The position numbers were made by a program, and so were the translations under genes. The notes beneath the pieces are model-generated. The model searched no databases. It was not told where the DNA came from and worked only from the letters and a program-made list of their open reading frames with translations. This document shows, in pieces, positions 1 through 64,000 of a stretch of 64,000 nt of DNA. Each line of letters begins with the position of its first letter. Positions within the stretch are counted from its first letter, which is position 1. The DNA lies in sequence record MN709127.1. One strand, 5' to 3'. The stretch is from Escherichia phage Ec_Makalu_002.

Positions 1-9
1 TATCACCTC

Positions 10-2118
10 TTAAAATTTAACATTCTTAACCAGTTTCATAAAGTCTTGTGCGCGTTTGTCGTTATGCAGAATACGATACCAGTTATCTACAATATCATAC
101 AGTAACGGGCTATTCTCTTTAAACTTCGCACAAACTGCTTTAATTCGTTCGTTTGCTGCCGTGAATTTTTCATCACAGATCTTTTTAGTTTCTTCGTCCA
201 TAATCCAACGAGTACGAAGGAGTAACTTGGAAACCTCTTTATTATAATGACGACCATAGAGTCTGTCAATAAATTCTGGAATACAGCGTTCTAATTCATC
301 GTCATGAAACAACATAGTGATCACGCCCAGATATTCGCCATACCCCAGATGATTGGTCTTAACCTTCTTAGCCAGACCAGCCAGCTTACCGCGAACAAAG
401 TCTAATGCGCATTCTAGCTGTTCGTCAACGAGATATTTTTGTGTCTCGTTTCGGGTAATAATATACTTTGTTACCCCGAAGTAGTCAAGCGCCGTGTGTA
501 ATGTATTTTCATTATAGATCGATTGACGGCTACGGCTTTCGAATGCATCACCCACGCGGAACATGTGCAAGCCTGATAACTCGCGAATCTCTGCCGCCTT
601 CATGTGATAGCTGGTTTTATGCCAACTGTCACCAATCTTTTCCATGATATACACGTTAGGCAGCTTAGGAGTAGCTTCACGCTGTGCACGTTCGGTCTTC
701 TCCGGCTTAACTGCTTTAGCACGCAGGTCATCGGCCTCGGATACCTTAATCACGGTCATTTCCGATTCATCATAATACTGTTTGATGTACTCGAAAGTCT
801 CCATGTGTTTTTCGTTGCTCTGACGGAACACCAGTACCTTTTTATTGATGCCGTATTCCTGGACCATGCCGTTAAGAGTCAGTGCACGCAGTTTCGGTTT
901 ATCCGTATCATCAATTACACATAGAATATCTTCTTTATGCATCCATACAAAGTGCGTAATGTTGTATTGACTGCTAACGAAAGCAGGGCGCAATTTGCTG
1001 ATTGTGTGTCGAGTACGATACAGAGTATACACTTGACCTTCCACGTCATTAGGCGAATCTTTACCAGCATTCACAAACTTATTATAGATTGCTACCGGAT
1101 CATCCCACTGTCCGATCTTACCCATCTTGCTAATAATATTGCGTTGAGTCGATGAATACTCGCTCATAAATTGAGCAAGTTTACGCTCTGTTTCAATGCT
1201 GGCGATCTTTTCTTTAACCTTTTCCAACATCATTTCATTGATTTCTGCAATACGTTTTTCGATGTTCGCTTTAGTCTCAATTGACAAGTGAACTTCTTCG
1301 CGCGATGGCATCAGGTCCAGATCACCCAACTCAAAATTAATGTAAATTGTCTGGTGCTGGCGGTTTACAGCTTCTAACCATGTTCCGCGAACATATTCAT
1401 ACGGGATCGGATACTGGATCTTACCCATGATTGCATATACCACGTAGGAATCGTTATCACGCCCATTGCAAACATAATAATTGTCAAAGCTAGGGAAATA
1501 ATTAATTTCGATTGCGTTGATATTCGGTTTATGTTCCCCAAAATGACGCAGTACAAATTGTGCTTCTCGATGCCATGTCTGAATATCTTTCTCTTTCACC
1601 GGAATAGTGATTTTCAGACCATTGTCTTCATAGGTTGGTTCGTCGAAAATCTGCACCATTTTCGGCATAGAGTTTTGCACGAATGCAGTAAAGCCATAAG
1701 CGCGACCATTGTAATAGTTCACGATTGTAAAGGTGTCGGTGTAGCTATAAGCAGACTTCGCACCCAAACCAAAAGATCCGATATAGTCATTAGTCTGGTC
1801 TTTGGTTGATTCAAAGTAAACCGTAAACAGTTGTTCTAATTCTTTCTTAGATGGAATACCCGTACCATAATCACGTACAGAGAAATACGGTTCGATTGCA
1901 GTTGGTAAATGAATATCAAACGGACGATCTAAGGTTCCCGCTTCTTTGTGAGTGTCGGTAGCATTGCACGAATACTCACGGACGCAAGCACGCTCACAAT
2001 ATTGATAGGTATTCTTAGAAAGCACCATAAAAGCCTTGCTACTTGCTTTCAGTGAAAAATCAACCGCACCGCTCAGGTCACTGCCAAATACTTCTTCATT
2101 ATCAATATGCATTTTCAT
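10..2118 (-). CDS. rIIA: rIIA protein (GHKL-type ATPase-like N-terminus)
   Basis: 702-aa ORF; HATPase-like motifs DYGTGIP and GSFGLGAKSAYSY; first gene on complement strand as in T4; SD GAGGA before ATG at 2118. Confidence 0.8.
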   Translation of the reverse strand: MKMHIDNEEVFGSDLSGAVDFSLKASSKAFMVLSKNTYQYCERACVREYSCNATDTHKEAGTLDRPFDIHLPTAIEPYFSVRDYGTGIPSKKELEQLFTVYFESTKDQTNDYIGSFGLGAKSAYSYTDTFTIVNYYNGRAYGFTAFVQNSMPKMVQIFDEPTYEDNGLKITIPVKEKDIQTWHREAQFVLRHFGEHKPNINAIEINYFPSFDNYYVCNGRDNDSYVVYAIMGKIQYPIPYEYVRGTWLEAVNRQHQTIYINFELGDLDLMPSREEVHLSIETKANIEKRIAEINEMMLEKVKEKIASIETERKLAQFMSEYSSTQRNIISKMGKIGQWDDPVAIYNKFVNAGKDSPNDVEGQVYTLYRTRHTISKLRPAFVSSQYNITHFVWMHKEDILCVIDDTDKPKLRALTLNGMVQEYGINKKVLVFRQSNEKHMETFEYIKQYYDESEMTVIKVSEADDLRAKAVKPEKTERAQREATPKLPNVYIMEKIGDSWHKTSYHMKAAEIRELSGLHMFRVGDAFESRSRQSIYNENTLHTALDYFGVTKYIITRNETQKYLVDEQLECALDFVRGKLAGLAKKVKTNHLGYGEYLGVITMLFHDDELERCIPEFIDRLYGRHYNKEVSKLLLRTRWIMDEETKKICDEKFTAANERIKAVCAKFKENSPLLYDIVDNWYRILHNDKRAQDFMKLVKNVKF

Positions 2119-2132
2119 AATATAATCCTCAC

Positions 2133-2390
2133 TTAATTAAAATCTTCTTTGTCCATCTCTGCGTAGATTACATCCCACGCCCATAAATCAATAAACGCAT
2201 TATATGTCACGGTGCAATTATTGTCAATCACTTCTTTCGCATATTTCTTGATGTTTTCGTAGGAAACTTGCGGATCAATTTTGTTCTTCCGAAGGTGAAG
2301 ATATTCATACCTCAAACATTCCATAAACAGGTCCATCGATTTCTTGTCTCGATGATACTTGGCGAACATAAAATCAAAACTTCTATTCAT
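2133..2390 (-). CDS. hypothetical protein (rIIA.1 position)
   Basis: 85-aa minus-strand ORF tiled directly upstream of rIIA. Confidence 0.5.
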   Translation of the reverse strand: MNRSFDFMFAKYHRDKKSMDLFMECLRYEYLHLRKNKIDPQVSYENIKKYAKEVIDNNCTVTYNAFIDLWAWDVIYAEMDKEDFN

Positions 2391-2400
2391 TTTCTACTCC

Positions 2401-2595
2401 TTACACATTTTCAATCACCCATTGCAGATGGGCTTCTGCGTCAACCAATTCAGCGCGGCTTTTATCTAAGCACTTGCTGTATTCTTTACGTTCCCAATCA
2501 GCAATTTCGTTTTTCAGGACTTCTTCATAGTAAGCAATTACGCCTTTCAGATCGGAAACTTTACGGCTTGCCAGTTCGATGTAATGGTTACGCAT
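2401..2595 (-). CDS. hypothetical protein
   Basis: 64-aa minus-strand ORF in tandem tiling. Confidence 0.45.
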   Translation of the reverse strand: MRNHYIELASRKVSDLKGVIAYYEEVLKNEIADWERKEYSKCLDKSRAELVDAEAHLQWVIENV

Positions 2596-2782
2596 TTTGA
2601 TTCTCCTTTGTTACTAGATAACGAATTTGGTCTTGCATTGCAATCAGTTCCCAGCGTGCTACTTTCATCAAGGAAACTGCCTCTTTGAACATAATATTAG
2701 CCTTTTCCTTCTCTCCTGTCAAGTAGATTTCTGCAATTTTTTCACAAAATTTTTGAGTTTCTTCATTCTTAAACGGTTTCAT
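2588..2782 (-). CDS. hypothetical protein
   Basis: ORF track gives 2588..2791 with TTG start; first ATG at 2782 (MKPFKNEE...), downstream of promoter cassette. Confidence 0.45.
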   Translation of the reverse strand: MKPFKNEETQKFCEKIAEIYLTGEKEKANIMFKEAVSLMKVARWELIAMQDQIRYLVTKENQNA

Positions 2783-2812
2783 ATAAGTCAACCTTTTGTT
2801 TTCGATGGGGAT

Positions 2813-2841
2813 ATTATGCTATATCCCCGATCCAGCGTCAA
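2813..2841 (-). promoter_or_regulatory. sigma70-like early promoter cassette (TTGACG-N17-CATAAT) with hairpin GGGGATAT/ATATCCCC
   Basis: read on minus strand; followed by CATCGAAAAC box and SD. Confidence 0.5.
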
Positions 2842-2848
2842 CAACTTT

Positions 2849-3148
2849 TTAATCTTTTTTCAGTGCATCCATTACTCGCTCTGCAATCAGTTCTCTTAAG
2901 CACTGATAACCATGATATTTGATAGCAATGTCACGCAGATCATTAACCAGTTCCCGTACTTCATGGTCTTTCAAATCGTCTCTGTATTTCGATTTAACCG
3001 TGTCTTTAGGTGGATTGCGGATAACCTGAAAACCTTGTTCTGCAATCACTGCGGCTTCTCGCTGACGTTCATGCTGTACTGTATTTTTGATCAGGTCTGC
3101 TTCCATGAACTTTGCCATGCTCATCATCATGTTATTCTTTTTGCTCAT
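2849..3148 (-). CDS. hypothetical protein
   Basis: ORF track 2849..3184, but a promoter cassette lies inside its 5' end; internal ATG 3148 (MSKKNN...) has SD GAGGA. Confidence 0.45.
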   Translation of the reverse strand: MSKKNNMMMSMAKFMEADLIKNTVQHERQREAAVIAEQGFQVIRNPPKDTVKSKYRDDLKDHEVRELVNDLRDIAIKYHGYQCLRELIAERVMDALKKD

Positions 3149-3182
3149 TATTAAATCCTCATAAAAGAAAAGGGAGACTCCC

Positions 3183-3210
3183 ATTATAGAGAATCTCCCT
3201 TGTATGTCAA
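3183..3210 (-). promoter_or_regulatory. sigma70-like promoter (TTGACA-N16-TATAAT) overlapping palindrome GGGAGACTCCC
   Basis: minus-strand reading immediately downstream of topoisomerase stop. Confidence 0.5.
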
Positions 3211-3216
3211 GTGTTT

Positions 3217-5040
3217 TTAGCTACACATCCACTCTTTACGGCGGTCTGAATCTTCGCTATAGAGCAAATCGAATAGCTCTTTATAGTTTTCCGGTAACGT
3301 GATGATCTCCATGACAGGATCATTGATCACGCGATGATAATCTGATTCTGTAAGCGATGCTAACCCTTTGATATATCGAATGTTATAACCTTTGATATTA
3401 TCTCGGTCGTTCTCGAAATCTTCTAGGTCATAATACCATCGAACATCATCACCTTTCTTTGGTTCTGCAATGATAATAGGCGTTTTGATAAACCGGATTC
3501 GTCCATCTTCGAACAATTCAGGCCAACGTGCAAAGAAAGAGATCAGACTAGGCTTAATAGATCCGATCCCGTCAGTATCCGCGTCAGTCATAATCGCAAT
3601 ATTTTTGTATTGCATAACTTCCAATGCATCAACACCAAATTGCAAGCCAGTGATCGCCATGATGTTAAAAATTTCGGCATTCTTAACGATCTTTGCCTCC
3701 GGTTGTTCCCACGTTGTAAGAGTTTTACCTCGCAACGGGAAACCTCCATGTAAATCTTGATCACGTACAGAGATCAGATAGTTGATCGCGGAGTCACCCT
3801 CCGTCAGAAACAGGGTAGTTTCTGCGTCAGTTCCAATAAGGTTAGCTTTAACGTGTTTTGCTACCTTAGCCCGTTTTGCTGCCTTTGCTGCCTTAGTCGC
3901 TGCCGCTTTATCTGCTGCCTCTTTGCGTGCCAGGACTACAGCAATAATAGGCATGATAATGTTTTCTTTCTTAGCAATGACCTTAGCCAGCTTTTTAAAA
4001 TCAAGATCAATGTGACGCTTGATATCACCAGTCGGGTTAGTCAATCGCTCTTTTGTCTGTGAATCAAAGCGCAGGTTAGGCAATTCACGAACAATAAGAA
4101 TACAGGTCAAACCAGACTTAACCGCAGCTTTAGTAACATCAACCTTATATTCTTTCTTGATTCGTTTTACAATCTCTTCACAAAGATCATCTGTCACATA
4201 GTCTACGTGTGTTCCCCCGTTTTTGGTAAACAGACCATTAGCAAAGGATACAGATTTAAAACCTTCACCCTCAACCGCAGGAACTAGGGCAAGTGAAAAG
4301 TTTTTATCTTCAATGACAAACGGATCATCATTATAGAGTTTAGCATAGTCCTTGAACTTGCTAACAATACGTTTACCATTAAACTTAAACGTGATCTTAG
4401 GAAAGATTACGCTCAATGATTGCAGACGATCATGAACGATATCTAAAACAGAGTTGTCCATCATATAGCCTTCGAAGTGATCGAAGTCTGGACAAAATGT
4501 AACCTTTGTTCCTTTTAATTTTGATGGTTTTGATGACCATGTGATATTTTCAGCACCGTTGGTACATTGAACGGTCATTTCTGTTTCACCGTCACAGGTT
4601 ACACCAGTAAACCAATCGCTAAAGAAATTTGACAACGAAGATCCTACGCCGTTCATCCCTTGCGTTAATCGATTGGTATCATCAAAGTTAGATCCGGCTT
4701 TTGTTCTTGTCCATGCGGCGACTGGTTGCGGAATCTGCGTACCCTCTGGGGTAGTGACCATATGTTGAGGAATACCGCGACCATTGTCTGTTACCGTAAC
4801 AATATTGTTTTGGATATCGACGCTAATCACATTGGCAAATTCAAAATTAGTGCGGATCGCCTCATCTACAGAGTTGTCGATGATCTCATCAATGATTTTA
4901 ACCAGTCCAGGAACGTATGAAATTTTTGTCCACTTACCGAACAGGAAACGTTGATGTTCTTCGTAAGTAGTTGATCCTATGTACATTCCTGCACGCTTAA
5001 GGACATGTTCACGATCCGATAAAATGCGGAACTCACTCAT
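3217..5040 (-). CDS. 39: DNA topoisomerase II large subunit, gp39 with gp60 portion fused (GyrB-like)
   Basis: 607 aa; N-terminus MSEF..ILSD.EHV.KR.GMYIGS and DNGRGIP match T4 gp39 from memory; single continuous ORF. Confidence 0.85.
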   Translation of the reverse strand: MSEFRILSDREHVLKRAGMYIGSTTYEEHQRFLFGKWTKISYVPGLVKIIDEIIDNSVDEAIRTNFEFANVISVDIQNNIVTVTDNGRGIPQHMVTTPEGTQIPQPVAAWTRTKAGSNFDDTNRLTQGMNGVGSSLSNFFSDWFTGVTCDGETEMTVQCTNGAENITWSSKPSKLKGTKVTFCPDFDHFEGYMMDNSVLDIVHDRLQSLSVIFPKITFKFNGKRIVSKFKDYAKLYNDDPFVIEDKNFSLALVPAVEGEGFKSVSFANGLFTKNGGTHVDYVTDDLCEEIVKRIKKEYKVDVTKAAVKSGLTCILIVRELPNLRFDSQTKERLTNPTGDIKRHIDLDFKKLAKVIAKKENIIMPIIAVVLARKEAADKAAATKAAKAAKRAKVAKHVKANLIGTDAETTLFLTEGDSAINYLISVRDQDLHGGFPLRGKTLTTWEQPEAKIVKNAEIFNIMAITGLQFGVDALEVMQYKNIAIMTDADTDGIGSIKPSLISFFARWPELFEDGRIRFIKTPIIIAEPKKGDDVRWYYDLEDFENDRDNIKGYNIRYIKGLASLTESDYHRVINDPVMEIITLPENYKELFDLLYSEDSDRRKEWMCS

Positions 5041-5139
5041 TATTAAACCTCTTCATAACATAACCATAACTTACTGCAACCGCCACAAAGACGGCTGCAA
5101 CAATCATATTAAAAATTGAGTGATTGTCAAGTATATGAC

Positions 5140-5313
5140 TCATGACACGCGCACATTTTTATCGTAATACCCGCCATTAATACCGCGCGGGGCAGTTAAT
5201 CCCTGTTTACATTCTTTCCCACATTCAGGACATTCTGCCTTTTCACGCTCGGAAATTTTGCGGATTTTCTGGAATTGACCGTGTTCTTCACAAGAATAAT
5301 CGTATAATGGCAT
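5140..5313 (-). CDS. FmdB-family zinc-ribbon protein
   Basis: MPLYDYSCEEHG...CPECGKEC; paired CxxC motifs; start set at internal ATG 5313. Confidence 0.6.
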   Translation of the reverse strand: MPLYDYSCEEHGQFQKIRKISEREKAECPECGKECKQGLTAPRGINGGYYDKNVRVS

Positions 5314-5314
5314 A

Positions 5315-5983
5315 TTATCCCCTTTGTTTCTTAACTGAATTTGGATCTGGATTTTCTGGCAAGTCTTCCAGACCCATAGCATAACGTTGTGCATAGATTA
5401 GCATAAGAATATCGCGAGCGCAATCATGAATTGCATCATGTGCGATGAATCCGTCTAATGTACCCATTGGTAGCGGACACTCACACATACCACGATGCAT
5501 TAATGTGCGCTCAATGGCGGTGCGAACATCTCGGATGTTCCAGAATCGCACAGGTTCAAGATTAAACGTCTCGCGGGTATTATGAGCACGTCGAATCATA
5601 TCAACTAGTAACGGAATATCAAACGCATTACCGCGTGACCACATTACGGATTTAACCGGATCTACTCCTACGGATTCACAGAATGCGTTAAAACGCGCTA
5701 AACCTTCTTTGGTTGATACTTCCGTCCCATTTGTGATTAATTGCTTTCTCATGCCTTCTGAGGCGGTATTCTTCCACCATTCAACCACACCATGATCAAA
5801 GATCCTTACACCTTTCTGGGAAGGAATATCAAATTTTACCAGAAAGGAATTATCAACCAGTTCTTTAAATGTCGGTGGATTGTGTGGGTCTTCTTTAAAT
5901 CCGATTGCCGCCATATTGATTACCGCCCCATCAGGCGGATAACCTAAACTTTCAAAGTCAATCATTAAATCCACTGGAAGCAT
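5315..5983 (-). CDS. dexA: exonuclease A (DEDD 3'-5' exonuclease)
   Basis: MLPVDLMIDFESLG and FWNIRDVRTAIE resemble T4 DexA; start at internal ATG 5983. Confidence 0.8.
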   Translation of the reverse strand: MLPVDLMIDFESLGYPPDGAVINMAAIGFKEDPHNPPTFKELVDNSFLVKFDIPSQKGVRIFDHGVVEWWKNTASEGMRKQLITNGTEVSTKEGLARFNAFCESVGVDPVKSVMWSRGNAFDIPLLVDMIRRAHNTRETFNLEPVRFWNIRDVRTAIERTLMHRGMCECPLPMGTLDGFIAHDAIHDCARDILMLIYAQRYAMGLEDLPENPDPNSVKKQRG

Positions 5984-5984
5984 T

Positions 5985-6227
5985 TTAAATATCCTCCGCG
6001 ATGTGCCGGAACAACTCAAGATCGTTTTTGTCCAGAATGAAACCGCTACAATCAATAATTCCTTTACCGTAATTATCGGTTAACAGTCGGTCCGTTGCCA
6101 TGTATGCGCATACCTTGTTGTTAAAATTCATTACATGTTGTGCATAGTCACAATGAATCTTTTGACGGTTCCACGCGACAATTGATTCAAGATGAATTAC
6201 CTTAGAGATATCGTTAATAACAACCAT
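5985..6227 (-). CDS. hypothetical protein
   Basis: 80-aa ORF; its start codon and RBS lie inside the 58-bp direct repeat. Confidence 0.5.
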   Translation of the reverse strand: MVVINDISKVIHLESIVAWNRQKIHCDYAQHVMNFNNKVCAYMATDRLLTDNYGKGIIDCSGFILDKNDLELFRHIAEDI

Positions 6228-6281
6228 ATCAAAAACCTCGCTTAGTGAAATATTCGATCATTTTATTGATACATGCAGCTT
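6224..6281. repeat. 58-bp direct repeat, copy 1 (57/58 identical to 6401..6458)
   Basis: ccatatcaaaaacctcgcttagtgaaatattcgatcattttattgatacat... read directly in both places. Confidence 0.9.
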
Positions 6282-6404
6282 GGTAGTCACGAGATTTTTT
6301 GACGAATTAAGAGCTACAGCCAAAAAGTCCTGTAATTGTTCGTTTGTCATTTTTGGCTTACGACGCGTATCTAAACTCTTCTTTCTTCTAACTTTATTAG
6401 CCAT
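6258..6404 (-). CDS. hypothetical small basic protein (48 aa)
   Basis: MANKVRRKKSLDTRRKPK...; ORF bounded by the two repeat copies; below the 60-aa ORF-track cutoff. Confidence 0.3.
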   Translation of the reverse strand: MANKVRRKKSLDTRRKPKMTNEQLQDFLAVALNSSKNLVTTKLHVSIK

Positions 6405-6458
6405 ATCAAAAACCTCGCTTAGTGAAATATTCGATCATTTTATTGATACATTCAGCTT
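6401..6458. repeat. 58-bp direct repeat, copy 2
   Basis: see copy 1. Confidence 0.9.
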
Positions 6459-6573
6459 CACTGTCGCCGGACACGTTCCATCCATAATAACCCCAACAAA
6501 AACACATGGTAACAGTTCCATTGTGACGGCGTACCGTCACTTCGTCAAATTCGGGGATATTTCGCATAATCAT
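6406..6573 (-). CDS. hypothetical small protein (55 aa)
   Basis: MIMRNIPEFDE...; SD GAGGAAA overlaps dda stop; below ORF-track cutoff. Confidence 0.35.
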   Translation of the reverse strand: MIMRNIPEFDEVTVRRHNGTVTMCFCWGYYGWNVSGDSEAECINKMIEYFTKRGF

Positions 6574-6583
6574 AATAGTTTCC

Positions 6584-7975
6584 TCAAATATAGTCTACCC
6601 GATAACGTGCACGGGTAACACCCACATATAATAACTGCATTGCCAGTTCAAAGTCAACATTATCTGTACACATGCAAGGAGTATACAGGAACACGCGGTC
6701 TACGCTGATCCCTTGTGACTTATGAATAGTGCAAGCTGGTAATGCTTTTACATTCAGGAACATACGTTTCATCGTCCAGAAAGAATCCCAATCTGGTTTA
6801 AAGTTTGGATTCTCTTTCTTCATTTCGCGATATTGTCCGGCGACCGTATTCAGGTAGATAGAGAAAATGTTCTTCTGTCGTTGTTCTGTCAGAATATTGA
6901 TTTCTACTAAATCCGGTTTGTCGGTAGTGATTCCGACTGCATCTAAACCAACTTTCTGATTCAGGATCTCTTTGTCTTCGTCATTATCTACGCTTTCTAC
7001 TTTAAGAGTATAGCCTAAAACTGGTTGCGGATCTACCCCCGTGCAACGTAATGTAAATTCGCGCGGTATAACCTCTTTAACTCGGATCATCTCACCGTTG
7101 TTAAAAATCACATTAGGAATCTTCTTCCCGCGTTCATCTCGCAGATATTCGATCAACGGTTCCTGAGTAACCAGAATTTCATCTACAATGACCGGATCTT
7201 CTGTATTGTAAATGCGCTTACGCACAATTTCATTGAGTTTTTCGACACTCTTATTAGTGTAAGCCAGAATACGGTTTTCTAACAGGTCTTCCGGCGTTTT
7301 AACTGCTTCAAAATAACGAGTCATAAACTCCGGCAGAGTTGAGCTATGGAATACACCCTCGTTACCGCACTGCTTTTCGAATACCCATTTACCGTTACGG
7401 ACAGCGGTCGCCACATCAATTATTGGTGCATTAGATCGTTTAATCTCTGTAAGTTCTACATTATGGAACTTTTCATCGGTGAAGAAAGGAGAAATCGACG
7501 TTGCACCGCTCGGATCAACTGGTCGTAACTGGTGCGGATCACCCACGGCAATAATAACAATTCGCCCGTTGATACTCTTCATGAGAATATCAAATAACTT
7601 CTTATCGACCATACTCGCTTCATCAACAATGATGATCTGAACATCATCTAGCTTAGGAGTATCTTTTTGTTCAAATACTTGAGTATCTTCATAGTTGGTC
7701 GGATTAAGACGCAATAAAGCATGTAAAGTAAATGCTTGACGGCCTACCGCCTTACTCAAAACCTTTTTAGCCTGGTGGGTAGGCGTTGCCAAAACCACAC
7801 CAGTTACACCACGGCGGACCATTTCCTGAACAATGAATTTCATCATTGCGGTTTTACCAGTACCCGCCGCACCTCGGACAGTTGTATGCTTCTTTTGTTC
7901 AATGCGTTTCATCAGAACATCGAAAGCATGTTTTTGTCCGTCTGTCAACATATCGAAAGTTAATACTCTGCTCAT
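6584..7975 (-). CDS. dda: Dda DNA helicase (SF1)
   Basis: TFDMLTDGQKHAF..GAAGTGKT..ATPTHQAKK..IIVDEASM closely resembles T4 Dda. Confidence 0.85.
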   Translation of the reverse strand: MSRVLTFDMLTDGQKHAFDVLMKRIEQKKHTTVRGAAGTGKTAMMKFIVQEMVRRGVTGVVLATPTHQAKKVLSKAVGRQAFTLHALLRLNPTNYEDTQVFEQKDTPKLDDVQIIIVDEASMVDKKLFDILMKSINGRIVIIAVGDPHQLRPVDPSGATSISPFFTDEKFHNVELTEIKRSNAPIIDVATAVRNGKWVFEKQCGNEGVFHSSTLPEFMTRYFEAVKTPEDLLENRILAYTNKSVEKLNEIVRKRIYNTEDPVIVDEILVTQEPLIEYLRDERGKKIPNVIFNNGEMIRVKEVIPREFTLRCTGVDPQPVLGYTLKVESVDNDEDKEILNQKVGLDAVGITTDKPDLVEINILTEQRQKNIFSIYLNTVAGQYREMKKENPNFKPDWDSFWTMKRMFLNVKALPACTIHKSQGISVDRVFLYTPCMCTDNVDFELAMQLLYVGVTRARYRVDYI

Positions 7976-8289
7976 TATCCTAAAATCCTCACCTTGCGAA
8001 CACAGATAGTATTGAGTTCTCGTCGTACCCGCTCTTTTTCATAGTCTGGAATTTTGTATTCTACACCATCCCGAACAATTTCAGAAGACCGGATTATACC
8101 AAATTTTCGTTTAGGCACAACCTTGTATTTCGGTTCACCTGCCAATAGACTCTCACAATAATCTATCTGATCACACATTGACGCTAACGCAGCATCATGT
8201 GTTTCGCAAGTTAGGACGCGACCCTTCGCGTCCACTGAGTATTGAAAGAATCCGTCTTTATCACGATAACATACAGCAAATACATGCAT
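7975..8289 (-). CDS. hypothetical protein (dda.1 position)
   Basis: 104-aa ORF; start overlaps upstream stop (TAATG). Confidence 0.5.
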   Translation of the reverse strand: MHVFAVCYRDKDGFFQYSVDAKGRVLTCETHDAALASMCDQIDYCESLLAGEPKYKVVPKRKFGIIRSSEIVRDGVEYKIPDYEKERVRRELNTICVRKVRILG

Positions 8290-9044
8290 TATAAACCTAC
8301 CTTCGCTTTCATCAATTCAATCCACGACGCATCAATCGGAAGCCCGTATTTCACGCGTTCTTTTTGTGCTGGCGTTAAGTTCTCATACTTAGAAAGAGAT
8401 TCAATCAAAACGCTGGTATATTTTAGCACGATTTCGGTATTGTTTGCAATAGCCTTAAGTTTTTCCTCTTTCTTGTTGATTTCGCTAAGGGCTTGCTTGA
8501 GATCTGCAATTTTCTGATAACGTTCTTCCATACGGAAGAGAGTGTTTTTAATTGCTTTCTCTGCTGCCTCGGCTTTCTCCGGTTCATTGTGCTTTTTGTG
8601 GCGTTCTATCGCTAATTTCTTTTCTTCAATAGCCATTTCCTGATTCTTGATGCGACTCTCGTTAAGTTCGATCCATTCGATGTACTTTGCACGCAGGGCG
8701 ATCTCATCATCAGAAAGTTTACCGTTAGTTCCTAGTTCCTGGATCTCTTTAAGAGATTCGATAGTGTGATTACCACGGAATGAATTGTATTTCAGTTTAA
8801 CCGGAATCACATTGCCATCAACATAGCCCAGATTGCAATCAATGCGCTCTAAGGAGAGTCCATCATCACCTTCACCGAACGCCTCACCTGAATATGCGCA
8901 ATGAGTCTGGCGATAGATGTTACGCACAGTGACTAAGCTCATAGAGAAGTCTTTGTTACGACGAGAAGCGCCAGCCATGATAGAGTTCAAACGGAAAACA
9001 ACCAGCGCCAATTCTTCGTTAGATTTAAAAGCAAACATTTTCAT
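8289..9044 (-). CDS. hypothetical protein, coiled-coil C-terminus (Srd position)
   Basis: 251 aa; sits between modA-like and dda as srd does in T4; call is positional only. Confidence 0.45.
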   Translation of the reverse strand: MKMFAFKSNEELALVVFRLNSIMAGASRRNKDFSMSLVTVRNIYRQTHCAYSGEAFGEGDDGLSLERIDCNLGYVDGNVIPVKLKYNSFRGNHTIESLKEIQELGTNGKLSDDEIALRAKYIEWIELNESRIKNQEMAIEEKKLAIERHKKHNEPEKAEAAEKAIKNTLFRMEERYQKIADLKQALSEINKKEEKLKAIANNTEIVLKYTSVLIESLSKYENLTPAQKERVKYGLPIDASWIELMKAKVGL

Positions 9045-9073
9045 AATTGATTCTCCTTAGTTGGTATGTGTTT

Positions 9074-9102
9074 ATTATTGTCTATCTGGTTTGTGCTGTC
9101 AA
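9074..9102 (-). promoter_or_regulatory. sigma70-like promoter (TTGACA-N17-AATAAT)
   Basis: followed by SD TAAGGAGAA and ATG 9044. Confidence 0.5.
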
Positions 9103-9105
9103 CAC

Positions 9106-9609
9106 TTAAATTAAAGAAAATTTGTAAATCTCTATCAGGTCGCCATTGCACGCGTAAACTTCCTCGATCTCATCAAGGATCATGGTCGTCCCTGTCTTGT
9201 ATATGCACTCGCGCTCATCCGCCAACATAGCATACAAAGACAGTCGAGTAGTCGGATTGTCATACTCTTTAGACACCACTCGGTCAATAGCATGTTCGTA
9301 ATAATTCATGCAAGGCTTGGTAGGTTTTATTGCAATAATCTTTCCTGTTGCATAAACATCGGTTGCAAAGTCCTCTGCTGTTGATTGTAGTGGCGTAAAG
9401 CTCATAGGACGCTCTACAACGAAAGAATCCCCTACAATTAAGGTATCCAGCTTACGGCCTTCTCTTTTGCTCACCCCGCGATACAAGGCTTCATGATGCA
9501 CTAACCGCTCAGTCTTTTCGATCAATCCATTAAGGATCGACATATCGATATTTTCTTTAGAGTTCATCACTTCATCAATGATGTTAAGTTCTTCTGGTGT
9601 GAATTGCAT
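9106..9609 (-). CDS. ADP-ribosyltransferase, ModA/ModB-like
   Basis: R-S-E triad candidates (LYRG, QSTAED, ERE); T4 modA position. Confidence 0.5.
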   Translation of the reverse strand: MQFTPEELNIIDEVMNSKENIDMSILNGLIEKTERLVHHEALYRGVSKREGRKLDTLIVGDSFVVERPMSFTPLQSTAEDFATDVYATGKIIAIKPTKPCMNYYEHAIDRVVSKEYDNPTTRLSLYAMLADERECIYKTGTTMILDEIEEVYACNGDLIEIYKFSLI

Positions 9610-9612
9610 AAT

Positions 9613-9642
9613 AAAAAAGCCTCCAATCTTTCGACGGGAGGC
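9613..9642 (-). terminator. hairpin GCCTCC..GGAGGC plus T-run just before the ART start (terminator or attenuator)
   Basis: minus strand GCCTCCCGTCGAAAGATTGGAGGCTTTTTTATT. Confidence 0.4.
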
Positions 9643-9671
9643 ATAATAAAACCATTATAGAGTAGTGTCAA
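9643..9671 (-). promoter_or_regulatory. candidate promoter TTGACA-N17-TATTAT
   Basis: lies upstream of the hairpin/T-run, the reverse of the usual cassette order. Confidence 0.3.
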
Positions 9672-9678
9672 CTAATTT

Positions 9679-10203
9679 TTAGTAGCCGCGTTCTTGACGG
9701 GCGAAATTTTCGGCATTTTTCAGGTAGTACAGAATAAAGAGTTCTTGAGCGTCAATACCCAGCGGGATCATCTTTGACAGAATGAAGTGGATCGCGTCCA
9801 CAAATTCAAATTTCACTTCAAGCTGATCTTCTGGTGACAGTTCAGAGAATTTACGCGCTCGCGCTTCCCCGTGGTTCTTTTTCCACATTTTCCAGATTGC
9901 GCTTGCATCTTTACCATTGGACATTCCACCCAGCGATGTGTATAGCTCTCGTGTTTCGTCTGCGATAGCGTCATCCATCCGTTGCATCCAATCCAGCATT
10001 TCACCGCAAGTCTCTAGCTTAGTTGGATTTGGGACCCAATCAAATTTTTCAGATAATGCAACTTGTAAACCAGTTTGCATTTCAAGCATCACCTGAAACG
10101 GATCTTTACCTTCTGCGATCGCATGATGATATGCGGCGATAGCCGCGTTAATATCTTTTTCGTTAACCAGACCAGCACAAGAATTAAATTCTGACATATT
10201 CAC
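9679..10203 (-). CDS. 56: dCTPase/dUTPase-dCTPase (gp56, MazG-like)
   Basis: KDPFQVMLEMQ, SPEDQLEVKFE and LYYLKNAENFARQ closely match T4 gp56. Confidence 0.8.
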   Translation of the reverse strand: MNMSEFNSCAGLVNEKDINAAIAAYHHAIAEGKDPFQVMLEMQTGLQVALSEKFDWVPNPTKLETCGEMLDWMQRMDDAIADETRELYTSLGGMSNGKDASAIWKMWKKNHGEARARKFSELSPEDQLEVKFEFVDAIHFILSKMIPLGIDAQELFILYYLKNAENFARQERGY

Positions 10204-10211
10204 CTCATTAA

Positions 10212-11240
10212 TTAAAATTTACAATATTTCATAAACCGCATTTTAGCCATCAGACCTTGTACGGTGTTCTCTTTGATATATTCCATGATCTGGTCGCGTG
10301 TAGCACCCTCATCCTGAATCATGGCGTTAACGTCTTTAGAATGCCACGGGCAACGATCCCACAATACAATCTTTTCCCCTGCATTGATAAACTTTTCCAG
10401 TCGGTGCATTGTATCGGCTGACCGTGGTTCCGCATCAAGTACAAACACTCGCTGGTCTGGGAAAGGGATTTCATCTAATCCCAAAGTACCGCCAGTGATA
10501 GCACATCCATTATCAATAAACAGGGAATCTATCGGACCCTCTAAGAAGTACACTGGTTTGCTCGGATCAGCACGTTCAAGACCGTAGACCTTACTCGCTA
10601 ACTCATGAGTTTTAATCGTCATATATTTGGTCTTTCCGTAATCCTTTCTCAATGCTCGCCCCTGAATGGATTCTATCTTGTTCTCACGGTTAAAGATAGG
10701 AATCACTAAACGCGGTTCAGGTTGCGGATTCTTGAAGGTATCCGCTTTAATGTGATTTGCTACCTTTTGCCATTCTCTCGTGAAATACAGAAGATCCCAT
10801 TTATCGTGGGGAATGCAACGATCACTGACATACTTTATTATAGGATGATTAGCCGGAAGAGTATCTAATCTCTCGCAGAAAGGCAATGTTTGCACTTTCT
10901 TAATCTCCGGCTTTTCTACCTTTTTCAGTGGCTTGAACGTGGTGTTCTTGTGGTCGCCTTGTTCCTTCCGTCGTTCCATAAGCCATTCCCTGAATAGGTC
11001 CGGCTTATATTGTTTAAGAAATTCACCTAACGGCTGATTGTAGTTACAGTTGAAACAACCACAACGCAAACTATCTTTGTAGGTATAGATACGGAATCGC
11101 GCTTGAGTATGATTTTTCTTTGAGTCACCGCAGATCGGACAACTACAGACCAGCGTAAATGAGCTAGTATGCAACCGTTTAAAATTTCGTTCGCCGTATA
11201 TGGCTTTTTCCGCTATTTCATAATCTGCGTAGTAAATCAT
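10212..11240 (-). CDS. 61: DNA primase gp61
   Basis: 342 aa; N-terminal zinc ribbon CxxC..CxxC, TOPRIM-like core; T4 order 61-56. Confidence 0.85.
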   Translation of the reverse strand: MIYYADYEIAEKAIYGERNFKRLHTSSFTLVCSCPICGDSKKNHTQARFRIYTYKDSLRCGCFNCNYNQPLGEFLKQYKPDLFREWLMERRKEQGDHKNTTFKPLKKVEKPEIKKVQTLPFCERLDTLPANHPIIKYVSDRCIPHDKWDLLYFTREWQKVANHIKADTFKNPQPEPRLVIPIFNRENKIESIQGRALRKDYGKTKYMTIKTHELASKVYGLERADPSKPVYFLEGPIDSLFIDNGCAITGGTLGLDEIPFPDQRVFVLDAEPRSADTMHRLEKFINAGEKIVLWDRCPWHSKDVNAMIQDEGATRDQIMEYIKENTVQGLMAKMRFMKYCKF

Positions 11241-11249
11241 AATAACCTC

Positions 11250-11453
11250 TTATAGCTCAAATTTCATGAAAGTTCCAACACTTTCATTTTCATTCTCTCC
11301 GTTTTCATCTAAGCCAAATTTGTAGACACTACCATCTGGCGATGTGTAAGAGAATACACGAAAACGGCCTACCTGGTCAAGTTCTGTAAATTCATATTCT
11401 TTTCCTGCTTCAAAAAGTGCATATGTGCTTTTAAGACATTTCATCGTAATCAT
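11250..11453 (-). CDS. hypothetical protein
   Basis: 67-aa ORF; ATGA overlap with upstream ORF. Confidence 0.45.
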   Translation of the reverse strand: MITMKCLKSTYALFEAGKEYEFTELDQVGRFRVFSYTSPDGSVYKFGLDENGENENESVGTFMKFEL

Positions 11454-11593
11454 TTAAGCGCCACCGATAACAGAATGAGAACTACACCAACATACATTGT
11501 GATCTCGGATAACTTTTCTGTTTTTGTTTTGTGTCCAGATAATCCGAAAACAACAACACCGATAATAGCGGACAGCAAGCCAACGATAAACAT
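11450..11593 (-). CDS. hypothetical small membrane protein (47 aa)
   Basis: MFIVGLLSAIIGVVVFG...; hydrophobic; overlapped start and stop. Confidence 0.3.
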   Translation of the reverse strand: MFIVGLLSAIIGVVVFGLSGHKTKTEKLSEITMYVGVVLILLSVALK

Positions 11594-11600
11594 GATGATA

Positions 11601-11777
11601 CTAAGCACCGTCTTTCTCCTTCTTGCGTTTTTCTTTACCCACTACGCTAGGTCCACGATTGGTAATAGATCCGCTCGTTTCCCCTGCTGCGATCTTCTCA
11701 GGATTGCCGCCAGCATCACCAGCGGTCATATCTTCTTTGAGTTTATTTTCTTCAACAAACTGTTTAAAGCCAATCAT
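11601..11777 (-). CDS. hypothetical small protein (58 aa)
   Basis: MIGFKQFVEEN...; start overlaps stop of upstream ORF. Confidence 0.3.
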   Translation of the reverse strand: MIGFKQFVEENKLKEDMTAGDAGGNPEKIAAGETSGSITNRGPSVVGKEKRKKEKDGA

Positions 11778-12151
11778 AGAATAATCTCTTTCAGTAAGTC
11801 AACGATCTGGTCTTTCGTCAGTTTATCCTGATTCTCTACAATCTTGATAACACAAGCGTTAACATCTTTGCGAGTCACACGGGAGATCGTTTTAATACGA
11901 TGAAACGGTTCGTAGAAATATACTGCTTCATTATAGAGCGCAGCAATTTTTCGACGCATTTGATCTTTATCTGACAAGAAAACAAGTGTTGTTTTATGAC
12001 CTTCTACACCCGCCACGTTATATAGTTCAGCAACACCCCAACGACCTTCCGGTTCAATCATTCCGGCGTGTTTACCGTCGATAAAAATAAGAATATCTCC
12101 GTTGAATGCGGTTTTGAATGCTACATCTTCCGGCGTAATCATATTTTTCAT
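11774..12151 (-). CDS. hypothetical protein
   Basis: 125-aa ORF; SD AAGGAGA; between 61 and 41. Confidence 0.5.
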   Translation of the reverse strand: MKNMITPEDVAFKTAFNGDILIFIDGKHAGMIEPEGRWGVAELYNVAGVEGHKTTLVFLSDKDQMRRKIAALYNEAVYFYEPFHRIKTISRVTRKDVNACVIKIVENQDKLTKDQIVDLLKEIIL

Positions 12152-12181
12152 AATATAGTCTCCTTAGATTTTCATTATAGA

Positions 12182-12817
12182 TCAATCGAATGTAGAAAGC
12201 AATTGTTTTGTTTCTTTCAGTTGTCGTTCAAGATCTTTGCGTTTCTCTTTAAGTTGCATTTTAGCATTATTTCGCTCTCTTGTAACCTCTTTATCAATGC
12301 TCTTATTCCAGTTATCAATATCAGAATAAGTTGGCATACCCAATTCTAGACCTAATGCGGTTGGATACAGGGTAACGGTCCATAAACCTCTAATCTTCTT
12401 AAATAGGTCTGGGTGTAGTGTACTATCTACATCTTCCGGTGTCAACTCTTTTTCTTCTTTCAGTGGTGGGTTCTCGTCATATGGTTCTAGGGCATCTACT
12501 TTATTAGCGGATAGCTCATCAAAGAATCCTCGTACATCCGCAGGAAATACACAAGCAATTTCCCAACCGTGATCGCGCAGAGAAGTAATATTTTTCACTT
12601 CCCCGCCATGTGTGATAATTGACGTGACATTACCATCAAGATCCACCGAATTTACGAGAAATGGCTTATCGTCTGTCAGATCATTATAAAACTGTGCTTC
12701 GGCGGTAGTCATTTCCAGAAACAGATCCCGAATAGGGCGACCATCTGGTGCATTTCCTTCCTTGAGAGTATAAATTCGACTTACGATCCATTTTGGCGGT
12801 AAAGCATTAGCGATCAT
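12182..12817 (-). CDS. hypothetical protein
   Basis: 211-aa ORF; SD AGGAGAT. Confidence 0.5.
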   Translation of the reverse strand: MIANALPPKWIVSRIYTLKEGNAPDGRPIRDLFLEMTTAEAQFYNDLTDDKPFLVNSVDLDGNVTSIITHGGEVKNITSLRDHGWEIACVFPADVRGFFDELSANKVDALEPYDENPPLKEEKELTPEDVDSTLHPDLFKKIRGLWTVTLYPTALGLELGMPTYSDIDNWNKSIDKEVTRERNNAKMQLKEKRKDLERQLKETKQLLSTFD

Positions 12818-12867
12818 GTTATATCTCCTATCAAATCATTCACCAGCGCCCCGCAGGGCGCATTTTA

Positions 12868-14280
12868 TTAGAAAGTCATGTTATTTGCTAGCTCGTCGAG
12901 TTTTTCGCGTTTCTCGGCTTGCTGTGCGCTTTGTGGTTTAACTTGTGCATTCTCCTGATCTGCAATCTGGTTTGGGACTTCATACCAACGCTGATTGCCT
13001 TTTTTCACACCAACGTTAAACCGTGAATAATAGTTCTTATCACCGTAACGAGATTTAATCTGCTTGAGTAATTGAACACCCATTTTTGCAAGATCTTCGG
13101 TCTCAATTACACCCAACATAAAATCGGCTGTAGCCGGAAGACCTGCTGATTCAGCGGTATCACTCATGTTAAGATCCGATGCGTCCCAACCAGCACGGGT
13201 AGTTTGTGCCGCAGTCCAACCAACAACATCCCACTTAACAAAAAATCCGCGAAGTTCTTCCGCAATCGCTTTAACGAGAGTGTAGCTATTCTCAGAGTAT
13301 ACACGCAATCGAGACGATGCGCAAATCCCCAGATAATCAACAATTACAACATCAGGTTTAAACTGTTTCTTGAGTCGCAATTCATTCATTAACGCCTCAA
13401 AGTGATTGGAGTTCGCGCCACCAGTCGGATATTGCTTGATCATCAGCTTGCCGATTGGACGTTCCCCAGCTTTCTTATTCTTGACACGTTTCATGCGTGC
13501 GGAATATTCAGCAAAGGAAACATTACCATCATCCAATTCATCTAAGGTAATGTCAAGCAAATTTGCGTCAATACGTTTGGCTACGACATGCTCTGCCATC
13601 TCCATTGAGATATACAGAACATTATAACCACATTCCATATAATCCGCAGCAAGAGAACACAATCCCAACGATTTACCAACGTTTACACCAGCAAGTAAAA
13701 CATTCAATGTCTTTTTCTCTGCCCCGCCTTTCGTGATTTTATTCAGAATAGACAGCTTAAACGGGATCTTATTCGCTTTAGTCTGATATAACAAGAATCG
13801 TTTTTCAAAGTCATTAAACCAGTCATGACCTACATCAGAATCAAACGTAATGGATAGTGCTTCCTGCATGATCTCAGGAATAGCGCCTTCACTTGGCAAG
13901 TTCTTATTCTGTTTCTCTTTTGGTAGTTGTGCGTTCGCCTGAATCTCAAGCGCCCGTGACATTGCATTATACATAGCGCGGTCACGAATAAATTTTTCGG
14001 TTTCCTTCATTAACCAATCAAGGTCTTCCGGTGTATTCTCCAGCGAATCGAGAAGGGTTTTAGCCCCTTCATATGTTGTCTGATTGCCTCTCTCCTTGTC
14101 TAAAGCAATTTGTAATGCAGTTGGTGTAGGAATATTAGAATATTCGTCTACGTGCTTTTTAATCAGCTTATAAATCAGCTTTTCTTCGTCTTCGGTGAAG
14201 TAGTCCGCTTTAAGGTGAGGCCATACATTCGTAAAGAATGCGCCATTGTAAATCAACTGTGAAAAGATAGTTTTAATCAT
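12868..14280 (-). CDS. 41: replicative DNA helicase gp41 (DnaB-like)
   Basis: 470 aa; Walker A GVNVGKS and DnaB-like motifs. Confidence 0.9.
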   Translation of the reverse strand: MIKTIFSQLIYNGAFFTNVWPHLKADYFTEDEEKLIYKLIKKHVDEYSNIPTPTALQIALDKERGNQTTYEGAKTLLDSLENTPEDLDWLMKETEKFIRDRAMYNAMSRALEIQANAQLPKEKQNKNLPSEGAIPEIMQEALSITFDSDVGHDWFNDFEKRFLLYQTKANKIPFKLSILNKITKGGAEKKTLNVLLAGVNVGKSLGLCSLAADYMECGYNVLYISMEMAEHVVAKRIDANLLDITLDELDDGNVSFAEYSARMKRVKNKKAGERPIGKLMIKQYPTGGANSNHFEALMNELRLKKQFKPDVVIVDYLGICASSRLRVYSENSYTLVKAIAEELRGFFVKWDVVGWTAAQTTRAGWDASDLNMSDTAESAGLPATADFMLGVIETEDLAKMGVQLLKQIKSRYGDKNYYSRFNVGVKKGNQRWYEVPNQIADQENAQVKPQSAQQAEKREKLDELANNMTF

Positions 14281-14594
14281 ACATAGCCCCCGACTACACG
14301 CATAACAAAGGTCTTGAGTTTATACCAGAAAGTTTCCTTTTTCAACTTTTCTTCTGCTTCTTTGATCTGCGCGGTTAACGCCTTAATGACGTGAGGATAT
14401 ACCACATCACGATCTGACGGCGTGGAGTAGTCGACCACAATACCTTTAGTGTCTGGATCGTATTCAACATTATGAATATAGACAATATGATGCTCTCCCT
14501 CTTCATCAACAATTATCAGTTCCTGAATAACTGTCTTCATTGCTTCTTGAATCAAGCCGTGTGCTTCTTCTAAACTTGTTGGTTTCTTATCCAT
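14277..14594 (-). CDS. hypothetical protein (gene 40 position)
   Basis: 105 aa; ATGA overlap with gp41; SD GAGAGGA. Confidence 0.45.
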   Translation of the reverse strand: MDKKPTSLEEAHGLIQEAMKTVIQELIIVDEEGEHHIVYIHNVEYDPDTKGIVVDYSTPSDRDVVYPHVIKALTAQIKEAEEKLKKETFWYKLKTFVMRVVGGYV

Positions 14595-14611
14595 AATATA
14601 ATCCTCTCTAG

Positions 14612-14640
14612 ATATGAAAAAGGGGCAAGTAGCCCCTTTA
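14612..14640 (-). terminator. rho-independent terminator after uvsX
   Basis: minus strand AAAGGGGCTACTTGCCCCTTTTTC. Confidence 0.6.
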
Positions 14641-14649
14641 CTACCATTG

Positions 14650-15720
14650 TTATGCTAACATATCTTCGATTTCTTTGTCAACTGCTTCATCGCTGATCAC
14701 TTGTCCCAGCTTATAATGATCGTTGATTGCTTCGTTAAACTTATCGTTTGTCAGAAGTGGTTTCCAGAACTCAATACTATTTGTTTCTTTAGCACGGAAC
14801 TTGCGTTCTTCGGTTTCCATCTCTCCGGTCTCCGTATTCAGGATGGAACGAGAATACCAGCCGTTTGACGGTTTCACTACCCAACCTAACTCTACAGCCA
14901 ATTCCAGTAAGCCAGAATAAGGATCGATACCACCGCTAAAGGTTACGCTAATCGGGAACTTAGATTTTTCTTTAACGGTTCGTGATTTTTCCGCATTCAG
15001 GATAAAATCATAACCAGTAATTTCGGTTCCTTCTTTCTGCTGACGACGACCGATAATGAAAACTTCATTGGCTGAATACATCGCGCCCGTACCGCCTGAC
15101 ATAACGGTCTTACTAAACATTTCTTGCGTTTCGTAAGTGTGGTTAATGGCGATGCACGGGATATCATTCATAGTCAGATACGGAGTAACCATACGGAACA
15201 AGCCTTTAAGTGCTTTAGCTCGCGTCATATCTTGTGCGGATTTCTCATTAATCGCGTCTTCAACTTCTTTTTTGCTTGCTAAGTTACCGATTGAGTCGAT
15301 AAAGATAATCACTTTATCTTCGCGGGTAATTTGCTCAAGCTGGTTCATGATTTCAAATTTAAGTTCTTCGATGTTCTTGATCGGAACATGCACCACGCGA
15401 TCAGGGTCTACACCCATAGATTCAAGATATGCGGAAGTAATACCAAACTCAGAATCAAAGAACAAGCAAGCCGCATCAGGATTCTGTTTCATGTATGCAC
15501 TAACACAAGTTAATCCCATGTTTGATTTAAAGTGCTTAGACGGACCAGCAAAGAAAATCAGACCAGATTGAAAGCCTTTTTTAAGATCACCAGAAAACGC
15601 AATATTCAGCATCGGGATCTTAGTGCGAGTATTTGTTTTTTCGTTAAAGAAGCTGGATTTAGACAGTACCGCAGTAGTTTTCAGGGTAGAGTTCTTTTTC
15701 AGTTTTTCCAGTACAGACAT
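14650..15720 (-). CDS. uvsX: UvsX recombinase (RecA-like)
   Basis: 356 aa; RecA-fold motifs; T4 order 41-40-uvsX. Confidence 0.9.
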   Translation of the reverse strand: MSVLEKLKKNSTLKTTAVLSKSSFFNEKTNTRTKIPMLNIAFSGDLKKGFQSGLIFFAGPSKHFKSNMGLTCVSAYMKQNPDAACLFFDSEFGITSAYLESMGVDPDRVVHVPIKNIEELKFEIMNQLEQITREDKVIIFIDSIGNLASKKEVEDAINEKSAQDMTRAKALKGLFRMVTPYLTMNDIPCIAINHTYETQEMFSKTVMSGGTGAMYSANEVFIIGRRQQKEGTEITGYDFILNAEKSRTVKEKSKFPISVTFSGGIDPYSGLLELAVELGWVVKPSNGWYSRSILNTETGEMETEERKFRAKETNSIEFWKPLLTNDKFNEAINDHYKLGQVISDEAVDKEIEDMLA

Positions 15721-15731
15721 TATTAATACCT

Positions 15732-15920
15732 CTATTCAGTTAATCCGTAATACTTTAATTGCTTCATTGTTATTCGATCTTTGTAGTGCTCTTGAATTAA
15801 CTTTTTCATCGCATCAACATCGATCGTCACAAATACTTCGTTGCTGTGATTTCCGTGAACTTTCTTGAAATGCTCTATGCCTTCCTCTCGTTCACGTCTA
15901 ATCTTCTCGATATCTCTCAT
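15732..15920 (-). CDS. hypothetical protein
   Basis: ORF track 15732..15959; promoter hairpin lies in the extension so internal ATG 15920 (MRDIEK...) preferred. Confidence 0.4.
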   Translation of the reverse strand: MRDIEKIRREREEGIEHFKKVHGNHSNEVFVTIDVDAMKKLIQEHYKDRITMKQLKYYGLTE

Positions 15921-15964
15921 AGTATATTTCTCACATTGGCGGGTATCGTCACCCAACACCCGCC

Positions 15965-15992
15965 ATTATACACACTTTATTTTAAATGTCAA
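15965..15992 (-). promoter_or_regulatory. sigma70-like promoter (TTGACA-N16-TATAAT) then hairpin GGCGGGT..ACCCGCC
   Basis: -35 overlaps last codons of gene 43. Confidence 0.5.
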
Positions 15993-18660
15993 ACAGGTCA
16001 GTCAGAGAAGCAACTTTTTCATATTGCAGCTTTGCAGCCGTGGTAATGTTCTCCAGTGGTTTGACGAAAGTCTTATTAAACAACAAAGGCCAGTCTAACC
16101 ACTTTAACACTTCTGATTCAATTTCTGGCGGAATACGAGTACCAGACAACCAACCAAAGCAGATTTCTCCAAACGGATTTCGATCTTTGAGCGGTACGAT
16201 CATAACTTTCTCGCCCTCACGAATCGGATCTAGTCCGAATTTTCGAGCATTACGATTATAACACAATACACTCTTAACCGCATACGGACAACCCTTAATC
16301 GGATACCCGTTTGAATCGCTGTATTTCTGTAGGTTGTTTGCAGATGATACCGCAGCAACCTCAAGATAGTCAAGTTTTCTAAATTCTTGCTCAAAAATAC
16401 CGTAGTATTCCTGCAATGACTCTTCACCTTCCTGCAACATACGACGAATACATTCTTTCAGTGATTTCTGACATGCTTTAGGAGTAGAACTACGCTGTGT
16501 TTCCAAGCCCATGATTTTTAGCTTAGGTTCAGCAAAGCGCGTTCCTTCCATATCCCAAACATTAAGAGCATAACGCTTTTTACCCGTCCAGAATCCACCG
16601 ATACCCGCAGATTTCAATGGAGGACCAGCAATTGCCTCACGGTCCATAAACATCAAGTGCTCATAGTTGTTCATGTACTCGCATAACTCGCGATATCCCT
16701 TGTCGATAATCGGTTCCATTCGATGTTTACCGAAATTATCAAGGAAGTCAACAAGTTTTTCGGTATCGTCGAAACGGTCTTCCCCGCCAACCTTATCAAC
16801 AACATTGTTAACCAGCACATAAACGGAGTCAGTATCACAATAACGAACATACGCAAAATCAGTTGTTCCGCAAAGCTCGTTTAAGTATTCGTTAATCTTA
16901 CGCTCAATCCACTGAATTGCAAGCTGACCAAACAGTGTGATCGCACTAGCGTTACGGAGATCATAAAAGCGGAATTTAGGATTCCCCAACGCACCATAAA
17001 GGGAGTTGATCAAAACTTTACGAGAAAGCTGGTTTGTATTGCACAAGATCGACTCGTCTTTACACTCTTCCAGCAATTTCTCTAGGGTATCTTTGCTTAA
17101 TTCCGAAAGCATAGATTTAAACGCTTCATCGAAGTCGTGACGCACTTCAACGCTATAGCTAATGGTTCCCCCATAAACATGATTTTCATCGTGTAGAATC
17201 GCTTTACAGAGTTCAGCATTGCGATCACATGCCAACATCATGTTTTTGTACTGCTTACGCTGATCGAATACCTTTTTAATCTCAATCGGTACGATACCAT
17301 GAATATCTTTTCTATACATCCATCCGTTAGGCGAGCAAGAATACTCATCACTCGGACGTGGTGCAGTTTTATTGATATACTCGTGCATCGGTGCAGCATC
17401 AAAAGACCCAGCGATCGTTTCCGGCGAAATATTAACCTGTCGAATAATAGATGGATACAGACTTGTTAAGTCAAAGCTCATCATCCAACGGTAAGCATTC
17501 GGCACAGGTTCTTTTACAAATGCGCCTGGATAAGTCTGCTTAGGCTGTATCTTATTTTCCGGTACTACTTTACCCTCTGCTTTCAGAGATCCGAAGATAA
17601 TAGCATCCCATACTTTCATCGGATTATAAACATGGTTAAATTTAATCTTTGCATAGAAACATAGGCTATACACCAGATCAATAAAACCACGTTTTTTATC
17701 AATCGCCAACACACGGTCAACGTCGCCGATGTTATAATCGATGTAAAGTTGATGGTTGTCATCACGCAATTTCTTTAACGGACCATCATAATCAACCTTA
17801 CCGATTCCTGTCTCATATTCAGCAACATAATCTAATGCATATGTTGGTTGAGTCGTAAAGCTAAATTTCTTGTACAGGTCAATATAATCAAGGCTTTCGA
17901 TCCCCATGATCGTAAATGCTTCACGTTCGTTGCCAAAATCATCCTGTGAGATTCGGGATTTAATCTTACCGCACGGGCTTAAACGGTTTGCCGTTCGACT
18001 TCCAAACTTATTACTGATACGCTTAATGATATACGGGATATCGAATGTTTCTGTGTTCCAGCCAGTGAAGCCAACGGGTCGGTTTTCCTCAAAGAATCGG
18101 ATGTATTCTAATAGCAATTCATCTTCTGTATCATAGACATTATAAACAACGCGCTCTACAATATCAGGTCGAAGAATAGATTTGCTTGCTTCCCAGATTT
18201 CACCGTTTTTTCCTTTCAAATCAAATACAAAGAAACGATCATGTACGGAGTCATAATGCGTAATTGCATCGATAGGATATTTCGCCTCTTCTGGTTTAGG
18301 AAATTCAGGTGCAGTGACCTCAATATCAACCCATGCTACACGGATTTTATTTCGGTCATATCGAATCTCGCCTTTATATGTATCCGACAGATAGGAGATG
18401 ATAAAATCATCCATCCCTAGTGCCTCTTGCCCCATTTCCCCCATTTTTTTACGCCATTTGTTGGCATCGTTCATAGATGGGAATTTTTTAGCAATGCAAG
18501 GCTTGCCGTAGATATCTTTATAATTAGTAACCATACCGGGTGCGGCATGATGAAATAATGTTGGCGTATATTCAACGTAACGCTCTTGTTCTTGTCCAGC
18601 ATCATCAATATAACGCTCGTAGATCTTATCACCTACTCGCTCACATGACAGAAAATACAT
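15982..18660 (-). CDS. 43: DNA polymerase gp43 (family B)
   Basis: ORF track 15982..18690 (GTG start); ATG 18660 (MYFLSCERVGDKIYERYID) aligns with T4 gp43 N-terminus; YCDTDS motif; SD GAAGGAG. Confidence 0.9.
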   Translation of the reverse strand: MYFLSCERVGDKIYERYIDDAGQEQERYVEYTPTLFHHAAPGMVTNYKDIYGKPCIAKKFPSMNDANKWRKKMGEMGQEALGMDDFIISYLSDTYKGEIRYDRNKIRVAWVDIEVTAPEFPKPEEAKYPIDAITHYDSVHDRFFVFDLKGKNGEIWEASKSILRPDIVERVVYNVYDTEDELLLEYIRFFEENRPVGFTGWNTETFDIPYIIKRISNKFGSRTANRLSPCGKIKSRISQDDFGNEREAFTIMGIESLDYIDLYKKFSFTTQPTYALDYVAEYETGIGKVDYDGPLKKLRDDNHQLYIDYNIGDVDRVLAIDKKRGFIDLVYSLCFYAKIKFNHVYNPMKVWDAIIFGSLKAEGKVVPENKIQPKQTYPGAFVKEPVPNAYRWMMSFDLTSLYPSIIRQVNISPETIAGSFDAAPMHEYINKTAPRPSDEYSCSPNGWMYRKDIHGIVPIEIKKVFDQRKQYKNMMLACDRNAELCKAILHDENHVYGGTISYSVEVRHDFDEAFKSMLSELSKDTLEKLLEECKDESILCNTNQLSRKVLINSLYGALGNPKFRFYDLRNASAITLFGQLAIQWIERKINEYLNELCGTTDFAYVRYCDTDSVYVLVNNVVDKVGGEDRFDDTEKLVDFLDNFGKHRMEPIIDKGYRELCEYMNNYEHLMFMDREAIAGPPLKSAGIGGFWTGKKRYALNVWDMEGTRFAEPKLKIMGLETQRSSTPKACQKSLKECIRRMLQEGEESLQEYYGIFEQEFRKLDYLEVAAVSSANNLQKYSDSNGYPIKGCPYAVKSVLCYNRNARKFGLDPIREGEKVMIVPLKDRNPFGEICFGWLSGTRIPPEIESEVLKWLDWPLLFNKTFVKPLENITTAAKLQYEKVASLTDLFDI

Positions 18661-18692
18661 AATATAAACTCCTTCACTTACGAAAGACACTC

Positions 18693-18721
18693 ATTATAGG
18701 GGAGTCGAACTAGTTTGTCAA
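18693..18721 (-). promoter_or_regulatory. consensus sigma70 promoter (TTGACA-N17-TATAAT) inside inverted repeat ATAGGGG..CCCCTAT, upstream of gene 43
   Basis: minus strand ATAGGGGTGTTGACAAACTAGTTCGACTCCCCTATAATGAG. Confidence 0.55.
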
Positions 18722-18742
18722 CACCCCTATCCCATCAGTATC

Positions 18743-19105
18743 TTAGCGTCCGATCTGATACTTTTCGATCAGAGTCCACTCTTCTTTCTGTTTAAAAGAC
18801 AGTACGCGGAAATTATTAACTTCGGTAGTTTCAAAATCACTATCAATCAGGGTGCATAGATTCCACTGCGCAAGAAGTTTTGCAATGTTATTACGGCGTA
18901 ATTCATCTTCCCACGTCATTTTAACACTACGACCATCTAATTTCAACAACTCCTTGAAATGAACGATGTAATAACGCCCCTTCTTCTGGAGAATATGACA
19001 AGACTGATACAGCGTCTTGTCTCGATTGTTGGCAATGCCGCAGCGGGTTAAAGTCTCCTTAATTTTAAGGAAGTTTTCAGGATTAATCAAATTAATTTCA
19101 ATCAT
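18743..19105 (-). CDS. regA: translational repressor RegA
   Basis: MIEINL..ENFLKIKETLTRCGIANN.DKTLYQSCHILQKKG.YYIVHFKE nearly identical to T4 RegA. Confidence 0.85.
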   Translation of the reverse strand: MIEINLINPENFLKIKETLTRCGIANNRDKTLYQSCHILQKKGRYYIVHFKELLKLDGRSVKMTWEDELRRNNIAKLLAQWNLCTLIDSDFETTEVNNFRVLSFKQKEEWTLIEKYQIGR

Positions 19106-19106
19106 T

Positions 19107-19685
19107 TTACCACCTTTCTATAATCTTTTTAAGTCGTTTCCTTTCTGTCTGATTCTTAGTAACACCCGCCAAAAGTTCATCGGTCGCATACGGTTTAATG
19201 TGCTTCAATAACTTGTCCATATATCCCTTTTCATTAGCCAAATCGAGATAAAACCGGGCGTCATCCATATTTACACAATATGCTTTCGCCACTGCCATTA
19301 AAACCAATTTTTGGTCCAATTCTTCTGTTAGTTTAGCCCATTTACCGTATCGTTTCCCCTTAGAAATACTCTGTAAGAGATAATCAAAGTGCATTTGATC
19401 TGGGAGGCCATGACCGATTAAATTCATCACATACGCGCTATATAGACAATCTGCGTGCTGGGAAAGAGCGGTGTTAATCCATCTCTGGTTATATGCAGAA
19501 TTGTTTCCCACATTAACGCGCTGTTTATCTAAGGTGATATGATCCATCAGAGCAAATAATGCATTGTCGGTTTTCTCGGTGAATGTGTCCGCTAGTTCAG
19601 ACACCTTTTCCCAATCACGAGAGCGCCATGCAATTTCATGCTCGTTTAATTGTGTATCATCTTCACCGAAAAATTGACCTAACAT
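19107..19685 (-). CDS. 62: clamp loader small subunit gp62
   Basis: 192 aa; between regA and gp44 as in T4. Confidence 0.7.
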   Translation of the reverse strand: MLGQFFGEDDTQLNEHEIAWRSRDWEKVSELADTFTEKTDNALFALMDHITLDKQRVNVGNNSAYNQRWINTALSQHADCLYSAYVMNLIGHGLPDQMHFDYLLQSISKGKRYGKWAKLTEELDQKLVLMAVAKAYCVNMDDARFYLDLANEKGYMDKLLKHIKPYATDELLAGVTKNQTERKRLKKIIERW

Positions 19686-20674
19686 TATACGAACTCCAAT
19701 TCAACCATTAATTGCATTAACAAAAAGACAATGTGAATCTCTTTATCAGCCGCGTGTGCAAACATCTGATTATTTTCACCGATAATCTCAGTGAGACGAA
19801 TAATCGACGCTGGCTTAACTTGAGTATACAACTCATTATAAAGTTTCTTGACAAATTGAGCGTAGGTATTGGTATATCGTGGCGCAAGTTTACGCACATT
19901 AGCAAACTGTTTAGTTTTAAGTGCTTCCACCACATCGGTTACTTCGGTATTGCTACTTTCGATAACCATGCTCAATACACCAGCATCAATTTTACCGTGT
20001 TTTGCGTAACGGTCCAAGAGTTTCATTACGCGCCGGAAATCTGGGAAGTTCTGCTTAACCAGTTCCGCCAATACGCGCATTTCTTCTACTGGAACACCTT
20101 CTTTATCAAGAATTGCTTTACACCGGACGATCATTTCTTTCATCATGCGAAGCTGATCATCTTTAGTCGGAGATCCAAACGTGATGGGGTCAAATCGAGA
20201 TCGCAACGCTGGGATAATACCTTCTAGATCGTTTGCTGTGATAATGAATGTCACATTGTTTGAGTATGCCTCAGAGAAACTACGCAAGTGTCTTTGAGCA
20301 TCAGCCAGCCCCGCTCGGTCATACTCATCGATAATCACAACTTTGCCTTTTTCTCGTTTTTCTTCATCGAGTGATACACTCTGCGCAAAGCGTGTAATCT
20401 CATCGCGGATAAAGTCAATCTTACAATCTGCGCCGTTAACAAACAGATAATCAACGCCCACGTCTTCACAAAGCGCCTTAGCAACGGTTGTTTTACCAGT
20501 ACCCGGTGATGGGCTATGCAGAATCATTGAAGGGATTCGGCCTTGTTTAACGATCTGCGCGAAGATCTTTTTATCTGCTTCCGGCAGAATACATTCAGAA
20601 ATTGATTTCGGACGGTATTTCTGTTCCCACTGAAACTCATTTTCATTAACACTCAGCATATAATCACCTCTCAC
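19685..20674 (-). CDS. 44: clamp loader ATPase gp44 (AAA+)
   Basis: Walker A SPSPGTGKTT; 329 aa. Confidence 0.85.
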   Translation of the reverse strand: MRGDYMLSVNENEFQWEQKYRPKSISECILPEADKKIFAQIVKQGRIPSMILHSPSPGTGKTTVAKALCEDVGVDYLFVNGADCKIDFIRDEITRFAQSVSLDEEKREKGKVVIIDEYDRAGLADAQRHLRSFSEAYSNNVTFIITANDLEGIIPALRSRFDPITFGSPTKDDQLRMMKEMIVRCKAILDKEGVPVEEMRVLAELVKQNFPDFRRVMKLLDRYAKHGKIDAGVLSMVIESSNTEVTDVVEALKTKQFANVRKLAPRYTNTYAQFVKKLYNELYTQVKPASIIRLTEIIGENNQMFAHAADKEIHIVFLLMQLMVELEFV

Positions 20675-20724
20675 AAATTACATCATTAAAACGGGGAGTA
20701 TTTACACTCCCCACAAACATTATA

Positions 20725-21414
20725 TTAGTCGGTGTAGCTGGAGTCAAGGTCACACGCGATCATATAAGATACGGTTTCACTTGCCAGCCATACAGCCTTA
20801 CGGCGAGTGAAGCTCAGTTTGTAATCGCCGAAGTCAGTAGCAACCAGTTTCATGTTGTCTTTACGAATAAAGAAATGGAAGTCGGCGGTTCCGGTATATT
20901 CGCCCATGTCAAGACAAAACATCTCATTAGGATTGTTTTTGTCAATCTCTTCCCAGCCTTTGATCATCAGACGACCATCAATCGGAAGAAATTCAAGGCG
21001 GTCCACTTTAAGCTGATTGCTCATTTTCATAAGCTGTTTCAGATCGTCGTTGCTCAGTTCGTAATCTACATCGCTTGCAGGTGGAGTAACTCGGCCTTTC
21101 GGTGATACGATAGCGGCAGCACTAGCACCAGGATAATTAATTTTCAGTCGATCGTTAGACACACGAATGTTTCCAGTGCGGTTATCAACCGTAATATCTG
21201 CTTCATCGCCTACCAGATTCAGAATACCCAGGAAAGAGTTAAGATCATAGATCCCGATTTCGTGTTCCAGTTCTTGATTCAGAGTCGCTTCACCATATAC
21301 AACGTTTGTCATGTTTTTGGTGATCAGGACGTTTCCTTTTTTCAGGATGATACCTGGGTTAATAGCGGAAAAGTTTTTCAGAGTAGCAATAGTTTCTTTA
21401 GTCAGTTTCATCAA
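20725..21414 (-). CDS. 45: sliding clamp gp45
   Basis: 229 aa; MKLTKETIATLKNF... resembles T4 gp45. Confidence 0.85.
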   Translation of the reverse strand: MMKLTKETIATLKNFSAINPGIILKKGNVLITKNMTNVVYGEATLNQELEHEIGIYDLNSFLGILNLVGDEADITVDNRTGNIRVSNDRLKINYPGASAAAIVSPKGRVTPPASDVDYELSNDDLKQLMKMSNQLKVDRLEFLPIDGRLMIKGWEEIDKNNPNEMFCLDMGEYTGTADFHFFIRKDNMKLVATDFGDYKLSFTRRKAVWLASETVSYMIACDLDSSYTD

Positions 21415-21440
21415 ATCACCTTTATCATGTTAATCAATTA

Positions 21441-21839
21441 TTACGGGTTTACTTCGTGTTCGTTACGAATCTTGAGCATTTTGTTTTGGAAGTTTTCCGC
21501 AGCTTTCTCATCAATAGTATGAGTATATCTGAATCCAATATATGCTGTCAAGTATTGTTGCAGAGCATAGACAGTAACAGGATTCTTTGCGGTCTTCTTG
21601 CCTTCGAGATATACCAGATCACCGCAAGGTTCAAAAGCAAGTTTACGACGAATCACATTATCAACAAACTCATCAACAACAAAATGCCAAATGTTGCTAT
21701 CGGTTCCAATATCAAAATTAACCACACTGCCACGTTTGACATAATCAAACGGTATCGGGAATAGTTTATAGTCAAGTTCGATAAACATTAATTGTTCTTT
21801 TAGGCTCATACGTTTCATTCTATCACTTCCCATCAGCAA
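21441..21839 (-). CDS. hypothetical protein (rpbA position)
   Basis: 132 aa; positional only. Confidence 0.4.
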   Translation of the reverse strand: MLMGSDRMKRMSLKEQLMFIELDYKLFPIPFDYVKRGSVVNFDIGTDSNIWHFVVDEFVDNVIRRKLAFEPCGDLVYLEGKKTAKNPVTVYALQQYLTAYIGFRYTHTIDEKAAENFQNKMLKIRNEHEVNP

Positions 21840-22215
21840 TTGCGATTAGACGAGTTACTACTACGCTAGCGGCTTCAATCAGCAGTTCATCAGTGTCAAT
21901 CTGATAACCCTTTTCGAGAATATCTTTACCTCGAATAGTTTTAGCGCCCTTAGCAATTGAATCATCGTAATACTTGCGCATTGCCGCGATCCATTCTTTT
22001 TGCACCATATCATCAATATGCGCGTACAGTTCAAAGCGTGCTTGCTGCGGGATAACCTTCATTTTAGCTTTCTCGCTTTCCGGCATTTGCAGTACCCACG
22101 CTTTACGGATCTTGTTCATTGCTCGGTCAAATTCGAGACTGGTTTTCTTGTTCTGAATGTCTGCTACAGTAATTTTAGCCAGGTTTGCGGAAGTAGTCAT
22201 AATATTAATCTCCAA
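21823..22215 (-). CDS. hypothetical protein
   Basis: 130-aa ORF in tiling. Confidence 0.45.
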   Translation of the reverse strand: MEINIMTTSANLAKITVADIQNKKTSLEFDRAMNKIRKAWVLQMPESEKAKMKVIPQQARFELYAHIDDMVQKEWIAAMRKYYDDSIAKGAKTIRGKDILEKGYQIDTDELLIEAASVVVTRLIAIADGK

Positions 22216-22230
22216 AATAAAATCAGTATA

Positions 22231-22461
22231 TCACGTTCTAAAGTTTGTTGCAACCCCAGCATCAGGGTAATCAAGTTTATCTAAGTTGGGGACCAGCATA
22301 AACTCATGATGACGACAAGACAACATTTTTGTTATGTCTTCATCGCTGTATATGCTGTTTTTCATATCCCCCATACTAACTACATATTCTTCACCGGAAT
22401 ATAGATTGATTAATGTATACAATTCTAACTCCGGCTGCGTTACTCTGTCAAATGTTAACAT
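22231..22461 (-). CDS. hypothetical protein
   Basis: 76-aa ORF; short overlap with gp46 start. Confidence 0.4.
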   Translation of the reverse strand: MLTFDRVTQPELELYTLINLYSGEEYVVSMGDMKNSIYSDEDITKMLSCRHHEFMLVPNLDKLDYPDAGVATNFRT

Positions 22462-24130
22462 TCATTTCAGTGAATCGCCCACGTTTAACCATCTTGAGAT
22501 GACGGCTAAAATCATCAGGGTTATGGTCACGATGGCTGATAATATACACGTTATCATCTAACTTGTCAATGATGGAATCAAGTGCTTTTACGCCTTGAAC
22601 GTCAGTAGCCCCATCATAAATTTCATCGAGTACCAACAAAGAAATATTAGTACCAGATACTTTACCAGCAACATCACGCCATGTAAAGAGCATCGCAAGA
22701 TCAATACGTGCTTTTTCGCCTTGACTGAATGATGTATACGAAAACGATTCACGCCCCCGTGATTTAATTGTCTCGTTAAACTCTTCATCTAACGTAAAGA
22801 TATAATCCGCTTCCATGATCTCCAGATAATAAGCAATTCGATCATTGAAATATGGAATATATTTCTTGACGATAGACGCCTTAACACCGGAATCCTTCAA
22901 CATTTCTGTTACAAATCCACGATGATATTTTTCAAGAACTAGTTTTGATTTTTCATTGGTAATCTCTACCAGTTCGTGTTCCAGTTTAGCAAGTTCTTCG
23001 GAATTGTCAACCCTTTCTTTTTGTAATTCCTGAATTGCTTTCTGAATCTGTTTAGCCCGACCTACAGATGCCGTTAAATTCGCTCTCTGTGACTCTATAG
23101 CGCGTTTAATTTCCAAGACCTTAGTTTGTGCTGTCTGGAAAGAATTGGCTTTCTCTGCGTATTCTACGCGTTTCTCGTCAATCAGAGACAGCTTATGTTC
23201 TGCTTGTGCTTTTTGTTCGCGTACAGCCCGATCATTACCCTGAATGATCGGTTGTGTGCACGTAGGACAAACCCCGCCTTTCTCGTGCATATGGATAACA
23301 CGATCAAAGTTCTGGATCTGCGCACCAATCTGTGCGATAGCCGTATTAATTTTAGCCAATGCCGCGCTGGGATCTTCCGGCATAACAACAGCCAATAGCT
23401 CATCGGTCAAGCGCGTTTCTTCGGCTTTAAATGCTTTAGCCGACTCTACCTCTTTATCATACATATTCTGTAAACGCTGGAGATTCTCGGCACTCGCCTT
23501 GCTCGCGTCTTCTATGTACTTTTTGTGGGTGTTGATTTGTTGCTGAACGTGATTAGCTTTCATTTCCTGCATTTGGATATTCTGGGTAATCTCACGCACA
23601 TACGCTTTATTCAGCTTGTCCATTTCTCCTAGCGTAGCAATATCAAGCAAATCCTCGACCAGTTTACGGCGACCCGCTGCCGGAAGACTCATAAACGGAA
23701 CATAACCAGCAGTGCCTAAAACAACGATCTGTTTAAAGCTGGCTAGGTTCATGCCTATGATACCTTCAAAATATTCCTGAAAGTCTTTGGTGCTCGCGCT
23801 CTCGTCGATCTTTTGACCGTCGCGATGCACTTCGAATACTTCCGGCTTTTGACCACGTTTAATATAAAATTCTTTCCCGTCCAGTTCAAACCAGACTTCG
23901 ACTAACAGTTTCTTTTTGTTGACGCTGTTAATCAATTGGCCTTTCTTGATACTACGAAACGGTTTACCAAACAATACAAAGCAAAGCGCCTCGATCATTG
24001 TTGATTTACCAGCACCGTTAACACCAGTGATTAGTGTCTTTTTGAATCCGTCTAGCTGAATCTCTACAGGTTCAGCACCTACGCTCATTATATTTTGATA
24101 GCGCAAGGTTTTAAAATTTAACTTTGCCAT
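22448..24130 (-). CDS. 46: recombination endonuclease subunit gp46 (SbcC/Rad50-like)
   Basis: 560 aa; Walker A GVNGAGKST; coiled-coil middle. Confidence 0.85.
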   Translation of the reverse strand: MAKLNFKTLRYQNIMSVGAEPVEIQLDGFKKTLITGVNGAGKSTMIEALCFVLFGKPFRSIKKGQLINSVNKKKLLVEVWFELDGKEFYIKRGQKPEVFEVHRDGQKIDESASTKDFQEYFEGIIGMNLASFKQIVVLGTAGYVPFMSLPAAGRRKLVEDLLDIATLGEMDKLNKAYVREITQNIQMQEMKANHVQQQINTHKKYIEDASKASAENLQRLQNMYDKEVESAKAFKAEETRLTDELLAVVMPEDPSAALAKINTAIAQIGAQIQNFDRVIHMHEKGGVCPTCTQPIIQGNDRAVREQKAQAEHKLSLIDEKRVEYAEKANSFQTAQTKVLEIKRAIESQRANLTASVGRAKQIQKAIQELQKERVDNSEELAKLEHELVEITNEKSKLVLEKYHRGFVTEMLKDSGVKASIVKKYIPYFNDRIAYYLEIMEADYIFTLDEEFNETIKSRGRESFSYTSFSQGEKARIDLAMLFTWRDVAGKVSGTNISLLVLDEIYDGATDVQGVKALDSIIDKLDDNVYIISHRDHNPDDFSRHLKMVKRGRFTEMNVNI

Positions 24131-24374
24131 TAATCCACTCCGCGATCACACATTCCATAATATTAAATGCTAACACATCTTCATCAATGTTGTAAACACT
24201 TGCCGCCTTCACTTTAACTAGTGTGTCTCTGCGATCTGGCAACATGATCACATAATCCAGTGTCGCCGGATCATAGGTCATAAAGGGGTCAATATAAACC
24301 CCTTTATTCAGTGCCAGATATTCGCGAAGACCTTCTATAACCCTGTGTCTAAGGTAGGTCATCGATAGAATCAT
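24111..24374 (-). CDS. hypothetical protein
   Basis: 87-aa ORF between 47 and 46. Confidence 0.45.
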   Translation of the reverse strand: MILSMTYLRHRVIEGLREYLALNKGVYIDPFMTYDPATLDYVIMLPDRRDTLVKVKAASVYNIDEDVLAFNIMECVIAEWINGKVKF

Positions 24375-24967
24375 TTTAGTTTATGTTCCTCTAAAAATTC
24401 TTCAATTTCACCTTGCAGGTCTTCCGCTTGCTGTTCCAGAATATCGCGAAATTCACCTACAGTCAAGCGGTGGTCACATTTCACCAGTCGATGTGGGAGA
24501 ATATATCCCTTGTACATTGTCTCTGACGCTTCCAGGAATACACCGCTATGCATGACAGAGATCCAACCTGTTAGCGTCAATGGAGTATTCGGAAAATAAT
24601 ACTTGCTGGATTGTATCCACTGGACGAAAGCACCATATACAATCGGATTATATTCACCTACCACGCTTTTAATGATAGACTCTACTTGGTCTTTGACAAA
24701 TACGCCAATGTCCATAGTTACCATCAAATCCTGCGGATGAATCACTTTAAGGTAACGACGATAACCATCATCATAGTACAGCTTAACCGCTGACTGATTC
24801 CCCATTTTAGCAATATTCGCTTTCAGATACCCATAAATCGGATTCTTGTAATATGATTGTTTTGCTGTGTATGTATGCAACAACGTAATAAAATGTTGCA
24901 TTACCAGTAAATCAGAATCAGCCGCGACCATAGTCGTATTCATAATATGTTCCCCCTTCAATCTCAT
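24371..24967 (-). CDS. hypothetical protein
   Basis: 198-aa ORF; true start may be internal (24943 or 24931). Confidence 0.45.
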   Translation of the reverse strand: MRLKGEHIMNTTMVAADSDLLVMQHFITLLHTYTAKQSYYKNPIYGYLKANIAKMGNQSAVKLYYDDGYRRYLKVIHPQDLMVTMDIGVFVKDQVESIIKSVVGEYNPIVYGAFVQWIQSSKYYFPNTPLTLTGWISVMHSGVFLEASETMYKGYILPHRLVKCDHRLTVGEFRDILEQQAEDLQGEIEEFLEEHKLK

Positions 24968-25235
24968 ATTGTTTCAGGTCTTCTAAAAGTTCATCCATTG
25001 CTTGTTTCAGCACATGACGCAGCGTAAAGTAATAGCTTTCATCAAATTCTATTTCCTCGCGAGGAATAGAACGAATCTTACACTTAACGGTAGTGTCAGT
25101 GAGTCGCTTTTCGAGCATCATCCGAACTTCTTCATGCTCTTTGGAATACCATACATCAACGGAGATCCCCTTACGGCGAGCGAACATCGGCAACGCTGCA
25201 TTAAATTCCATTACTTTCTGTGCAAGTGTTTTCAT
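24918..25235 (-). CDS. hypothetical protein
   Basis: 105-aa ORF. Confidence 0.45.
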   Translation of the reverse strand: MKTLAQKVMEFNAALPMFARRKGISVDVWYSKEHEEVRMMLEKRLTDTTVKCKIRSIPREEIEFDESYYFTLRHVLKQAMDELLEDLKQYEIEGGTYYEYDYGRG

Positions 25236-25498
25236 CGTACAGACTCCATAGATCCACGCGCAATAACATTCTGGGTAATATCAGCAATCTTACGGGATAC
25301 AATGGTCGCTAGTTCCAGTCTAGTGATATTGTCTCGGTCGAAAGGAATTTCGTCATGTGTCCACATCCCGTAGTTAGAACGGAAGGATAGCATATGTTGA
25401 CCATTCCGAACAACCTCAAAAACTCGGATCTTAGTGAACTTCTCTAAACTTGCGTTAAATTCTTTCAGTGCATCAGTAATCATAATAACCTCCATCAA
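25232..25498 (-). CDS. hypothetical protein
   Basis: 88-aa ORF; SD GGAGG; preceded by promoter cassette. Confidence 0.45.
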   Translation of the reverse strand: MMEVIMITDALKEFNASLEKFTKIRVFEVVRNGQHMLSFRSNYGMWTHDEIPFDRDNITRLELATIVSRKIADITQNVIARGSMESVR

Positions 25499-25507
25499 TT
25501 TTTAGTG

Positions 25508-25536
25508 AGTATAACGGGGATTTCTCCCCGCGTCAA
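25508..25536 (-). promoter_or_regulatory. sigma70-like promoter (TTGACG-N17-TATACT), hairpin GGGGA..TCCCC in spacer
   Basis: begins right after gp47 stop. Confidence 0.5.
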
Positions 25537-26562
25537 CTAACTTTTTGCGCTATTTACTTCTGCTAAAAGTTCATCAGAGATACGCTTAACTGCCGCAAGT
25601 TCTTCCGGTTCTAGGTTTTGTTCTTCCAGATATTCATAGACCATCTGAATAGTGCTTTTAACTTCAATAACACCTGTTTCCTGTGATGCGCTACTCTCCA
25701 GCTTATGGACCACTTTTAGCTTGTGTACAACGGCCTCTAACGCGCTTTCTAACTTAGTTAACCCATTATCAGCAACCGTTGCAATAAGACGCACACTAAG
25801 CCCCTTATAGCGTTCTACATCGATTTTATCATCTGACGGGTAAGTGATCCGCACATGATATGTTTTATCATTCTGGATAAACTCTTTTTTGTGTGTATCG
25901 GTATCGAATACCCAAAAACCACGCGGATCATTTTCGTCACCCGCCGTTAGTGTGTATGGTGTACCAATATACGTTACGTTACCTCCATCACTGATAGTAT
26001 GAAAGTGACCGGAAAACACTTCACGGTATTTCTTGAGGAAGTCCGCGCTATAACCTTCGGATTTTAGACCTTTATAGAAATAGTAACCGGATAATTCCCA
26101 ATGGCCTACACAATATTCGCTGAATGAATTTTGAATAAACTCTAAAATCTCTGATTTATTGTCATCACAAAACCACGGGAACAGATCAAACGATACCCCA
26201 TCAAAGGTAACTGTTTCCGGCTTATCGATGACCTTAATGCAATCATACTGGCTTAACACTTCACGCGGTGCGTTAGGCTGGATCTTGTTTCGTTTAAACA
26301 TATCATGATTCCCGACCGTGATATAACAAGTAATTCCAGCCTCTTCCAGTAACGGGATGACCTTAGTACGGTTAAATTTCATGGTTTCATGGGTAATTGC
26401 TTTTCGGCAATCAAACCAATCCCCTGTTTGAATCCATGTCTTAATATTATGCTCTTTGGAGTATTCAACCGCTTTCTTGATCGTGTCTAAAATATACTCA
26501 TGCACCCACGGATCGTCGCCACCGATACCAGTATGCAGGTCACCTAAAAGCAAAATTTTCAT
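25537..26562 (-). CDS. 47: recombination endonuclease subunit gp47 (SbcD/Mre11-like)
   Basis: 341 aa; MKILLLGDLH phosphoesterase motifs. Confidence 0.85.
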   Translation of the reverse strand: MKILLLGDLHTGIGGDDPWVHEYILDTIKKAVEYSKEHNIKTWIQTGDWFDCRKAITHETMKFNRTKVIPLLEEAGITCYITVGNHDMFKRNKIQPNAPREVLSQYDCIKVIDKPETVTFDGVSFDLFPWFCDDNKSEILEFIQNSFSEYCVGHWELSGYYFYKGLKSEGYSADFLKKYREVFSGHFHTISDGGNVTYIGTPYTLTAGDENDPRGFWVFDTDTHKKEFIQNDKTYHVRITYPSDDKIDVERYKGLSVRLIATVADNGLTKLESALEAVVHKLKVVHKLESSASQETGVIEVKSTIQMVYEYLEEQNLEPEELAAVKRISDELLAEVNSAKS

Positions 26563-26652
26563 AGTCTCTTCCTCTCTTAGTTTTCGATGCTCTCACTATA
26601 TCACAGAAAAATAAAAAGGGAAACCCCTTTCGGAGTCTCCCTTATAAAGCCA

Positions 26653-26940
26653 TTACAGCATACTTAATACCGTTTGCCGTGTACTAACCCACATAGCAGA
26701 AAGCAGTTCTGGCGTGTGTGGCTGTTTGTAGATATCACGTAACTTTCCGATAGCGTAGATATACGCATCACGGTTATCATCGATGATAGCCTTTTCAGCC
26801 CACAATTTAAGGCGTTCAATCTCTCGCGCGTTCTTACGCAGGATCTTTTCAGCCTTTTTAGCGGCTTTCGCCTCTAGGTCTGCTTGAACTTTGTCTACTT
26901 CATTCACAGCAATTTGCTCATGGTGTTCATTGTAAGTCAT
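26653..26940 (-). CDS. hypothetical protein
   Basis: 95-aa ORF. Confidence 0.45.
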   Translation of the reverse strand: MTYNEHHEQIAVNEVDKVQADLEAKAAKKAEKILRKNAREIERLKLWAEKAIIDDNRDAYIYAIGKLRDIYKQPHTPELLSAMWVSTRQTVLSML

Positions 26941-26941
26941 A

Positions 26942-27175
26942 TTATTTTCCTTCTGGGATATAGTCGATGATTAAAGAAAATTCATCTTCCGAAACATTAT
27001 AGCTATGTGAGATTGTACCCGTCAAGACCTCAAGATCCGGTGACTTGATATTACACGGATCGATAATCACCGGAACGCCGCAATCTCTCAAAAATAATTT
27101 GGAGAAATACGGCACAAGGTCAGTTTCAAACTCTGCTTCTTCCAGCAAACGGGAAATGTTAATTTTCAATCTCAT
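26942..27175 (-). CDS. hypothetical protein
   Basis: 77-aa ORF. Confidence 0.4.
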
Positions 27176-27692
27176 AAAATTGGTCCAGACTAGGCAATTC
27201 CTCGGTCAATACATCTTCAACCTTTGGCGCTTTCGGTTTATTGACCGATTCCTCGTAGTTGTTGATTTTATCGTAAATATCCTGTATGAATGCCTCATCA
27301 GCAATCTGGCACATATCAGCGTCGCGTTCGTCATATACATGATGCACAAAATATTTGTATTTTGCGGCTGTCGCTGTTCTCTCTTTTTTAATGCGCTGTA
27401 CAAAAGCATTAAAGCACGCTTGCGTGATGTAAGCATGAGGATTTTTATACTTTGTCTCGTCAAAATTAATCAAACCCTTGACCGCCGCTTCGATTCCGTC
27501 GTCGATCATTTCTTCGCGCCATGTTTGACTATAACCAGAAAAGTTAAAACGCCGTGATAGATTTTTAGATATTTGCATAATTGCCAGACCGATTTGATCG
27601 CTCATTGGAACTTGCCGACCTTCTGCTGCAATTCGTTGTTTCCAACGGCAAATTTCTTCGTAAAGCTCTTTATTGTTTACATAATCAGACAC
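27159..27692 (-). CDS. 55: late sigma factor gp55
   Basis: [57 protein letters not shown] nearly identical to T4 gp55; apparent GTG start with SD GAGGGTG. Confidence 0.85.
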
Positions 27693-27711
27693 TTCGCACC
27701 CTCGATATTAT

Positions 27712-29202
27712 TTAGGAAATAACCCTTTCGGGCGATTCCCCATTACCATTATACTTTCTTTGCTTAGTTATCCACACTCTAACCATCTCTACCGATTCAC
27801 CGTCAGACGGGTCAAGAGTTTTTCCTTTTTTCTTCATGCGGTACTTAAATCCGTTAAATCTGGCATTCTCTTGCTCGTTAAAGTCGAACATCTTTTTAAA
27901 TGATTTTCGCCCTTTACGCTCACCACATTCTAGCGGAATCATTCGGTCTGTTATTACATTGGCATTAGGTAGAAACGTTTTTAGATAATCCACCAACGCC
28001 CAATCAGGAACATATAGATTAACACTCTCCTTGCTCTTGTTGTCTCTCAGGTTACAACGCAAACATAATTGAAATGCTGGTTCCAGATAATCAGACACAT
28101 GACGCGCTTTCAAAAACTCATTTGTCGGGAGACCGCAACTATTAGCAAGACCTTTTAAAATATCAATCTCCCATCGTTGAGGGTTAAAGCTGAACATCAC
28201 AGCAACATTTTTATGATGAATGTAAGAGTTAAGACCATAAGATCCGTAAGGTATCCGCTCACCAATACCATTTGTGCACGCTTCACGGTCCCGATTCACG
28301 GTATAAATGAAGTCATCACCGCATTCATTTTTAACCATATCAACAAGACGTTCAAAGGTATTGTTTGTTTCTGACTGGTGACGCGACCAGCGTTCGGAGT
28401 CCGTCATAAGGATGATATTAACTCTATCTGTATTTTTATACTCTTTGAAATATAGTCTGGATTCTAGCGCACTCGGAACAAAATCGCAATTTGCATAGTA
28501 TCGTAGATACTTTCCGCTGTATGTATCAAAGAGATTTGCACATGCTATCGTAACCTTTTTAAAGTCTCCCCACGTACCGTGTTTGTTATCGTTCAAGAAA
28601 ACAATTTTCGACCCATTCTTCCGGTGTCCTTCGTTATGTTTTACCATAACGTTGATTTTCTTCTCTAATAACGCCTCATAAAGCCCTCTAAGCGAAGAAT
28701 CGATCATATCAGTACCATCCTTCGCACTTTCTATCTTTTCTTTGATAGCGGACTTCTCAGAGTCTTTTAGAACTAAGTTCTGTAGACATTCCGATTCGTC
28801 GGCGATTGGTTCGCAATGCTTCGTGATAAGTTCAAGATTAGACTTAAACGGATACTCATTAAATTCAACCAGTTGAGGAACTTCATCAATGTAAAGAGCA
28901 TAATCACCAAACATTTTTGAACGTTCCATATTAGATAACGCTGTATGTGTAATGAATATCACATCAGCGCCGTCTTTAACTGATTGCATTATCGACGCTT
29001 GCACTGTCTTAAGGCTTCTTAGTCTTGTGCTATCAATCAAGACAGCACGACCGCCCATTCTTTTAAACTTATTGTAAGATTGTTCACTTAAAACACGAGA
29101 TGGCGAAGCAATAACCGCTTTTTCTTTTGTCTCTAGGACGTGGGAAAGTATAGCATCAGTTTTCCCCGCCGCTGGCAATGCGATTAATGTTTCAATCTTC
29201 AT
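27712..29202 (-). CDS. P-loop NTPase, SF2-helicase-like N-terminal domain, function unknown
   Basis: 496 aa; Walker A LPAAGKTD, motif Ia-like SPSRVL, Walker B/DExx YIDEVPQ; occupies the T4 alpha-gt slot. Confidence 0.5.
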   Translation of the reverse strand: MKIETLIALPAAGKTDAILSHVLETKEKAVIASPSRVLSEQSYNKFKRMGGRAVLIDSTRLRSLKTVQASIMQSVKDGADVIFITHTALSNMERSKMFGDYALYIDEVPQLVEFNEYPFKSNLELITKHCEPIADESECLQNLVLKDSEKSAIKEKIESAKDGTDMIDSSLRGLYEALLEKKINVMVKHNEGHRKNGSKIVFLNDNKHGTWGDFKKVTIACANLFDTYSGKYLRYYANCDFVPSALESRLYFKEYKNTDRVNIILMTDSERWSRHQSETNNTFERLVDMVKNECGDDFIYTVNRDREACTNGIGERIPYGSYGLNSYIHHKNVAVMFSFNPQRWEIDILKGLANSCGLPTNEFLKARHVSDYLEPAFQLCLRCNLRDNKSKESVNLYVPDWALVDYLKTFLPNANVITDRMIPLECGERKGRKSFKKMFDFNEQENARFNGFKYRMKKKGKTLDPSDGESVEMVRVWITKQRKYNGNGESPERVIS

Positions 29203-29507
29203 TAGAAACCCTTACGTCGTGCTTTCTGGCATTTCTTGATCATCTTATCAGAGATTTCTCGCTTTGGTGCAATCTCTTTCACACCGAAAGCACTAATGCC
29301 AAATTCAGAGAGAATATATTCAACCAACAATTCACGCACACGCGCTTTACCGATATTCACGCCGTTATTTTTCAGATATGTCTGACCTTCTACTTGCATC
29401 AGATCTAAATCTGCATCGGTAATACTGATTTCTTCCATGCGTCCAAATCGAGAGTAAACCATGTGTGCGATTGCATTGTGTACTAACATAATATATTCCT
29501 CGCTCAA
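29202..29507 (-). CDS. hypothetical protein
   Basis: 101-aa ORF. Confidence 0.45.
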   Translation of the reverse strand: MSEEYIMLVHNAIAHMVYSRFGRMEEISITDADLDLMQVEGQTYLKNNGVNIGKARVRELLVEYILSEFGISAFGVKEIAPKREISDKMIKKCQKARRKGF

Positions 29508-29510
29508 GAA

Positions 29511-29669
29511 TTACTTAATGATACTTACTTTACCAGATCCGTGACAATGAGCGCAACACCCATCACCACGCAATCCTGTTCCGTTACAGTGTTTACACTT
29601 CTTCAACGGTAAAGCCATTATAGCAAATAAAGCAATAATGAACACCGAAACTAAATTCTCAATAATCAT
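29511..29669 (-). CDS. small membrane-anchored DnaJ-type zinc-finger protein (52 aa)
   Basis: hydrophobic N-terminus then CKHCNGTG and CAHCHGSG (CxxCxGxG x2); below ORF-track cutoff. Confidence 0.4.
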   Translation of the reverse strand: MIIENLVSVFIIALFAIMALPLKKCKHCNGTGLRGDGCCAHCHGSGKVSIIK

Positions 29670-29928
29670 AAATCGCCCTCAGTTCTTTATAGCCTCCAAT
29701 GTGCTCGTTGTCAATGAATATCTGGGGGTATACAAACCGGAGGCTCTTTGAGTTCAGCCTCCCCGCCAGTTCTTCAATCATATCACGGTCGGGAATAATG
29801 TCAACCCCGACCTGCTTGAATACTGGTTTAAGTGTATACGGAATACCCAGATCATCCAGTAGCTTCATTGCACTAATACAACCATAACAATGATAAGCCT
29901 CTTTCGGTATGCCGTATATCTCGATCAT
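29659..29928 (-). CDS. glutaredoxin-like protein (NrdH/Grx)
   Basis: CYGC active site; 89 aa. Confidence 0.65.
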   Translation of the reverse strand: MIEIYGIPKEAYHCYGCISAMKLLDDLGIPYTLKPVFKQVGVDIIPDRDMIEELAGRLNSKSLRFVYPQIFIDNEHIGGYKELRAIYDY

Positions 29929-30431
29929 TTCTCAGCCTTTAATCTTTCCAGTTCTTCTTCCAGTTCCTTGATGCGCTTCTCGCGTTCAATATCACGTTGG
30001 ATCTTAGTGGCGAATACTCGTTTAAACTGATTATAGTCATCAATTTTAAATACTTCCTCTTCACCATATCGACGTACAGAAACTTCGTAGTTGTTAAAAA
30101 ATTGTTCCAACATTGCATCAGTGGTCAGTTCTGCCGATACCACTTTAAAATGACGTTCTTCTGATTGCAAAAACCAGTTGTGCGCGTACTCCCGTACATC
30201 ATCAACATTGCAGCAGGTGTACACCTTGCCATCAATTTCAATCACAGAAACATAATCCACATCCGATGCATGGTGATCAAATGCAATAACTTTAAATGGA
30301 CGGTCGCCGATAAACTCTGCTATTGCATCATTTGCAACGCTAAAGTTTGCAAAATCTTCTCTCGTTTTCTTATCTTTCCACTGATAGGTCACGCCAGCAA
30401 CAAACATATTACCATCCTCGCTCTTTACCAA
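29925..30431 (-). CDS. paralog-family protein (novel ~90-aa domain + coiled-coil tail)
   Basis: GVTYQWKD..DRPFKVIAFD..IEIDGKVY..W; C-terminal EREKRIKELEEELERLK. Confidence 0.5.
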   Translation of the reverse strand: MVKSEDGNMFVAGVTYQWKDKKTREDFANFSVANDAIAEFIGDRPFKVIAFDHHASDVDYVSVIEIDGKVYTCCNVDDVREYAHNWFLQSEERHFKVVSAELTTDAMLEQFFNNYEVSVRRYGEEEVFKIDDYNQFKRVFATKIQRDIEREKRIKELEEELERLKAEK

Positions 30432-31233
30432 TCAAAAATTCAACTTCACGACGGTTAATGTCTTCTTGAAGGTCTTTAATCTTCTGTCGATCTTGCATGA
30501 TTTCGTCCATCTTGTCAAGTGCTGTGATGAAATCATCGAAACGTTCAAAGGTTTTACCTTCATTTGCTTCGCCAAATTTAACCATTGTTAGGCCATAACG
30601 ACTACTAAACAGACGCTTCAATTGCCCAACGATCTTAGAATCAGTGGTTATAACTTCCAATTCTTCTACTTCTTGAAAGAATTTTCTATCAGAATCAATA
30701 AACCAGCTAGTTCCTTTATGGTCGCTATCTTCGGTTGCACTCATTAGAGTATGGTCTTTACCATCAATTTCAATTACATCAATTTGCCCACATGGACGAA
30801 CATTTTTAACAGTAAAAGGTCTATAATTTATTGCTCGTGCAATAACATAATTAAGATTAGATACGTTTTCAGCATAATGACAGAAGTCGGTCATAGCATT
30901 CGCATCTTTCCAAGTATAAGTTTTACCAACCTCCCATTTCTGGGGAACTTCTTCAACTTCACGAAAGAATTTTCTATCGAATGGACTAAAGAGATATGTT
31001 GCAGTCCAAATGTCTTTTCCTGTAGCAGTTTTCGCCGTATGCTCAACCCCATCGAGTTCTATTACATCAATCCAACCATTATCCTCGATCTCGATGATGG
31101 TAAATGGCTTGTCACCAATAGCTGCACTAATATCGCTGTTAAGTGGAGAAAGAACACCTTCACCGTTAGTAATAAACTCAGTTTTAGCTTTTTCATCTTT
31201 CCAAGTGTAAGTTTTACCAATTTCCCATTTCAT
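30409..31233 (-). CDS. paralog-family protein with two tandem copies of the domain
   Basis: MKWEIGKTYTWKD...DRKFFREVEE then QKWEVGKTYTWKD...DRKFFQEVEE. Confidence 0.5.
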   Translation of the reverse strand: MKWEIGKTYTWKDEKAKTEFITNGEGVLSPLNSDISAAIGDKPFTIIEIEDNGWIDVIELDGVEHTAKTATGKDIWTATYLFSPFDRKFFREVEEVPQKWEVGKTYTWKDANAMTDFCHYAENVSNLNYVIARAINYRPFTVKNVRPCGQIDVIEIDGKDHTLMSATEDSDHKGTSWFIDSDRKFFQEVEELEVITTDSKIVGQLKRLFSSRYGLTMVKFGEANEGKTFERFDDFITALDKMDEIMQDRQKIKDLQEDINRREVEFLIGKERGW

Positions 31234-31245
31234 AATATATTCCCC

Positions 31246-31746
31246 TTAACCGATTTTATCAAGTTCGTTTAATGCTTTCTCTGCTTCCTGTATAGCTTGC
31301 ACTCTTTCCGGCATTTTGTCAAGAAAATCTTTCAACTCTTCAAAACTGGAGATATGACGCAATGCATTAGCACCGATAGCCGCATGTGATTTGCATTCAA
31401 AGCGAATTTTATAATTATCCATCGCCAATTTGAGAAGATCAATTAGATCATGCTCATGACCAGGCAATAAAACTTCTTTGAAGCACGCTCGGTCGCCATC
31501 GGAAAACCATATATTATCACCAACATCGATAGAACTAATATAATCCCCTTCGTGATTATAGATTGAACGTACATTACCCCAACGGTCTACCGTAGCAACA
31601 ATAAATGGTTTATCGAGATATGTAAACATACCATCAATATTAGGTCTTCGTTCGTAACGCCAACAATCACGCAAAATACTCTTTTCGTATTCTCCACCCA
31701 ACTTATAGGTCTTACCTTCTTCCCATTTCATATTATCATCTCTCAT
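31246..31746 (-). CDS. paralog-family protein
   Basis: MKWEEGKTYK...DKPFIVATVD...DRACFKEV; helical tail. Confidence 0.5.
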   Translation of the reverse strand: MRDDNMKWEEGKTYKLGGEYEKSILRDCWRYERRPNIDGMFTYLDKPFIVATVDRWGNVRSIYNHEGDYISSIDVGDNIWFSDGDRACFKEVLLPGHEHDLIDLLKLAMDNYKIRFECKSHAAIGANALRHISSFEELKDFLDKMPERVQAIQEAEKALNELDKIG

Positions 31747-32272
31747 TTTTGATACGTGATTCTAATTGGATCATACGGTCGCGCGTTTGCTTGTATTCGC
31801 GGATAGCACCGATCCGGCTAGGCATACCATCCAGTACGCTCTTAATACCTTCTAGGGTAGTGATTTTAGCAATGCTATTGTGCAATCCTGTCTTATCGAT
31901 CAACTGAATGTCGTAGGCTTCCATAAGCAGACCCAGACGTTCTAAAGTTAGGTCTTCTTCTTTTTCTTCCGATTCTGGAATCTTAGGTTCAATAGTAACT
32001 TCGGTAAAGAAACGACGCTCACCCGACCAAAACCACACACCAGAACAACCAATAGGGGATTCTTTTAACGTCATAGAGTCGAAATTACTACCAATAATAG
32101 TAATTTCTCTAACATCACCATCATCGTCAAGGTCTTCTACCCTAAACGGGCGACCAGCCAACAAGTCAACAATACATCTGTTAATAGACGACGAAAATTT
32201 AGTCAGTTCGGCTTTCGACGCTTCGCATTCAATCTTGTAAGTTTTACCAACTTCCCATTCCATAATAATCAC
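31736..32272 (-). CDS. paralog-family protein
   Basis: MEWEVGKTYK...GRPFRVEDLD...ERRFFTEV; helical tail. Confidence 0.5.
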   Translation of the reverse strand: MIIMEWEVGKTYKIECEASKAELTKFSSSINRCIVDLLAGRPFRVEDLDDDGDVREITIIGSNFDSMTLKESPIGCSGVWFWSGERRFFTEVTIEPKIPESEEKEEDLTLERLGLLMEAYDIQLIDKTGLHNSIAKITTLEGIKSVLDGMPSRIGAIREYKQTRDRMIQLESRIKNER

Positions 32273-32273
32273 C

Positions 32274-32777
32274 TCAAATAATTTTCACGGGAATACTATT
32301 AACAATCTTGTATTGTACTTGATTGTCAGACCCCCGCCACGGCTTCTTCGTTGGCATATCTTTAATATAACGCCCATCGATGAACATGTCAACCGATTCT
32401 ACAATTTTTCTTTGCTCATCATTCAATTGGTCAAGGGTATAACCGGACCATAGCCAAATATCTTTATTTGGCATCCATGATTTTACTTCATCGATGATCC
32501 GCTGTACACCCTTTAAATTGCGTTTATACAGCGGATCGCCACCTAAGAATGTTAGCCCCTGAATAAAATCAGGTCTAAGCAGATCCAGAATCAATCCCAT
32601 TGTATCATCGGTGAATGGTTCCCCGTTCTTAGGATTGAGTATACTGGAATTAAAGCAACCATCACATGCGTGTGAACATCCGGTAACGTAAAGGGAGACT
32701 CTCACTCCCTCACCGTTAACCATATCACAATCTTTAATATCGGCATAGCGTAGTTTGCCGTATGTATCAGAACTCAT
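32274..32777 (-). CDS. nrdG: anaerobic ribonucleotide reductase activating protein NrdG (radical SAM)
   Basis: CSHACDGCFN cluster, GGDPLY, DIWLWSGY, PTKKPWRGS match T4 NrdG; ATG 32777. Confidence 0.85.
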   Translation of the reverse strand: MSSDTYGKLRYADIKDCDMVNGEGVRVSLYVTGCSHACDGCFNSSILNPKNGEPFTDDTMGLILDLLRPDFIQGLTFLGGDPLYKRNLKGVQRIIDEVKSWMPNKDIWLWSGYTLDQLNDEQRKIVESVDMFIDGRYIKDMPTKKPWRGSDNQVQYKIVNSIPVKII

Positions 32778-32919
32778 ATTCAATTACCCCGAACTCGTTT
32801 ACAATCTGCGCTTTATAGTAACCGCCGCGAGATGCCAATAGATAAGCTGGGCTTAGGTATTCGTATTCACGGATTTCTACTTGTGCGTTTTCAGTTTCCC
32901 AAATCAGTAAAGTCCACAT
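32767..32919 (-). CDS. hypothetical small protein (50 aa)
   Basis: ORF track 32767..32994 contains the promoter cassette; internal ATG 32919 with SD AGGAGAA. Confidence 0.35.
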   Translation of the reverse strand: MWTLLIWETENAQVEIREYEYLSPAYLLASRGGYYKAQIVNEFGVIEYEF

Positions 32920-32961
32920 ATTTGATTCTCCTGTAAAGTTGTATCTCGTCTTGATGAATAT

Positions 32962-32990
32962 AGTATAGGGGATCTCGCGATCCCCGTCAA
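32962..32990 (-). promoter_or_regulatory. sigma70-like promoter (TTGACG-N17-TATACT), spacer palindrome GGGGATC..GATCCCC
   Basis: minus-strand reading. Confidence 0.5.
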
Positions 32991-32994
32991 GCAT

Positions 32995-33546
32995 TTATTT
33001 AAATTTTTCGAGAGATTTCAACCACAGGCGGCCTGGTAGGTACTCTCCGGCAAACATGAAATTGTCATCTGGATAAGAACGCAGCATATTCAAAATAAAC
33101 TTCCGGCACTCTTCGTAATCTTTACGTTTAAGATAAATCACATTCTCGCCAGTACCGATCACACCTTTGCTGTATCCATGCTCTTTACGCACAGACCATT
33201 GTACAGTATCCTTTTTAACCCGAATCACAACAGGTTCCCAATACCCAGCGCATCCGGCTACACCACACGAACAGGTGAGGAAGTATTGACCTTTTGCTTT
33301 GTTTTCCTCCCACCCGATATTAACCGGATGCCATTCGTGAAACAAGGCTAAAGCATCGTGTGTCTCTTCGATCTGTTTATTGTCAATTCTTACCGTAACC
33401 ATCCATACAGGGATCTTATTTGTTGGTTCATCATCATAACATGAATCATCATCAATATGTTCTAATGTCATATCAACATTAATTGATTTTGCGTGTTCCA
33501 TGTGTCGTTGTGCTTTACGTTTACGGTTTAATGATTTCATAGTCAC
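32995..33546 (-). CDS. hypothetical protein
   Basis: 183-aa ORF between nrdD and nrdG. Confidence 0.5.
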   Translation of the reverse strand: MTMKSLNRKRKAQRHMEHAKSINVDMTLEHIDDDSCYDDEPTNKIPVWMVTVRIDNKQIEETHDALALFHEWHPVNIGWEENKAKGQYFLTCSCGVAGCAGYWEPVVIRVKKDTVQWSVRKEHGYSKGVIGTGENVIYLKRKDYEECRKFILNMLRSYPDDNFMFAGEYLPGRLWLKSLEKFK

Positions 33547-33557
33547 CTCACATTATT

Positions 33558-34100
33558 TCAAAGATCGCGATATTGTACATTATGAAAGTGAGAACTTGCA
33601 TTACCAATATTGTAGATAATAAATTCTTCATCCGGCGCTTGCGCTACAAATTGAGTATGAGCAACCGCCACAACCTTAAAAATACGATCCGTGATCTTGT
33701 GTTTAATTTCGGCTCCTACTTCCATAGGAACATATTCATGTGTTTCTGTTTCAGTCGCAAAAAAGCCATCTTCTTCATAAGCACGAACAAATCGATCGCA
33801 ATCAGTACGCTTAACAAATTCAAGAGTATACAATTCTCGTGAATTGTCGGTATATACCAATACAGAATTATTCTGATAGCGAATCACATACAGGTTATTA
33901 TCATCGTCAATTACGCAAAAGCTACGGATTTGTGTTCCTTCTCCTTTACTCCAGCAGATATTAACTACCGTTCCTCTAATAAAAAAACTTTCCTTTAAAT
34001 TAAAACTAGCCAATGTGCTAGCGTGCATTTTAACAACAACACCATCACCAATTTCCAGTTTACGAAGTTTAACTTCTTTGCTCAGTACACAAAACATCAT
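33558..34100 (-). CDS. hypothetical protein
   Basis: 180-aa ORF; SD GAGAGGA. Confidence 0.5.
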   Translation of the reverse strand: MMFCVLSKEVKLRKLEIGDGVVVKMHASTLASFNLKESFFIRGTVVNICWSKGEGTQIRSFCVIDDDNNLYVIRYQNNSVLVYTDNSRELYTLEFVKRTDCDRFVRAYEEDGFFATETETHEYVPMEVGAEIKHKITDRIFKVVAVAHTQFVAQAPDEEFIIYNIGNASSHFHNVQYRDL

Positions 34101-34132
34101 AATGTTGTCCTCTCTTTGTTTTCGATGTGAGC

Positions 34133-34160
34133 ATTATACATGAGCTAATCATGTTGTCAA
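34133..34160 (-). promoter_or_regulatory. sigma70-like promoter (TTGACA-N16-TATAAT)
   Basis: directly follows nrdD terminator; CATCGAAAAC box. Confidence 0.55.
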
Positions 34161-34162
34161 CA

Positions 34163-34202
34163 CCCCAAAAACGAAAAAAGCCGACCCTTTCGGATCGGCT
34201 GA
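34163..34202 (-). terminator. rho-independent terminator after nrdD
   Basis: minus strand AGCCGATCCGAAAGGGTCGGCTTTTTTCGTTTTT. Confidence 0.65.
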
Positions 34203-34205
34203 AAA

Positions 34206-36068
34206 TTACATGTGCTTAACGCGGTTTACCATCTCGGAGTGTTTCCCGTGGTTAAATGGACGCAGATCAACAGATCCAAGATATCCACTAACGCGACGGA
34301 TGACATTCATCTTTTCCAGATTGTCATTGCCGCAATCAGGACAAACAAAACCAGACTCGGTCGCTCTCATTTCCTTAGTAGATCCGCATACATGACATAC
34401 ATCAGAAGGAGTATTAACACCGAAGTAGTGCAATTTATCCATTGCATAGTCTACTACAGTTTCAAGCCCTTTAATGTTGTTTTTCATGTCCGGGAACTCA
34501 ACATAAGAGATCATACCACCAGACGCCAGCCAGTGATAGTCTTTCTCAAAGTCGATTTTCTCAAACGGTGTAACTTTCCGGTCTACGTCAAGGTGGAATG
34601 AGTTGGTGTACCAATCTTTATCGGTAGCACCCTTAACAATACCAAATTGCTCTCGGTCCAGTCGATTAAATCGATAACAAAGGCTCTCGGCTGGCGTGCC
34701 GTAAAGACTAAACCCAAGTCCGGTTTCGTCCTTCCATTTTTCAGTATAATGACGCAGGATTTTAAGAATATGTTTACCGTATCGCTGCGCATCTTCCGAA
34801 TCAAACGGATGAACACCAAACAGGACGCTCAACACTTCATGTAAACCAATATACCCAAGAGAGATACTAGCGCGACCATCTTTCAGCACTTCCAAAATTT
34901 CATCGTTTTGATGAATACGGAAAAATGCACCTTCTGTATACAGCACCGGAGCAACATTGGCTTTAGCCCCTTTTAAAGCGTCTACGCGACTCATGAGCGC
35001 ATCAAAGCAAATAGGCAGACGATTAGCTAGCTCTTGTTCGAATAGCTCAATTCTGCGCATTACAGACGCTTTACCAGCACGACGCGCGGCAATAAGTGCA
35101 ATACGCGGAAGATTCAGAGTCACAACACCTAAGTTATTACGTCCGTCTAATACTTCTTCGCCTTTCTCATTATGCCACACACCCAGGAAGCTACGACAAC
35201 CCATCGGGCTAACCGGAACACTAGATCCAGTGATACTACGGTTATTCTTCGCAGAGATATAATCAGGGTAAAGACGCTTACTAGAACATTCCAATGCAAG
35301 TTGCTTAATATCGTAGTTCGGATCTTCCGGTTTAAGGTTTAATCCTTCTTCTAAGAACATCACCAGCTTAGGAAACACCGGAGTTATACCATCTTTACCT
35401 AAACCTTTAGTTCGAACTTTCAGGATCGCTTTCTGAATCAGTTTTTCTTCCCAGCTAGTACCCATACCAAAGGTTAAAGTCACAAAAGGTGTTTGACCGT
35501 TGGTAGAGAACAAAGTGTTGATCTCATATTCCAACGCCTGATATCCGTCTAGTGTTTCTTTTTCTGTCTTCTCTTGTGCATAGAGAGTATTAGCTTTGAT
35601 TCCGTAGGTTTCGGCATCAGCAAGATGTTTATGATATGTTTTCTTAACATACGGTGCTAACACCTGATCGATGTTTGCTATGGTAGTTCCGCCATATTGA
35701 TGACTTGCCACCTGTGCGATAATTTGAGCTGTTACAGCACATGCAACACCGATCGATTTAGGACTTTCGATTTGTGCGCTACCCAATTTAAAACCATTCT
35801 CTAACATGTCTTTGAGATTAACAAGACAGCAGTTAGTAAACGGCATAGCGGGTGCATAATCCATATCATGATAATGAATATCACCGTCTACATGCGCTTT
35901 ATAGATGTGCTCAGGTAACACGGTTTTAGCAATCTGTTTAGACACAGCACCAGCAATCAGATCTCGACGTGTCGGGAATGTTCGCGCGTCTTTGTTCGCG
36001 TTCTCTTTGCTTACTTCGTTTTCTTTACCCGTTGCGATCTCTGTAATGTCTTTGATTAGTTTTTCCAT
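34206..36068 (-). CDS. nrdD: anaerobic ribonucleoside-triphosphate reductase NrdD (glycyl radical enzyme)
   Basis: 620 aa; C-terminal Zn ribbon CHVCGSTK..CPDCGN and glycyl-radical motif RVSGYLGS; no intron. Confidence 0.9.
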   Translation of the reverse strand: MEKLIKDITEIATGKENEVSKENANKDARTFPTRRDLIAGAVSKQIAKTVLPEHIYKAHVDGDIHYHDMDYAPAMPFTNCCLVNLKDMLENGFKLGSAQIESPKSIGVACAVTAQIIAQVASHQYGGTTIANIDQVLAPYVKKTYHKHLADAETYGIKANTLYAQEKTEKETLDGYQALEYEINTLFSTNGQTPFVTLTFGMGTSWEEKLIQKAILKVRTKGLGKDGITPVFPKLVMFLEEGLNLKPEDPNYDIKQLALECSSKRLYPDYISAKNNRSITGSSVPVSPMGCRSFLGVWHNEKGEEVLDGRNNLGVVTLNLPRIALIAARRAGKASVMRRIELFEQELANRLPICFDALMSRVDALKGAKANVAPVLYTEGAFFRIHQNDEILEVLKDGRASISLGYIGLHEVLSVLFGVHPFDSEDAQRYGKHILKILRHYTEKWKDETGLGFSLYGTPAESLCYRFNRLDREQFGIVKGATDKDWYTNSFHLDVDRKVTPFEKIDFEKDYHWLASGGMISYVEFPDMKNNIKGLETVVDYAMDKLHYFGVNTPSDVCHVCGSTKEMRATESGFVCPDCGNDNLEKMNVIRRVSGYLGSVDLRPFNHGKHSEMVNRVKHM

Positions 36069-36079
36069 TGTATCACCTA

Positions 36080-36105
36080 TGAAAAAGCGGGATTTTCTCC
36101 CGCTC
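36080..36105 (-). terminator. hairpin AGCGGGA..TCCCGCT plus T-run immediately upstream of nrdD
   Basis: minus strand GAGCGGGAGAAAATCCCGCTTTTTC. Confidence 0.5.
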
Positions 36106-36113
36106 GTTGATAG

Positions 36114-36608
36114 TTATTTTACCAGTTCTGCTAATTCTTTTTCTTTAGCTTCCAGTTCAGCCTTAAGCTGTTTAATCTCTTGTCGCTTCTTATTAGCGGC
36201 TTCCTGCTTACTATTTCGGATAATCTGATCTAGATACAACTCCCAATCCTGAATATTTTTGATAATATAACCGTCAACATTAATTGGTTGGATATTTAGT
36301 ACAGCTTCCAGTTTAGTCGCAAAAACTTTAATTGCTGGGGTGAAGTATTCATATTCGTTATCTTCAAACCAATAACCTAGACTTGCATTATCAATACGAA
36401 GACGAAGTTCAAGATCAAGGTCTTTATCTTCGGTGTATAGGTCTTTTACACCCCCCATCGAACCAACAACAACTTTAAAACGAATTTTATCAACACCACC
36501 AAACACATCAGTAAGGATACCAGCAATTGAACTATTAGCGCAAGATTGGTCGCTGAATGCGTCAAGGTTTTCTTTAGTTACAGTATACCAAACATCTTGT
36601 ACCCACAT
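36114..36608 (-). CDS. hypothetical protein with coiled-coil tail
   Basis: 164 aa; C-terminal KKRQEIKQLKAELEAKEKELAELVK like the paralog-family tails. Confidence 0.45.
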   Translation of the reverse strand: MWVQDVWYTVTKENLDAFSDQSCANSSIAGILTDVFGGVDKIRFKVVVGSMGGVKDLYTEDKDLDLELRLRIDNASLGYWFEDNEYEYFTPAIKVFATKLEAVLNIQPINVDGYIIKNIQDWELYLDQIIRNSKQEAANKKRQEIKQLKAELEAKEKELAELVK

Positions 36609-36638
36609 AATATAATCCTCTCGTTGTTAAGTGGGAGT

Positions 36639-36666
36639 ATTATAGCATACTCCCTTCGCATGTCAA
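36639..36666 (-). promoter_or_regulatory. sigma70-like promoter (TTGACA-N16-TATAAT), hairpin GGGAGTAT..ATACTCCC
   Basis: minus-strand reading. Confidence 0.5.
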
Positions 36667-37841
36667 GCACGAACTTTTTTCTTTACTGCTTTCACCTTCT
36701 GGCGAATTGCTCGAATCGCTTCGATCTCTTTTTCAGTCTCTTTAACAATTTCTTTGCGATTCTGAATATCTGTATCGAGATTATCATCAAGTTTAGGCAG
36801 CACGTCAATCAAGAACTTTTTAAAGTCTTTCAGGTTTCGGATAACCGCACCTTCACCCATTACCGCCACCCCTACACCATCCGGCAGATCACCAAACAGC
36901 TTAACCAGTTCAGATAGATGATCATGATCCTCTAGTGCTTCTTCCGGTTCAGATGGCAGTTCAACAAAGTTATAACGTTCATCATTGCTGATCAGATGAT
37001 ACCAGCAAAGCCCGAAAGATTTAGGAGTATATTCTACACCATCAACTTCAACCGCGTCAACACTTCCGAAAGGATCTACTTTAGTTACCTTAAATCCATG
37101 TTCCAGCTTTTGAACAATTTCAATAACATGGCTGGATACGGTTTCAGTGTTAAACCAATGAGGCAAATTATGCTGATTTGGCTTGTAGCGTTCGCCTACT
37201 TTAAATCGCTGACCTTCCGCTTGCATAGAATGAAATTGATGGTTGGTGATTTCCGCGAAGTATTCAAATTCGCCACCGTCAAACACACAAGCCCATTGAT
37301 CACAAAAACGATCTGCCTTAACGGTTTCACCTTTCGCGGTGATCATGGTAGCTGATCCGTGCAATTCTTCTTCAACCAAAAAGCCATATTCGACAAAATC
37401 AGCAAGTTTCATGGCTTCTTTGTGTTCTGGGTCATGCTCTCCCCAGAATCGCTTAAATTCTTGCAAACCTTCTGGGGTAAACGAATAACATTTACCTTTT
37501 TCAAAGTAAGTCGGCATTGCATCCTCTTTCTTGTTCATCGCTTCGTATGCCTCTTTTGAGATACGTTTAAAGTATTTGCGCTCATTGTGCATAATCATAG
37601 TAGACCAATAATAAACGATATCCTCAGCGGAATAAACTACATCTCCAGCTTCAATAGTAATAACATGACCGTGGTCATCTTTTTCTAATACTTTAAAGCC
37701 CTTTTCTACGATTTCAGCAACTCGAATATGACCACGGCGCGAAGCATCGGTCAGAATAATTGAATAGCGAGAAAAGTCTAGAAACTCATCTTTACCGCCT
37801 TCACGGAATGCATAGTAATGACCTTCAAAGAATTTAGCCAT
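36663..37841 (-). CDS. paralog-family protein with three tandem domain copies
   Basis: 392 aa; GHYYAF..GFKVLEKDDHGHV..NERKYFKRI; KGKCYSF..; KVGERYK..GFKVTKVDPFG..ERYNFVEL. Confidence 0.5.
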   Translation of the reverse strand: MAKFFEGHYYAFREGGKDEFLDFSRYSIILTDASRRGHIRVAEIVEKGFKVLEKDDHGHVITIEAGDVVYSAEDIVYYWSTMIMHNERKYFKRISKEAYEAMNKKEDAMPTYFEKGKCYSFTPEGLQEFKRFWGEHDPEHKEAMKLADFVEYGFLVEEELHGSATMITAKGETVKADRFCDQWACVFDGGEFEYFAEITNHQFHSMQAEGQRFKVGERYKPNQHNLPHWFNTETVSSHVIEIVQKLEHGFKVTKVDPFGSVDAVEVDGVEYTPKSFGLCWYHLISNDERYNFVELPSEPEEALEDHDHLSELVKLFGDLPDGVGVAVMGEGAVIRNLKDFKKFLIDVLPKLDDNLDTDIQNRKEIVKETEKEIEAIRAIRQKVKAVKKKVRA

Positions 37842-37872
37842 AATATAATCCTCTCGTTGTTTAGATGGGAGT

Positions 37873-37901
37873 ATCTTACTACTCCCGTTTCATCATGTCA
37901 A
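37873..37901 (-). promoter_or_regulatory. sigma70-like promoter (TTGACA-N17-TAAGAT), hairpin GGGAGTA..TACTCCC
   Basis: minus-strand reading. Confidence 0.45.
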
Positions 37902-38464
37902 GCGTTAAATGACTTTTTAATCTCTTTCAGTTCTTCCACTTTCTCGGCGCTGAATTTAGCGTAGGTATCATGTCGAATAATTTCACTTTCAAGAAAGGTT
38001 TCCAGTCGAGATCTATTTTCAATAAGGAACTCTTTCAGGTCTTCCGCGTTCTTGACAAAGATTTTATTGTCGGTAATGTCATCTTCAATCGCAAAGGAGA
38101 TAGAGCGAACTTTACCAAACAAGTTAATCAGATCTTCCAGAGATTCTTCTTTCTTAACTGGCTTCATTTCTTCAAACTGCTTTTTAGTGATGCGTTTAAA
38201 GTATTTGCGCTCGTTTGCAGCAATCAGAACAGATGCACCTTCATACCCATGAGTTTCTACCAGATACACACGCCCCATCGCATCAACAGTGAGAACTTTA
38301 AAGCCGTTACAAAGCACGTCATACAAGAACTTATTATGTTGCGGACATCGTTTGATAAATTCTGCGGCTGTTTCTGCACTACGGAAAGTGTAATAACGAC
38401 CTCGTTCAAAAACAGCATCATTTGAAGACTTAGCCGGATACAATTTATACGTTTTCTGTACCAT
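37898..38464 (-). CDS. paralog-family protein
   Basis: GFKVLTVDAMGRVYLVE..NERKYFKRI; start moved to ATG 38464 with SD GAGGATTATATT. Confidence 0.5.
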   Translation of the reverse strand: MVQKTYKLYPAKSSNDAVFERGRYYTFRSAETAAEFIKRCPQHNKFLYDVLCNGFKVLTVDAMGRVYLVETHGYEGASVLIAANERKYFKRITKKQFEEMKPVKKEESLEDLINLFGKVRSISFAIEDDITDNKIFVKNAEDLKEFLIENRSRLETFLESEIIRHDTYAKFSAEKVEELKEIKKSFNA

Positions 38465-38490
38465 AATATAATCCTCTATCATTTCACTAA

Positions 38491-38751
38491 TTAAACAGCA
38501 CGGAACAGAATGCGCTCACACGGAAGCAGCATAAATTCCCAACGCGGGTCAAAGTCTTTAGCGGTGTATGTTTTCCCATCAACCGCTATTTCACTTACAT
38601 AACCAACAGGTGACACTTTAAGAACAGTAAACCCATTCTTGATGACTTCGTAGGTATCTTTCACCCCTTCGTATTCATCATCTAAGAAGTCTTTATGTGC
38701 TTGCTCAGATTTAAAAACATAGGCCACACCGGATTTAAACATCTTACGCAT
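38491..38751 (-). CDS. paralog-family protein (single domain)
   Basis: GVAYVFKS..GFTVLKVSPVGYV..VDGKTY..W; start ATG 38751 with SD AAGGAGAA. Confidence 0.45.
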   Translation of the reverse strand: MRKMFKSGVAYVFKSEQAHKDFLDDEYEGVKDTYEVIKNGFTVLKVSPVGYVSEIAVDGKTYTAKDFDPRWEFMLLPCERILFRAV

Positions 38752-38782
38752 TGTTGATTCTCCTTCTTGATTAGATGGGAGT

Positions 38783-38811
38783 ATTTTACTACTCCCATTT
38801 CTTATTGTCAA
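38783..38811 (-). promoter_or_regulatory. sigma70-like promoter (TTGACA-N17-TAAAAT)
   Basis: minus-strand reading. Confidence 0.5.
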
Positions 38812-38814
38812 CTA

Positions 38815-39288
38815 CTATCTTAATCTTTGTATGAATTGTTTCTTATACTTCTTCGTGATTTCTTCTCGTGTATCAGCGTCGCAGTAATCGAAACCTTCTG
38901 CGTCCATAATAGCAACCATCTCCGCGCGTGTCAAGCGTGAAAATCGTTTTACTTTATCAACAGCATATTGAGGATGTAAATGATTGTTGGTGTAGTCTCC
39001 TTTGATGTAATTAACATAGTTTGTAGCCCAAACTACGAAATCAGCACCTAAAGCACCAACACCAAACCGCTTAAAGTCTCCGGTCAACGATCCTTCTAGG
39101 CGGTTGCAACACGAATGAAGCAATCCCCTTACACGTCCTTGACCTTTACCATCTAGATCGTGGTCGTGGTCAAGATGGTTTTTGCTCATATCCTCAAAAA
39201 GTGGCAATTGACAAAGGGGGCAAATGCCCCCTTGTTTTTCGAATAGTTCTTGTTTGTACTCTTTAGCACTCTTAGCAGTCAGTAACAT
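38815..39288 (-). CDS. 49: endonuclease VII (Holliday junction resolvase gp49)
   Basis: MLLT.K..KE.KQ...GICPLCQ...NHLDHDH.L.G...G.VRGLL..CN closely matches T4 endo VII; 157 aa from ATG 39288. Confidence 0.85.
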   Translation of the reverse strand: MLLTAKSAKEYKQELFEKQGGICPLCQLPLFEDMSKNHLDHDHDLDGKGQGRVRGLLHSCCNRLEGSLTGDFKRFGVGALGADFVVWATNYVNYIKGDYTNNHLHPQYAVDKVKRFSRLTRAEMVAIMDAEGFDYCDADTREEITKKYKKQFIQRLR

Positions 39289-39312
39289 AAATTCACCCTC
39301 CAAAGAAGGTAT

Positions 39313-39594
39313 TTAACCATTAATCTTGTTTTTGACTACAAAGGATCGGAACTCATCAAAGCCACCGATATAATCACCATTATAGAAAATCTGCGGCATG
39401 GTGGCAATAACTTCTACCCCTGCGCGATCCTGAATATCGGCAATGATAGAATCAATCTTTACAGGGCGACCGTTTTCGTCCACACCATCATTAACAGGAA
39501 TATAGATGTAAGGGATCTTGCGCGATTCACAAAGGCGCTTTGCGTTCTGGCAATACTTACAGTTGTAACCTTCAAAACCAAAAATTTCTACCAT
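39313..39594 (-). CDS. nrdC: thioredoxin/glutaredoxin NrdC-like
   Basis: CKYC active site, NAKRL, MPQIF..GGFDEF resemble T4 NrdC; ATG 39594. Confidence 0.7.
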   Translation of the reverse strand: MVEIFGFEGYNCKYCQNAKRLCESRKIPYIYIPVNDGVDENGRPVKIDSIIADIQDRAGVEVIATMPQIFYNGDYIGGFDEFRSFVVKNKING

Positions 39595-39602
39595 GTTATA
39601 CC

Positions 39603-40415
39603 TCAATCTACGTTAGTTACATAAACTTCTTGTGTATCAGAAGACTTGCCACCTGAACGATCTAGACAATAGGTCTTATTCAACAGGACGCAGTTTAAAT
39701 CATTCCGCTTGATAAAGTCAATAAGATGGTTATTGACCTTTCCCTTATGATGCGTGACATTACTGATACCAAACTGAACACCACGCGCCATAATAGATTC
39801 TACCCACCGATAGAATTTAATCTCTTCCTCATCACCCCAGAACTTATTATATTCAGCAGAAGTGATAAGGTACGGCGGGTCCAAATAAACAAAATCACCG
39901 GGCAAGATCTCGATCTCGTCATACCGTCCAGAAGTAAACTTGATTCGACCGTCTTTGGTTTCTTCCTTAAAATTCAAGACACGCTCTACCGCATTTTCGT
40001 TAAAAGTCCGGCGACCAAAGTTAGCATTAAATTCGCCCTTCCGGTTATGGCGGTTAATGTTGCTAAAACTATGCTGAATCAACACAAACAGCGATAGCGG
40101 ATCTGGATTCTCATTATACTTCTTACGGAATGCCATGTAAGCATCTTTATCATCACGAGACAAACCATTCTCGGAAATAATCCGCTTGATCGTAGAAACC
40201 GGGTCAGGACACGCATCAATGGCCTTGTAAGCGTCAATTAAACGATGGTCGTAGTCATTAGCCAGTACATCACCTTCAACATACAGAGACACGCTCAAGC
40301 CACCGCAAAAGGCATCAACAAAGCGGTTGTAGTGCTTAGGGAAATACTTACTAACACCAGGCAATAACTTTTCCTTATTGCCAGTATAGGGAATTAAACC
40401 TAATGCTTTCTTCAT
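39603..40415 (-). CDS. dam: DNA adenine methyltransferase Dam
   Basis: YTGNK, FVD.FCGGLSVSL and DPPY motifs resemble T4 Dam. Confidence 0.8.
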   Translation of the reverse strand: MKKALGLIPYTGNKEKLLPGVSKYFPKHYNRFVDAFCGGLSVSLYVEGDVLANDYDHRLIDAYKAIDACPDPVSTIKRIISENGLSRDDKDAYMAFRKKYNENPDPLSLFVLIQHSFSNINRHNRKGEFNANFGRRTFNENAVERVLNFKEETKDGRIKFTSGRYDEIEILPGDFVYLDPPYLITSAEYNKFWGDEEEIKFYRWVESIMARGVQFGISNVTHHKGKVNNHLIDFIKRNDLNCVLLNKTYCLDRSGGKSSDTQEVYVTNVD

Positions 40416-40846
40416 TATCCCTTCCTTAAATAAGTTCTTTCAGTTTCTACCAGTTCGAAAAATTCATCCCAATCACACGGAAAGTTACAGTTTCCAAAAT
40501 GGTCTTCGTTGTAGAGTTCTTCACCGGATGGCAACTTAATATCTGTTACAGTATACCAACCGCAGCAATCGCAATCACCCTCAACAACAGAAACCTTCGT
40601 AGGAATTTGCATCATTGCCAGATACAAAGGTACGTCAGACTGTTCAAAGATCATGTAACCTTCATGGTCAAACGAGACAAAATTGTCATCACCCAAAAAA
40701 GGAATGTAATGGTCATAATCGATGACAGGTTGACCGTGCAATTCCCATTCTACAATTTTAACAATACCACTAAACTTTATACCCATCATATCAACCATAA
40801 AATGGGTATCATCAATGTAAATCTTACTAGGTGTTGGATAAACCAT
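40415..40846 (-). CDS. hypothetical protein
   Basis: 143-aa ORF. Confidence 0.45.
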   Translation of the reverse strand: MVYPTPSKIYIDDTHFMVDMMGIKFSGIVKIVEWELHGQPVIDYDHYIPFLGDDNFVSFDHEGYMIFEQSDVPLYLAMMQIPTKVSVVEGDCDCCGWYTVTDIKLPSGEELYNEDHFGNCNFPCDWDEFFELVETERTYLRKG

Positions 40847-40856
40847 TATATAATCC

Positions 40857-41153
40857 TCATATCTCAGAGAATAGAATCTCTGTTAGCTTCACTGACTGCT
40901 CTCTGAATGTTAGCGTATACTCGAAAGGAAAGTCAACACCTAATTTCAGAAGAGAATAACCTACCGCCTCTTTATGCTTATCGGTTAGGGCGATCCTAAC
41001 CAATTCCCGTTGAATCTCTTTAGGCGGTGAATGGATAGTAACACGGGTATCATGTAATGTCCAGTCACCATTTCGAATTAAGATTAACGGTTTATCATCA
41101 TTGAAGATCACCGACCCCTTTCCGGTCGGTGAATGTTTTATATTAATCATCAA
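40857..41153 (-). CDS. hypothetical protein
   Basis: 98-aa ORF. Confidence 0.45.
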   Translation of the reverse strand: MMINIKHSPTGKGSVIFNDDKPLILIRNGDWTLHDTRVTIHSPPKEIQRELVRIALTDKHKEAVGYSLLKLGVDFPFEYTLTFREQSVKLTEILFSEI

Positions 41154-41364
41154 ATTCTAAGAAATATTCTGGAACGATATAACCGTTAAAGTCATTGCAC
41201 TTATAAAAATGTGGTGCATTTAATGCTTGATGAGCATTAGTAAAGAGTTCACCCTCTAGAAACAGAATGTAATTAATCGGTCTAATACCGACAGAATCAG
41301 GGTCTAAACCTTTTTCTTTCAGTTCAGCCAGCGTTAAAACTCGTCCAGATCTTAACTTAGCCAT
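41143..41364 (-). CDS. hypothetical protein
   Basis: 73-aa ORF. Confidence 0.4.
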   Translation of the reverse strand: MAKLRSGRVLTLAELKEKGLDPDSVGIRPINYILFLEGELFTNAHQALNAPHFYKCNDFNGYIVPEYFLEFDD

Positions 41365-41650
41365 GATTTACCCCCAATTCATCAAGATTATGTCGCAGCA
41401 TTTCAGAGTATTTTTCTACTTCCTTAATCTTAGTGTGGATCTCCACGATCTCATCCACACTATCAGAAATTTTAATGGCATTCGCGAGCGTGCTTTTACC
41501 CGCTTTCACAGTCTCTTTCATTTCAACCAACATGTCCGCGTGTTTCAATAGTAATTCTTCACGTCGAACATAGGCGACGGTCAAAGCCTCATCAGCAAGT
41601 TCTAAAGCATTTTCAGCGACACCAACAACCATTTTACGAGTAGACAACAT
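41357..41650 (-). CDS. hypothetical protein
   Basis: 97-aa ORF. Confidence 0.45.
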   Translation of the reverse strand: MLSTRKMVVGVAENALELADEALTVAYVRREELLLKHADMLVEMKETVKAGKSTLANAIKISDSVDEIVEIHTKIKEVEKYSEMLRHNLDELGVNHG

Positions 41651-41664
41651 AAATTCACCTCACA

Positions 41665-41973
41665 TTATTTCACGTTAACGCCGTCATCAATCCAGCCGAC
41701 GCTATTTGGTTTAACAGTTTTACCATAGGATGCATACTTAATCAAGCATGGTTTAACATCATTATCAAATCTTCCTAAGCGCACTCCCAAATCAGGAATA
41801 TCCATGTATGCGGCTTTATATCCCCATGTACAATATTCAGCATCAATCTCAACCGGACGGCCTTTAAAAGCATATACTACACCGTGACGGTCAACGATAA
41901 CATAGCGATAGCCAGCCGGAAGATACACAGTTTCGCCATAAACTTTAACTGGAGTAGCAGAAGAGATAAACAT
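41665..41973 (-). CDS. hypothetical protein
   Basis: 102-aa ORF; SD GAGGATTATATT. Confidence 0.45.
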   Translation of the reverse strand: MFISSATPVKVYGETVYLPAGYRYVIVDRHGVVYAFKGRPVEIDAEYCTWGYKAAYMDIPDLGVRLGRFDNDVKPCLIKYASYGKTVKPNSVGWIDDGVNVK

Positions 41974-42007
41974 AATATAATCCTCACATCGTTCATTTGA
42001 TGCGGCT

Positions 42008-42036
42008 ATTATAGGATAACCGCATTTTCATGTCAA
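42008..42036 (-). promoter_or_regulatory. sigma70 consensus promoter (TTGACA-N17-TATAAT), hairpin GCGG..CCGC
   Basis: minus-strand reading. Confidence 0.55.
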
Positions 42037-42044
42037 CTGTTTTT

Positions 42045-42419
42045 TTAAAAATCTTCTTCCGGTTTATATCGACAGTCGTCTTCTTTTTTTGGAGTAAATC
42101 CGGTATGCTTGCGCGGCTTCGCTTCCGGTTTACCCGCAATTGATAGACCAAACCATTTAAGAAGTTTGTATGAGTAAGCGATGACCACAACCACCCACGT
42201 TATAGGCCAGATGATTGCAGCAATACAAAATGCTCCTGTATCGACCTCTTTGGTGTCCTTGTCGAATCTGGCATACAAGCAGAATATAAGATACGAGATC
42301 ATTGCACCAGTAGGCCAAATATAAAGCACATTAACAATATCTTGTGTTGTCACATTATCCTCCTTACATGTCTTGCAGTGCGTAAAAGCATTTATCTTCA
42401 TAGTCATAGAAAATGTCAA
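42045..42419 (-). CDS. hypothetical membrane protein
   Basis: 124-aa ORF; overlaps upstream ORF by 56 nt so true start may be internal (42302). Confidence 0.4.
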   Translation of the reverse strand: MTFSMTMKINAFTHCKTCKEDNVTTQDIVNVLYIWPTGAMISYLIFCLYARFDKDTKEVDTGAFCIAAIIWPITWVVVVIAYSYKLLKWFGLSIAGKPEAKPRKHTGFTPKKEDDCRYKPEEDF

Positions 42420-42642
42420 AGTATGCTTTTTCTACATACTCGCCATTGATCCAAGCGGCAGTAACAATCAGGGTAGTCCAGTTAGATCCGCTCTCCACCG
42501 TAAAGGTTTTAATACCCAGCTTAACAGCCAAGTCACGAGCAAACTGATCGCAACCACGGCAGGAAGTGATATTGGAAGTTTTGATTTTGATGCCACCGCG
42601 AGTTTTAGAAATTTCTACTTTAGCGAAAGACAGGTTGCTCAT
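42364..42642 (-). CDS. hypothetical protein
   Basis: 92-aa ORF. Confidence 0.45.
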   Translation of the reverse strand: MSNLSFAKVEISKTRGGIKIKTSNITSCRGCDQFARDLAVKLGIKTFTVESGSNWTTLIVTAAWINGEYVEKAYFDIFYDYEDKCFYALQDM

Positions 42643-42684
42643 TTTGATTCTCCTTAAGAAAGTGTGTTTCGTTTTGATGTGTGT

Positions 42685-42713
42685 AGTATAGGGGATCGGC
42701 GATCCCCTGTCAA
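42685..42713 (-). promoter_or_regulatory. sigma70-like promoter (TTGACA-N17-TATACT), spacer palindrome GGGGATC..GATCCCC
   Basis: minus-strand reading. Confidence 0.5.
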
Positions 42714-42729
42714 CAACTTTTTTATGATT

Positions 42730-43050
42730 TTAGTGAATTAACTCTACACCAAAATGAGGCACAGAGAACGCATTACGAAACACATATTCACCATGTTTAG
42801 GAATCGCCCCTAACCGCTCTATTTCGCTCGCCATCACGATAAACTGTTTATCTGGTGCATATGCCTTGTGTGCTTCAACAACGCACGGAAAACGCGTTTT
42901 AGAGAGTTCTGGATAGTTTTCTGAATCCAGAAGGACAATGAATACCCTGTTACATTGATTGTAGAATCCTGTTTTTGATTTCATCAAGTTTTCTTCTATG
43001 TTCAAGTCGTGCAATCTTCTTTTCATGATTTCGTTGGTTCTTGTCTTCAC
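42730..43050 (-). CDS. hypothetical protein (possible 3' part of a frameshifted gene)
   Basis: 106-aa ORF overlapping 42950..43288 by 101 nt in another frame. Confidence 0.35.
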   Translation of the reverse strand: MKTRTNEIMKRRLHDLNIEENLMKSKTGFYNQCNRVFIVLLDSENYPELSKTRFPCVVEAHKAYAPDKQFIVMASEIERLGAIPKHGEYVFRNAFSVPHFGVELIH

Positions 43051-43288
43051 AGTTTACCCACTCAACAAGATCTTTACCTAACTCAAAAGCCCATTCTCGG
43101 TCTTGCTTTACGTTTTGTAGGTATGGACTTTCCGACACTCGACGAAGTGATGTTGTCGTAACAAGAATGATCCCAGGAATGGTCGGATGCTCCTTACCAT
43201 ATACAATCGGACGGGAATCCCTTTCGACACCTTGTAAGAAGGTGTATCCTGAATCATTCAGCAACAAATACATTTTCGGTTCGTTCAT
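42950..43288 (-). CDS. hypothetical protein (possible 5' part of a frameshifted gene)
   Basis: 112-aa ORF with low-complexity charged tail in the overlap. Confidence 0.4.
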   Translation of the reverse strand: MNEPKMYLLLNDSGYTFLQGVERDSRPIVYGKEHPTIPGIILVTTTSLRRVSESPYLQNVKQDREWAFELGKDLVEWVNCEDKNQRNHEKKIARLEHRRKLDEIKNRILQSM

Positions 43289-43554
43289 TACAGCTTCCTC
43301 AACCAGTTATTAAAGCGAGCAAACAATGATGCTTTTCGTGCTTCTTCTTCGGCTTTGCACGCACGCAAACCACTGAAACACCATTCATAATCATCACTGA
43401 AACATGATTCAACAGGAACACCCGCATTTCGTAGTTCTCTGGTCGTTATCATAAATCCTTGACATAATGGGCGACCTTCAACAATGATAGGAAGTTTAAC
43501 TTTTTTCATGAAAGTATACCCAGCACGGTCAATAATTTCAATTTTAATTTTCAT
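43288..43554 (-). CDS. hypothetical protein, small paralog family
   Basis: AGYTFMKKVKLPIIVEG..TTRELRNAGV resembles 45907..46128 product. Confidence 0.45.
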   Translation of the reverse strand: MKIKIEIIDRAGYTFMKKVKLPIIVEGRPLCQGFMITTRELRNAGVPVESCFSDDYEWCFSGLRACKAEEEARKASLFARFNNWLRKL

Positions 43555-43799
43555 TTTACGTTATCTCCATAGATCTTTCCATCAATATCAATTTCACCAG
43601 CGCGAACATCTAGGATAAGATGCGGTAGGTGTATGTAGTTTTCCCACCCTACGCGCTTCATTTCTTCTACGGTAACGTAAGCCCACCCGTTCGCTGTAAT
43701 AAAGTCTACTTCAACCTTGAGAGGAAAGCAAGACTTTTCTATGTCTTCGAATCCGACAATATGTTTTGTTGTTGAATATGGAATATATCCGGTGATCAT
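43551..43799 (-). CDS. hypothetical protein
   Basis: 82-aa ORF. Confidence 0.45.
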   Translation of the reverse strand: MITGYIPYSTTKHIVGFEDIEKSCFPLKVEVDFITANGWAYVTVEEMKRVGWENYIHLPHLILDVRAGEIDIDGKIYGDNVK

Positions 43800-44230
43800 T
43801 TTGTGATCTCCTTATACTCAACACACCATAAGCGGGTAGCCCATGATAAACGCTCATAACGCTGGCAGAAATCGGACCATAGATATTGTGCACCGTTCGG
43901 CATAGTTGAAATATGCGTTTTCTCTCCAACTTTCACGAAAGAAGTGTTCGATTTTGTGATCTCGACCGGAGTATATCCGAAAGCGGGTTCCAAGCCAACA
44001 TCTGAACTAAATGCCAATTTAACAGAATTTGTTTTTCTAACCGCTGTCCGGTTTCCTTCTGGGTATAGCACAGCAGGTTTAGCGCCTAAGCGGATAAACT
44101 CACTATTTTTAATAAACAGAATATCATGATAACCGTCATATTCCGACACTTCCATAGTAACAGGAAAATCGACATGTTCTAAACCTGGTAGATCTCGCAT
44201 ATCATAAAATGTAGCAATCAACTTTTTCAT
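43796..44230 (-). CDS. hypothetical protein (C-terminal domain duplicated in next gene)
   Basis: EITKSNTSFVKVGEKTHISTM..YLWSDFCQRYERLSWA matches 44241..44459 product. Confidence 0.45.
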   Translation of the reverse strand: MKKLIATFYDMRDLPGLEHVDFPVTMEVSEYDGYHDILFIKNSEFIRLGAKPAVLYPEGNRTAVRKTNSVKLAFSSDVGLEPAFGYTPVEITKSNTSFVKVGEKTHISTMPNGAQYLWSDFCQRYERLSWATRLWCVEYKEITK

Positions 44231-44240
44231 CTTGTATTCC

Positions 44241-44459
44241 TCACTCTTCTGTAATTACTTCATATTCAATTTTCCACACATCAATCGCCCAGCTTAAAAG
44301 CTCATACGATTTACAGAAAGATGACCAAATATACTGTTTTCCGTGCATCGTTGTTATGTGTGTATGCTCGCCAACTTCAACGAAAGACATATTTGACTTT
44401 GTGATAACTATAGGAATACGACCGAAAGGAGGCGGTATTACTGATTCGTTGGTCTTCAT
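44241..44459 (-). CDS. hypothetical protein, paralog of 43796..44230 C-terminus
   Basis: start ATG 44459 with the same 17-nt RBS segment (attcctcactcttctgt) as the neighbour. Confidence 0.45.
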   Translation of the reverse strand: MKTNESVIPPPFGRIPIVITKSNMSFVEVGEHTHITTMHGKQYIWSSFCKSYELLSWAIDVWKIEYEVITEE

Positions 44460-44469
44460 TCTATATTCC

Positions 44470-44706
44470 TCACTCTTCTGTTTCATTTCTTTTATATGGT
44501 ACTATAACAGGATTAAGACAGCAAGCACCAATTACGTTATGAGCACCACAATTTAAGCATTTATAATCATGGAACTTGTTAAGGAATCGACCGAACTCAT
44601 AACCGACTAACGCCGCGTGCACTTGAGTCTCGATCTCATCCATATCAGCCAATGTTTTAACCTTCATAATATAATCCTCAAATGGTAGTTTTGCGAAGAT
44701 GGTCAT
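44470..44706 (-). CDS. hypothetical Cys-containing protein
   Basis: 78-aa ORF; CLNCGAHNVIGACC. Confidence 0.4.
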   Translation of the reverse strand: MTIFAKLPFEDYIMKVKTLADMDEIETQVHAALVGYEFGRFLNKFHDYKCLNCGAHNVIGACCLNPVIVPYKRNETEE

Positions 44707-44968
44707 TACATGCTTTTAATGCATCAGTCGCTGTGTCATAACGAGTATTATCATAGCACCAGTAACCATCTATCAACTGATAAATTAATCCATCCTTTTT
44801 AGCTTCGATGAAAGACAATTCTTTGAAAGTTTCTACTTTCTTTGCTGATAATCCACGATCACGGCGCTTATAGAGTTTAGCTAAAATGCGTTCAGCTTGT
44901 TCCTCTTTATCACCAGACAGATCCCAAATAATGTTGCGGATATGTTTGATTAATTGTTCAGTGGTCAT
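44678..44968 (-). CDS. hypothetical protein
   Basis: 96-aa ORF; SD AAGGAGAA. Confidence 0.45.
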   Translation of the reverse strand: MTTEQLIKHIRNIIWDLSGDKEEQAERILAKLYKRRDRGLSAKKVETFKELSFIEAKKDGLIYQLIDGYWCYDNTRYDTATDALKACNDHLRKTTI

Positions 44969-44997
44969 CTTTGATTCTCCTTAGTTGGTATGTGTGC

Positions 44998-45025
44998 ATT
45001 ATAGCACTATGATTTTCATTGTCAA
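44998..45025 (-). promoter_or_regulatory. sigma70 consensus promoter (TTGACA-N16-TATAAT)
   Basis: directly follows terminator. Confidence 0.55.
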
Positions 45026-45030
45026 CAACT

Positions 45031-45064
45031 AAAAACAAAAAAGGCTACCCCGAAGGATAGCCCA
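45031..45064 (-). terminator. rho-independent terminator after the Gly-rich gene
   Basis: minus strand GGGCTATCCTTCGGGGTAGCCTTTTTTGTTTTT. Confidence 0.65.
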
Positions 45065-45069
45065 TAAAA

Positions 45070-45849
45070 TTACACGCGAGCACCATAGATCGTGCCTACT
45101 TTATCCCAGCGAGGGGCATTGCCAGTAACAGCCTTACCAGCCGCCCCGCCATTATATTCCGATCCCTGTCCACGGATATTACATTTACCACCAGCACCAC
45201 CAGCATCACCACCGTTACCGCCATTATATACACCGTTGACAGACCCTTTACCTGGCGCGGAAATAGTACCAGCAGTAGCACCCCGTTCCATATTAGCAGA
45301 CCCGCCAGCAGCACCAAACGGACGACCACCGCCACCACCAAAGGTTAATTTCATTTGTGACATAGGAGACCAGTATCCGCCGCCACCGCCGCCACCGCCA
45401 CCGCAAATAGCGCCGTTATTTGTGATGCGTAAGCGTGTGCCTATACCGTTGTTAATTGCATTACCACCAGCACCACCAGCGGAGTTATTGCCACCATTAC
45501 CACCACGCCCCCAAACATGAACACCGGGGTTAATGATCAATGTTACATATTCGTTTGTTAACGAGCTAGGGAAGTCAAGACAAGGAACGCCAGTAGAATG
45601 GGAAACAATATTACCTGTGATAGTAATTACTACCGGAGTAGATCCTTGTGCTTTCATCCAGTTAATAAGAGTGTCTTTATTGTAAGAGTTACTAGCACCA
45701 ATGCTATAATGAATCTCTTTAGAGCGTCCGACCATCGCTGACATATACGCCGGACGGCCTAAGCGTACAGCTTGCATTGCGGCGCTCATCCACCGTTGAC
45801 CTGTTTCTGATACGGCAGATGAACCGACCCACCCAGAAGATATTGCCAT
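45070..45849 (-). CDS. glycine-rich adhesin-like protein (gp38-type receptor-recognition protein?)
   Basis: 259 aa; GWVGSSAVSETGQRWMS N-terminus then glycine-rich motifs (GRGGNGGNNSAGGAGGN, GGGGGGGGGYW, GGGGGRPFGAAGG) alternating with variable segments, as in T2-type gp38. Confidence 0.55.
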   Translation of the reverse strand: MAISSGWVGSSAVSETGQRWMSAAMQAVRLGRPAYMSAMVGRSKEIHYSIGASNSYNKDTLINWMKAQGSTPVVITITGNIVSHSTGVPCLDFPSSLTNEYVTLIINPGVHVWGRGGNGGNNSAGGAGGNAINNGIGTRLRITNNGAICGGGGGGGGGYWSPMSQMKLTFGGGGGRPFGAAGGSANMERGATAGTISAPGKGSVNGVYNGGNGGDAGGAGGKCNIRGQGSEYNGGAAGKAVTGNAPRWDKVGTIYGARV

Positions 45850-45863
45850 AAAATTTCCTCACA

Positions 45864-45886
45864 AGAAAAGCCCCAATTAAGGGGCA
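45864..45886 (-). terminator. hairpin GCCCC..GGGGC plus T-run upstream of the Gly-rich gene
   Basis: minus strand GCCCCTTAATTGGGGCTTTTCTT. Confidence 0.5.
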
Positions 45887-45906
45887 TTGTTGATTGATAA
45901 TATTAC

Positions 45907-46128
45907 TTAGATGATCTCAGCTTCACCATTCAGGAAGAAAGACCAAGTTTTGTTTGGGTAACGACGCGCCCATGATTCGGCGGTTTTAACACCAGCTTCG
46001 AACAATTGACGGCTGGTTACTTTAGCCATACCATCTTCGATGGCAACGTTTTCAATAATCATCGGGTACTTAGCGCCACGCATGAAACCGAAGCCAGCGG
46101 AAGATTTGATAATTTTAACAGTTGCCAT
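45907..46128 (-). CDS. hypothetical protein, small paralog family
   Basis: AGFGFMRGAKYPMIIEN..TSRQLFEAGV resembles 43288..43554 product. Confidence 0.45.
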   Translation of the reverse strand: MATVKIIKSSAGFGFMRGAKYPMIIENVAIEDGMAKVTSRQLFEAGVKTAESWARRYPNKTWSFFLNGEAEII

Positions 46129-46169
46129 TTTTGATTCTCCTAGAAAGTGTATCTCGTTTCGATGGGTGT

Positions 46170-46198
46170 ATTATGCAATAACACCGGATCGCTGTCAA
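46170..46198 (-). promoter_or_regulatory. sigma70-like promoter (TTGACA-N17-CATAAT)
   Basis: CATCGAAAC box downstream. Confidence 0.5.
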
Positions 46199-46217
46199 CA
46201 CTTTCTAAGAAAATTTT

Positions 46218-46502
46218 TTAAATTAATCGAAGATAGCCCAGAATTTCAGCACCTTTAGCCAGACCTAAAACTTCCCAATCAAGGTCGCCGTAGTCATAAT
46301 TTGCAACCATCAGTTCACCATTTTTCATGCAGCAATCATGAGAGAAAATTTGCCCTGCATAAACTACGATAGTAATAAACTTTCCTGATTCTGGCGGTGT
46401 GGAAGACAAAGCGACCATATGACCATTCAGCTTAGTCACCAGTGACGGAACAATAAAATTCGGGCTTACCTGAATGCCGTTAAATTCGTTTGTGTCTTTC
46501 AT
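46218..46502 (-). CDS. hypothetical protein
   Basis: 94-aa ORF. Confidence 0.45.
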   Translation of the reverse strand: MKDTNEFNGIQVSPNFIVPSLVTKLNGHMVALSSTPPESGKFITIVVYAGQIFSHDCCMKNGELMVANYDYGDLDWEVLGLAKGAEILGYLRLI

Positions 46503-46849
46503 GCCATACCCCTTAAAACACTAATAGCATAATCATGCTGGTTATTCATAATATCAATTGCATTGTGATAACGAGCTAAACCATCAAGGATAAATTCTTG
46601 TTTATCTTGTTTCAGCTTAGTATCACGCGCAGCCATAAGAGCATCGAGAACAGGTCCAAAGTGATTGTCCAATTCATCTTCGGTTGCAATGTTTCCTATT
46701 GCCTCGTCGATCCGTGATTCTAATGCTTGCTTTTCGTTGATCACTTGCTGGGTATATTCCAGAACATCAAGAATATCGCGGGTAACGTCGCCATGATAAG
46801 GTATTCCCGCATGAAGATGATCAATTAATCGCTGAATATCAATGTTCAA
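46499..46849 (-). CDS. hypothetical protein
   Basis: 116-aa ORF; ATGA overlap. Confidence 0.45.
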   Translation of the reverse strand: MNIDIQRLIDHLHAGIPYHGDVTRDILDVLEYTQQVINEKQALESRIDEAIGNIATEDELDNHFGPVLDALMAARDTKLKQDKQEFILDGLARYHNAIDIMNNQHDYAISVLRGMA

Positions 46850-47184
46850 TTGTAGCCCTCCTCTGAAAGTACATCCCAGATAATCGGATCAAGGTGCATT
46901 AAATTCCACATAATAGAGTCATAACTACCGGAGCCATGAGTAAAAATTACATCACACTGGCGATAGGTCTTATGAAAATCGGTTGCACTCTTTGCATGAA
47001 TAGGCATATCGTCACCAGAAAGCACCAGACATTTAAGAATCATGATTCTGTTAGCGGATGGCGCGCCTTTAGTTGCTTCGGCGTATCTTTCGATGATCCG
47101 TTTCGCCTTTTCTTCGGTGATACGTCCAGACCAAATCCGGTTTCGGTATTGATTCATAATAATTTCAATCACATCATTTTGCAT
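46846..47184 (-). CDS. hypothetical protein
   Basis: 112-aa ORF. Confidence 0.45.
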   Translation of the reverse strand: MQNDVIEIIMNQYRNRIWSGRITEEKAKRIIERYAEATKGAPSANRIMILKCLVLSGDDMPIHAKSATDFHKTYRQCDVIFTHGSGSYDSIMWNLMHLDPIIWDVLSEEGYN

Positions 47185-47383
47185 TCTTTACAGTCTCCAT
47201 AATTGTTTTGTAAGCCAGTTTAAGATGATCACCGAAAAACTTTGCGGTGTTACCTTTCGGATCGCGAAGCATGGTTTCTACGATCTCATCGGCAGTAACA
47301 ATTTCTCCTTTCTTTGCTGCATGTTCTACCATATACTTCAAAGTTTCTTCGGAAGCAAGTGCTGCGGCTACTGGATTAATCAT
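47174..47383 (-). CDS. hypothetical protein
   Basis: 69-aa ORF; SD AAGGAGAA. Confidence 0.45.
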   Translation of the reverse strand: MINPVAAALASEETLKYMVEHAAKKGEIVTADEIVETMLRDPKGNTAKFFGDHLKLAYKTIMETVKNAK

Positions 47384-47412
47384 TTTGATTCTCCTTTGTT
47401 GTCGATGTGTGC

Positions 47413-47441
47413 ATTATGCTATACTATATTCCGGTTGTCAA
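47413..47441 (-). promoter_or_regulatory. sigma70-like promoter (TTGACA-N17-CATAAT)
   Basis: directly follows terminator; CATCGACAAC box. Confidence 0.55.
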
Positions 47442-47444
47442 CAC

Positions 47445-47480
47445 CTAAAAACGAAAAAGCCACCCTTTCGGATGGCTTTT
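47445..47480 (-). terminator. rho-independent terminator (GAAA tetraloop)
   Basis: minus strand AAGCCATCCGAAAGGGTGGCTTTTTCGTTTTT. Confidence 0.65.
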
Positions 47481-47711
47481 GATTATATTTTATTCACGTC
47501 CATTTGTATAGTAGTGTTTGAATCGACCTTTGCTAAACTAGTTAAACATAGTAACCAATTCACCATCCCTTTCCAATGATAACCCTTCCTCGTCTTAGAC
47601 GGGTCTTCCGATTCGGCAGTAATTGAACACGCGAAAGTATGAGGAAGCCAAATAGTTGTGTTAATGCTAGTATTCTTTTACTTCTGGTATGCATCCACCC
47701 TGTGACTAACA

Positions 47712-55845: not shown

Positions 55846-56184
55846 TCACACCTTCAAAGTCATAGACGCATAAACATTAATATCAGGCCAGTTAGGATCG
55901 CAATTATACTCAACATCCCACAAATAAAGCGGTTTAGATGTATCAGCCAGGTTTTTAAAATCTTCTACCCACATTTCAAGGCTATATGAAGGATAAACTA
56001 GGCTATCATACCCGCCGTAACGTTGGCCTACTGGTCGGTCAGTAAAGACTACCTCAAGATCCGGCAATTCTTTTTCTAGGATAACAGCCAGCGCATAAAT
56101 CAGGCGGTCTTCCTTGTTACGCTGCCGTAGGACCGTTGTTAGTTGGTTCTTCTGGTTCACTAGCAAGTACCTCCACATTTTCAC
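55846..56184 (-). CDS. hypothetical protein (possible 3' part of a frameshifted gene)
   Basis: 112-aa ORF overlapping 56117..56437 by 68 nt. Confidence 0.4.
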   Translation of the reverse strand: MKMWRYLLVNQKNQLTTVLRQRNKEDRLIYALAVILEKELPDLEVVFTDRPVGQRYGGYDSLVYPSYSLEMWVEDFKNLADTSKPLYLWDVEYNCDPNWPDINVYASMTLKV

Positions 56185-56437
56185 AGAATGAAATTTTCAC
56201 AGACACAATTTTACCATAAGTGAAGAATGAATATACATTATCGAGATATTCAACGTCACCTACAATCACATCAAACTGCGGGTCAGCCACTGCCGCAACA
56301 TATTCTACCAGTTCATCAAGAGAATGCAACTTAATTTCATCAATTCGGCTATATTTGGTTGCATCTTTAATTTTAAAACCACGTTCTTTCAGCTTGTCAA
56401 TCAGAATTTCGCGCGGAGTTTCAAACAGTTTGCTCAT
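56117..56437 (-). CDS. hypothetical protein (possible 5' part of a frameshifted gene)
   Basis: 106-aa ORF; low-complexity tail EPEEPTNNGPTAA in overlap; SD GAGGATTATATT. Confidence 0.4.
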   Translation of the reverse strand: MSKLFETPREILIDKLKERGFKIKDATKYSRIDEIKLHSLDELVEYVAAVADPQFDVIVGDVEYLDNVYSFFTYGKIVSVKISFCENVEVLASEPEEPTNNGPTAA

Positions 56438-56455
56438 AATATAATCCTCACACAG

Positions 56456-56656
56456 TTAATCAGTATAATCAATAATCTTGCACATTATAACAGAAAGAAC
56501 AAAGACCGCAACCCACATATAGATCCCAGCAATCAATGCAATTTCAATATCACAATATCCAAGATATACAACAGGAATAAAAACAAACATACAGACCAGC
56601 GCAATGAAACTAGCATATACGCTCGAAAATCTGATGGCACTATTATTAATTTTCAT
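56456..56656 (-). CDS. small membrane protein
   Basis: 66 aa hydrophobic. Confidence 0.45.
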   Translation of the reverse strand: MKINNSAIRFSSVYASFIALVCMFVFIPVVYLGYCDIEIALIAGIYMWVAVFVLSVIMCKIIDYTD

Positions 56657-56657
56657 A

Positions 56658-56840
56658 TTAACAATCCTCGCGGCTTAAGTCAACAGCAATTGCATACAGA
56701 AGAATGAATATACTAGCAGATCCCAGAATCAATGCACCGTCACATTTTGAAACTCGCTCATCAAAATGCAACATTATCCATCCGAGGATGTTAAAGGCGC
56801 ATATCGCGCCTATGTTATCTAACCAATTAATCTTTTTCAT
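56658..56840 (-). CDS. small membrane protein
   Basis: 60 aa hydrophobic. Confidence 0.45.
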   Translation of the reverse strand: MKKINWLDNIGAICAFNILGWIMLHFDERVSKCDGALILGSASIFILLYAIAVDLSREDC

Positions 56841-56848
56841 AATATACC

Positions 56849-57175
56849 TTAGAAAGAAACAGTTTTCAAGAAATCCAGATTTTCAGTACCGAAAACAGAA
56901 AAGTAGTGTTTTCCTTTTTCGGTTTTAGAGAAAGCGATTGTCTTCTCTACATGGTGACGGAAGCCAGACAGACGATCACCCAGGTCAAGGCGGCAAGCGT
57001 AAGTAGTGCCGTTTTCGAAAGTAACCTCGATTTGAGTTTTGTCATATTCGCTTTCATAGGCTTTTGCTGCCGCTTCCAGTGCTTTACGCTCGAAGTCTTC
57101 GAAGTGGAATACTTCGTTTGCGTTAGCGAATACAGAAGATTCAGAGAAGATAACTTTAACAGATACTGGTTTCAT
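56849..57175 (-). CDS. hypothetical protein
   Basis: 108-aa ORF. Confidence 0.45.
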   Translation of the reverse strand: MKPVSVKVIFSESSVFANANEVFHFEDFERKALEAAAKAYESEYDKTQIEVTFENGTTYACRLDLGDRLSGFRHHVEKTIAFSKTEKGKHYFSVFGTENLDFLKTVSF

Positions 57176-57217
57176 TTTGATACTCCTTAGTAGTTCGTGT
57201 TTCGTTTCGATGGGTGT

Positions 57218-57246
57218 ATTATGCTATACACCCTCTCGCGTGTCAA
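57218..57246 (-). promoter_or_regulatory. sigma70-like promoter (TTGACA-N17-CATAAT), hairpin GGGTGTAT..ATACACCC
   Basis: CATCGAAACGAAAC box downstream. Confidence 0.55.
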
Positions 57247-57254
57247 CAACTTTT

Positions 57255-57443
57255 TTAGTCTTTTTTCATAATTTCTAGAGCAGTTTCTACCGCACCTTTC
57301 CAACCCTCCCACATAATGGACATGGTAATGAAGGTAAAGCACCCACAGGAATCAGCCTTTTTAGAAATAAACCATTCTACAAACTCTTCGCTCATACCAT
57401 GCTCTTTAGCGGATTCGCGTAATTGTTCAATTTTGTCTTCCAT
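57255..57443 (-). CDS. hypothetical protein
   Basis: 62-aa ORF. Confidence 0.4.
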   Translation of the reverse strand: MEDKIEQLRESAKEHGMSEEFVEWFISKKADSCGCFTFITMSIMWEGWKGAVETALEIMKKD

Positions 57444-57465
57444 AGTATCACCTCAACACTTAACG

Positions 57466-57654
57466 TTATTCAAACGGTTTATTCAACCTATTGTAAAAGT
57501 ACATGTAACAAGCATAGTTTTGTTTTGGTTGTACCGTATCCGATAGACACGCTTTTACAGCCTCGCGGTCCGATGGATCTACACCCTCAGCTTTAAGTAA
57601 TGCTAAAATCTGGTTATAGCGTACTCTCAATTGCGTTAATGGTTTATCCCCCAT
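57466..57654 (-). CDS. hypothetical protein
   Basis: 62-aa ORF. Confidence 0.4.
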   Translation of the reverse strand: MGDKPLTQLRVRYNQILALLKAEGVDPSDREAVKACLSDTVQPKQNYACYMYFYNRLNKPFE

Positions 57655-57663
57655 ATTACCCCC

Positions 57664-57891
57664 TTATAGTTGATCAGCGATGTATGCGGTGCATTTGCGG
57701 AGTTTAGCCATAGCACCACCTTTCATGTCGCTTGCGCCTACAATGTTCATGATCTCTAAGCGATCAGCCGGATTCAGTCTAGTAGCCCAGATCTGGTTAG
57801 CCAGTTCCATTTTACCCATCTGCGGTTCCATCTCAAACAGTTCACGCTCAAAGTCGATAATTTCTTTTGCTGCGTCTTTAAAGTTAATCAT
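57664..57891 (-). CDS. hypothetical protein
   Basis: 75-aa ORF. Confidence 0.4.
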   Translation of the reverse strand: MINFKDAAKEIIDFERELFEMEPQMGKMELANQIWATRLNPADRLEIMNIVGASDMKGGAMAKLRKCTAYIADQL

Positions 57892-57920
57892 TTTGATTCT
57901 CCCGTTTCGTTGATGGTTGT

Positions 57921-57949
57921 ATTGTAGGGGAGTTATCCTCCCCTGTCAA
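57921..57949 (-). promoter_or_regulatory. sigma70-like promoter (TTGACA-N17-TACAAT), hairpin AGGGGAG..CTCCCCT
   Basis: minus-strand reading. Confidence 0.5.
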
Positions 57950-57957
57950 CACTTTTA

Positions 57958-58143
57958 TCAGAAATATGCAATATAGTTTGCCAGCCCTACAGAGTCATCA
58001 TTCGGCATTGCTTTTACCGCCAGTTCAAACCCTGCTTCAACTTTCTGTTTAGCGGATTCTTCGTTATAACCCCAGATTACCAGAATAGCTACTACGTTTT
58101 CTTTGCTTACTGCTTTCAGTGCTTTAGTGATGCGACGTGCCAT
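57958..58143 (-). CDS. hypothetical protein
   Basis: 61-aa ORF. Confidence 0.4.
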   Translation of the reverse strand: MARRITKALKAVSKENVVAILVIWGYNEESAKQKVEAGFELAVKAMPNDDSVGLANYIAYF

Positions 58144-58189
58144 AATTTGATTCTCCGTTTAAGAAAGTGTGTTTCGTTTCGATGGGTGT

Positions 58190-58218
58190 ATTATGCTATA
58201 GGCCGGATCTGGTGTCAA
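58190..58218 (-). promoter_or_regulatory. sigma70-like promoter (TTGACA-N17-CATAAT)
   Basis: directly follows terminator; CATCGAAACGAAAC box. Confidence 0.55.
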
Positions 58219-58242
58219 CAACTTTTTTAAAAAAATTTTAGG

Positions 58243-58271
58243 CAATAAAAAAGCCACTCCGAAGAGTGGCT
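58243..58271 (-). terminator. rho-independent terminator
   Basis: minus strand AAGCCACTCTTCGGAGTGGCTTTTTTATT. Confidence 0.65.
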
Positions 58272-58419
58272 TATAGGGAAGGTAGCGAATCTTCCTTGTC
58301 TCCAACCTGCTAGCGGCCTAGCAAGTGAATGCTTTAGCGTACCGGATCGCCCATACGCTGCAATAAATGCGGCTAGGTGACGTCCAAATCATTCTAACCG
58401 CGCTGTCTTTAGTTCACTA

Positions 58420-58638
58420 TTATTTATATCGCTTTCTCTCGCGACGTTTTTGATCTTCTTCCTTGATAGAGTTAAATGCATCAAAAAGACACATGACACT
58501 AATAATAAACATAACCGTATTTTCTACGATATCCCACGGCTTCGCATCAGTACAGATCCCCCAAACGGTAAGAAATGCAAATAAGGCAGAAGAGATCACA
58601 AGCATGATACTTGCTAAGACATAAAAGGTCATCTTCAT
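58420..58638 (-). CDS. small membrane protein
   Basis: 72 aa; hydrophobic core, basic tail. Confidence 0.45.
   Translation of the reverse strand: MKMTFYVLASIMLVISSALFAFLTVWGICTDAKPWDIVENTVMFIISVMCLFDAFNSIKEEDQKRRERKRYK
58421..58428 (-). promoter_or_regulatory. T4-type late promoter core TATAAATA
   Basis: exact motif overlapping upstream stop, heading a 148-nt non-coding stretch. Confidence 0.4.
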
Positions 58639-58829
58639 GGTTTTACCTCAATTCTTCGATATTCATCACACATCCATGCAGTAAGCAAGAATCCCAACAC
58701 ATAAGCAACAAAATACGTTAATGCTTCTTCTGGTTCGGTGCTATGCGCCATCATCAGACCAGCGAGAAAGGTCTTAACAATTACATTTAAAATAATTAGC
58801 CACGCAAATAATTTCATCGTTTGCCCCAT
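58635..58829 (-). CDS. small membrane protein
   Basis: 64 aa hydrophobic. Confidence 0.45.
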   Translation of the reverse strand: MGQTMKLFAWLIILNVIVKTFLAGLMMAHSTEPEEALTYFVAYVLGFLLTAWMCDEYRRIEVKP

Positions 58830-59053
58830 TTCGGTCGAGTCTTCTCAAACTTATACATTCCGTGACAATCTCGAATCATCCACGTAACAAGAGCACCACT
58901 CAACACCGACAGCACACAGAAGAAGTAAAACGGTCCGGTTGCATTATCAACATGAGCAAGCCATGTAAAGAATACACATGCTAAGAATGTAAAGAACATC
59001 ATAAAACACAAGAAAGCAAAATATTTTATGCTACTCATATCGCCACCATACAA
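58814..59053 (-). CDS. small membrane protein
   Basis: 79 aa hydrophobic. Confidence 0.45.
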   Translation of the reverse strand: MYGGDMSSIKYFAFLCFMMFFTFLACVFFTWLAHVDNATGPFYFFCVLSVLSGALVTWMIRDCHGMYKFEKTRPKWGKR

Positions 59054-59141
59054 CAGATCATAAGAAACCCAAACGCAATAAGAATTGCATCAAATTTAGT
59101 GAACTCCGGTCCACCTATCAACATCATTCGTTCCTGTTCAG

Positions 59142-59339
59142 TCATAGATCACAGATCCATCTAAAAGCACCACATACAGCGATCAGGAGTGTAGGAACAC
59201 TTGAGAAGAAAACCAATGTACAAAAATCATCTAGTGTAATACCGGAATAACTACCGACTGCAATCACACCGATGATCAGACACAGAAAGAAAACAAATGC
59301 AATCAGAAACAAAGTATTGCTAAACAGTTTAGTGATCAT
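59142..59339 (-). CDS. small membrane protein
   Basis: 65 aa hydrophobic. Confidence 0.45.
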   Translation of the reverse strand: MITKLFSNTLFLIAFVFFLCLIIGVIAVGSYSGITLDDFCTLVFFSSVPTLLIAVCGAFRWICDL

Positions 59340-59533
59340 TAGACACCCCCACGACGGTCAATTTCAAAAACTTTCTTATCACAGACAAAGCAGGTCACTA
59401 CAGCCTCATTGACTTCCGCAAATTGTTGTGTTACCCACTTAAGGTCAGAGCGAAACAATGTTTTGTTAATAACAAATGTTTTACCTTTCTTATCCTTACC
59501 CATAAATTTTGCTTTAACCATATCCAATTCCAT
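59339..59533 (-). CDS. dmd: Dmd-like antitoxin (inhibitor of RnlA/LsoA-type toxins)
   Basis: ME...FMG..K...W.TQQFAEVNEAVV..F..DKKV.E.D.RG pattern matches T4 Dmd (60 aa) as recalled. Confidence 0.5.
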   Translation of the reverse strand: MELDMVKAKFMGKDKKGKTFVINKTLFRSDLKWVTQQFAEVNEAVVTCFVCDKKVFEIDRRGGV

Positions 59534-59542
59534 ATTATCACC

Positions 59543-59701
59543 TTATTTGCTAATCGCTAAACCTAATCCGAAGAGAGCACCAGACGCTACAGTATACCCG
59601 AAAGTTTCAAAGGCAGTCAAGATATCCAACCCACCAGCTAACAGAGTTGCAGTAAACAGAGTACCAGCTACGAACATAAAAGTTTTACCGATAAATTTCA
59701 T
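59543..59701 (-). CDS. small membrane protein (52 aa)
   Basis: MKFIGKTFMFVAGTLFTATLLAGG...; SD AAGGAGAA. Confidence 0.35.
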   Translation of the reverse strand: MKFIGKTFMFVAGTLFTATLLAGGLDILTAFETFGYTVASGALFGLGLAISK

Positions 59702-59733
59702 TTTGATTCTCCTTTCGTTTGTTTGTTGGGGGT

Positions 59734-59762
59734 ATCTTACTACCCCCGTTTCATGTTGTCAA
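59734..59762 (-). promoter_or_regulatory. sigma70-like promoter (TTGACA-N17-TAAGAT), hairpin GGGGGTA..TACCCCC
   Basis: minus-strand reading. Confidence 0.45.
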
Positions 59763-59768
59763 CTGTTT

Positions 59769-60146
59769 TTAAGAAAATTTTACTTCGTCTACAATGTCTT
59801 TCATGACATTGATTTCCATTCCGGTCAGAACACGTTGGAACATGTGCTGCACATACGCTTTCAGGTATTCATTTGATGGCTTGCTATCAAAAGTCTTTTT
59901 AGTGTAGTAGTCATCACCGAAAGCTACTGTAATTACATTTTCGTCGTCGTTCCAGGCAATATAAGCAAATTTGCCGTTATCCCAGAATCGAGCACTAATT
60001 GCTACTTTCGTTGAATCGAATCCTACTTCGCTGTGAGATTCAAGAACTACTTGCGTGCCAGTTTCTTTATGAATGTAGTAGCGGGATACTAAGTCAAAGT
60101 TACGGGTGTAGTGACATTCGAATTTATCTTTAAACATCATCATCAT
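59769..60146 (-). CDS. hypothetical protein
   Basis: 125-aa ORF. Confidence 0.5.
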   Translation of the reverse strand: MMMMFKDKFECHYTRNFDLVSRYYIHKETGTQVVLESHSEVGFDSTKVAISARFWDNGKFAYIAWNDDENVITVAFGDDYYTKKTFDSKPSNEYLKAYVQHMFQRVLTGMEINVMKDIVDEVKFS

Positions 60147-60185
60147 TTTTTGATTCTCCTAAGTGTGTTTCGTTTCGATGTGTGC

Positions 60186-60214
60186 ATTATGCTATAGTCG
60201 TTTATGGTTGTCAA
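60186..60214 (-). promoter_or_regulatory. sigma70-like promoter (TTGACA-N17-CATAAT)
   Basis: directly follows terminator; CATCGAAACGAAAC box. Confidence 0.55.
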
Positions 60215-60219
60215 CACAT

Positions 60220-60256
60220 AAAAACAAAAAAACCCCGAAAAAAAATTTCGGGGTAT
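60220..60256 (-). terminator. rho-independent terminator after Acb1-like gene
   Basis: minus strand ACCCCGAAATTTTTTTTCGGGGTTTTTTTGTTTTT. Confidence 0.65.
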
Positions 60257-60260
60257 AGAA

Positions 60261-60731
60261 TTACAGTTTGGTCGTCCACTCCAGATCTAGATCTTCGACA
60301 TATTCATGTGATCGGACAATCTCTAAATCGAACTCTAGGTCAGTGCCAAATTTACGCGCGCCAACATCATAAGAAAGCGTGATATGCGGTACATATTCAG
60401 GATAATCCCACGTCGCACCTAAAGCAGTTCCGATATCGTGTCTGAATTGCATGTAGTCGCTTTCAAATGCCAGCACAAGTGCATTAGTACCGGATTGAGT
60501 TTCAAACACTTTCAGATGGCACAGAGAGCCTAAGAACTTCTCCCCTTCTTCTGGGATAAACGGAACATAAACACGAGAATATAAGATCGTGCTATGAAGT
60601 TTATCACGAGGAACGGCATTAGGCAGATCGTAGAACTCCTGCAATTTTTCAATGCGGTCTAGTGTATCCTCAGTGAATTTAACCGCCGCATATGTACCTT
60701 TAACGGATTCTCGAAACGGGGTCATAATCAA
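60261..60731 (-). CDS. 2H phosphoesterase, Acb1-like anti-CBASS nuclease (T4 57B position)
   Basis: two H-x-T/S motifs (KLHSTILYS, VPHITLSY); directly upstream of 57A-1-3 as T4 57B. Confidence 0.6.
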   Translation of the reverse strand: MIMTPFRESVKGTYAAVKFTEDTLDRIEKLQEFYDLPNAVPRDKLHSTILYSRVYVPFIPEEGEKFLGSLCHLKVFETQSGTNALVLAFESDYMQFRHDIGTALGATWDYPEYVPHITLSYDVGARKFGTDLEFDLEIVRSHEYVEDLDLEWTTKL

Positions 60732-60994
60732 GCCTCCGTGATCAGTTCTACTTCCTCTTTATCGTCTTCCGCTGCCTCGTCTTTAGGGAGAAGTGCTTTT
60801 ACTTCTTCGACAATAGCATCAAGGGAAACAGTGCCGTTTTCGTCTGGCTGAATACCCAGAATGCGTACCAGTTCCATCAAGACACGCTCACGATCTTTCA
60901 GTTGGCCTTCTAAGAATGCGGCTTTTTCTTGAGTGTCAAACAGACGTACTTTCAGGACATTAATCATTTGTTCATGCTGATTGGACATATTCAC
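60728..60994 (-). CDS. 57A: tail fiber assembly chaperone gp57A
   Basis: 88-aa coiled-coil; FDTQEKAA and IVEEVKAL with acidic tail resemble T4 gp57A; ATGA overlap. Confidence 0.6.
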   Translation of the reverse strand: MNMSNQHEQMINVLKVRLFDTQEKAAFLEGQLKDRERVLMELVRILGIQPDENGTVSLDAIVEEVKALLPKDEAAEDDKEEVELITEA

Positions 60995-61020
60995 ATCTCC
61001 TACTTGTTGATAACTTTTTA

Positions 61021-61677
61021 TTAAAGGTTCGCGAGAATCGCGCTTTCAAATTCTTCTAATGTACCATTATTTATGATAATGGTTTCACCGTCAATAGGCA
61101 AAATTCCTTTTTCGGTGGAGTGAGTCGATACAATACCAGTATCACGCTGAATATGCAACACCTTAGCACCCATAGTACGCATGAGAGCAATTTCAATAGG
61201 CTGACGCACATCAACTACTACAAAATACCCTTCTTCATTTTTGCGCTTCATAAACTCATTCACGAAGAGATTACACCAATAAAGCGGATTAATCAAGTTA
61301 ACCATTATGTCAGTACCGAGAGTGGTTAACATGAGACGGATAGACCAGACGTTATTATGTTTTTCTCCGATCTCATTAACGACCTTGTAAATCTCAGCCA
61401 GACGGTCACATGTAAAGGAACTACCACCATACTTAGAATCTAGCATAAGCAGACACTGAATAAACCACTTATGCGCGGTGTAGGTATCAATACCTAGATC
61501 GGCTTCTCTGTCACGCCCTAACCCGTCAAAGTCAAGATAAGTCAGACCTAAGTCTGGTTGACATTCGCATAAGATTTCTTTGATCGGTGCTGCCAGCTGA
61601 TAACTGTGTCCATCAATGATTAACGCGGCAGTGTCTTTTCCTACGCGTTTTTTACCACAAAGTGCAATCAATTTCAT
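61021..61677 (-). CDS. 1: deoxynucleoside monophosphate kinase gp1
   Basis: MKLIALCGKKRVGKDT P-loop N-terminus as in T4 gp1. Confidence 0.8.
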   Translation of the reverse strand: MKLIALCGKKRVGKDTAALIIDGHSYQLAAPIKEILCECQPDLGLTYLDFDGLGRDREADLGIDTYTAHKWFIQCLLMLDSKYGGSSFTCDRLAEIYKVVNEIGEKHNNVWSIRLMLTTLGTDIMVNLINPLYWCNLFVNEFMKRKNEEGYFVVVDVRQPIEIALMRTMGAKVLHIQRDTGIVSTHSTEKGILPIDGETIIINNGTLEEFESAILANL

Positions 61678-61692
61678 AATATAAGCCTCTTG

Positions 61693-62283
61693 TTACTTTC
61701 TAAAAGCAGGGTGCATAGCTTTAATTCCTTCCACTCGCTGACGATCCGCCGCCTGAATTGCTGGGCGAGGAACGATCAGTTGACCATCACGTTCAATGCT
61801 CATTGTTTTAAATGGAAGAATTGCAGTACACACCAGAGATTCATGCATATCATCGGTGTATGTTAACTCAAGTTCCCCCAATTGTGAACACCAACAACCA
61901 TAAAAGTTAAAGGTGCATACAATGTTACGGCGTTCATTGTCCATCATGTGAACTTGAACGGCTTCCGGCATTGAATCCTTCCACGCGGTGGAGTTACCGT
62001 TATTGTAGTCTACTATAGAAAGCATCCATGTGTAAAGGTTTAGATAGCTTTCCAAATGCTCATCGACAATAAACCGGACTACCAGCGGGTCAAACTCTAC
62101 ATGACTGGAAGGATAATCAGCGACCGCCAAACCATATTGACCAGCAACTTGCTTAGTCGGTGGAATGGTTATAGCCGGAAGTGTAACACCTTGAGCATTT
62201 AAAGTAAAGCCTTTTGTTAGTTGACCATCTGGAATACTGATCTGCCAGTTACTAGGGTTAGCATAGTTAAAGAGATTAGACAT
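61693..62283 (-). CDS. 3: tail completion/sheath stabiliser protein gp3 (positional)
   Basis: 196-aa ORF after gene 1 as in T4 order 57A-1-3-2. Confidence 0.5.
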   Translation of the reverse strand: MSNLFNYANPSNWQISIPDGQLTKGFTLNAQGVTLPAITIPPTKQVAGQYGLAVADYPSSHVEFDPLVVRFIVDEHLESYLNLYTWMLSIVDYNNGNSTAWKDSMPEAVQVHMMDNERRNIVCTFNFYGCWCSQLGELELTYTDDMHESLVCTAILPFKTMSIERDGQLIVPRPAIQAADRQRVEGIKAMHPAFRK

Positions 62284-62472
62284 TACTGATTCCTCAAATG
62301 AAAATATTTATTAACAATTGTCGCTTTGCGACGTGCCGTAGGCACTGACTACTTTTTAACCGAAACAAATTTTTATTATTCTAAAGATCTTTCTTCGTTT
62401 TGGTTATGTTTTAACCAATAACTATATTTTTATACAGTAATAAATAAAACGGGTACTATACGAGGACTTCTT

Positions 62473-62727
62473 ATGACAGAAGACATTTTGTTAAAACTCT
62501 ATGATCGTTTGGATAACGAATTAGCAACATTGCGGGGTGAAGTTCTCTATTTGTCTAAATGTAATACAGATCTGCTTAAGCAGATTGCAGAAAGGGATGA
62601 CCAAATAAAATCCCTTTCAGGTGCATTACGTGACCGCGACAAGGCATTAGAGATTTTACAGCGTGTTACCAATAAGGAAGAATTAAAAGACTTCTTACAT
62701 GGTTATGCTCATGCTATCGATCTATAA
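62473..62727 (+). CDS. hypothetical coiled-coil protein (plus strand)
   Basis: 84-aa ORF; SD GAGGA; converges with gene 2 on a shared hairpin. Confidence 0.5.
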   Translation: MTEDILLKLYDRLDNELATLRGEVLYLSKCNTDLLKQIAERDDQIKSLSGALRDRDKALEILQRVTNKEELKDFLHGYAHAIDL

Positions 62728-62754
62728 TAAAAAAGCCCGTCATTGACGGGCTTA
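62726..62754. terminator. bidirectional hairpin terminator between convergent genes
   Basis: AAGCCCGTCATTGACGGGCTT; T-run on minus strand. Confidence 0.6.
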
Positions 62755-62757
62755 ATC

Positions 62758-63579
62758 TTATGCATCCTTCCAAACTTTCCTTGCGTCGTATTTCTTGCCT
62801 TTTGACATAAACTGATATGTAGGCATATAGATAATATTGCTCCAGTCTTTCGGGCTAATCTCAACAAGTTTTGTTTTAATGTGTCCCGGCAAGTATGCTT
62901 TGATCATGTGATCACTACCACGCATACCTTTTACATCGCTCCATTTGATTTTTAAGCGTGTTTTATTGCTCAAGGTAGGCGTAGATGCATATTGCTTTAA
63001 AAGTGCTTCCAGAAACTGCTGACGGGCTTTAGGCGTTACATAGTGTAAGTTAAGACCCAGCATTACAGTATTACCCGCCTTTGTCTTAGAATCACCCAGA
63101 CAAATGATCAGCGGGAAAACATCCCAATATGGCAAAGTGTCTTTATACTTCGCATCATACATAAAAGTATAGATTCGCCCTACTTGCGGTTTTACAATCT
63201 GGTGTCCCTTTATTCCCGCTTTTATTGTTTTGGTAAACCATTCCTGTGATTTTTCTTTAGGACGACTCTTTGATACAGCACGCATAGACGCACGAAAATC
63301 ATTAATCATCATCATTGCGCGTTGCTGCTTATTGAGACCCTTTGCACCTTTCCCTTTTAGTTTTTCAACTTCTATTGCTGTTTTAATTTCGCTGGCATAA
63401 CGAGACATACTTTTAGTGAAAGTCGCATAGGCTATTCCCTTAGAATCTGCAAATGCTTTAGCTGTCATGCCTTTGGCTTTTGCTTTCGCAAATTCTACAC
63501 CCAATTCGACCCACTGTTTAGACTTTCGCTTTTGGGGAGACGGCTTTTCGTCTTCTGTGATTATTTCAAATACGCTCAT
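62758..63579 (-). CDS. 2: DNA end protector protein gp2 (positional)
   Basis: ORF track 62758..63711; start moved to ATG 63579 (MSVFEI...) with SD AGGATAA; 273 aa, basic. Confidence 0.5.
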   Translation of the reverse strand: MSVFEIITEDEKPSPQKRKSKQWVELGVEFAKAKAKGMTAKAFADSKGIAYATFTKSMSRYASEIKTAIEVEKLKGKGAKGLNKQQRAMMMINDFRASMRAVSKSRPKEKSQEWFTKTIKAGIKGHQIVKPQVGRIYTFMYDAKYKDTLPYWDVFPLIICLGDSKTKAGNTVMLGLNLHYVTPKARQQFLEALLKQYASTPTLSNKTRLKIKWSDVKGMRGSDHMIKAYLPGHIKTKLVEISPKDWSNIIYMPTYQFMSKGKKYDARKVWKDA

Positions 63580-63613
63580 AATATTATCCTCTATGTTTAT
63601 GTATGTTACACAC

Positions 63614-63642
63614 TTGACAATCCTCTTTGCTATTGCTAAAAT
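63614..63642 (+). promoter_or_regulatory. plus-strand sigma70-like promoter (TTGACA-N17-TAAAAT)
   Basis: upstream of plus-strand HNH ORF; divergent from gene 2. Confidence 0.5.
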
Positions 63643-63705
63643 GCAGACGAAAATAAACAGCGATACTTGTTGATAAATATCATTATACCATAGGAGTAAC
63701 CTTAG

Positions 63706-64000
63706 ATGCAAGATATTAAGAACAAAATTTTGATGCAGTTTCCGAATGCAGATATCAAGTATTTAGAAAAGTATCTAGAAATTTGTGCAAACCCAGATAA
63801 GGATGGGGAATTAGAGAGGCATCATATTCTACCAAAATCAATTTGGAAGGAATATGAAGACCTTAAAATTCATGATTTTAATGCTGTTCACTTGAACACC
63901 GTTCGTCATATGATGGCACACTACTATTTCAGTAAAGCAACAAATTCCATTTGGAAGTCTGTTGTTATGATGTTTAATACCAGAATTGATATTATGAAGG
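63706..64000 (+). CDS. HNH homing endonuclease-like protein (5' part; runs off window end)
   Basis: MQDIKNKIL...ERHHILPKSIW..., HNH-type signature; SD AGGAG; no stop before 64000. Confidence 0.55.
   Translation, partial: MQDIKNKILMQFPNADIKYLEKYLEICANPDKDGELERHHILPKSIWKEYEDLKIHDFNAVHLNTVRHMMAHYYFSKATNSIWKSVVMMFNTRIDIMK

Follow-up and report, generated by a model that had tools for sequence, protein, structure and literature searches.

The analysed window, 64,000 nucleotides of Escherichia phage Ec_Makalu_002 (MN709127.1), carries 26 intergenic promoter cassettes, which are very probably the PeSL (promoter-early stem-loop) elements of an RB49-type T4-like coliphage. Sequence comparison placed the window phage in Krischvirus, with 98.8% identity to Escherichia phage Ec_Makalu_003 and ~95% to RB49, phi1, JSE and GEC-3S, all members of that genus. 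Nineteen of the 26 cassettes align base for base, at a constant offset of +14 nt, with early promoters that Nolan et al. 2006 predicted for RB49. The likeness to PeSL elements of RB49/phi1/JSE-type phages, proposed in a sequence-only reading of this DNA, was thus borne out, the window itself being such a phage.

A family of minus-strand intergenic cassettes

Using a strict promoter scan (TTGAC[AG], a 16–18 nt spacer and a −10 with at least 4 of 6 matches including A2 and T6), 47 sites were found on the minus strand of the window and 5 on the plus strand, versus 4.3 ± 2.1 sites (maximum 9) expected from the same scan of dinucleotide shuffles. About 24 of the 47 minus-strand sites lie in non-coding DNA, which occupies 8.5% of the window, giving a density ~11-fold that in coding sequence. 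The 26 cassettes comprise strict-scan sites and two TTGACT sites; all are on the minus strand, 24–62 nt upstream of an SD-ATG. Their −35 is TTGACA in 21, TTGACG in three and TTGACT in two; the spacer is 17 nt in 20 and 16 nt in six; and the −10 is TATAAT (8 cassettes), CATAAT (6), TATACT (3), TAAGAT (2), TAAAAT (1) or another hexamer. The promoter layout described earlier therefore holds, with TTGACT added. The tract upstream of the cassettes is A/T-rich (A+T 72% vs 60% background).

An nhmmer profile built from the cassettes recovered 18 full-length members (E≤5e-9), all intergenic and on the minus strand, with a repeat length of ~80–100 nt; within the window it gave no plus-strand match at E<1 and no member at E≤5e-9 in coding sequence. 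The earlier estimate of about 20 copies is therefore accurate, and the motif is not equally common in coding sequence. Supportively, the four largest families of an unbiased direct-repeat search (D1–D4, 66–79 nt) are the cassettes. The cassettes, followed by two degenerate relatives, are listed below, with Pe numbers giving the equivalent RB49 early promoters.

60147..60254, minus: cassette before RB49 ORF125 homologue (nhmmer E 3e-14; Pe:60694); T-tract terminator 60254-60232, TTGACA at 60214, 17-nt spacer, CATAAT, CATCGAAACGAAAC leader, GGAG SD
59702..59762, minus: cassette before ORF124 homologue (Pe:60244); stem GGGGGTA/TACCCCC over −10 TAAGAT
58144..58272, minus: cassette before ORF117 homologue (best nhmmer match, E 1e-14; Pe:58699); terminator 58272-58251, then −35 at 58218, CATAAT, CATCGAAACGAAAC leader
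57892..57949, minus: cassette before ORF116 homologue (Pe:58430); stem GGGGAG/CTCCCC within spacer
57176..57246, minus: cassette before ORF113 homologue (Pe:57746); stem GGGTGTAT/ATACACCC over −10 CATAAT
52026..52085, minus: cassette before ORF095 homologue (Pe:52389); stem GGGGGTA/TACCCCC over −10; upstream TAG stop abuts −35
51178..51240, minus: looser cassette before vs.1 (E 2e-4); TTGACT-17-TATTAT; only long-range 7–15 bp pairing around promoter
47384..47480, minus: cassette before ORF084 homologue (Pe:47746); terminator 47480-47455, −35 at 47441, CATAAT
46129..46198, minus: cassette before ORF080 homologue (Pe:46502); bulged stem over −10
44969..45063, minus: cassette before ORF078 homologue, directly past gp38 (Pe:45336); terminator 45063-45042, then TTGACA-16-TATAAT
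42643..42713, minus: cassette before ORF070 homologue (Pe:43045); spacer stem GGGGATC/GATCCCC
41974..42036, minus: cassette before ORF068 homologue (matches RB49 early promoter); stem GCGGTTAT/ATAGCCGC over −10 TATAAT
38752..38811, minus: cassette before ORF060 homologue (Pe:39144); stem GGGAGTA/TACTCCC over −10 TAAAAT
37842..37901, minus: cassette before frd.2 (matches RB49 early promoter); stem GGGAGTA/TACTCCC over −10; upstream TGA stop within −35 hexamer
36609..36666, minus: cassette before ORF057 homologue (matches RB49 early promoter); stem GGGAGTAT/ATACTCCC over −10; TGA stop within −35
34101..34200, minus: cassette before ORF055 homologue, past nrdD (Pe:34495); terminator AGCCGATCC-gaaa-GGGTCGGCT plus T-tract, then TTGACA-16-TATAAT
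32920..32990, minus: cassette before ORF053 homologue (matches RB49 early promoter); TTGACG; spacer stem GGGGATC/GATCCCC
25484..25536, minus: looser cassette before ORF038 homologue (E 3e-3); TTGACG abutting TAG stop; stem CGGGGA/TCCCCG in spacer
20660..20747, minus: promoter and downstream hairpin before gene 44; −35 inside gene 45; not a tight family member; counterpart in RB49 record a "hypothetical early promoter"
18661..18721, minus: promoter before gene 43 (DNA polymerase; E 0.035); GGGG...CCCC pairing across −35
15921..15992, minus: promoter and downstream 12-bp hairpin before ORF025 homologue; −35 inside gene 43 3′ end
9610..9671, minus: promoter before modB (E 2e-5; Pe:9496); terminator-like hairpin GCCTCC...GGAGGC-TTTTTT in leader
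9045..9102, minus: cassette before srd (Pe:8927); no convincing stem-loop; leader 89% identical to that of cassette 45025 (direct repeat D19)
5041..5130, minus: looser promoter and downstream hairpin before gene 39 (topoisomerase II large subunit)
3149..3210, minus: promoter before ORF005 homologue (E 1e-3); 13-bp stem with TATAAT as loop, then TTTTCTTTT
2783..2841, minus: cassette before ORF004 homologue (Pe:2846); TTGACG; stem GGGGATAT/ATATCCCC over −10 CATAAT
26563..26652, minus: degenerate relative before gene 47; terminator, extended −10 TGaTATAGT without −35, CATCGAAAAC leader, SD
53243..53328, minus: degenerate relative before nrdC.11; terminator 53320-53296, extended −10 TGaTACGAT without −35

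The claim that the −35 often overlaps the upstream stop codon holds in part: at 37901 and 36666 the hexamer (TTGA) contains the stop, at 52085 and 25536 the two abut, and at the other cassettes the stop is mostly 3–11 nt upstream.

We consider it highly improbable that the cassettes are ordinary early promoters and terminators that evolved independently and converged on the sigma70, SD and terminator consensus, with neither a homologous cassette nor a shuffling role. The −35, −10 and SD are indeed functional consensus sequences, and ~8 of the 26 sites, most of them among the replication genes, score weakly against the family profile; these could be no more than promoters specific to single genes, with operator hairpins. 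However, similarity extends to the spacer, the 30–45 nt leader (for example CATCGAAACGAAACACACTTTCTTAAGGAGAATCAAA at both 58218 and 42713) and the upstream AAAAAGTTG, none of which is under consensus constraint, and the 18 copies match at nhmmer E values of 1e-9 to 1e-14, with repeat families of 66–79 nt.

Stem-loops, terminators and the leader box

A stem-loop score of at least 17 was reached by 77% of cassettes; among intragenic promoter-like sites the share was 17%, and among random windows it was 16% (Mann-Whitney p=2.6e-5). In addition, the cassette stem-loops occupy the five positions described for PeSLs. The G/C hairpins reported over the spacer or −10 were recovered, GGGTGTAT/ATACACCC at 57246 and GGGAGTA/TACTCCC at 38811, 37901 and 36666. 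In the nine stems over the −10, the inner 7 bp are paired in 63/63 cells with 2–4 pair types per position, versus only 44–59% pairing in shifted registers. Intrinsic terminators stand directly upstream of five cassettes (60254-60232, 58272-58251, 47480-47455, 45063-45042 and ~34200-34179), at all five places where a strong terminator had been noticed, and the prediction tool called four of the five. The conserved box was likewise confirmed: CATCGAAAC has five exact minus-strand copies, versus 0.79 expected on both strands together, it runs from −1 to +8 of the transcript as predicted, and CATC lies exactly 5 nt past the −10 in 14 of the 26 cassettes.

The stem classes differ in strand preference. 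The sense strand is more stable by a mean of 3.2 kcal/mol in the upstream class and 5.3 kcal/mol in the downstream class, whereas the stems embedded in the spacer or over the −10 are nearly strand-symmetric (mean sense-minus-antisense −0.6 to −0.7 kcal/mol). No U-tract follows any of the 14 embedded stems, whose tails read, for example, AUCGAAAC or UAUACU, and terminator prediction on the coding strand called none of the 14. Among orthologue substitutions, Watson-Crick/G.U changes outnumber A.C changes by 10 to 1 over all stems (p=0.006); the −10-overlapping stems have 5 G.U, 1 A.C and 2 mismatches (G.U vs A.C p=0.11), and the spacer stems 2 mismatches. An RNA-level role of the embedded stems is therefore a candidate only, given their near strand symmetry and the p=0.11 in the −10-overlapping class. 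Most likely, they attenuate or 3′-stabilise read-through RNA.

A rival reading, in which the embedded stems serve as RNA 3′-end protectors or processing barriers and not as transcription terminators, so that read-through is followed by a block to 3′→5′ exonucleases that sets upstream mRNA stability, is possible but rather doubtful. At −12 to −14 kcal/mol these G/C-rich stems are stable; they lie directly past stop codons, lack a U-tract and occur only in read-through RNA, and the RNA-turnover factors RegB and Dmd are encoded in the same region; against this, the published assay was interpreted as showing termination or attenuation, though it cannot tell the two mechanisms apart (PMC2839356).

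The embedded perfect G/C palindromes could also work as DNA, not as RNA terminators, through cruciform or hairpin extrusion, which we regard as unlikely. The extruded structures could modulate promoter activity with supercoiling, or a structure-specific protein, with phage endonuclease VII (encoded at 38815-39288) as one candidate, could recognise them and make the cassettes active recombination hotspots. The strand symmetry, the lack of U-tracts and the location of these stems outside their own transcript are consistent with such a role; the stem sequence varies with pairing kept, which fits structure-specific better than sequence-specific recognition; breakpoints adjoin embedded stems; and Arbiol et al. 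speculate on a DNA-binding recombination protein targeting GGGG...CCCC. But stems of 7–8 bp with 4–6 nt loops are short for cruciform extrusion, most observed junctions fall within a leader, an SD or the edge of a −35 and not in stems, the few orthologue substitutions lean to G.U over A.C (5 vs 1), and one PeSL stem-loop lowered downstream lacZ expression in a terminator-like manner (PMC2839356).

Gene-module differences among relatives

Comparison of gene content and junctions between the window and 10 relatives revealed three clean gene-module gains or losses with junctions inside cassettes. phiS is without gp38 and ORF080, and the promoter of cassette 46198 is fused to ORF078 through a shared GGAGAATCAA SD. 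Skers, which lacks gp38, carries another spacer-stem promoter, and its sequence is homologous again from the −10 and leader of cassette 45025 onward; an additional 144-nt ORF in this phage is flanked by two cassettes, the join falling within the CATCGAAAC box of cassette 57246. JSE has no ORF004, its cassette 2841 driving ORF003 instead, and the difference ends at the leader of this cassette; a 588-nt insertion ends exactly at the −35 of cassette 3210, and a homing-endonuclease replacement has one edge at or near the −35 of cassette 9671, upstream of modB. RB49 has the HNH ORF040 inserted at the ATG of the degenerate gene 47 relative (26563..26652).

The three module differences, which give chimeric cassettes, argue against independent origin of the promoters. 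In favour of such an origin, intergenic indels are not significantly enriched at cassettes (6 of 16 indels versus the 10 relatives touch a canonical cassette, with ~3.4–4 expected on random gene junctions; P~0.1), and homing endonucleases, introns or tandem-paralogue changes with no relation to cassettes account for many of the other events. The suggestion that the cassettes are vehicles of modular shuffling is thus upheld by the clean junctions in the ORF comparison, with the junction-level statistics weakly supportive.

A proposed working of the element

Each cassette would act as a self-contained expression and boundary unit of ~60–110 nt between consecutive early genes, from the stop codon of one to the start of the next. 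Its putative order is an A/T-rich tract, which in five copies would be the U-tract of an intrinsic terminator, a near-consensus sigma70 −35/−10, a short conserved leader and a GGAG or GAGG SD. Unmodified host RNA polymerase would read these promoters immediately after infection; the start is predicted at the A of CCC-ATCG, so that the CATCGAAAC box would form the first mRNA nucleotides. The stem-loop would mark the 3′ boundary of the upstream transcript, as an ordinary rho-independent terminator where it precedes the −35 and has a U-tract, and, where it lies in the spacer or over the −10, it would be present only in read-through RNA. Promoter and terminator activity would be expected by analogy with RB49 and phi1. 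As dispersed same-orientation repeats with 25–80 nt of similarity, the cassettes may offer homology to the phage's own recombination system, so that flanked genes could be lost, gained or swapped with neighbour expression undisturbed. Excised circles made up of a cassette and its ORF have been reported, by PCR, for RB49/phi1.

Comparison with known PeSL elements

The definition of PeSL elements comes from RB49 and phi1 (Arbiol et al. 2010; PMC2839356): a near-consensus sigma70 promoter is preceded by an AT-rich tract and combined with a G(n)-loop-C(n) stem-loop at any one of five positions, the whole being placed after a stop codon and before an SD-ATG. Such elements cluster in hyperplastic regions (PMC2839356; PMC4122927). 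In RB49/phi1, PeSL206/205 showed promoter activity by lacZ and the PeSL211/210 stem-loop showed terminator activity (PMC2839356). The sigma70 architecture noted earlier, distinct from the T4 early consensus, agrees with this literature: T4 early promoters have GTTTAC at −35, whereas RB49 prefers G at −33 and the PeSL promoter is described as TTGACA-N17-TATAAT (PMC4122927). Promoters and terminators are already annotated at equivalent places in the GEC-3S GenBank record. All sequence-level PeSL features of RB49/phi1 are found in the window cassettes; the motif repeated along this DNA is the PeSL element described in the literature, and its observation here is correct but already known.

A family of promoter cassettes lies between the genes of the minus strand

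The window, with a G+C content of ~40% and all substantial ORFs on its minus strand, is 98.8% identical over region 44000-60500 to Escherichia phage Ec_Makalu_003 and ~95% identical there to RB49, JSE, GEC-3S and ECD7 (all Krischvirus). RB49 and phi1 are collinear with the whole window, from rIIA to gene 2, at ~95% identity. Therefore, the window belongs to Krischvirus, and the cassettes described here, minus-strand intergenic units of promoter, stem-loop and leader named by the first base of the -35, belong to the lineage where PeSLs (promoter-early stem-loop elements) were first described. Relatives for comparison were taken from GenBank phage records, with full-length alignments of the window for RB49, phi1 and JSE, and alignments over roughly 33-61 kb for GEC-3S, ECD7, Skers, phiS, pEJ01, Whisky and Brandy. 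An IMG/VR search anchored on RegB, whose gene is present in the window at 51263-51685, returned a single locus, ECD7.

Using a strict scan (TTGAC[AG], a 16-18 nt spacer and a -10 with at least 4/6 matches including A2 and T6), 47 sites were found on the minus strand and 5 on the plus strand, compared with 4.3 +/- 2.1 in dinucleotide shuffles. The non-coding 8.5% of the window, by our own gene map, holds ~24 of the 47 minus-strand sites, with an SD-ATG 24-62 nt downstream. Inspection of every intergenic gap of the window gave the 26 cassettes tabulated below.

First base of the -35 of the 26 cassettes, minus strand
Cassettes 1-9: 60214, 59762, 58218, 57949, 57246, 52085, 51240, 47441, 46198
Cassettes 10-18: 45025, 42713, 42036, 38811, 37901, 36666, 34160, 32990, 25536
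Cassettes 19-26: 20747, 18721, 15992, 9671, 9102, 5130, 3210, 2841

The same sites ranked top with a consensus scanner (11-12/12 matches), and terminators were called directly upstream at four. With a profile HMM built from the cassettes, 18 members were recovered at full length (E 1e-14 to 5e-9); each is intergenic and on the minus strand. The profile gave weaker matches at cassettes 9671, 51240, 3210, 25536 and 18721, while no match below E=1 was found on the plus strand of the window. Supportively, an unbiased direct-repeat search returned the cassettes as the four largest families (66-79 nt), with the two leader/SD types as separate families. The sequence-only reading had estimated about 20 copies, in line with 18 full-length family members and 26 cassettes in all. 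These 18 tight members of one repeat family lie mostly at 32.9-60.3 kb among small hypothetical ORFs (16/18), the other two being in the 0-32.9 kb replication-gene block. All 26 cassettes stand between a stop codon and an SD plus start codon, with 24-62 nt from the -10 to the start codon and the upstream stop codon 0-25 nt before the -35 or inside it; the earlier statement that the -35 often overlaps the stop codon applies to two true overlaps, besides two abutments, and "often" was overstated.

The promoter is of the sigma70 type and is followed by a standard leader

The -35 is TTGACA in 21 cassettes, TTGACG in three and TTGACT in two; the spacer is 17 nt in 20/26 and 16 nt in 6/26, and the -10 matches at 4-6 of six positions, so that the hexamers and spacer lengths first read from the sequence proved correct. 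TTGACA is usually preceded by GTG or TTG, and the 22 nt before the -35 (-25 to -4) have a mean A+T of 72%, compared with 60% in the window. The T4-type -35 (GTTTAC, T at -33) is absent from all 26 cassettes, each of which has TTGAC with G at the corresponding position, and this bears out the assignment to sigma70 rather than to the T4 early consensus. RB49 early promoters likewise prefer G at -33, and RB49 has no MotA and no middle promoters (Nolan et al. 2006, PMC1524935).

Downstream of the -10, five mostly C-rich bases are followed by CATC, at a fixed offset in 14/26 cassettes, and the exact 9-mer CATCGAAAC occurs in five minus-strand copies, with 0.79 expected for both strands. With +1 placed 7 nt past the -10, at the A of CCC-ATCG, the CATCGAAAC box is predicted to cover -1 to +8. 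This predicted start agrees with the RB49 early promoters, which are C-rich at -3 to -1, carry T or C at -12 (TATAAT/CATAAT) and have a consensus that matched 5'-end mapping (Nolan et al. 2006, PMC1524935). Two leader endings occur, (A)GGAGAATCAAA-ATG and GAGAGGATTATATT-ATG, and GGAG is present in the SD of 16/23 cassette genes, compared with 29/103 other genes (p=5e-4). GGAG is the tetranucleotide at which the endoribonuclease RegB cleaves early mRNAs of T4, and a ribosome-binding site sensitive to RegB, serving early shut-off, may be built into the cassette.

Stem-loops occupy the PeSL positions

The best stem per cassette falls among the five PeSL positions, as listed below; cassette 9102 alone has none. 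The example hairpins of the sequence-only reading are indeed present at cassettes.

Position of the best stem in the cassettes, minus strand
Upstream of the -35, with T-tract: five cassettes (60214, 58218, 47441, 45025, 34160)
In the spacer: four cassettes (57949, 42713, 32990, 25536)
Overlapping the -10, the loop holding part of the hexamer: ten cassettes
Downstream of the -10: four cassettes
Spanning the -35 or the whole promoter: two cassettes

A stem score of at least 17 was reached by 77% of cassettes; the figure was 16% for random windows and 17% for promoter-like sites within genes (p=2.6e-5). Of the ten stems overlapping the -10, nine were counted (the bulged 46198 stem was left out), and in these each of the inner seven positions was always paired and showed 2-4 kinds of pair, versus 44-59% paired in registers shifted by 1-2 nt, the 100% pairing being partly by construction since hairpin-centred counting registers each stem on itself. 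The pairs were counted by script on the hairpin-centred segments; MAFFT aligned the hairpins by sequence, not by structural register. As the inner pairs are kept despite this variety of pair types, the structure is conserved and the sequence variable.

All five upstream stems have the G/C stem of at least 5 bp, the 3-8 nt loop and the U-tract of a rho-independent terminator, and the five cassettes that had been read as terminator-linked (60214, 58218, 47441, 45025 and 34160) were correctly placed.

Terminators directly upstream of cassettes
60254-60232, minus strand, called by the terminator scan
58272-58251, minus strand, called by the terminator scan
47480-47455, minus strand, called by the terminator scan
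45063-45042, minus strand, called by the terminator scan
~34200-34179, minus strand, recognised in the cassette stem-loop analysis

Sense-strand G.U pairs occur in three of these five stems, whose sense-strand form is the more stable by 4.5-6.1 kcal/mol. By class, sense RNA is more stable than antisense by a mean of 3.2 kcal/mol for upstream and 5.3 kcal/mol for downstream stems, whereas spacer and -10 stems are essentially strand-symmetric (-0.6 and -0.7 kcal/mol). The U-tracts and the sense-strand stability therefore identify the upstream stems as ordinary intrinsic terminators. The 14 stems embedded in the promoter, within the spacer or over the -10, have no U-tract, and none was called a terminator on the coding strand in the terminator scan of the window.

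Substitutions in orthologous stems of the relatives, tallied after paralogous matches from relatives not covering the locus had been discarded by hand, comprised 10 Watson-Crick<->G.U changes versus one A.C (p=0.006), half of them from terminator-class or downstream stems; in the stems overlapping the -10 only, the counts were five G.U versus one A.C (p=0.11). The embedded stems, perfect palindromes, may act as RNA or at the DNA level. We consider it improbable that these G/C palindromes are DNA-level structures for a structure-specific phage factor, for example endonuclease VII, and not RNA terminators; if they were, each early promoter would be an actively targeted recombination hotspot, and gene shuffling would run on a dedicated system rather than on passive homology. 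The mechanism matters for annotation because the stems are early transcription-unit boundaries. It also matters for the engineering of therapeutic RB49-like phages, in which sites flanked by cassettes offer natural points of insertion.

Gene exchange in relatives includes junctions inside cassettes

Approximately 19 distinct indel or replacement events were found across the alignments of the relatives (ORF numbers denote homologues of RB49 ORFs). Three of them are clean cassette events. phiS has neither gp38 nor ORF080, and its ORF078 is joined to the promoter half of cassette 46198 in the GGAGAATCAA SD that both share, the overlap being ambiguous over 37 nt. Skers, without gp38, has a different spacer-stem promoter past the ORF080 stop, and homology restarts at the -10 and leader of cassette 45025; it also carries an extra 144-nt ORF between two cassettes, with the junction within the CATCGAAAC box of cassette 57246. 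Three further events, all in JSE, end at parts of cassettes: ORF004 is missing, the break falling directly after CATCGAAA in the leader of cassette 2841; an insertion of 588 nt stops exactly at the -35 of cassette 3210; and a homing-endonuclease replacement stops within the promoter of cassette 9671. Unrelated to canonical cassettes are homing endonuclease/intron events (17458, 35198, 39608, 26563 and 53256), tandem-paralogue changes (43376-43548, 44252-44455, 55765-55881 and 56452-56653), a deletion between 58-nt direct repeats (6281-6401) and an internal gene deletion (47528-47547).

Cassettes were touched by 6/16 intergenic events, versus ~3.4-4 expected at random gene junctions (P~0.1, not significant) in a simulation that treats adjacent junctions approximately; against a uniform-position null, the same events gave P=3e-4. 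The sequence-only reading had presented the cassettes as vehicles of modular shuffling and proposed comparing cassette-flanked ORFs among relatives; this comparison yielded three clean cassette-internal junctions, but no significant enrichment at the level of junctions. A cassette-based exchange mechanism is illustrated in the relatives, not statistically established. Since neither Skers nor phiS has gp38, this gene behaves like a host-range module gained by horizontal transfer at a cassette site.

The gp38 tail-fibre adhesin gene (45070-45849) lies among early ORFans, has ~80% nucleotide identity to T-even gp38 of other genera, and is flanked by a terminator on one side (45885-45870) and by a terminator plus cassette on the other (45063-44969). 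Elsewhere, the ORF009.1 homologue lies between the two copies of a 58-nt direct repeat (6224-6281 and 6401-6458; 98% identity, spaced by 177 nt). RB49 and JSE have a single copy of the repeat without this homologue, a difference consistent with recombination between repeats, independently of cassettes, by which the segment was deleted or duplicated.

Other elements near the cassettes

Additional sites in the window
26563-26652: half cassette (intrinsic terminator, then extended -10 TGnTAnnnT, without -35), also with a CATCGAAAAC leader
53243-53328: half cassette of the same build
55623-55684, 54367-54428 and 48400-48467: gene junctions with a G/C stem-loop and no recognisable promoter
12409-12451: TTGACA-17-TACACT-ACACCCA inside the dc2 homologue, partial match to the cassette profile (E 4e-4)
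63614-63642, plus strand: TTGACA-17-TAAAAT with upstream TG, the one sigma70-like site of this strand with a high score
30884-32267: recurring segments of 30-57 nt (families D8 and D11), indicating tandem paralogues, the ORF049-051 homologues
58245-58419, minus strand: 175-nt non-coding stretch between the ORF118 homologue and terminator 58272-58251
47384-47711: 328-nt "intergenic gap" upstream of cassette 47441

Both half cassettes are HNH/homing endonuclease insertion sites in relatives (RB49 ORF040; JSE, phiS, pEJ01 and Whisky), and a 644-nt insertion adjoins 54367-54428 in JSE, phiS, pEJ01 and Whisky. The site at 12409-12451 equals Pe:12270, one of the early promoters predicted in RB49, and is a possible internal promoter. 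The plus-strand site lies in a non-coding stretch directly upstream of gene 2 and adjoins the gene 4 homologue. The stretch at 58245-58419 has an unusually stable fold (-63.8 kcal/mol, z=-4.1) and is 97-100% identical in 10 relatives, versus a genome average of ~95%, with differences confined to one loop; it may be a 3'-UTR-derived small RNA. No Rfam family and no tRNA match was found in the whole window, this stretch included. A small RNA at 47384-47711 was rejected, this gap being the deletion remnant of a 2148-nt gene intact in Brandy (NPJJOOEL_00082); the window and RB49 share a ~1.96 kb internal deletion, with edges at 47528 and 47547, and phi1 annotates a small ORF084.1 at the gap.

The cassettes compared with known systems

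PeSLs are the published answer to how large lytic phages exchange accessory genes with neighbouring expression intact. Their presence here is mainly a confirmation that the class, its positions and its sub-types are conserved across Krischvirus, and what is added is a few concrete chimeric junctions, namely the gain or loss of the gp38 adhesin and the extra ORF in Skers. RB49 and phi1 carry 51 and 52 PeSLs, respectively, of exactly this architecture; lacZ fusion showed promoter activity of PeSL206/205 only, terminator-like activity was measured for one stem-loop only (PeSL211/210), and cassette-to-cassette recombination and mini-circles were proposed (Arbiol et al. 2010, PMC2839356). The RB49/phi1 type has been given as TTGACA-N17-TATAAT with G(n)-loop-C(n) stems (Comeau et al. 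2014, PMC4122927). These PeSLs share with the cassettes here the promoter, the AT-rich tract, the G(n)-loop-C(n) stems and their five positions, the placement between stop codon and SD-ATG, the bias to hyperplastic regions, and flanked ORFs that vary among relatives. There is no essential difference; the isolate lineage differs (closest Ec_Makalu_003), as do some flanked modules, and the experimentally tested PeSLs 193/192, 206/205 and 211/210 lie outside the window.

In RB49, 51 early promoters were predicted (Nolan et al. 2006, PMC1524935), of which 24 lie in the part homologous to the window. With positional orthology judged by BLAST mapping against that list rather than published PeSL coordinates, 19/26 cassettes, including all 18 tight members, coincide with these predicted (Pe) sites, the offset being +14 nt throughout. 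"Hypothetical early promoters" are annotated in the RB49 GenBank record at the homologues of 20747, 18721 and 15992, and promoter and terminator features at equivalent sites in the GEC-3S record. Desplats et al. in 2002 reportedly handled the RB49 early sites as promoters only, with primary 5'-end mapping. They were also treated as promoters only by Nolan et al. 2006, the stem-loop, leader and recombination being added by the PeSL papers. Same genus, same sequence architecture and orthology to RB49 sites uphold the likening to PeSLs of RB49/phi1/JSE-type phages, and support the conclusion that the cassettes are PeSL family members in a close relative of the type phages, a correct rediscovery of what the literature, and in part GenBank annotation, already contains.

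The PeSL variants of T4/PST and KVP40/nt-1 (PMC4122927) have in common with the cassettes the promoter plus stem-loop architecture at ORFan borders in hyperplastic regions. However, the T4/PST elements have TTTACW-N17-TAYWAT with AGNA-loop-TCNT stems and those of nt-1/KVP40 have TTGYVH with A3-4G3-loop-C3T3-4 stems, whereas the cassettes here have a near-perfect E. coli consensus and G-run/C-run stems. Lambdoid morons similarly place a gene, complete with promoter and terminator, between resident ones, and the Botstein-Campbell "linker" sequences are likewise conserved and permit module exchange; but morons lack a conserved repeat at their flanks and often face the opposite way, whereas the cassettes are all co-oriented and recombination is proposed to act on the regulatory repeat itself. 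Integron gene cassettes are also small promoter-associated ORF cassettes, and circular intermediates have been reported for RB49/phi1; the cassettes here differ in being without integrase and attC/attI, general T4-type homologous recombination being presumed instead.

Follow-up and report, generated by a model that had tools for sequence, protein, structure and literature searches.

A 58-bp direct repeat between dda and dexA of Krischvirus phages as the probable scar of a plasmid gene capture

Results

The window analyzed here, which is the whole 64,000-nucleotide stretch of Escherichia phage Ec_Makalu_002 (MN709127.1), belongs to Krischvirus (RB49/Phi1 group of T4-type coliphages) and showed 99% identity to Ec_Makalu_003 over the stretch compared by megablast. 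A group of small genes is located between the dda helicase gene (6584..7975), which forms its upstream boundary, and the dexA exonuclease gene (5315..5983), which forms its downstream boundary, and the minus strand is the coding strand of every gene at this locus. Three small genes are arranged in this group, for which the Phi1 names are ORF010, ORF009.1, and ORF009. ORF010 (6406..6573; 55 aa, phrog_16162) and ORF009 (5985..6227; 80 aa, phrog_15021) are resident genes, and the gene between them is a 48-aa ORF (6258..6404) that represents a frameshifted form of Phi1 ORFan009.1, which consists of 58 aa in intact relatives. Neither Rfam families nor tRNAs were detected in the window.

A repeat search of the window gave two direct copies of a 58-nt sequence, denoted R, at 6401..6458 (copy A) and 6224..6281 (copy B), which are identical at 57 of 58 positions and lie 177 nt apart from start to start. 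They enclose a unique 119-nt segment, denoted U (6282..6400), to form an R-U-R arrangement on the minus strand. The 51-nt core of R was located at only 2 sites in the 64-kb window, for which 100 shuffles gave a chance expectation of 0, and no other direct repeat in the window combines a length of 28 nt or more, a distance of up to 3 kb, and an identity above 94%. The near-perfect 58-bp repeat that the original prediction placed between dexA and dda is hence present, absent elsewhere in the window, and not ascribable to chance. In gene orientation, R reads AAGCTG(A/C)ATGTATCAATAAAATGATCGAATATTTCACTAAGCGAGGTTTTTGATATGG, in which a coding end is followed by GAGG, eight bases, and TGA-T-ATG-G. Copy A comprises the last 17 codons and the stop of ORF010, whose 3' tail is the duplicated sequence, together with the SD motif GAGG (6416-6413), a 1-nt spacer, and the ATGG of the 48-aa ORF. 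Copy B, which is the same 58 nt located 3' of the insert, comprises in the window 7 out-of-frame codons and the stop of the 48-aa ORF, 30 untranslated nt containing the SD motif GAGG (6239-6236), and the ATGG of ORF009, which obtains its SD and start from this copy. Both copies thus have the predicted layout, spanning the 3' end of one small ORF, an SD, and the ATG of the next. An assembly artefact, which had been named as an alternative, was ruled out because the same R-U-R occurs in 17 independent GenBank records and several metagenome contigs and because 58 bp is shorter than a sequencing read. A transposable element with target-site duplication was also rejected, as no inverted repeats bounding U were found in the repeat search, U contains just the 5' part of a gene for a 50-aa protein (described below), and the duplication measures 58 bp versus 2-14 bp.

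Alignment of related genomes revealed the presence/absence of the intervening ORF that had been predicted. Among the 58 phage records matching the region, 17 carry the full 801-803-bp version, in which the 177-179-bp unit is present, and at least 34 align in two blocks that together span 624 bp (627 bp for Cognac), which is the size expected without the unit. The empty genomes (10 fetched genomes and 2 IMG/VR contigs) contain exactly one intact R and an intact 55-aa ORF010 with no intervening segment, indicating a direct-repeat-flanked insertion/deletion polymorphism of 624 bp versus 801-803 bp. The presence/absence of ORFan009.1 is already known; in the accessible part of Arbiol et al. (2010, PMC2839356) the gene is listed as Phi1-specific relative to RB49 and placed outside the hyperplastic regions, and no mention of a flanking repeat at ORFan009.1 was found there. 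When neighbor-joining trees were built for each flank, carrier and empty genomes were interspersed on both, and the trees conflicted with each other, indicating that the carrier/empty state has been reshuffled by recombination, repeated loss, or both; owing to this interspersion, gains and losses are not countable. Nucleotide diversity of U among the carriers (π of 0.039) matches that of the flanks (0.030-0.066), which indicates that the insert is not recent. The empty site would be the ancestral state, judging from the donor gene described below rather than from an outgroup. Both proteins, ORF010 and ORF009.1, were restricted to Krischvirus in a 5.8-billion-protein index, and blastn of U against phages gave the same locus and short chance matches only. 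A scan of IMG/VR using the 15-mer TGTATCAATAAAATG was too unspecific, giving at least 120 chance loci, and a scan using a 33-nt degenerate pattern gave 3 Krischvirus loci only.

The near-perfect identity of the two copies is a property of the window lineage and is not general. One A-versus-B mismatch was found in the window and the Makalu genomes, and 5-9 mismatches were found in 10 of the other 11 carriers, with 011D4 left out of this scoring owing to an extra base in its copy B. Copy B of the window lineage reads ATGATCGAATAT, as does its own copy A, whereas copy B of most other carriers, including the type-1 genomes and the metagenomic contig L160, reads ATG[ACT]CAGAACAT. The copy B sequence NCAGAACAT occurs in all three U-allele classes, and the window and L154 instead match their own copy A. 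A site polymorphic among the A copies is likewise matched by the copy B of the same genome, being GAATAT in the window and GAACAT in L154. The ATG[ACT] form of copy B is probably the original one, since it is also present in L160, whose U is nearly plasmid sequence. The opposite reading, in which copy B of the window is the ancestral state, was disfavored, as the combination in L160 of the most plasmid-like U and a Phi1-type copy B tips the balance to conversion. Copy B was likely homogenized by copy A in the window lineage and independently in L154, through gene conversion or an equivalent exchange, and the match of copy B to the copy A of the same genome in both cases is direct evidence that the two copies interact.

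Reading of ORF009.1 into copy B depends on the length of a homopolymer at 6295..6300 (A6 on the coding strand), which sets the frame. Eight of the 14 carriers examined encode a 58-aa ORF009.1, in which copy B is read in the frame used by ORF010 in copy A (...CINKM.EH.TKRGF). The window and the two Makalu genomes have A6 instead of A7 at this position, so that a TGA within copy B terminates the ORF at 48 aa. Frameshifts were also observed in ECD7 (A8), in pEJ01 (one T missing from a T-run), and in 011D4 (an extra A later in the gene), giving frameshifted genes in 6 of the 14 carriers in four different ways. The run is A7 in intact relatives, A5 in L160, and A6 in the plasmid gene described below. 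The 48-aa form was present on at least 10 contigs of several sources, which indicates inheritance rather than a single sequencing error. Of the four frameshifts, three lie past residue 37, and the 48-aa ORF keeps residues 1-37, including a basic N-terminus and a predicted helix. The claim of the original prediction that the peptides of the two copies differ in frame therefore holds for the window, the Makalu genomes, and a few other frameshifted genomes, but not for the 8 carriers that share the ORF010 frame. The pN/pS ratio of the tail was 0.15 in ORF010, which denotes purifying selection, versus 0.84 for the same tail in ORF009.1, indicating that copy B is not kept for its peptide. The similarity of the copies is thus one of nucleotide-level ancestry, in agreement with the predicted conservation at the nucleotide level. 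The ratio was 0.37 for the unique part of ORF009.1 among phage alleles and 0.56 for the whole gene.

When metagenomes were scanned for a conserved 25-mer from U, two small contigs (L156 and L157) were found, which in turn matched 3.1-kb E. coli plasmids (NZ_AP022094.1 and NZ_CP145632.1). All of them carry a 50-aa gene (MANEVRRTKRLDTRRKPKMTNEQLLAFLAAGINASKNRDYQADITLEAHH), whose product on the plasmids corresponds to WP_024046379.1 and which is located 36 nt upstream of the gene for a 172-aa YafO-family toxin (WP_024046380.1) and divergent from an HTH_36/DnaD_N gene. The toxin partner matched YafO_toxin (PF13957) with 35 bits against a cutoff of 25, which is above the gathering score. This pair was observed with a spacing of 36-39 nt in every intact context, which includes small Rop-type plasmids of E. 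coli and Enterobacter and three metagenomic plasmid contigs; on a Serratia plasmid, the gene downstream of the 50-aa gene is truncated beside a Tn3/TEM-1 insertion. The 50-aa protein had no match in the Pfam, NCBIfam, and PADLOC libraries, and the plasmid toxin had no PADLOC match. An AlphaFold model of the 50-aa protein was mostly disordered with a single low-confidence helix at residues 21-36, and its pLDDT of 66 was too weak to justify a fold search. The TA plasmid was found in 2 of 5,426 complete E. coli genomes.

U was aligned with the gene on NZ_AP022094.1 (101-253) from ATG to AAGCTG, giving identities of 115/129 (89%) for the window, 116/130 for the Phi1 allele, 120/136 for the L154 allele, and 124/127 (98%) for the allele of L160, a 170.7-kb metagenomic Krischvirus contig. 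Plasmid alleles exhibited a pS of about 0.5-0.65 and a pN/pS of 0.15-0.23, which denotes old alleles under purifying selection, and all phage alleles were nearest to the E. coli plasmid allele, that is, inside the plasmid diversity sampled with few sequences. These observations, together with the completeness of the plasmid gene and its conserved partner, indicate transfer in the direction from plasmid to phage. The identity of only 89% for the window allele does not pin down the exact donor. The 98% allele of L160 could reflect an independent capture or a later conversion by plasmid. Phage alleles differ from the plasmid allele by 12-13 nonsynonymous versus 1 synonymous changes, which by estimate is not significant alone.

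The similarity between plasmid and phage ends at both boundaries of R, each time at an exact 7-nt microhomology. At the left (upstream) junction, the plasmid sequence AAGGTTTCGATATGG and the phage sequence GAGGTTTTTGATATGG share GATATGG, and at the right (downstream) junction, the plasmid sequence CCAAGCTGATATCAC and the phage sequence GTGAAGCTGAATGTATC share AAGCTGA. The donor-type gene hence aligns with 89-98% identity from GATATGG to AAGCTG(A) and not beyond, and it carries no R sequence outside the 7-nt patches. At the empty site, the left patch is located 58 nt downstream of the right patch.

A profile search against 1.84 billion representatives further gave P0013, a 49-aa protein encoded on N4-like contigs, and P0012, a divergent Krischvirus allele. 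On the N4-like contig L150, which has Gp1 and Gp2 as neighbors, the gene is about 93% identical to the plasmid allele P0019 over its first 97 nt or so and is unrelated thereafter. L150 and the plasmid with allele P0019 come from one JGI sample series. In Gamaleyavirus, a variant of N4 gp6 (phrog_7648) contains a related module at residues 16-48, with a cross-match to phrog_37371 at 6.8e-6. The region common to all phage versions comprises approximately residues 1-32, with the basic N-terminus and the first part of the predicted helix at 21-36. The parallel event in an N4-like phage suggests selection for the captured piece. R also shares 10 nt (CATGTATCAA) with the 3' end of the Gamaleyavirus gp6-like gene; this match was considered as a junction microhomology and dropped, since the plasmid donor is far more identical.

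Discussion

We consider it quite probable that R-U-R arose when a Krischvirus captured plasmid DNA through microhomology, with the repeat as the duplication scar of this event. The predicted footprint of cassette insertion by short-homology recombination is in this respect supported by a plasmid donor-type gene, by homology ending at the boundaries of R, and by the 7-nt microhomologies. The event would have started from an RB49-type site with the order dda - ORF010 - ORF009 - dexA, where stop, SD, and start are packed in ...AAGCTGAATGTATCAATAAAATGATCGAATATTTCACTAAGCGAGGTTTTTGATATGG. In an infected cell containing a small ColE1-type plasmid, recombination or replication would have left the phage template at GATATGG in the SD-start region; the same motif precedes the plasmid 50-aa gene. 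After about 120 nt of the plasmid gene were copied, the phage template would have been regained at AAGCTG(A), which is common to the plasmid gene and the start of the ORF010 tail. As the exit point on the phage lies downstream of the re-entry point, the 58 nt between them would be copied twice, generating R-U-R. Exit and return at the two patches represent the simplest account of this arrangement, whether the route was template switching or a three-partner recombination with two phage genome copies, either of which may yield it. The predicted product is ORFan009.1, composed of plasmid codons 1-42 (Met1 to Ala42, ...DYQA) fused in frame to the last 14 codons of ORF010, so that U would be the captured body of the plasmid 50-aa gene. 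The new gene would take its RBS from copy A, and ORF009 would retain its own RBS through copy B. The two R copies would then become substrates for phage homologous recombination, leading to precise loss of the gene, its re-gain in crosses with carriers, and gene conversion.

Microhomology-mediated template switching and illegitimate recombination of the FoSTeS/MMBIR type are known to create insertions with flanking duplication, and deletions between short direct repeats are known from T4 rII. The present locus resembles the former in its 7-nt microhomologies at both junctions and in a re-entry upstream of the exit that duplicates the interval, and it resembles the latter in that its direct repeats, once formed, can serve for precise deletion. 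It differs from FoSTeS/MMBIR in that the route is deduced from the sequence, and three-partner recombination on concatemeric DNA gives the same product. A repeat at a coding junction, the explanation given for it, and the derivation of the gene from a plasmid appear to be new, as no published account was found in the accessible parts of the literature. The origins of small ORFans of T4-type phages are rarely traceable, and here the donor family, the junctions, the microhomologies, and the probable cause of the duplication are readable from sequence. Even if no function is confirmed, the locus illustrates mosaic gain and loss in a clean, though ordinary, manner.

The neighborhood of the plasmid gene points to a candidate function. 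YafO-family modules have the gene order of antitoxin followed by toxin (PMC11980606), and the homolog of ORF009.1 directly precedes a YafO_toxin gene, with which it forms a conserved two-gene unit, so that, from its gene position, the 50-aa protein would be a putative antitoxin. The module resembles the type II system YafN-YafO of E. coli K-12 (PF13957; PMC11980606) in that a YafO_toxin-domain protein is preceded by a small gene in this order. It differs in that the plasmid toxin consists of 172 aa with an N-terminal extension of about 70 aa, in that the upstream protein consists of 50 aa with no library match (the libraries, and not a direct comparison, being what set it apart from YafN), and in that the phage has only the upstream gene, truncated and fused, with no toxin. 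No YafO-like ORF adjoins the phage gene, which is followed by ORF009 and dexA; ORF009.1 would therefore be an orphan antitoxin. We tentatively propose that it acts as an orphan antitoxin mimic that neutralizes a YafO-type toxin in plasmid-bearing hosts. This is the most economical hypothesis, as its homolog lies next to a YafO-family toxin, lytic phages have captured the gene more than once, and the part they retained is moderately constrained. Frequent frameshifts, absence from most genomes, the rarity of the plasmid, and the lack of a PADLOC match for the module argue against such a role.

A comparable case is T4 Dmd, which inhibits the RnlA and LsoA toxins and is not homologous to RnlB (PMC5308261, PMC8266594). 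Like Dmd, ORF009.1 is a small T4-type phage protein, with its gene among the dda-dexA small genes, that could replace a labile host antitoxin, and its origin and the parallel N4-like capture make a Dmd-like anti-TA role conceivable. It differs from Dmd in that the phage gene is a direct copy (87-98% at the nucleotide level, depending on the allele) of most of the putative antitoxin gene, and in that anti-phage defense by the plasmid YafO-family module is hypothetical. With considerable reserve, we extend the proposal to both phage groups: Krischvirus and the N4-like Schitoviridae may independently have stolen the N-terminal 32-45 or so residues of a YafO-family antitoxin and used them to disarm the plasmid module. 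If this is true, the YafO-family TA of small ColE1-type enterobacterial plasmids would be an abortive-infection defense, and the 58-bp duplication would make the counter-defense gene a detachable cassette that is gained, refreshed from plasmids (as with the 98% allele of L160), and lost according to the hosts met. A candidate antitoxin-mimic counter-defense gene would in turn assign a candidate anti-phage role to the plasmid module.

It is also conceivable, although somewhat unlikely in our estimate, that the capture occurred as described and that ORF009.1 is a decaying neutral passenger with no anti-toxin function, for which the repeat matters only in its eventual loss. Four independent frameshifts among 14 carriers, the high pN/pS of the tail (0.84) and of the whole gene (0.56), its absence from two thirds of the genomes, and the rarity of the donor plasmid are what a passenger would exhibit, and the predominance of nonsynonymous changes relative to the plasmid allele would fit relaxed constraint. 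Decay does not readily explain, however, why three of the four frameshifts occur after residue 37 and spare the region kept in every phage version, why the unique part retains a pN/pS of 0.37 among phage alleles, or why an N4-like phage independently captured the 5' part of the same family, with a related module in the Gamaleyavirus gp6 variant. Moreover, the gene persists in lineages as divergent as the flanks.

The direction of transfer was also considered in reverse, with the carrier state as ancestral. R would then derive from a partial tandem duplication of ORF010 followed by divergence of the N-terminus of the second copy, the RB49-type genomes would be deletion derivatives, and the plasmids and N4-like phages would have taken the gene from Krischvirus. 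The unit of 177 nt is indeed near that of ORF010 (169 nt), the flank-like diversity of U means that the insert is old, both flank trees mix carriers with empty genomes, and a T4-type phage is expected to lose a segment precisely between 58-bp repeats. Nevertheless, the unique parts of ORF010 and ORF009.1 are not similar beyond shuffles (p = 0.15 for nucleotides, p = 0.79 for amino acids), and identity falls from about 90% to random at the boundary of R. U instead shares 89-98% identity with a plasmid gene that is complete, ends in a C-terminus of its own, and is paired with a conserved toxin gene; this plasmid copy is devoid of R beyond the 7-nt patches. The gene family is far more diverse in plasmids (pS of about 0.6) than in phages, and the phage alleles nest inside the plasmid diversity, as far as few sequences can indicate. 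This origin is hence improbable, and capture from a plasmid remains the preferred reading.

It is very improbable that R is conserved because it serves in translational coupling or regulation ahead of each small gene, rather than being a historical scar. Each copy does provide a GAGG-N8-ATG and a TGA-N-ATG junction to the next gene, TGTATCAATAAA is invariant in all copies examined, and the 15-mer used in the first IMG/VR scan is invariant except in the B copies of 011D4 and L154, where an A-run differs by a 1-nt indel. The RBS and start need only the last 16 nt or so, however, no other small-gene junction in the window has the R sequence, R has no predicted RNA structure or Rfam match, and copy B diverges freely in most genomes.

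Exchange of promoter-early stem-loop (PeSL) cassettes, as in Phi1/RB49, where repeats are regulatory cassettes for shuffling and mini-circles, is exceedingly improbable at this locus: PeSL-like elements occur elsewhere in the window, but no sigma-70-like promoter on either strand and no terminator-like hairpin overlaps 6224-6281 or 6401-6458, the MFE of R (-6.6 kcal/mol; z of +0.05 to +0.42, or -0.17 and +0.55 with flanks) equals that of shuffles, and R is a coding 3' end with a stop/start junction and a 1-nt intergenic gap, present as two copies only in 64 kb. The logic is alike, in that flanking repeats could permit precise excision. As far as the accessible parts of the reports show, PeSL shuffling (PMC2839356; Comeau et al. 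2014, PMC4122927) concerns the same phage group and the same gene, ORFan009.1; a short repeat flanks a dispensable ORFan, relatives have one copy and no ORFan, and excision, re-insertion, and U+R mini-circles are conceivable here as well. R differs in containing no promoter or stem-loop and in being locus-specific, apparently created by the insertion itself and not drawn from a pre-existing dispersed family. According to the accessible part of Arbiol et al. (PMC2839356), 4 of the 14 differential ORFans, which are not named individually, have no adjacent PeSL. Plasmid capture would explain one non-PeSL difference between Phi1 and RB49.

Just downstream of copy B, the window departs from Makalu_003 and there matches SSG23 and Brandy, which indicates a nearby recombination breakpoint.

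Recombination Breakpoint and Allelic Diversity of the Insert

Immediately downstream of copy B of the direct repeat (6224-6281), window positions 6205-6223 lie at the 5' end of ORF009, the gene whose start is supplied by this copy. This stretch departs from the closest relative, Makalu_003 (ttgttattaaCgatatCTct in the window versus ...TgatatGGct), and agrees with SSG23, Brandy, and UPWr_E1, which carry a single repeat without the unique segment U. A recombination breakpoint was hence placed adjoining the repeat.

Two further insert alleles were located in metagenomic contigs, at 3001-3144 of L160 (ENA ERZ27286941), a 170.7-kb Krischvirus contig, and at 4001-4153 of L154 (ENA ERZ28636463), both of which have the same junctions as the window. 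The L160 insert agrees with the plasmid gene of E. coli, the putative donor of U, at 124 of 127 positions, while that of L154 shares only 79% identity with the Phi1-type U, contains an internal duplication of 9 nt, and ends at CINK*. These alleles arose either through repeated capture or because plasmid sequence refreshed the copy in the phage.

The homopolymer run of U (window 6295-6300) and its equivalent in relatives consist of A5, A6, A7, or A8 depending on the genome. In the metagenomic allele P0005 (L146), one frameshift is followed 30 nt further on by a second, compensating one. Slippage repeatedly resets the C-terminus of ORF009.1, the small gene whose body is U.

Related Module in N4-like Phages

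A 49-aa gene was detected at 4001-4150 of L150, a 75-kb N4-like contig (JGI 3300007106). Over the initial ~97 nt it shares about 93% identity with P0019, an allele of the plasmid gene that precedes a YafO-family toxin, and the remainder is unrelated; the samples that gave P0019 and L150 belong to the same series. An N4-like phage has here captured the same plasmid gene independently. The Gamaleyavirus homologue of gp6 (L148, 311-529; L149, 1453-1632) is a mosaic, of which the N- and C-termini match N4 gp6 (L155, 701-859) and the middle portion (residues 16-48) is similar to the plasmid/ORF009.1 module, to which the middle of N4 gp6 is unrelated.

Other Repeats and the Topoisomerase Region

The dispersed repeat families D1 (61-nt; window 46149, 47392, 57197, 58169, and 60165), D3 (36606-44693), and D4 (37824/38734) are 62-89% identical. 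On the minus strand they exhibit boxes resembling TTGACA and TATAAT, and they probably represent the promoter-early stem-loop (PeSL) cassettes of the hyperplastic region. Several overlapping families (D2, D6, and D9) lie at 30661-32267 with spacings of 288-291 nt, and also of 498 and 532 nt, which suggests small paralogous genes in a tandem array.

The topoisomerase large subunit is encoded by one ORF of 607 aa (window 3217-5040); in T4 it is divided between genes 39 and 60. A PeSL-like element was also observed at 5071-5130 on the minus strand, located between the topoisomerase gene and the 39.2-like zinc-ribbon gene, where TTGACA-16-TATGAT (11/12 match) is directly followed by a 14-bp stem-loop, and the element overlaps a 36-aa ORF.

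Follow-up and report, generated by a model that had tools for sequence, protein, structure and literature searches.

The locus between gene 55 and the 55.2 homologue

The window analysed here is a stretch of 64,000 nt from Escherichia phage Ec_Makalu_002 (MN709127.1), an RB49/Phi1-like phage of the genus Krischvirus. It contains, in the list of an ORF finder, a complete minus-strand coding sequence that starts with ATG, ends with a stop codon at 27712-27714 and encodes 496 aa (Table 1); a preliminary description of this DNA had given the same coordinates and protein length. The gene lies between gene 55 and an upstream ORF whose product is 42% identical to T4 gp55.2 (E 5e-19), on the side of gene 55 opposite to the homologues of a-gt.4 and a-gt.5.

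Table 1. Features of the locus in the 64-kb window; residue numbers refer to the 496-aa protein, and A1, A2 and A3 to the alignments described in the text
Feature	Position	Strand	Remarks
gp47	25537-26562		
a-gt.4 homologue	26653-26940		
a-gt.4 and a-gt.5 homologues	26653-27175		one side of gene 55
Gene 55	27159-27692		
Helicase-like gene, complete CDS	27712..29202	(-)	ATG start, 496 aa
Basic two-helix C-terminal tail, residues 425-496 (~70 aa)	27715..27930	(-)	specific to T4-like short forms
RecA2 lobe, residues about 255-420	27943..28440	(-)	with N303, YGLN 322-325 and VxD 398-400
Motif VI FQLCLRCNLR, residues 377-386	28045..28074	(-)	with arginine fingers; Q378, R382, R386 invariant in 136 sequences
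Motif III-like TIACAN, residues 218-223	28534..28551	(-)	RecA1 return strand; A222 >=90% in A2 and A3
RecA1 insertion (~100 aa) right after Walker B, residues about 110-215	28558..28875	(-)	two long helices and three strands (DSSP)
Walker B / motif II YIDEVP, residues 104-109	28876..28893	(-)	D106, E107 invariant in all alignments
Motif Ib-like FITH, residues 83-86	28945..28956	(-)	F83, T85, H86 invariant in A1
Motif Ia-like SPSRVL, residues 33-38	29089..29106	(-)	S33, L38 invariant in A1
Walker A / motif I PAAGKT, residues 10-15	29158..29175	(-)	P10, G13, K14, T15 invariant in A1; K14 invariant in A3
Upstream gene, T4 55.2 homologue, 101 aa	29202..29507	(-)	stop overlaps helicase start (TAATG)
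Sigma-70-like promoter match TTGTCA-18-TATCAT, upstream of 55.2	29518..29547	(-)	candidate; consensus match only

T4 itself is annotated, on its minus strand, in the order 46, 46.1, 46.2, 47, 47.1, a-gt, mobB, a-gt.2,.3,.4,.5, 55, 55.1, 55.2 ... nrdH, nrdG, nrdD. The annotation of Phi1 reads 47, a-gt.4, a-gt.5, 55, ORF044 (the counterpart of the 496-aa gene), 55.2, a small ORF and nrdH, from which the order in the window follows as well. Since its flanks are gene 55 and a true 55.2 homologue, the 496-aa gene stands in place of the 87-aa T4 gene 55.1. It had initially been assigned to a slot after gene 55 that T4 would use for alpha-gt, which is wrong: gene 55 separates the 496-aa gene from the true a-gt slot, which extends from gp47 to a-gt.4 and is empty, being reduced in the window to a gap of about 90 nt.

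The accompanying suggestion that such a replacement would fit a phage without glucosylated hmC finds no support either. A homologue occurs at the same place, just upstream of gene 55, in Aeromonas phages 31 and 25. Both encode gene 42, the dCMP hydroxymethylase, and alpha-gt itself is restricted to phages of the T-even type (Petrov et al. 2010, PMC2993671, Table 4). That the gene might functionally substitute for alpha-glucosyltransferase, or be tied in some other way to the missing glucosyl-hmC, has the lack of alpha-gt in this phage as its sole point in favour; it is refuted by the position of the gene and by this distribution, the predicted fold is that of a helicase and not of a glycosyltransferase, and we find the idea barely conceivable.

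The overlap with the stop codon of the 55.2 homologue is accompanied by an AAGGG Shine-Dalgarno-like sequence, and the TAATG arrangement predicts translational coupling of the two genes. The sigma-70-like match upstream of 55.2 is a candidate early promoter for a transcript running through 55.2, the helicase-like gene and gene 55. The T4-type late promoter TATAAATA is found nowhere within 19 kb of the gene, its only two matches in the window both lying more than 19 kb away. Taken at face value, these signals suggest that the gene would be expressed early, together with 55.2 and gene 55. RB49-like and RB43-like phages have a 55.2 homologue as the upstream partner, Aeromonas phage 31 a DprA/SLOG-like gene, so that there is no universal two-gene module.

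Motifs and predicted fold of the 496-aa protein

Conservation was followed in an alignment of 28 homologues from T4-like phages (A1, 33-74% identity), a 136-sequence alignment at about 20-29% identity (A2) and a 69-sequence alignment (A3). The complete SF2 motif set (I, Ia, Ib, II, III, IV, V and VI) is present, including the Walker A Lys, the Walker B DE and the motif VI Arg residues. In A1, conserved positions are spread along the whole chain: FxTH (83-86), TIACAN (218-223), YxxNxxR (300-306), GxN (323-325), FQLCxRxxxR (377-386), which reads as helicase motif VI, and VxD (398-400); N303 is also among the conserved SF2 motif residues. Across the 136 sequences of A2, D106, E107, G323, N325, Q378, R382 and R386 are invariant and G13, K14 and L38 are at least 90% conserved; T85 and H86 are retained in 77-85% of the distant relatives, and SPSRVL aligns with a PT..L consensus of the broad family. 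Invariance of the catalytic residues over this range argues for an active NTPase, as predicted from sequence.

Similarity to known helicases at the sequence level is marginal and confined to the N-terminal lobe. Pfam recognises only residues 11-130, through its DEAD (DEAD/DEAH) model (E 3.5e-6, 27.3 bits against a cut-off of 26). NCBIfam gives no match, and the two PHROGs families that are matched are both of unknown function (PHROG 2467 at E 7.8e-176). A search of PDB sequences returned nothing with either the protein or the T4-like profile, and the matches listed for the broader profile were solely generic N-lobe ones (DDX52, reverse gyrase, PriA, Mfd, RecG and NS3). In the literature, RB49ORF044c was listed with a weak Pfam DEAD/DEAH match (E 0.069; Nolan et al. 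2006), and the gene goes unmentioned in the comparative paper on RB49 and Phi1.

The fold was predicted with AlphaFold2 on the 28-homologue alignment (mean pLDDT 87.9, pTM 0.77) and its secondary structure assigned by DSSP. In the model the chain forms two tandem RecA-like lobes, the first of which is made up of residues 1-109 and 216-250 and includes a return strand (E216-221). Between its two parts lies the insertion, which is conserved across the family in that the hhalign alignment discussed below spans it. The basic tail contains a tryptophan, W477, that is invariant in A1, and hhalign does not align it to the long relatives described in the next section. Its last seven residues are specific to Ec_Makalu_002: codon 490 is TCG in this phage as against TAG in Phi1, which results in a 7-aa C-terminal extension. 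These extra residues are modelled as disordered, and pLDDT falls below 50 over residues 488-496.

Motifs and model together support the view that 27712-29202 encodes a complete two-lobed SF2 helicase, its activity being a prediction. The preliminary description of an SF2-helicase-like P-loop protein is thereby borne out, as are the three N-terminal motifs it had named (PAAGKT, SPSRVL and YIDEVP). It had left the remaining ~350 aa unrecognised; this is still how Pfam sees them, but they can now be read as the remainder of a helicase, comprising the insertion, RecA2 with motif VI, and the tail.

The best overall structural match of the model is XPD/DinG (TM 0.45-0.48), no TM-score exceeding 0.5. 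Members of this family have, by definition, two motor domains, the first of which carries two inserted domains, FeS (or pseudo-FeS) and Arch (PMC11981726). In CasDinG, Walker A occupies residues 138-146, the vestigial FeS domain 200-263, Walker B 336-342 and the Arch 352-467, the latter starting about ten residues past Walker B (PMC10450177). Like XPD, Rad3, DinG and CasDinG, the 496-aa protein has two RecA lobes and a helix/strand insertion directly after Walker B, and this insertion is found at the XPD/DinG Arch position with a similar size and composition, which makes it a putative equivalent of the Arch as judged by topology alone.

The protein might then be a true member of the XPD/Rad3/DinG family, i.e., a 5'->3' helicase of DNA repair or of the damage response whose FeS domain has been lost, comparable to the short "sDinG" type. 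We consider this unlikely. In the model, Walker A and Walker B are not separated by an FeS or pseudo-FeS domain, residues 43-103 forming the standard RecA1 helices and strands that fill the space between motifs Ia and II. A Cys cluster is also missing from the protein, whose first Cys, C130, is the sole invariant one before motif III. In addition, at 496 aa the protein is much smaller than XPD or DinG, has its Walker A at the extreme N-terminus and lacks membership by sequence profile. It matches neither DEAD_2 nor Helicase_C_2 of Pfam; none of the 69 relatives matches an XPD-specific Pfam model (E <= 0.1) among the 25 most-matched families listed, where the generic DEAD, ResIII and Flavi_DEAD are found instead; and XPD and DinG chains are absent from the best 60 matches listed for the profile against PDB sequences. 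The TM-scores, as already mentioned, do not exceed 0.5, and the fusion partner of the family is a primase rather than a repair module (see below). The likeness to XPD/DinG is thus better described as a moderate architectural resemblance than as membership.

Other SF2 helicases are less similar in the model. The structural alignment to T4 UvsW extends over one lobe only (126-158 residues), and the same holds for matches to DEAD-box and NS3-type proteins. An RNA helicase of either type, acting on phage mRNA or in translation, would moreover have to do without a Q motif and without the DEAD and SAT signatures, and the relatives of the 496-aa protein are fused to DNA primases and located in DNA replication modules; we rate this reading as highly improbable.

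Primase-fused relatives and their genomic context

A profile search over 1.84 billion cluster representatives found 1,386 of them at E <= 1e-3 and 818 at E <= 1e-10, with lengths that fall into two groups of about 480-600 aa and 750-860 aa. Terminal extensions of at least 150 aa were seen in 63 relatives; in 61 of these the extension is C-terminal and belongs to a single homology cluster, giving the order helicase, archaeo-eukaryotic primase (AEP), PriCT. The extension is marked by the motifs LDFDxGD, RFRVxIPT and SGLDxSK and by a terminal GNxxFFxLA...QIPSIMxSL module. Pfam detects PriCT_1 and PriCT_2 in some members only (best E 1.4e-4 and 4.9e-7, respectively) and is blind to the AEP domain. 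As modelled for the ~800-aa relatives, the extension is predicted to fold as an AEP followed by a PriCT-like helical module, and its match list is headed by the Cyanophage S-2L PrimPol (9.5), HP0184 (8.9), Prim-PolC (8.8), the CAPP Prim-Pol (7.7), the LigD polymerase domain (7.6) and the RepB' primase (7.3), with the poxvirus E5 AEP domain and the archaeal and eukaryotic primase small subunits coming next.

The helicase parts of the short and long forms belong together: hhalign aligns the T4-like and long-form alignments with a probability of 100% (E 4.9e-49) over residues 1-421, the insertion included. By eye, the basic tail of the short forms had seemed to correspond to the basic linker of the long ones; the hhalign alignment ends at residue 421 and lends this no support. 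A complete long form is encoded by the jumbo phage Atu_ph07 (helicase 7-438, AEP 446-760), and the AEP part also matches "putative primase" genes of the Pseudomonas phages RSP and KPP23 and a gene of a Streptococcus satellite phage. Elsewhere in the 64-kb window no AEP domain was found.

Such a family has been anticipated. Kazlauskas et al. (2018, J Mol Biol 430:737; PMC5862659) described All3500-family AEPs whose C-terminal domains have only remote similarity to SF2 helicases, and predicted from them a new family of helicases restricted to viruses and plasmids. The helicases of their groups pVOG1685 and pVOG9714 share with the present family the remote SF2 similarity, the occurrence in T4-like phages, the fusion to AEP and PriCT in mobile elements and a predicted role as replication helicase, and relatives of the 496-aa protein do carry the helicase fused to an AEP primase and PriCT in mobile elements. 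The domain order in that paper, primase N-terminal and helicase C-terminal, is the opposite of that in 61 of the 63 extended relatives. It is displayed by P0116, in which an N-terminal extension precedes the helicase. AEP-like motifs (FDFDED, GSGHVYV) were recognised in this extension by eye alone; Pfam found nothing in it, and its hhalign comparison with the long-form C-terminal AEP was not significant, only the DxD region being aligned. Very probably, the family of the 496-aa protein is the helicase family of Kazlauskas et al. The "function unknown" of the preliminary description can accordingly be narrowed, through the fused relatives, to a primase-associated DNA helicase family, though one that is still uncharacterised.

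The same paper linked the sister group pVOG9714 to herpesvirus UL9 (PMC5862659), which raises the question of whether the 496-aa protein is a UL9-like initiator helicase that binds a specific phage replication origin. UL9, too, is a viral SF2 helicase, the link to replication initiation being UL9's own. Weak matches to Pfam Herpes_ori_bp in 5 of the 69 relatives (best E 0.0014) and the basic C-terminal tail point in this direction. However, the 496-aa protein itself has no Herpes_ori_bp match, and in place of a C-terminal origin-binding/dimerisation domain it has a two-helix tail of ~70 aa. The nearest structural neighbours of UL9 are DEAD-box proteins (PMC13483431), those of the 496-aa protein XPD and DinG, and no repeat or origin-like element was identified beside the gene. 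An initiator of the UL9 kind therefore seems decidedly unlikely to us.

The genomic surroundings of the long forms suggest replication of mobile elements. In a metagenomic island, the long form is preceded by a tyrosine integrase (Arm-DNA-bind_3 and Phage_integrase), then a small ORF and an AlpA-like HTH_17 gene, and Mrr_cat, PLDc and Metallophos genes are among the cargo that comes after it; in Bradyrhizobium sp. 172, an ATP-dependent DNA ligase adjoins the long form. Scanning one genome per species yielded 30 alphaproteobacterial loci. Of the 33 loci analysed, 13 have a tyrosine integrase no more than 8 kb away, and 4 of these 13 have an adjacent tRNA gene, both counts being lower bounds because many contigs are short. 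A tRNA gene next to an integrase is a hallmark of an integration site. Since such adjacency is seen at some loci only, the island context is frequent but not universal. The long forms are candidates for the replicases of alphaproteobacterial islands.

In gene order (integrase, AlpA-like HTH gene, replication gene) and in joining a primase to a helicase, the long forms resemble the primase-helicase replication proteins of P4-like, PICI-like and further integrative elements. They differ from them in that their motor is of SF2 rather than SF3, SF4 or MCM type and sits N-terminal to the primase. The 496-aa phage protein differs further from the AEP-helicase proteins of these elements by the absence of any primase domain.

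Distribution among phages and a proposed accessory role

Homologues of the 496-aa protein were found by tblastn in 243 records of a phage collection. The carriers are RB49-, RB43-, 44RR- and 65-like phages and relatives that infect Proteus, Serratia, Yersinia and Erwinia, and the locus is syntenic in several genera. The gene is missing from T4 and from the remaining T-even-type phages of the collection and must therefore be dispensable for T4-type replication. Within Krischvirus, a 3.3-kb block (26653-29928) is complete in all 58 records at 96-99.8% identity. The protein itself shares 99.6% identity with its counterpart in Escherichia phage Ec_Makalu_003 and 98.6% with that in Phi1. Compared with Phi1, 24 codon differences are synonymous and 6 non-synonymous, which marks it as a real gene under purifying selection.

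This distribution bears on the possibility that the gene is a weapon in conflicts between elements. In that case the phage would have a copy of a replication helicase from a satellite or island and use it against such elements or against host defence. Its closest non-phage relatives are indeed replication proteins of islands, these islands carry the defence-like cargo mentioned above (Mrr_cat, PLDc, Metallophos), and the gene lies in a region that is variable between T4-like phages. Nevertheless, PADLOC reports nothing meaningful for the protein (E 0.009 to an unrelated model), and fixation in 58 of 58 Krischvirus records together with synteny over several genera looks more like a vertically inherited housekeeping accessory gene. 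We regard a role in conflict as very unlikely.

Phi1 is already annotated with dda and gene 41, and uvsW belongs to the shared gene set of T4-like phages (Petrov et al. 2010, PMC2993671). With these helicases in place, the 496-aa protein would be an additional helicase rather than a replacement of Dda, which is of SF1B type, or of UvsW.

The reading that we favour, with a probability of roughly 0.6, is that of a stand-alone SF2 motor that most likely works as a DNA helicase or translocase driven by ATP and belongs to a family specific to viruses and mobile elements, with an AEP primase as its ancestral partner. This reading starts from what the analysis shows, namely an intact, conserved and confidently modelled ATPase core, the primase-fused homologues in a replication slot and the fixation in the genus. 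According to the model and the pattern of conservation, RecA1 would bind ATP through K14/T15 and D106/E107, and RecA2 would contribute Q378, R382 and R386 of motif VI. T85-H86, N303 and G323-x-N325 are predicted to line the cleft between the lobes, the site at which SF2 enzymes hold the nucleic-acid backbone. The substrate is presumed to be DNA, which the enzyme would unwind or translocate along; the ~100-aa insertion may help, Arch-like, in strand separation, and the basic tail specific to T4-like phages could bind DNA or a partner protein.

In the islands and in Atu_ph07, this motor is part of one polypeptide with an AEP primase-polymerase and a PriCT-like module, and it would open the DNA for priming; in the islands, the fused gene lies in a replication-gene position beside the integrase. 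T4-like phages, on the other hand, have the motor without the primase; it may serve them as a fourth, accessory helicase in addition to gp41, Dda and UvsW, with a possible role in replication initiation, restart or recombination. Since the T4-like forms have no primase domain and no AEP domain was found elsewhere in the 64-kb window, their function may have drifted away from that of the fused proteins.

A bolder extension would see here a new class of replication helicase, with an SF2 motor, an XPD-like Arch and no FeS domain. Paired with the AEP primase, it would act as replicase for many integrative elements and for some jumbo phages, the motor alone being kept by RB49-, RB43- and Aeromonas-type phages as a fourth replisome-associated helicase that perhaps opens origins or restarts forks with gp61 or gp32. 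To our knowledge, primase-helicase fusions use SF3, SF4 or MCM motors, which is why an SF2 enzyme as the primary primase-coupled replicative helicase would be unusual. We hold this extension to be possible but doubtful; if true, it would be of greater interest than an accessory role.

The T4 replisome is the textbook example of its kind, and a large part of the T4 family, as represented by the 243 phage records, contains a conserved, putative extra helicase. What was already known is the family, as predicted by Kazlauskas et al. (2018); the 496-aa gene is an uncharacterised but recognisable member of it. For the phage itself the result is modest, and it reveals no connection of the gene to DNA glucosylation. 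The tie to the primase-fused relatives does provide a testable hypothesis of an accessory function in replication or recombination.

The family assignment also corrects annotations that are currently scattered over "hypothetical protein", "putative helicase" and "DNA primase". The first of these is used for most homologues in public records and the second for that of phage W115. The label "DNA primase" is found in Klebsiella phage phi1_146015 and in at least one more RB43-like Klebsiella phage, to which it was, we infer, probably transferred from the fused relatives.

Annotation and C-terminal end of the helicase

The public annotations of the helicase orthologue conflict with one another. It is labelled "DNA primase" in the RB43-like Klebsiella phage phi1_146015 and "putative helicase" in phage W115, while other records list it as a "hypothetical protein". 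Since the short form, i.e., the helicase motor alone, does not contain the primase domain, the first of these labels is likely an over-transfer from the fused relatives, in which the same helicase is joined to an AEP primase domain.

In Ec_Makalu_002 codon 490 of the helicase ORF is TCG, whereas in Phi1 and the majority of relatives the frame ends here with TAG. The protein thereby gains seven additional residues (SPERVIS), an extension that is predicted to be disordered.

Coordinates of the features described (L003, L041 and L042 are locus stretches of other phages, each with its own numbering)
Feature	Stretch	Position	Strand
Helicase codon 490, C-terminal extension	window	27715-27735	minus
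alpha-gt slot	window	26563-26652	
52-aa ORF	window	29511-29669	minus
Four paralogous ORFs between nrdH and nrdG	window	29925-32272	minus
Late-promoter box	window	48433	minus
Late-promoter box	window	58421	minus
DprA-like gene, Aeromonas phage 31	L003	3441-4004	
Helicase orthologue, phi1_146015	L041	3001-4428	
Helicase orthologue, W115	L042	1281-2750	

Neighbouring genes

The true T4 alpha-gt slot, to which the preliminary description had assigned the helicase gene, extends from gp47 to a-gt.4 and is only about 90 nt long in the window, despite which the small a-gt.4 and a-gt.5 homologues have been kept.

In Aeromonas phage 31, the start of the helicase gene is overlapped by 4 nt by a gene annotated as a DprA-like recombination-mediator protein rather than by a 55.2 homologue. 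Such a neighbour could hint at a recombination context for the helicase.

A 52-aa ORF combines an N-terminal hydrophobic segment with the motif CKHCNGTG...CAHCHGSG, which resembles zinc-finger repeats of the DnaJ type (CxxCxGxG). It is kept in Phi1 (ORF046), and its counterpart in W115 is annotated as a "putative membrane protein".

The four neighbouring ORFs between nrdH and nrdG (168, 274, 166 and 178 aa) are paralogous and constitute a tandemly amplified gene family, with pairwise BLASTP E-values of 2e-4 to 5e-15. Three of them carry MKWExGKTY close to the N-terminus, where the 168-aa ORF is more divergent, and the 274-aa ORF contains an internal duplication.

Late-promoter boxes

Exact T4-type late-promoter boxes (TATAAATA) occur only twice in the whole 64 kb, whereas chance alone would give 5.4. 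This scarcity fits a window that spans mainly the early and DNA-metabolism region.

Follow-up and report, generated by a model that had tools for sequence, protein, structure and literature searches.

Paralog arrays with predicted GoF/Frd.2/MotB.1-type barrels flank the nrdG-nrdD genes of a Krischvirus coliphage

[quoted passage not shown] 2025, PMC12152347). For GoF and MotB.1, both a monomer and a dimer were observed, and GoF reaches about 20,000 copies per cell (PMC12152347). AF3 gave no confident multimers or ring for GoF (ipTM <0.3), and wild-type GoF and MotB.1 had no RNA effect; the sole functional datum is that GoF(D25Y) stabilizes the gene 41 leader mRNA (PMC12152347). Ever since the genetic work on rho/nusD suppressors, GoF has been a puzzle in T4, and the 2025 paper that defined the family assigned it no wild-type function (PMC12152347). 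RB49, Krischvirus, tandem domains and paralog arrays are all absent from that paper. In a genome-wide knock-down screen, T4 frd.2 alone among the genes that affected fitness had no known function (PMC11879866). In RB49 and phi1, promoter-early stem-loop (PeSL) cassettes have been described (Arbiol et al. 2010, PMC2839356; Comeau et al. 2014, PMC4122927).

Here, a 64,000-nt stretch of Escherichia phage Ec_Makalu_002 (MN709127.1), referred to as the window, was analyzed. Krischvirus genomes show 99.6 to 99.7% DNA identity to the window, which places its phage, as judged by sequence, among the Krischvirus, RB49-like T4-type coliphages. A previous sequence-only reading had proposed that a second paralog array lies on the other side of nrdD from the genes at 29925-32272, with "about ten" domain copies bracketing nrdG-nrdD. 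The count is 11. Array A (four genes, 36114-38751) holds six barrel copies according to MAFFT alignment and HMMs, and array B (four genes, 29925-32272, between nrdG and nrdH) holds five, with all array genes on the minus strand (Table 1). With a twelfth copy located elsewhere, the total is 12 barrels in nine genes across the window and the 63-162 kb part of a 99.6%-identical genome. Overall, the locus is probably best explained as an expanded array of this T4 family, which would have arisen by ancient local duplication and domain fusion and whose products would bind proteins.

Table 1. Family genes, predicted domains and regulatory elements, in window positions
Feature	Coordinates	Strand	Description
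Array A gene, RB49ORF060c	38491-38751	-	86 aa; lone GoF/Frd.2-type barrel, without C-terminal domain or tail
Array A gene, RB49ORF059c	37898-38464	-	188 aa; barrel ~38171-38419, small C-terminal domain, helical tail
Array A gene, RB49 "frd.2"	36663-37841	-	392 aa; three tandem barrels, one C-terminal domain, ~55-residue helix
Barrels of 36663-37841	37542-37841, 37230-37517, 36939-37214	-	residues 1-100, 109-204, 210-301
C-terminal domain and helix of 36663-37841	36666-36938	-	
Array A gene, RB49ORF057c	36114-36608	-	164 aa; barrel 36324-36608, C-terminal domain, heptad-patterned tail
Array B genes	31736-32263, 31246-31731, 30409-31233, 29925-30407	-	1+1+2+1 barrels; HMM matches, PHROG 5347
Twelfth copy	12182-12817	-	211 aa, same architecture; between helicase gene 41 and primase gene 61
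PeSL cassette, 5' of 38491-38751	38777-38811	-	-35 TTGACA 38806-38811; -10 TAAAAT 38783-38788
PeSL cassette, 5' of 36663-37841	37867-37901	-	-35 37896-37901; -10 37873-37878; hairpin 37867-37886
PeSL cassette, 5' of 36114-36608	36633-36666	-	-35 36661-36666; -10 TATAAT 36639-36644; hairpin 36633-36654
Intrinsic terminator, end of array A before nrdD	36082-36103	-	GCGGGA...TCCCGC then TTTTT

The three tandem copies in 36663-37841 and the single copies in 37898-38464 and 38491-38751 that had been named from the sequence were all recovered by MAFFT and HMMs, and the motifs listed with them are conserved columns of the 12-copy alignment (G-x-x-Y, [GP]-F-x-V, G-x-V..I and [DE]-R-x-[YF]-F). Y12, F43 and F85 are invariant in 12 of 12 copies. 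Reciprocal profiles and shuffles established the homology of the two arrays. A profile built from array B only detected the array A genes with E values of 5.5e-10 to 7e-3 among 634 window ORFs, and one built from array A only detected the array B genes with E values of 2.9e-14 to 3.9e-5. Cross-array scores (12.6-33 bits) were above every shuffle (maximum 11.8; 300 shuffles per domain), with the single exception of repeat 2 of 36663-37841 against the array B profile (4.0 bits, 2/300 shuffles); the similarity is therefore not compositional, an outcome that the sequence-only reading had named as a possible refutation. The agreement extends to the C-terminal part, beyond what had been claimed for a shared architecture: among the eight genes aligned, a helix, a short hairpin, an "F-x-x-x-L-D" helix and a charged helix correspond across both arrays, and every array B gene carries the same C-terminal domain and tail in this alignment.

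The idea that the repeats are an artefact of mere composition or of short beta-hairpin motifs, without homology, draws on a few large Ig-like/fibronectin repeat proteins. These reach their profile scores by way of many partial matches of ~30 aa, which show some profile affinity for generic hairpins. Against it stand the full length of the matches between the arrays and their margin over the shuffles, the three invariant core residues, the aligned C-terminal domains and the independent recovery of GoF and Frd.2. Its probability is practically nil, and it is already refuted by the cross-array profiles, the hold-out profile and the shuffles.

The strength of detection varied among the copies. The lone barrel 38491-38751, whose start was taken from the GEC-3S and RB49 annotations, gave HMM domain matches of 1.3e-17 to 5e-28 and 3.2e-9 with the array B-only profile. 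The gene 36663-37841 gave three HMM domains of ~1e-26 each, and a profile that left out its repeats 1 and 2 still detected them at 9e-17 and 3.6e-10. The barrel of 36114-36608 is the most divergent copy and the weakest (leave-one-out E of 8e-4), with 3.1e-26 under a broader profile (A2); the protein matches PHROG 3710, which is common to other members. This copy lies within the region covered by the sequence-only reading and is absent from its text. The twelfth copy was recovered at 2.2e-8 by a profile built without it and at 6e-9 in a second search. It has the same size and position as T4 gp61.2, yet it shows neither similarity nor an HMM match to that protein, and orthology was therefore dropped. 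Four further window ORFs with E values of 0.03 to 0.4 (56120-56455, 59772-60158, 7978-8316 and 2852-3220) were rejected as members; they were without support from the broader profile and belong to other PHROGs.

The domain had been treated as unknown, which did not survive the profile comparisons: all four array A genes belong to the GoF/Frd.2/MotB.1 family of T4 (PMC12152347). A window-only profile detected T4 GoF (residues 3-92) at 9e-12, Frd.2 (residues 2-90) at 6.5e-5 and MotB.1 at 0.09, and the corresponding values with profile A2 were 6e-25, 3.5e-16 and 1.4e-8. Among 1.84 billion proteins, the window-only profile also found a GoF ortholog (P0088, 65% identical) at 1.3e-6. The window proteins match PHROGs 8944, 5347, 16115 and 15067 at 1e-55 to 1e-209 and cross-match PHROGs 622, 3710 and 13003; PHROGs 8944, 13003 and 2980 are annotated as "goF mRNA metabolism modulator", and 37898-38464 matches PHROG 8944 ("goF") at 1.7e-97. 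In GenBank records, two of the four array A genes are labeled "frd.2" or "goF". PHROGs divide this one family into many clusters, mostly labeled "unknown function". PF03197 (FRD2) gave no match at E<=1 in the eight array proteins scanned and was matched by 9 of 84 relatives at E<=0.1 (best 4.1e-5). PADLOC and NCBIfam searches gave nothing meaningful. The profile unites nine "hypothetical" or inconsistently labeled Krischvirus genes and ~90 metagenome protein clusters as one family whose members Pfam and PHROGs at present split or miss. Several candidate relatives were discarded as spurious because their scores came from many short partial matches: P0057, P0063 and P0102 (Big_2, fn3 or repetitive surface proteins), P0104 (weak DUF matches only), and P0103, P0106, P0114 and P0117. 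A tblastn search with one domain as the query returned only 58 Krischvirus records and is too insensitive for a census.

Like the T4 proteins, the window proteins have a homologous N-terminal barrel of ~85-90 residues with a predicted five-strand topology and FeoA/SloR-type structural neighbors, as reported for GoF (PMC12152347), followed by a linker and a small C-terminal domain (except in 38491-38751). They are also acidic and encoded in early regions of T4-type phages. The signature G-F-x-V is common to array A and Frd.2, and P-F-x-[VI] is common to GoF, array B and the twelfth copy. In contrast to the three scattered single-barrel genes of T4, however, the 12 window barrels are spread over nine genes that are clustered in arrays around nrdD-nrdG, and they include two-barrel and three-barrel fusions and one bare barrel. 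In addition, the C-terminal helix is extended into a charged tail of 25-55 residues that GoF and Frd.2 do not have. Apparently unreported are the expansion to 12 domains in nine genes, versus three in T4, the fusion of two or three barrels in one protein, and the repeated occurrence of arrays of this kind beside nrdD in other T4-like lineages.

Structure prediction, which the sequence-only reading had recommended, was performed with AF2. Residues 208-392 of the 36663-37841 protein gave a model with an overall pLDDT of 83, whereas a single-sequence run on the whole 392-aa protein was unusable (pLDDT 39). Strands were placed at 11-14, 43-48, 54-59, 62-64 and 85-88, with a pLDDT of ~90 over the barrel (blocks 72-96). 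The domain (~90-95 aa) is thus modeled as an SH3/LSm-like beta-barrel of five strands, in which two helices separate strands 1 and 2. After a flexible linker (pLDDT <50 at model residues 93-99), the model continues with a helix, a hairpin and a long helix, so that all proteins but one are predicted to end in a small helix-hairpin-helix C-terminal domain that leads into a charged helix. It had been stated that all genes end in coiled-coil tails. Of the nine family genes, eight encode a charged C-terminal helix, and five tails reached p<0.06 (0.018 for 36114-36608) in a crude heptad test, but the test failed in three of eight and 38491-38751 stops after the domain. Coiled-coil formation is suggested only by one predicted long helix and this crude test.

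FeoA accounted for five of the best eight PDB Foldseek matches, with FeoA chains at ranks 1, 4, 6 and 8 (E 0.13-0.6, target TM 0.32-0.53), although even the best match (E 0.13, probability 0.80) is non-significant. SloR/ScaR SH3-like domains and KOW followed in the list, and the closest solved structures were 6e55, 2k5l, 7r7b, 2k5f, 3hrt and 5cvi (E 0.13-1.6, non-significant). As in the FeoA-type SH3-like domains (FeoA; the C-terminal domains of the DtxR-family regulators SloR, ScaR and IdeR), a small barrel carries helices after strand 1. Unlike FeoA, the window proteins are phage encoded, have an extra C-terminal domain and are without the metal-binding histidines or a sequence match; Pfam FeoA (PF04023) matched none of the eight array proteins or 84 relatives. 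In canonical Sm/LSm/Hfq proteins the helix is N-terminal, in contrast to the placement between strands 1 and 2 here, and no Hfq/Sm protein was among the best 50 Foldseek PDB matches. A PDB sequence match to 4qxz_A (E 0.005) is a weak lead without support in the Foldseek list.

In T4, gene 49 adjoins nrdD, and nrdG, 55.8 and nrdH are adjacent; relative to this order, the arrays are insertions. Both sites are hyperplastic spots punctuated by PeSL promoter/stem-loop cassettes. Each gene had been credited with a promoter cassette of its own, which holds for 38491-38751, 36663-37841 and 36114-36608, with sigma-70 promoters that match the consensus at 10 to 12 of 12 positions. It does not hold for 37898-38464, whose 26-nt upstream gap contains no promoter of its own, or within array B, where genes overlap or abut and no internal cassette was found. 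The cassette upstream of 38491-38751 (promoter scan 11/12) has a hairpin, GGGAGTA/TACTCCC at 38777-38796, that overlaps the -10 element (-13.8 kcal/mol, z -4.3). In the other two, the TGA stop of the upstream gene lies inside the -35 element; their hairpins fold at -11.9 kcal/mol (37867-37901) and -14.5 kcal/mol (36633-36666; z -3.6, promoter scan 12/12 with TG). All elements of a PeSL are present, namely an upstream stop, consensus -35 and -10 elements, a stem-loop overlapping the -10, a Shine-Dalgarno sequence and a start codon, and the embedding of the upstream TGA in the TTGACA -35 of two cassettes makes no essential difference from the class. From the promoter consensus only, array A would be transcribed early. 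The terminator that closes array A (-13.8 kcal/mol, z -5.1) is also present in the GEC-3S annotation.

Pairwise identity between copies is 13-51%, and the copies are old. Layout and gene sizes are identical in RB49, GEC-3S, JK32 and the window, the same layout is kept by all Krischvirus genomes examined, and all nine family genes are intact. Family genes have dN/dS values of 0.06-0.43, versus 0-0.09 in conserved neighbors (nrdD, nrdG, nrdC and endoVII; one nrdH comparison gave 0.27 from only two substitutions), and the diversifying selection that had been suggested for testing was not seen gene-wide. Some family genes are only 64-70% identical between isolates (dS 0.6-1.1, background ~0.1), which suggests that divergent alleles have replaced one another at these loci among isolates of Krischvirus. 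The arrays would thus be upheld by purifying selection with occasional replacement of a gene. Whether the genes are instead largely dispensable cargo, duplicated and shuffled by PeSL cassettes and persisting without a distinct function for each copy, has to be weighed here. Cassettes flank three of the four array A genes, PeSL-bounded ORFans are excised as circles in RB49 and phi1 (PMC2839356), T4 family members are non-essential in the laboratory, and divergent alleles have been exchanged. Yet the intact genes, the constant layout and the dN/dS of every gene well below 1 all speak against it, the copies are far too diverged for recent PeSL-driven duplicates, array B has no internal PeSL, and T4 frd.2 affected fitness in the CRISPRi-ART screen (PMC11879866). 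We regard cargo as quite improbable. Less probable still is a role for the products as partners of the anaerobic RNR or of iron supply, in which FeoA-like modules would, under anoxia, aid either the Fe-S dependent activation of the reductase or the uptake of ferrous iron. Among solved structures, FeoA proteins rank as the nearest neighbors, and in Krischvirus as well as three other lineages (L013, L011 and L008), family arrays adjoin nrdD, nrdG or nrdH. [quoted passage not shown] Plasticity is known for both the 49-nrdD and the nrdG-nrdH junction (PMC2839356), and therefore a shared position can be inherited rather than functional.

FeoA-type SH3-like domains are protein-interaction modules. 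Together with the acidity of the proteins (pI 4.7-5.8 and net charge -1 to -19 in eight of nine), these closest solved folds count in favor of protein binding, as do the dimers of GoF and MotB.1, the abundance of GoF and the lack of an RNA effect of the wild-type proteins (PMC12152347), and acidic, oligomeric protein-binding modules are favored over direct RNA binding, although no binding partner or phenotype has been reported in the literature for wild-type family members. The family proteins would be abundant early binding modules, mostly acidic, in which tandem barrels and self-associating helical tails provide multivalency; during takeover, the protein bound, of host or phage origin, would differ from paralog to paralog. 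RNA-metabolism factors such as Rho or the degradosome are plausible targets, and the effect of GoF(D25Y) on mRNA stability would therefore be indirect. This mechanism as a whole is put forward tentatively. The stabilization of the 41 leader by GoF(D25Y) is equally compatible with direct RNA binding, in which LSm-like RNA chaperones would stabilize particular phage mRNAs and paralogs would cover different transcripts. With GoF(D25Y), a reporter RNA gains a longer half-life through a post-transcriptional effect, and the barrel contains both GoF suppressor sites (PMC12152347). The alignment shows that both suppressor changes give GoF residue states that are common among paralogs: the D25 column is F/Y in 5 of 12 window copies and 17 of 85 family members, the G84 column is K/R in 6 of 12 and 29 of 86, and both states occur in four copies (36663-37841 repeat 1, 29925, 30409 repeat 2 and 31736). 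Moreover, 37898-38464, the sole basic member (pI 8.35), has a basic barrel (pI 9.3). Nevertheless, the pI of 11 of the 12 barrels is acidic or near-neutral (4.3-6.0), the structural matches and the helix placement are not those of Sm proteins, wild-type GoF and MotB.1 were without effect in the same assay, and no confident ring model was obtained (PMC12152347). Direct RNA binding is thus considered rather unlikely.

Beyond the favored protein-binding modules, a bolder possibility, which we hold to be unlikely, is that the arrays form a diversified multivalent toolkit: paralogs with the aromatic D25 and K/R G84 columns would natively stabilize mRNAs of the phage or inhibit a host factor, be it Rho or one of RNA decay or defense, and expansion and allele swapping would reflect a host arms race. 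If GoF gain-of-function states are indeed native here, the 40-year-old goF phenotype would acquire a wild-type function. The twelve diverged natural copies offer fresh material in the form of proteins with one, two or three barrels and of a bare barrel, with tailed and tailless forms and the residues of the GoF suppressor mutations among them.

The start of 37898-38464 was fixed because the ribosome binding site GAGGATTATATTATG lies at 38462-38476. This motif had been described as common to the array genes, and it does occur exactly before three of the four array A genes. Window-wide, it was found eight times exactly and 14 times with <=2 mismatches, mostly before unrelated genes, and is generic in this phage.

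Eleven segments of about 95 residues were cut from array A (four genes) and array B (four genes) and aligned. All of them have in common W/F-x-x-G-x-x-Y, a conserved first-helix F, [GP]-F-x-V, G-x-V..I, and [DE]-R-x-[YF]-F. When the resulting profile was applied, the triple gene (36663-37841) proved to hold three domains and 30409-31233 two, with a single domain in each of the remaining six; gene 12182-12817, which was absent from the training set, was matched at 2.2e-8. A profile of array B only matched every array A gene (E values of 5.5e-10 to 7e-3 among 634 ORFs), and a profile of array A only matched every array B gene (2.9e-14 to 3.9e-5). Cross-array scores ranged from 12.6 to 33 bits, compared with a shuffle maximum of 11.8 (300 shuffles per domain). 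Repeat 2 of the triple gene, scored with the array B profile, was the sole exception, and it was matched at 3.6e-10 by a later profile built without repeats 1 and 2. Thus, the similarity between the arrays is real and not compositional, and the homology of array A to the family at 29925-32272, proposed in the sequence-only reading, was borne out. The "about ten copies" that it placed on both sides of nrdG-nrdD amount to 11, of which array A contributes six and array B five; the copy in 36114-36608 was missing from its list.

Positions of the barrel-coding genes and of the recurrent 15-mer in the window
Feature	Position	Strand	Counterpart or family	Context
Array A	38491-38751, 37898-38464, 36663-37841, 36114-36608	-	RB49 ORF060c, ORF059c, "frd.2", ORF057c	flanked by gene 49 (endonuclease VII) and nrdD
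Array B	four genes within 29925-32272	-	RB49 ORF051c-048c	between nrdG and nrdH
Twelfth copy	12182-12817	-	PHROG 16187	211-aa protein; gene flanked by helicase gene 41 and primase gene 61
GAGGATTATATTATG, exact copies	2116, 14592, 36606, 37839, 38462, 41971, 44665, 56435	-		36606, 37839, and 38462 in array A

All array genes lie on the minus strand. The array A region was 99.6 to 99.7% identical to those of the Krischvirus genomes Ec_Makalu_003, SSG23, and SFHK24 and ~95% identical to that of RB49, and the gene order and sizes were unchanged in RB49, GEC-3S, and JK32. The twelfth-copy gene encodes a barrel, C-terminal domain, and tail as in the array genes. Its size and position equal those of T4 gp61.2, but the proteins are unrelated, and orthology was rejected. 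In GEC-3S, dam and nrdC are separated by an HNH homing endonuclease gene (L001 11483-12238), which neither the window (39603-40415 / 39313-39606) nor RB49 has.

A Pfam scan of the array proteins gave no match. With PHROG, the array genes were placed in clusters 8944, 5347, 16115, and 15067, with cross-matches to 622, 3710, 13003, and 2980, and three of these clusters carry the label "goF mRNA metabolism modulator." Two of the four array A genes are already labeled goF or frd.2 in GenBank. A profile of the window copies only matched T4 GoF (residues 3-92) at 9e-12, T4 Frd.2 (residues 2-90) at 6.5e-5, and, marginally, T4 MotB.1 at 0.09. Against 1.84 billion representative proteins, it retrieved only 98 clusters at an E value of ≤1e-3, among them a GoF ortholog (65% identical) at 1.3e-6. 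With a profile of 84 diverse members, the matches reached 6e-25 for GoF, 3.5e-16 for Frd.2, and 1.4e-8 for MotB.1. The GoF family was described by Kim et al. 2025 (PMC12152347), and the GoF/Frd.2/MotB.1 family, its fold, and the promoter cassettes are already published. In the literature, we found no description of an expansion to 12 barrels, of two- and three-barrel fusion proteins, of a common C-terminal module whose helical tail is extended, of arrays recurring beside nrdD in several lineages, or of GoF suppressor residues matching natural paralog variation. The arrays are added members and architectures of a known family and are of value chiefly for working out what GoF and Frd.2 do.

Residues 208-392 of the triple gene were modeled by AF2 with the 84-sequence alignment (pLDDT 83). 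The predicted barrel has strands at 11-14, 43-48, 54-59, 62-64, and 85-88 (model numbering), with two helices inserted between its first and second strands. C-terminal to the barrel come a disordered linker (93-99), a helix, a hairpin, and a further helix of 55 residues. A Foldseek search of the PDB gave no significant match (best E value, 0.13); ranks 1, 4, 6, and 8 went to FeoA chains, with SloR, ScaR, and KOW domains further down. Against viral models, there were 55 matches at an E value of ≤1e-3; among the best 50 of these, 33 were named, all as uncharacterized proteins (one merely "Dc2"). The source phages, which also included phAPEC8-type phages among the best 50, we take to be mostly T4-like (Aeromonas, Proteus, Citrobacter, Serratia, and Acinetobacter hosts). 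The nearest solved relatives reported for the GoF fold are FeoA-type SH3-like domains and Hfq (PMC12152347). PDB entry 4qxz_A ("uncharacterized protein") had a weak sequence match to the 84-sequence profile (E value, 0.005; 107 residues over the barrel and C-terminal part), which may be due to chance, since the entry was not within the top 50 Foldseek matches.

Exactly 12 copies in nine genes, all within the window, were found when the window and 63-162 kb of the near-identical Ec_Makalu_003 were scanned. GoF and MotB.1 were the only members in T4 at 1-56 kb, where gene 49 directly adjoins nrdD and where 55.8 and then nrdH come after nrdG. Of T4 at 56-169 kb, the scan covered two short windows at 143-148.5 kb, and in the one around frd the proteins scored were Frd.1-Frd.3; the reported T4 total, including Frd.2, is three members (PMC12152347). 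Pairwise identity was 13 to 38% in array A, 19 to 51% in array B, and 15 to 29% between the arrays, so that the duplications are old. In Nei-Gojobori comparisons of the window with RB49, GEC-3S, and JK32, dN/dS was 0.06 to 0.43 for the family genes, 0 to 0.09 for the annotated, conserved neighbors nrdD, nrdG, nrdC, and endoVII, and 0.27 for nrdH in one comparison, resting on only two substitutions. Gene-wide positive selection of the family genes was not seen against these three phages, and the diversifying selection suggested earlier for testing found no support at that level. Several family genes are divergent alleles, with protein identity of 64 to 72% and dS of 0.5 to 1.1 against a background dS of ~0.1. 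Divergence was mosaic, at 33558-34100, 36114-36608, 31246-31731, 29925-30407, and 30409-31233, and the divergent genes differed from phage to phage: 36114 and 33558 were ~60 to 64% identical to JK32 only, and 29925 was ~70% identical to all three. The pattern is one of relaxed purifying selection with mosaic allele replacement, and the mosaicism among Krischvirus isolates is consistent with cassette exchange. Outside the barrel family, the 183-aa ORF 32995-33546 (minus strand), between nrdD and nrdG, was 49 to 50% identical to its counterparts in the same three phages (dS, 1.2 to 1.6), and nrdD and nrdG beside it were ~99% identical, which marks an allele replacement inside the reductase cluster itself.

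Similar arrangements were found in other lineages. A T4-like metagenomic contig (L013) has the synteny dam-nrdC-endoVII-[three members]-nrdD-nrdG, and its three members, with one barrel each, occupy the array A position. A two-barrel protein lies directly before nrdH, the array B position, in L011, and another, in L012, occupies the T4 goF position, beside a 39.2-like zinc ribbon. In a 71-kb contig (Logan SRR14300940_297; L008 5920-11569), five genes in a row, each with two or three barrels, hold at least 11 copies, directly upstream of a SegE/endoVII-dimerization ORF and an nrdD that homing endonucleases have split; blastn of this array against the phage collection gave no match. Therefore, Krischvirus is not alone in having multi-barrel proteins and arrays near nrdD, and both are recurrent.

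The statement that all genes end in coiled-coil tails needs qualification: eight genes have a charged terminal helix, but 38491-38751 stops at the domain, and a simple heptad a/d test against shuffles gave P values of 0.01 to 0.06 in five tails and >0.3 in three. Likewise, promoter cassettes precede 38491, 36663, and 36114 but not 37898, and the array B genes overlap or abut, so that not every gene has its own. The three sigma-70-type promoters (10 to 12 of 12 consensus matches) have in common TTGACA, a spacer, and GGGAGTA-(-10)-TACTCCC, and the -10 is thus enclosed in a 7- to 9-bp hairpin (-11.9 to -14.5 kcal/mol). This is the published promoter-early stem-loop (PeSL) element of RB49/phi1 (PMC2839356). 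In two of the three cassettes, the TGA stop of the upstream gene is embedded in the -35 hexamer. The ribosome-binding site described as shared, GAGGATTATATTATG, is a 15-mer of Shine-Dalgarno, fixed spacer, and ATG; it is exact at three array A sites but window-wide mostly precedes unrelated genes (8 exact copies and six with 1 or 2 mismatches, 14 in all with ≤2, every one on the minus strand; chance expectation, ~0.3). It seems to be the 3' end of a common regulatory cassette. Promoter-hairpin variants with G/C-run stems (GGGGGTAGTAAnATACCCCC) at 52051-52070 and 59728-59747 (minus strand) are additional PeSL-type cassettes of the window.

As to function, we lean tentatively toward the family proteins being protein-binding modules, in which case tandem barrels and helical tails would confer multivalency. 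Counted for this reading were the acidity of eight of the nine proteins (pI 4.7 to 5.8) and the closest folds, FeoA-type SH3-like barrels, as non-significant matches. FeoA-type SH3-like barrels act as protein-interaction modules. GoF and MotB.1 migrate partly as dimers, and the wild-type proteins have no effect on an RNA reporter (PMC12152347). Direct RNA binding by the barrels appears rather unlikely. In its favor, GoF(D25Y) affects mRNA stability (PMC12152347), and one member is basic. The N-E-R-K-Y-F motif aligns with N-E-A-G84-F-F of GoF, and therefore the suppressor sites G84R and D25Y fall in two well-aligned columns. Both substitutions recreate residue states common among the paralogs, the D25 column being F/Y in 5 and the G84 column K/R in 6 of the 12 window copies.

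A link to the reductase or to iron is very improbable. We attribute the array position to inheritance within a hyperplastic region and not to a functional link to the reductase, because neither the twelfth copy nor the members in T4 sit near nrdD, the 49-nrdD region is known to be plastic (PMC2839356), and a good intrinsic terminator (36082-36103) lies between array A and nrdD. It is also improbable that the genes are dispensable PeSL cargo. Of the T4 fitness genes in a CRISPRi-ART screen (PMC11879866), frd.2 (3144-3530 in L004, the T4 frd locus) alone had no known function, whereas an frd.2 amber mutant plates normally (PMC12152347); polarity on frd/td or condition dependence could account for this discrepancy.
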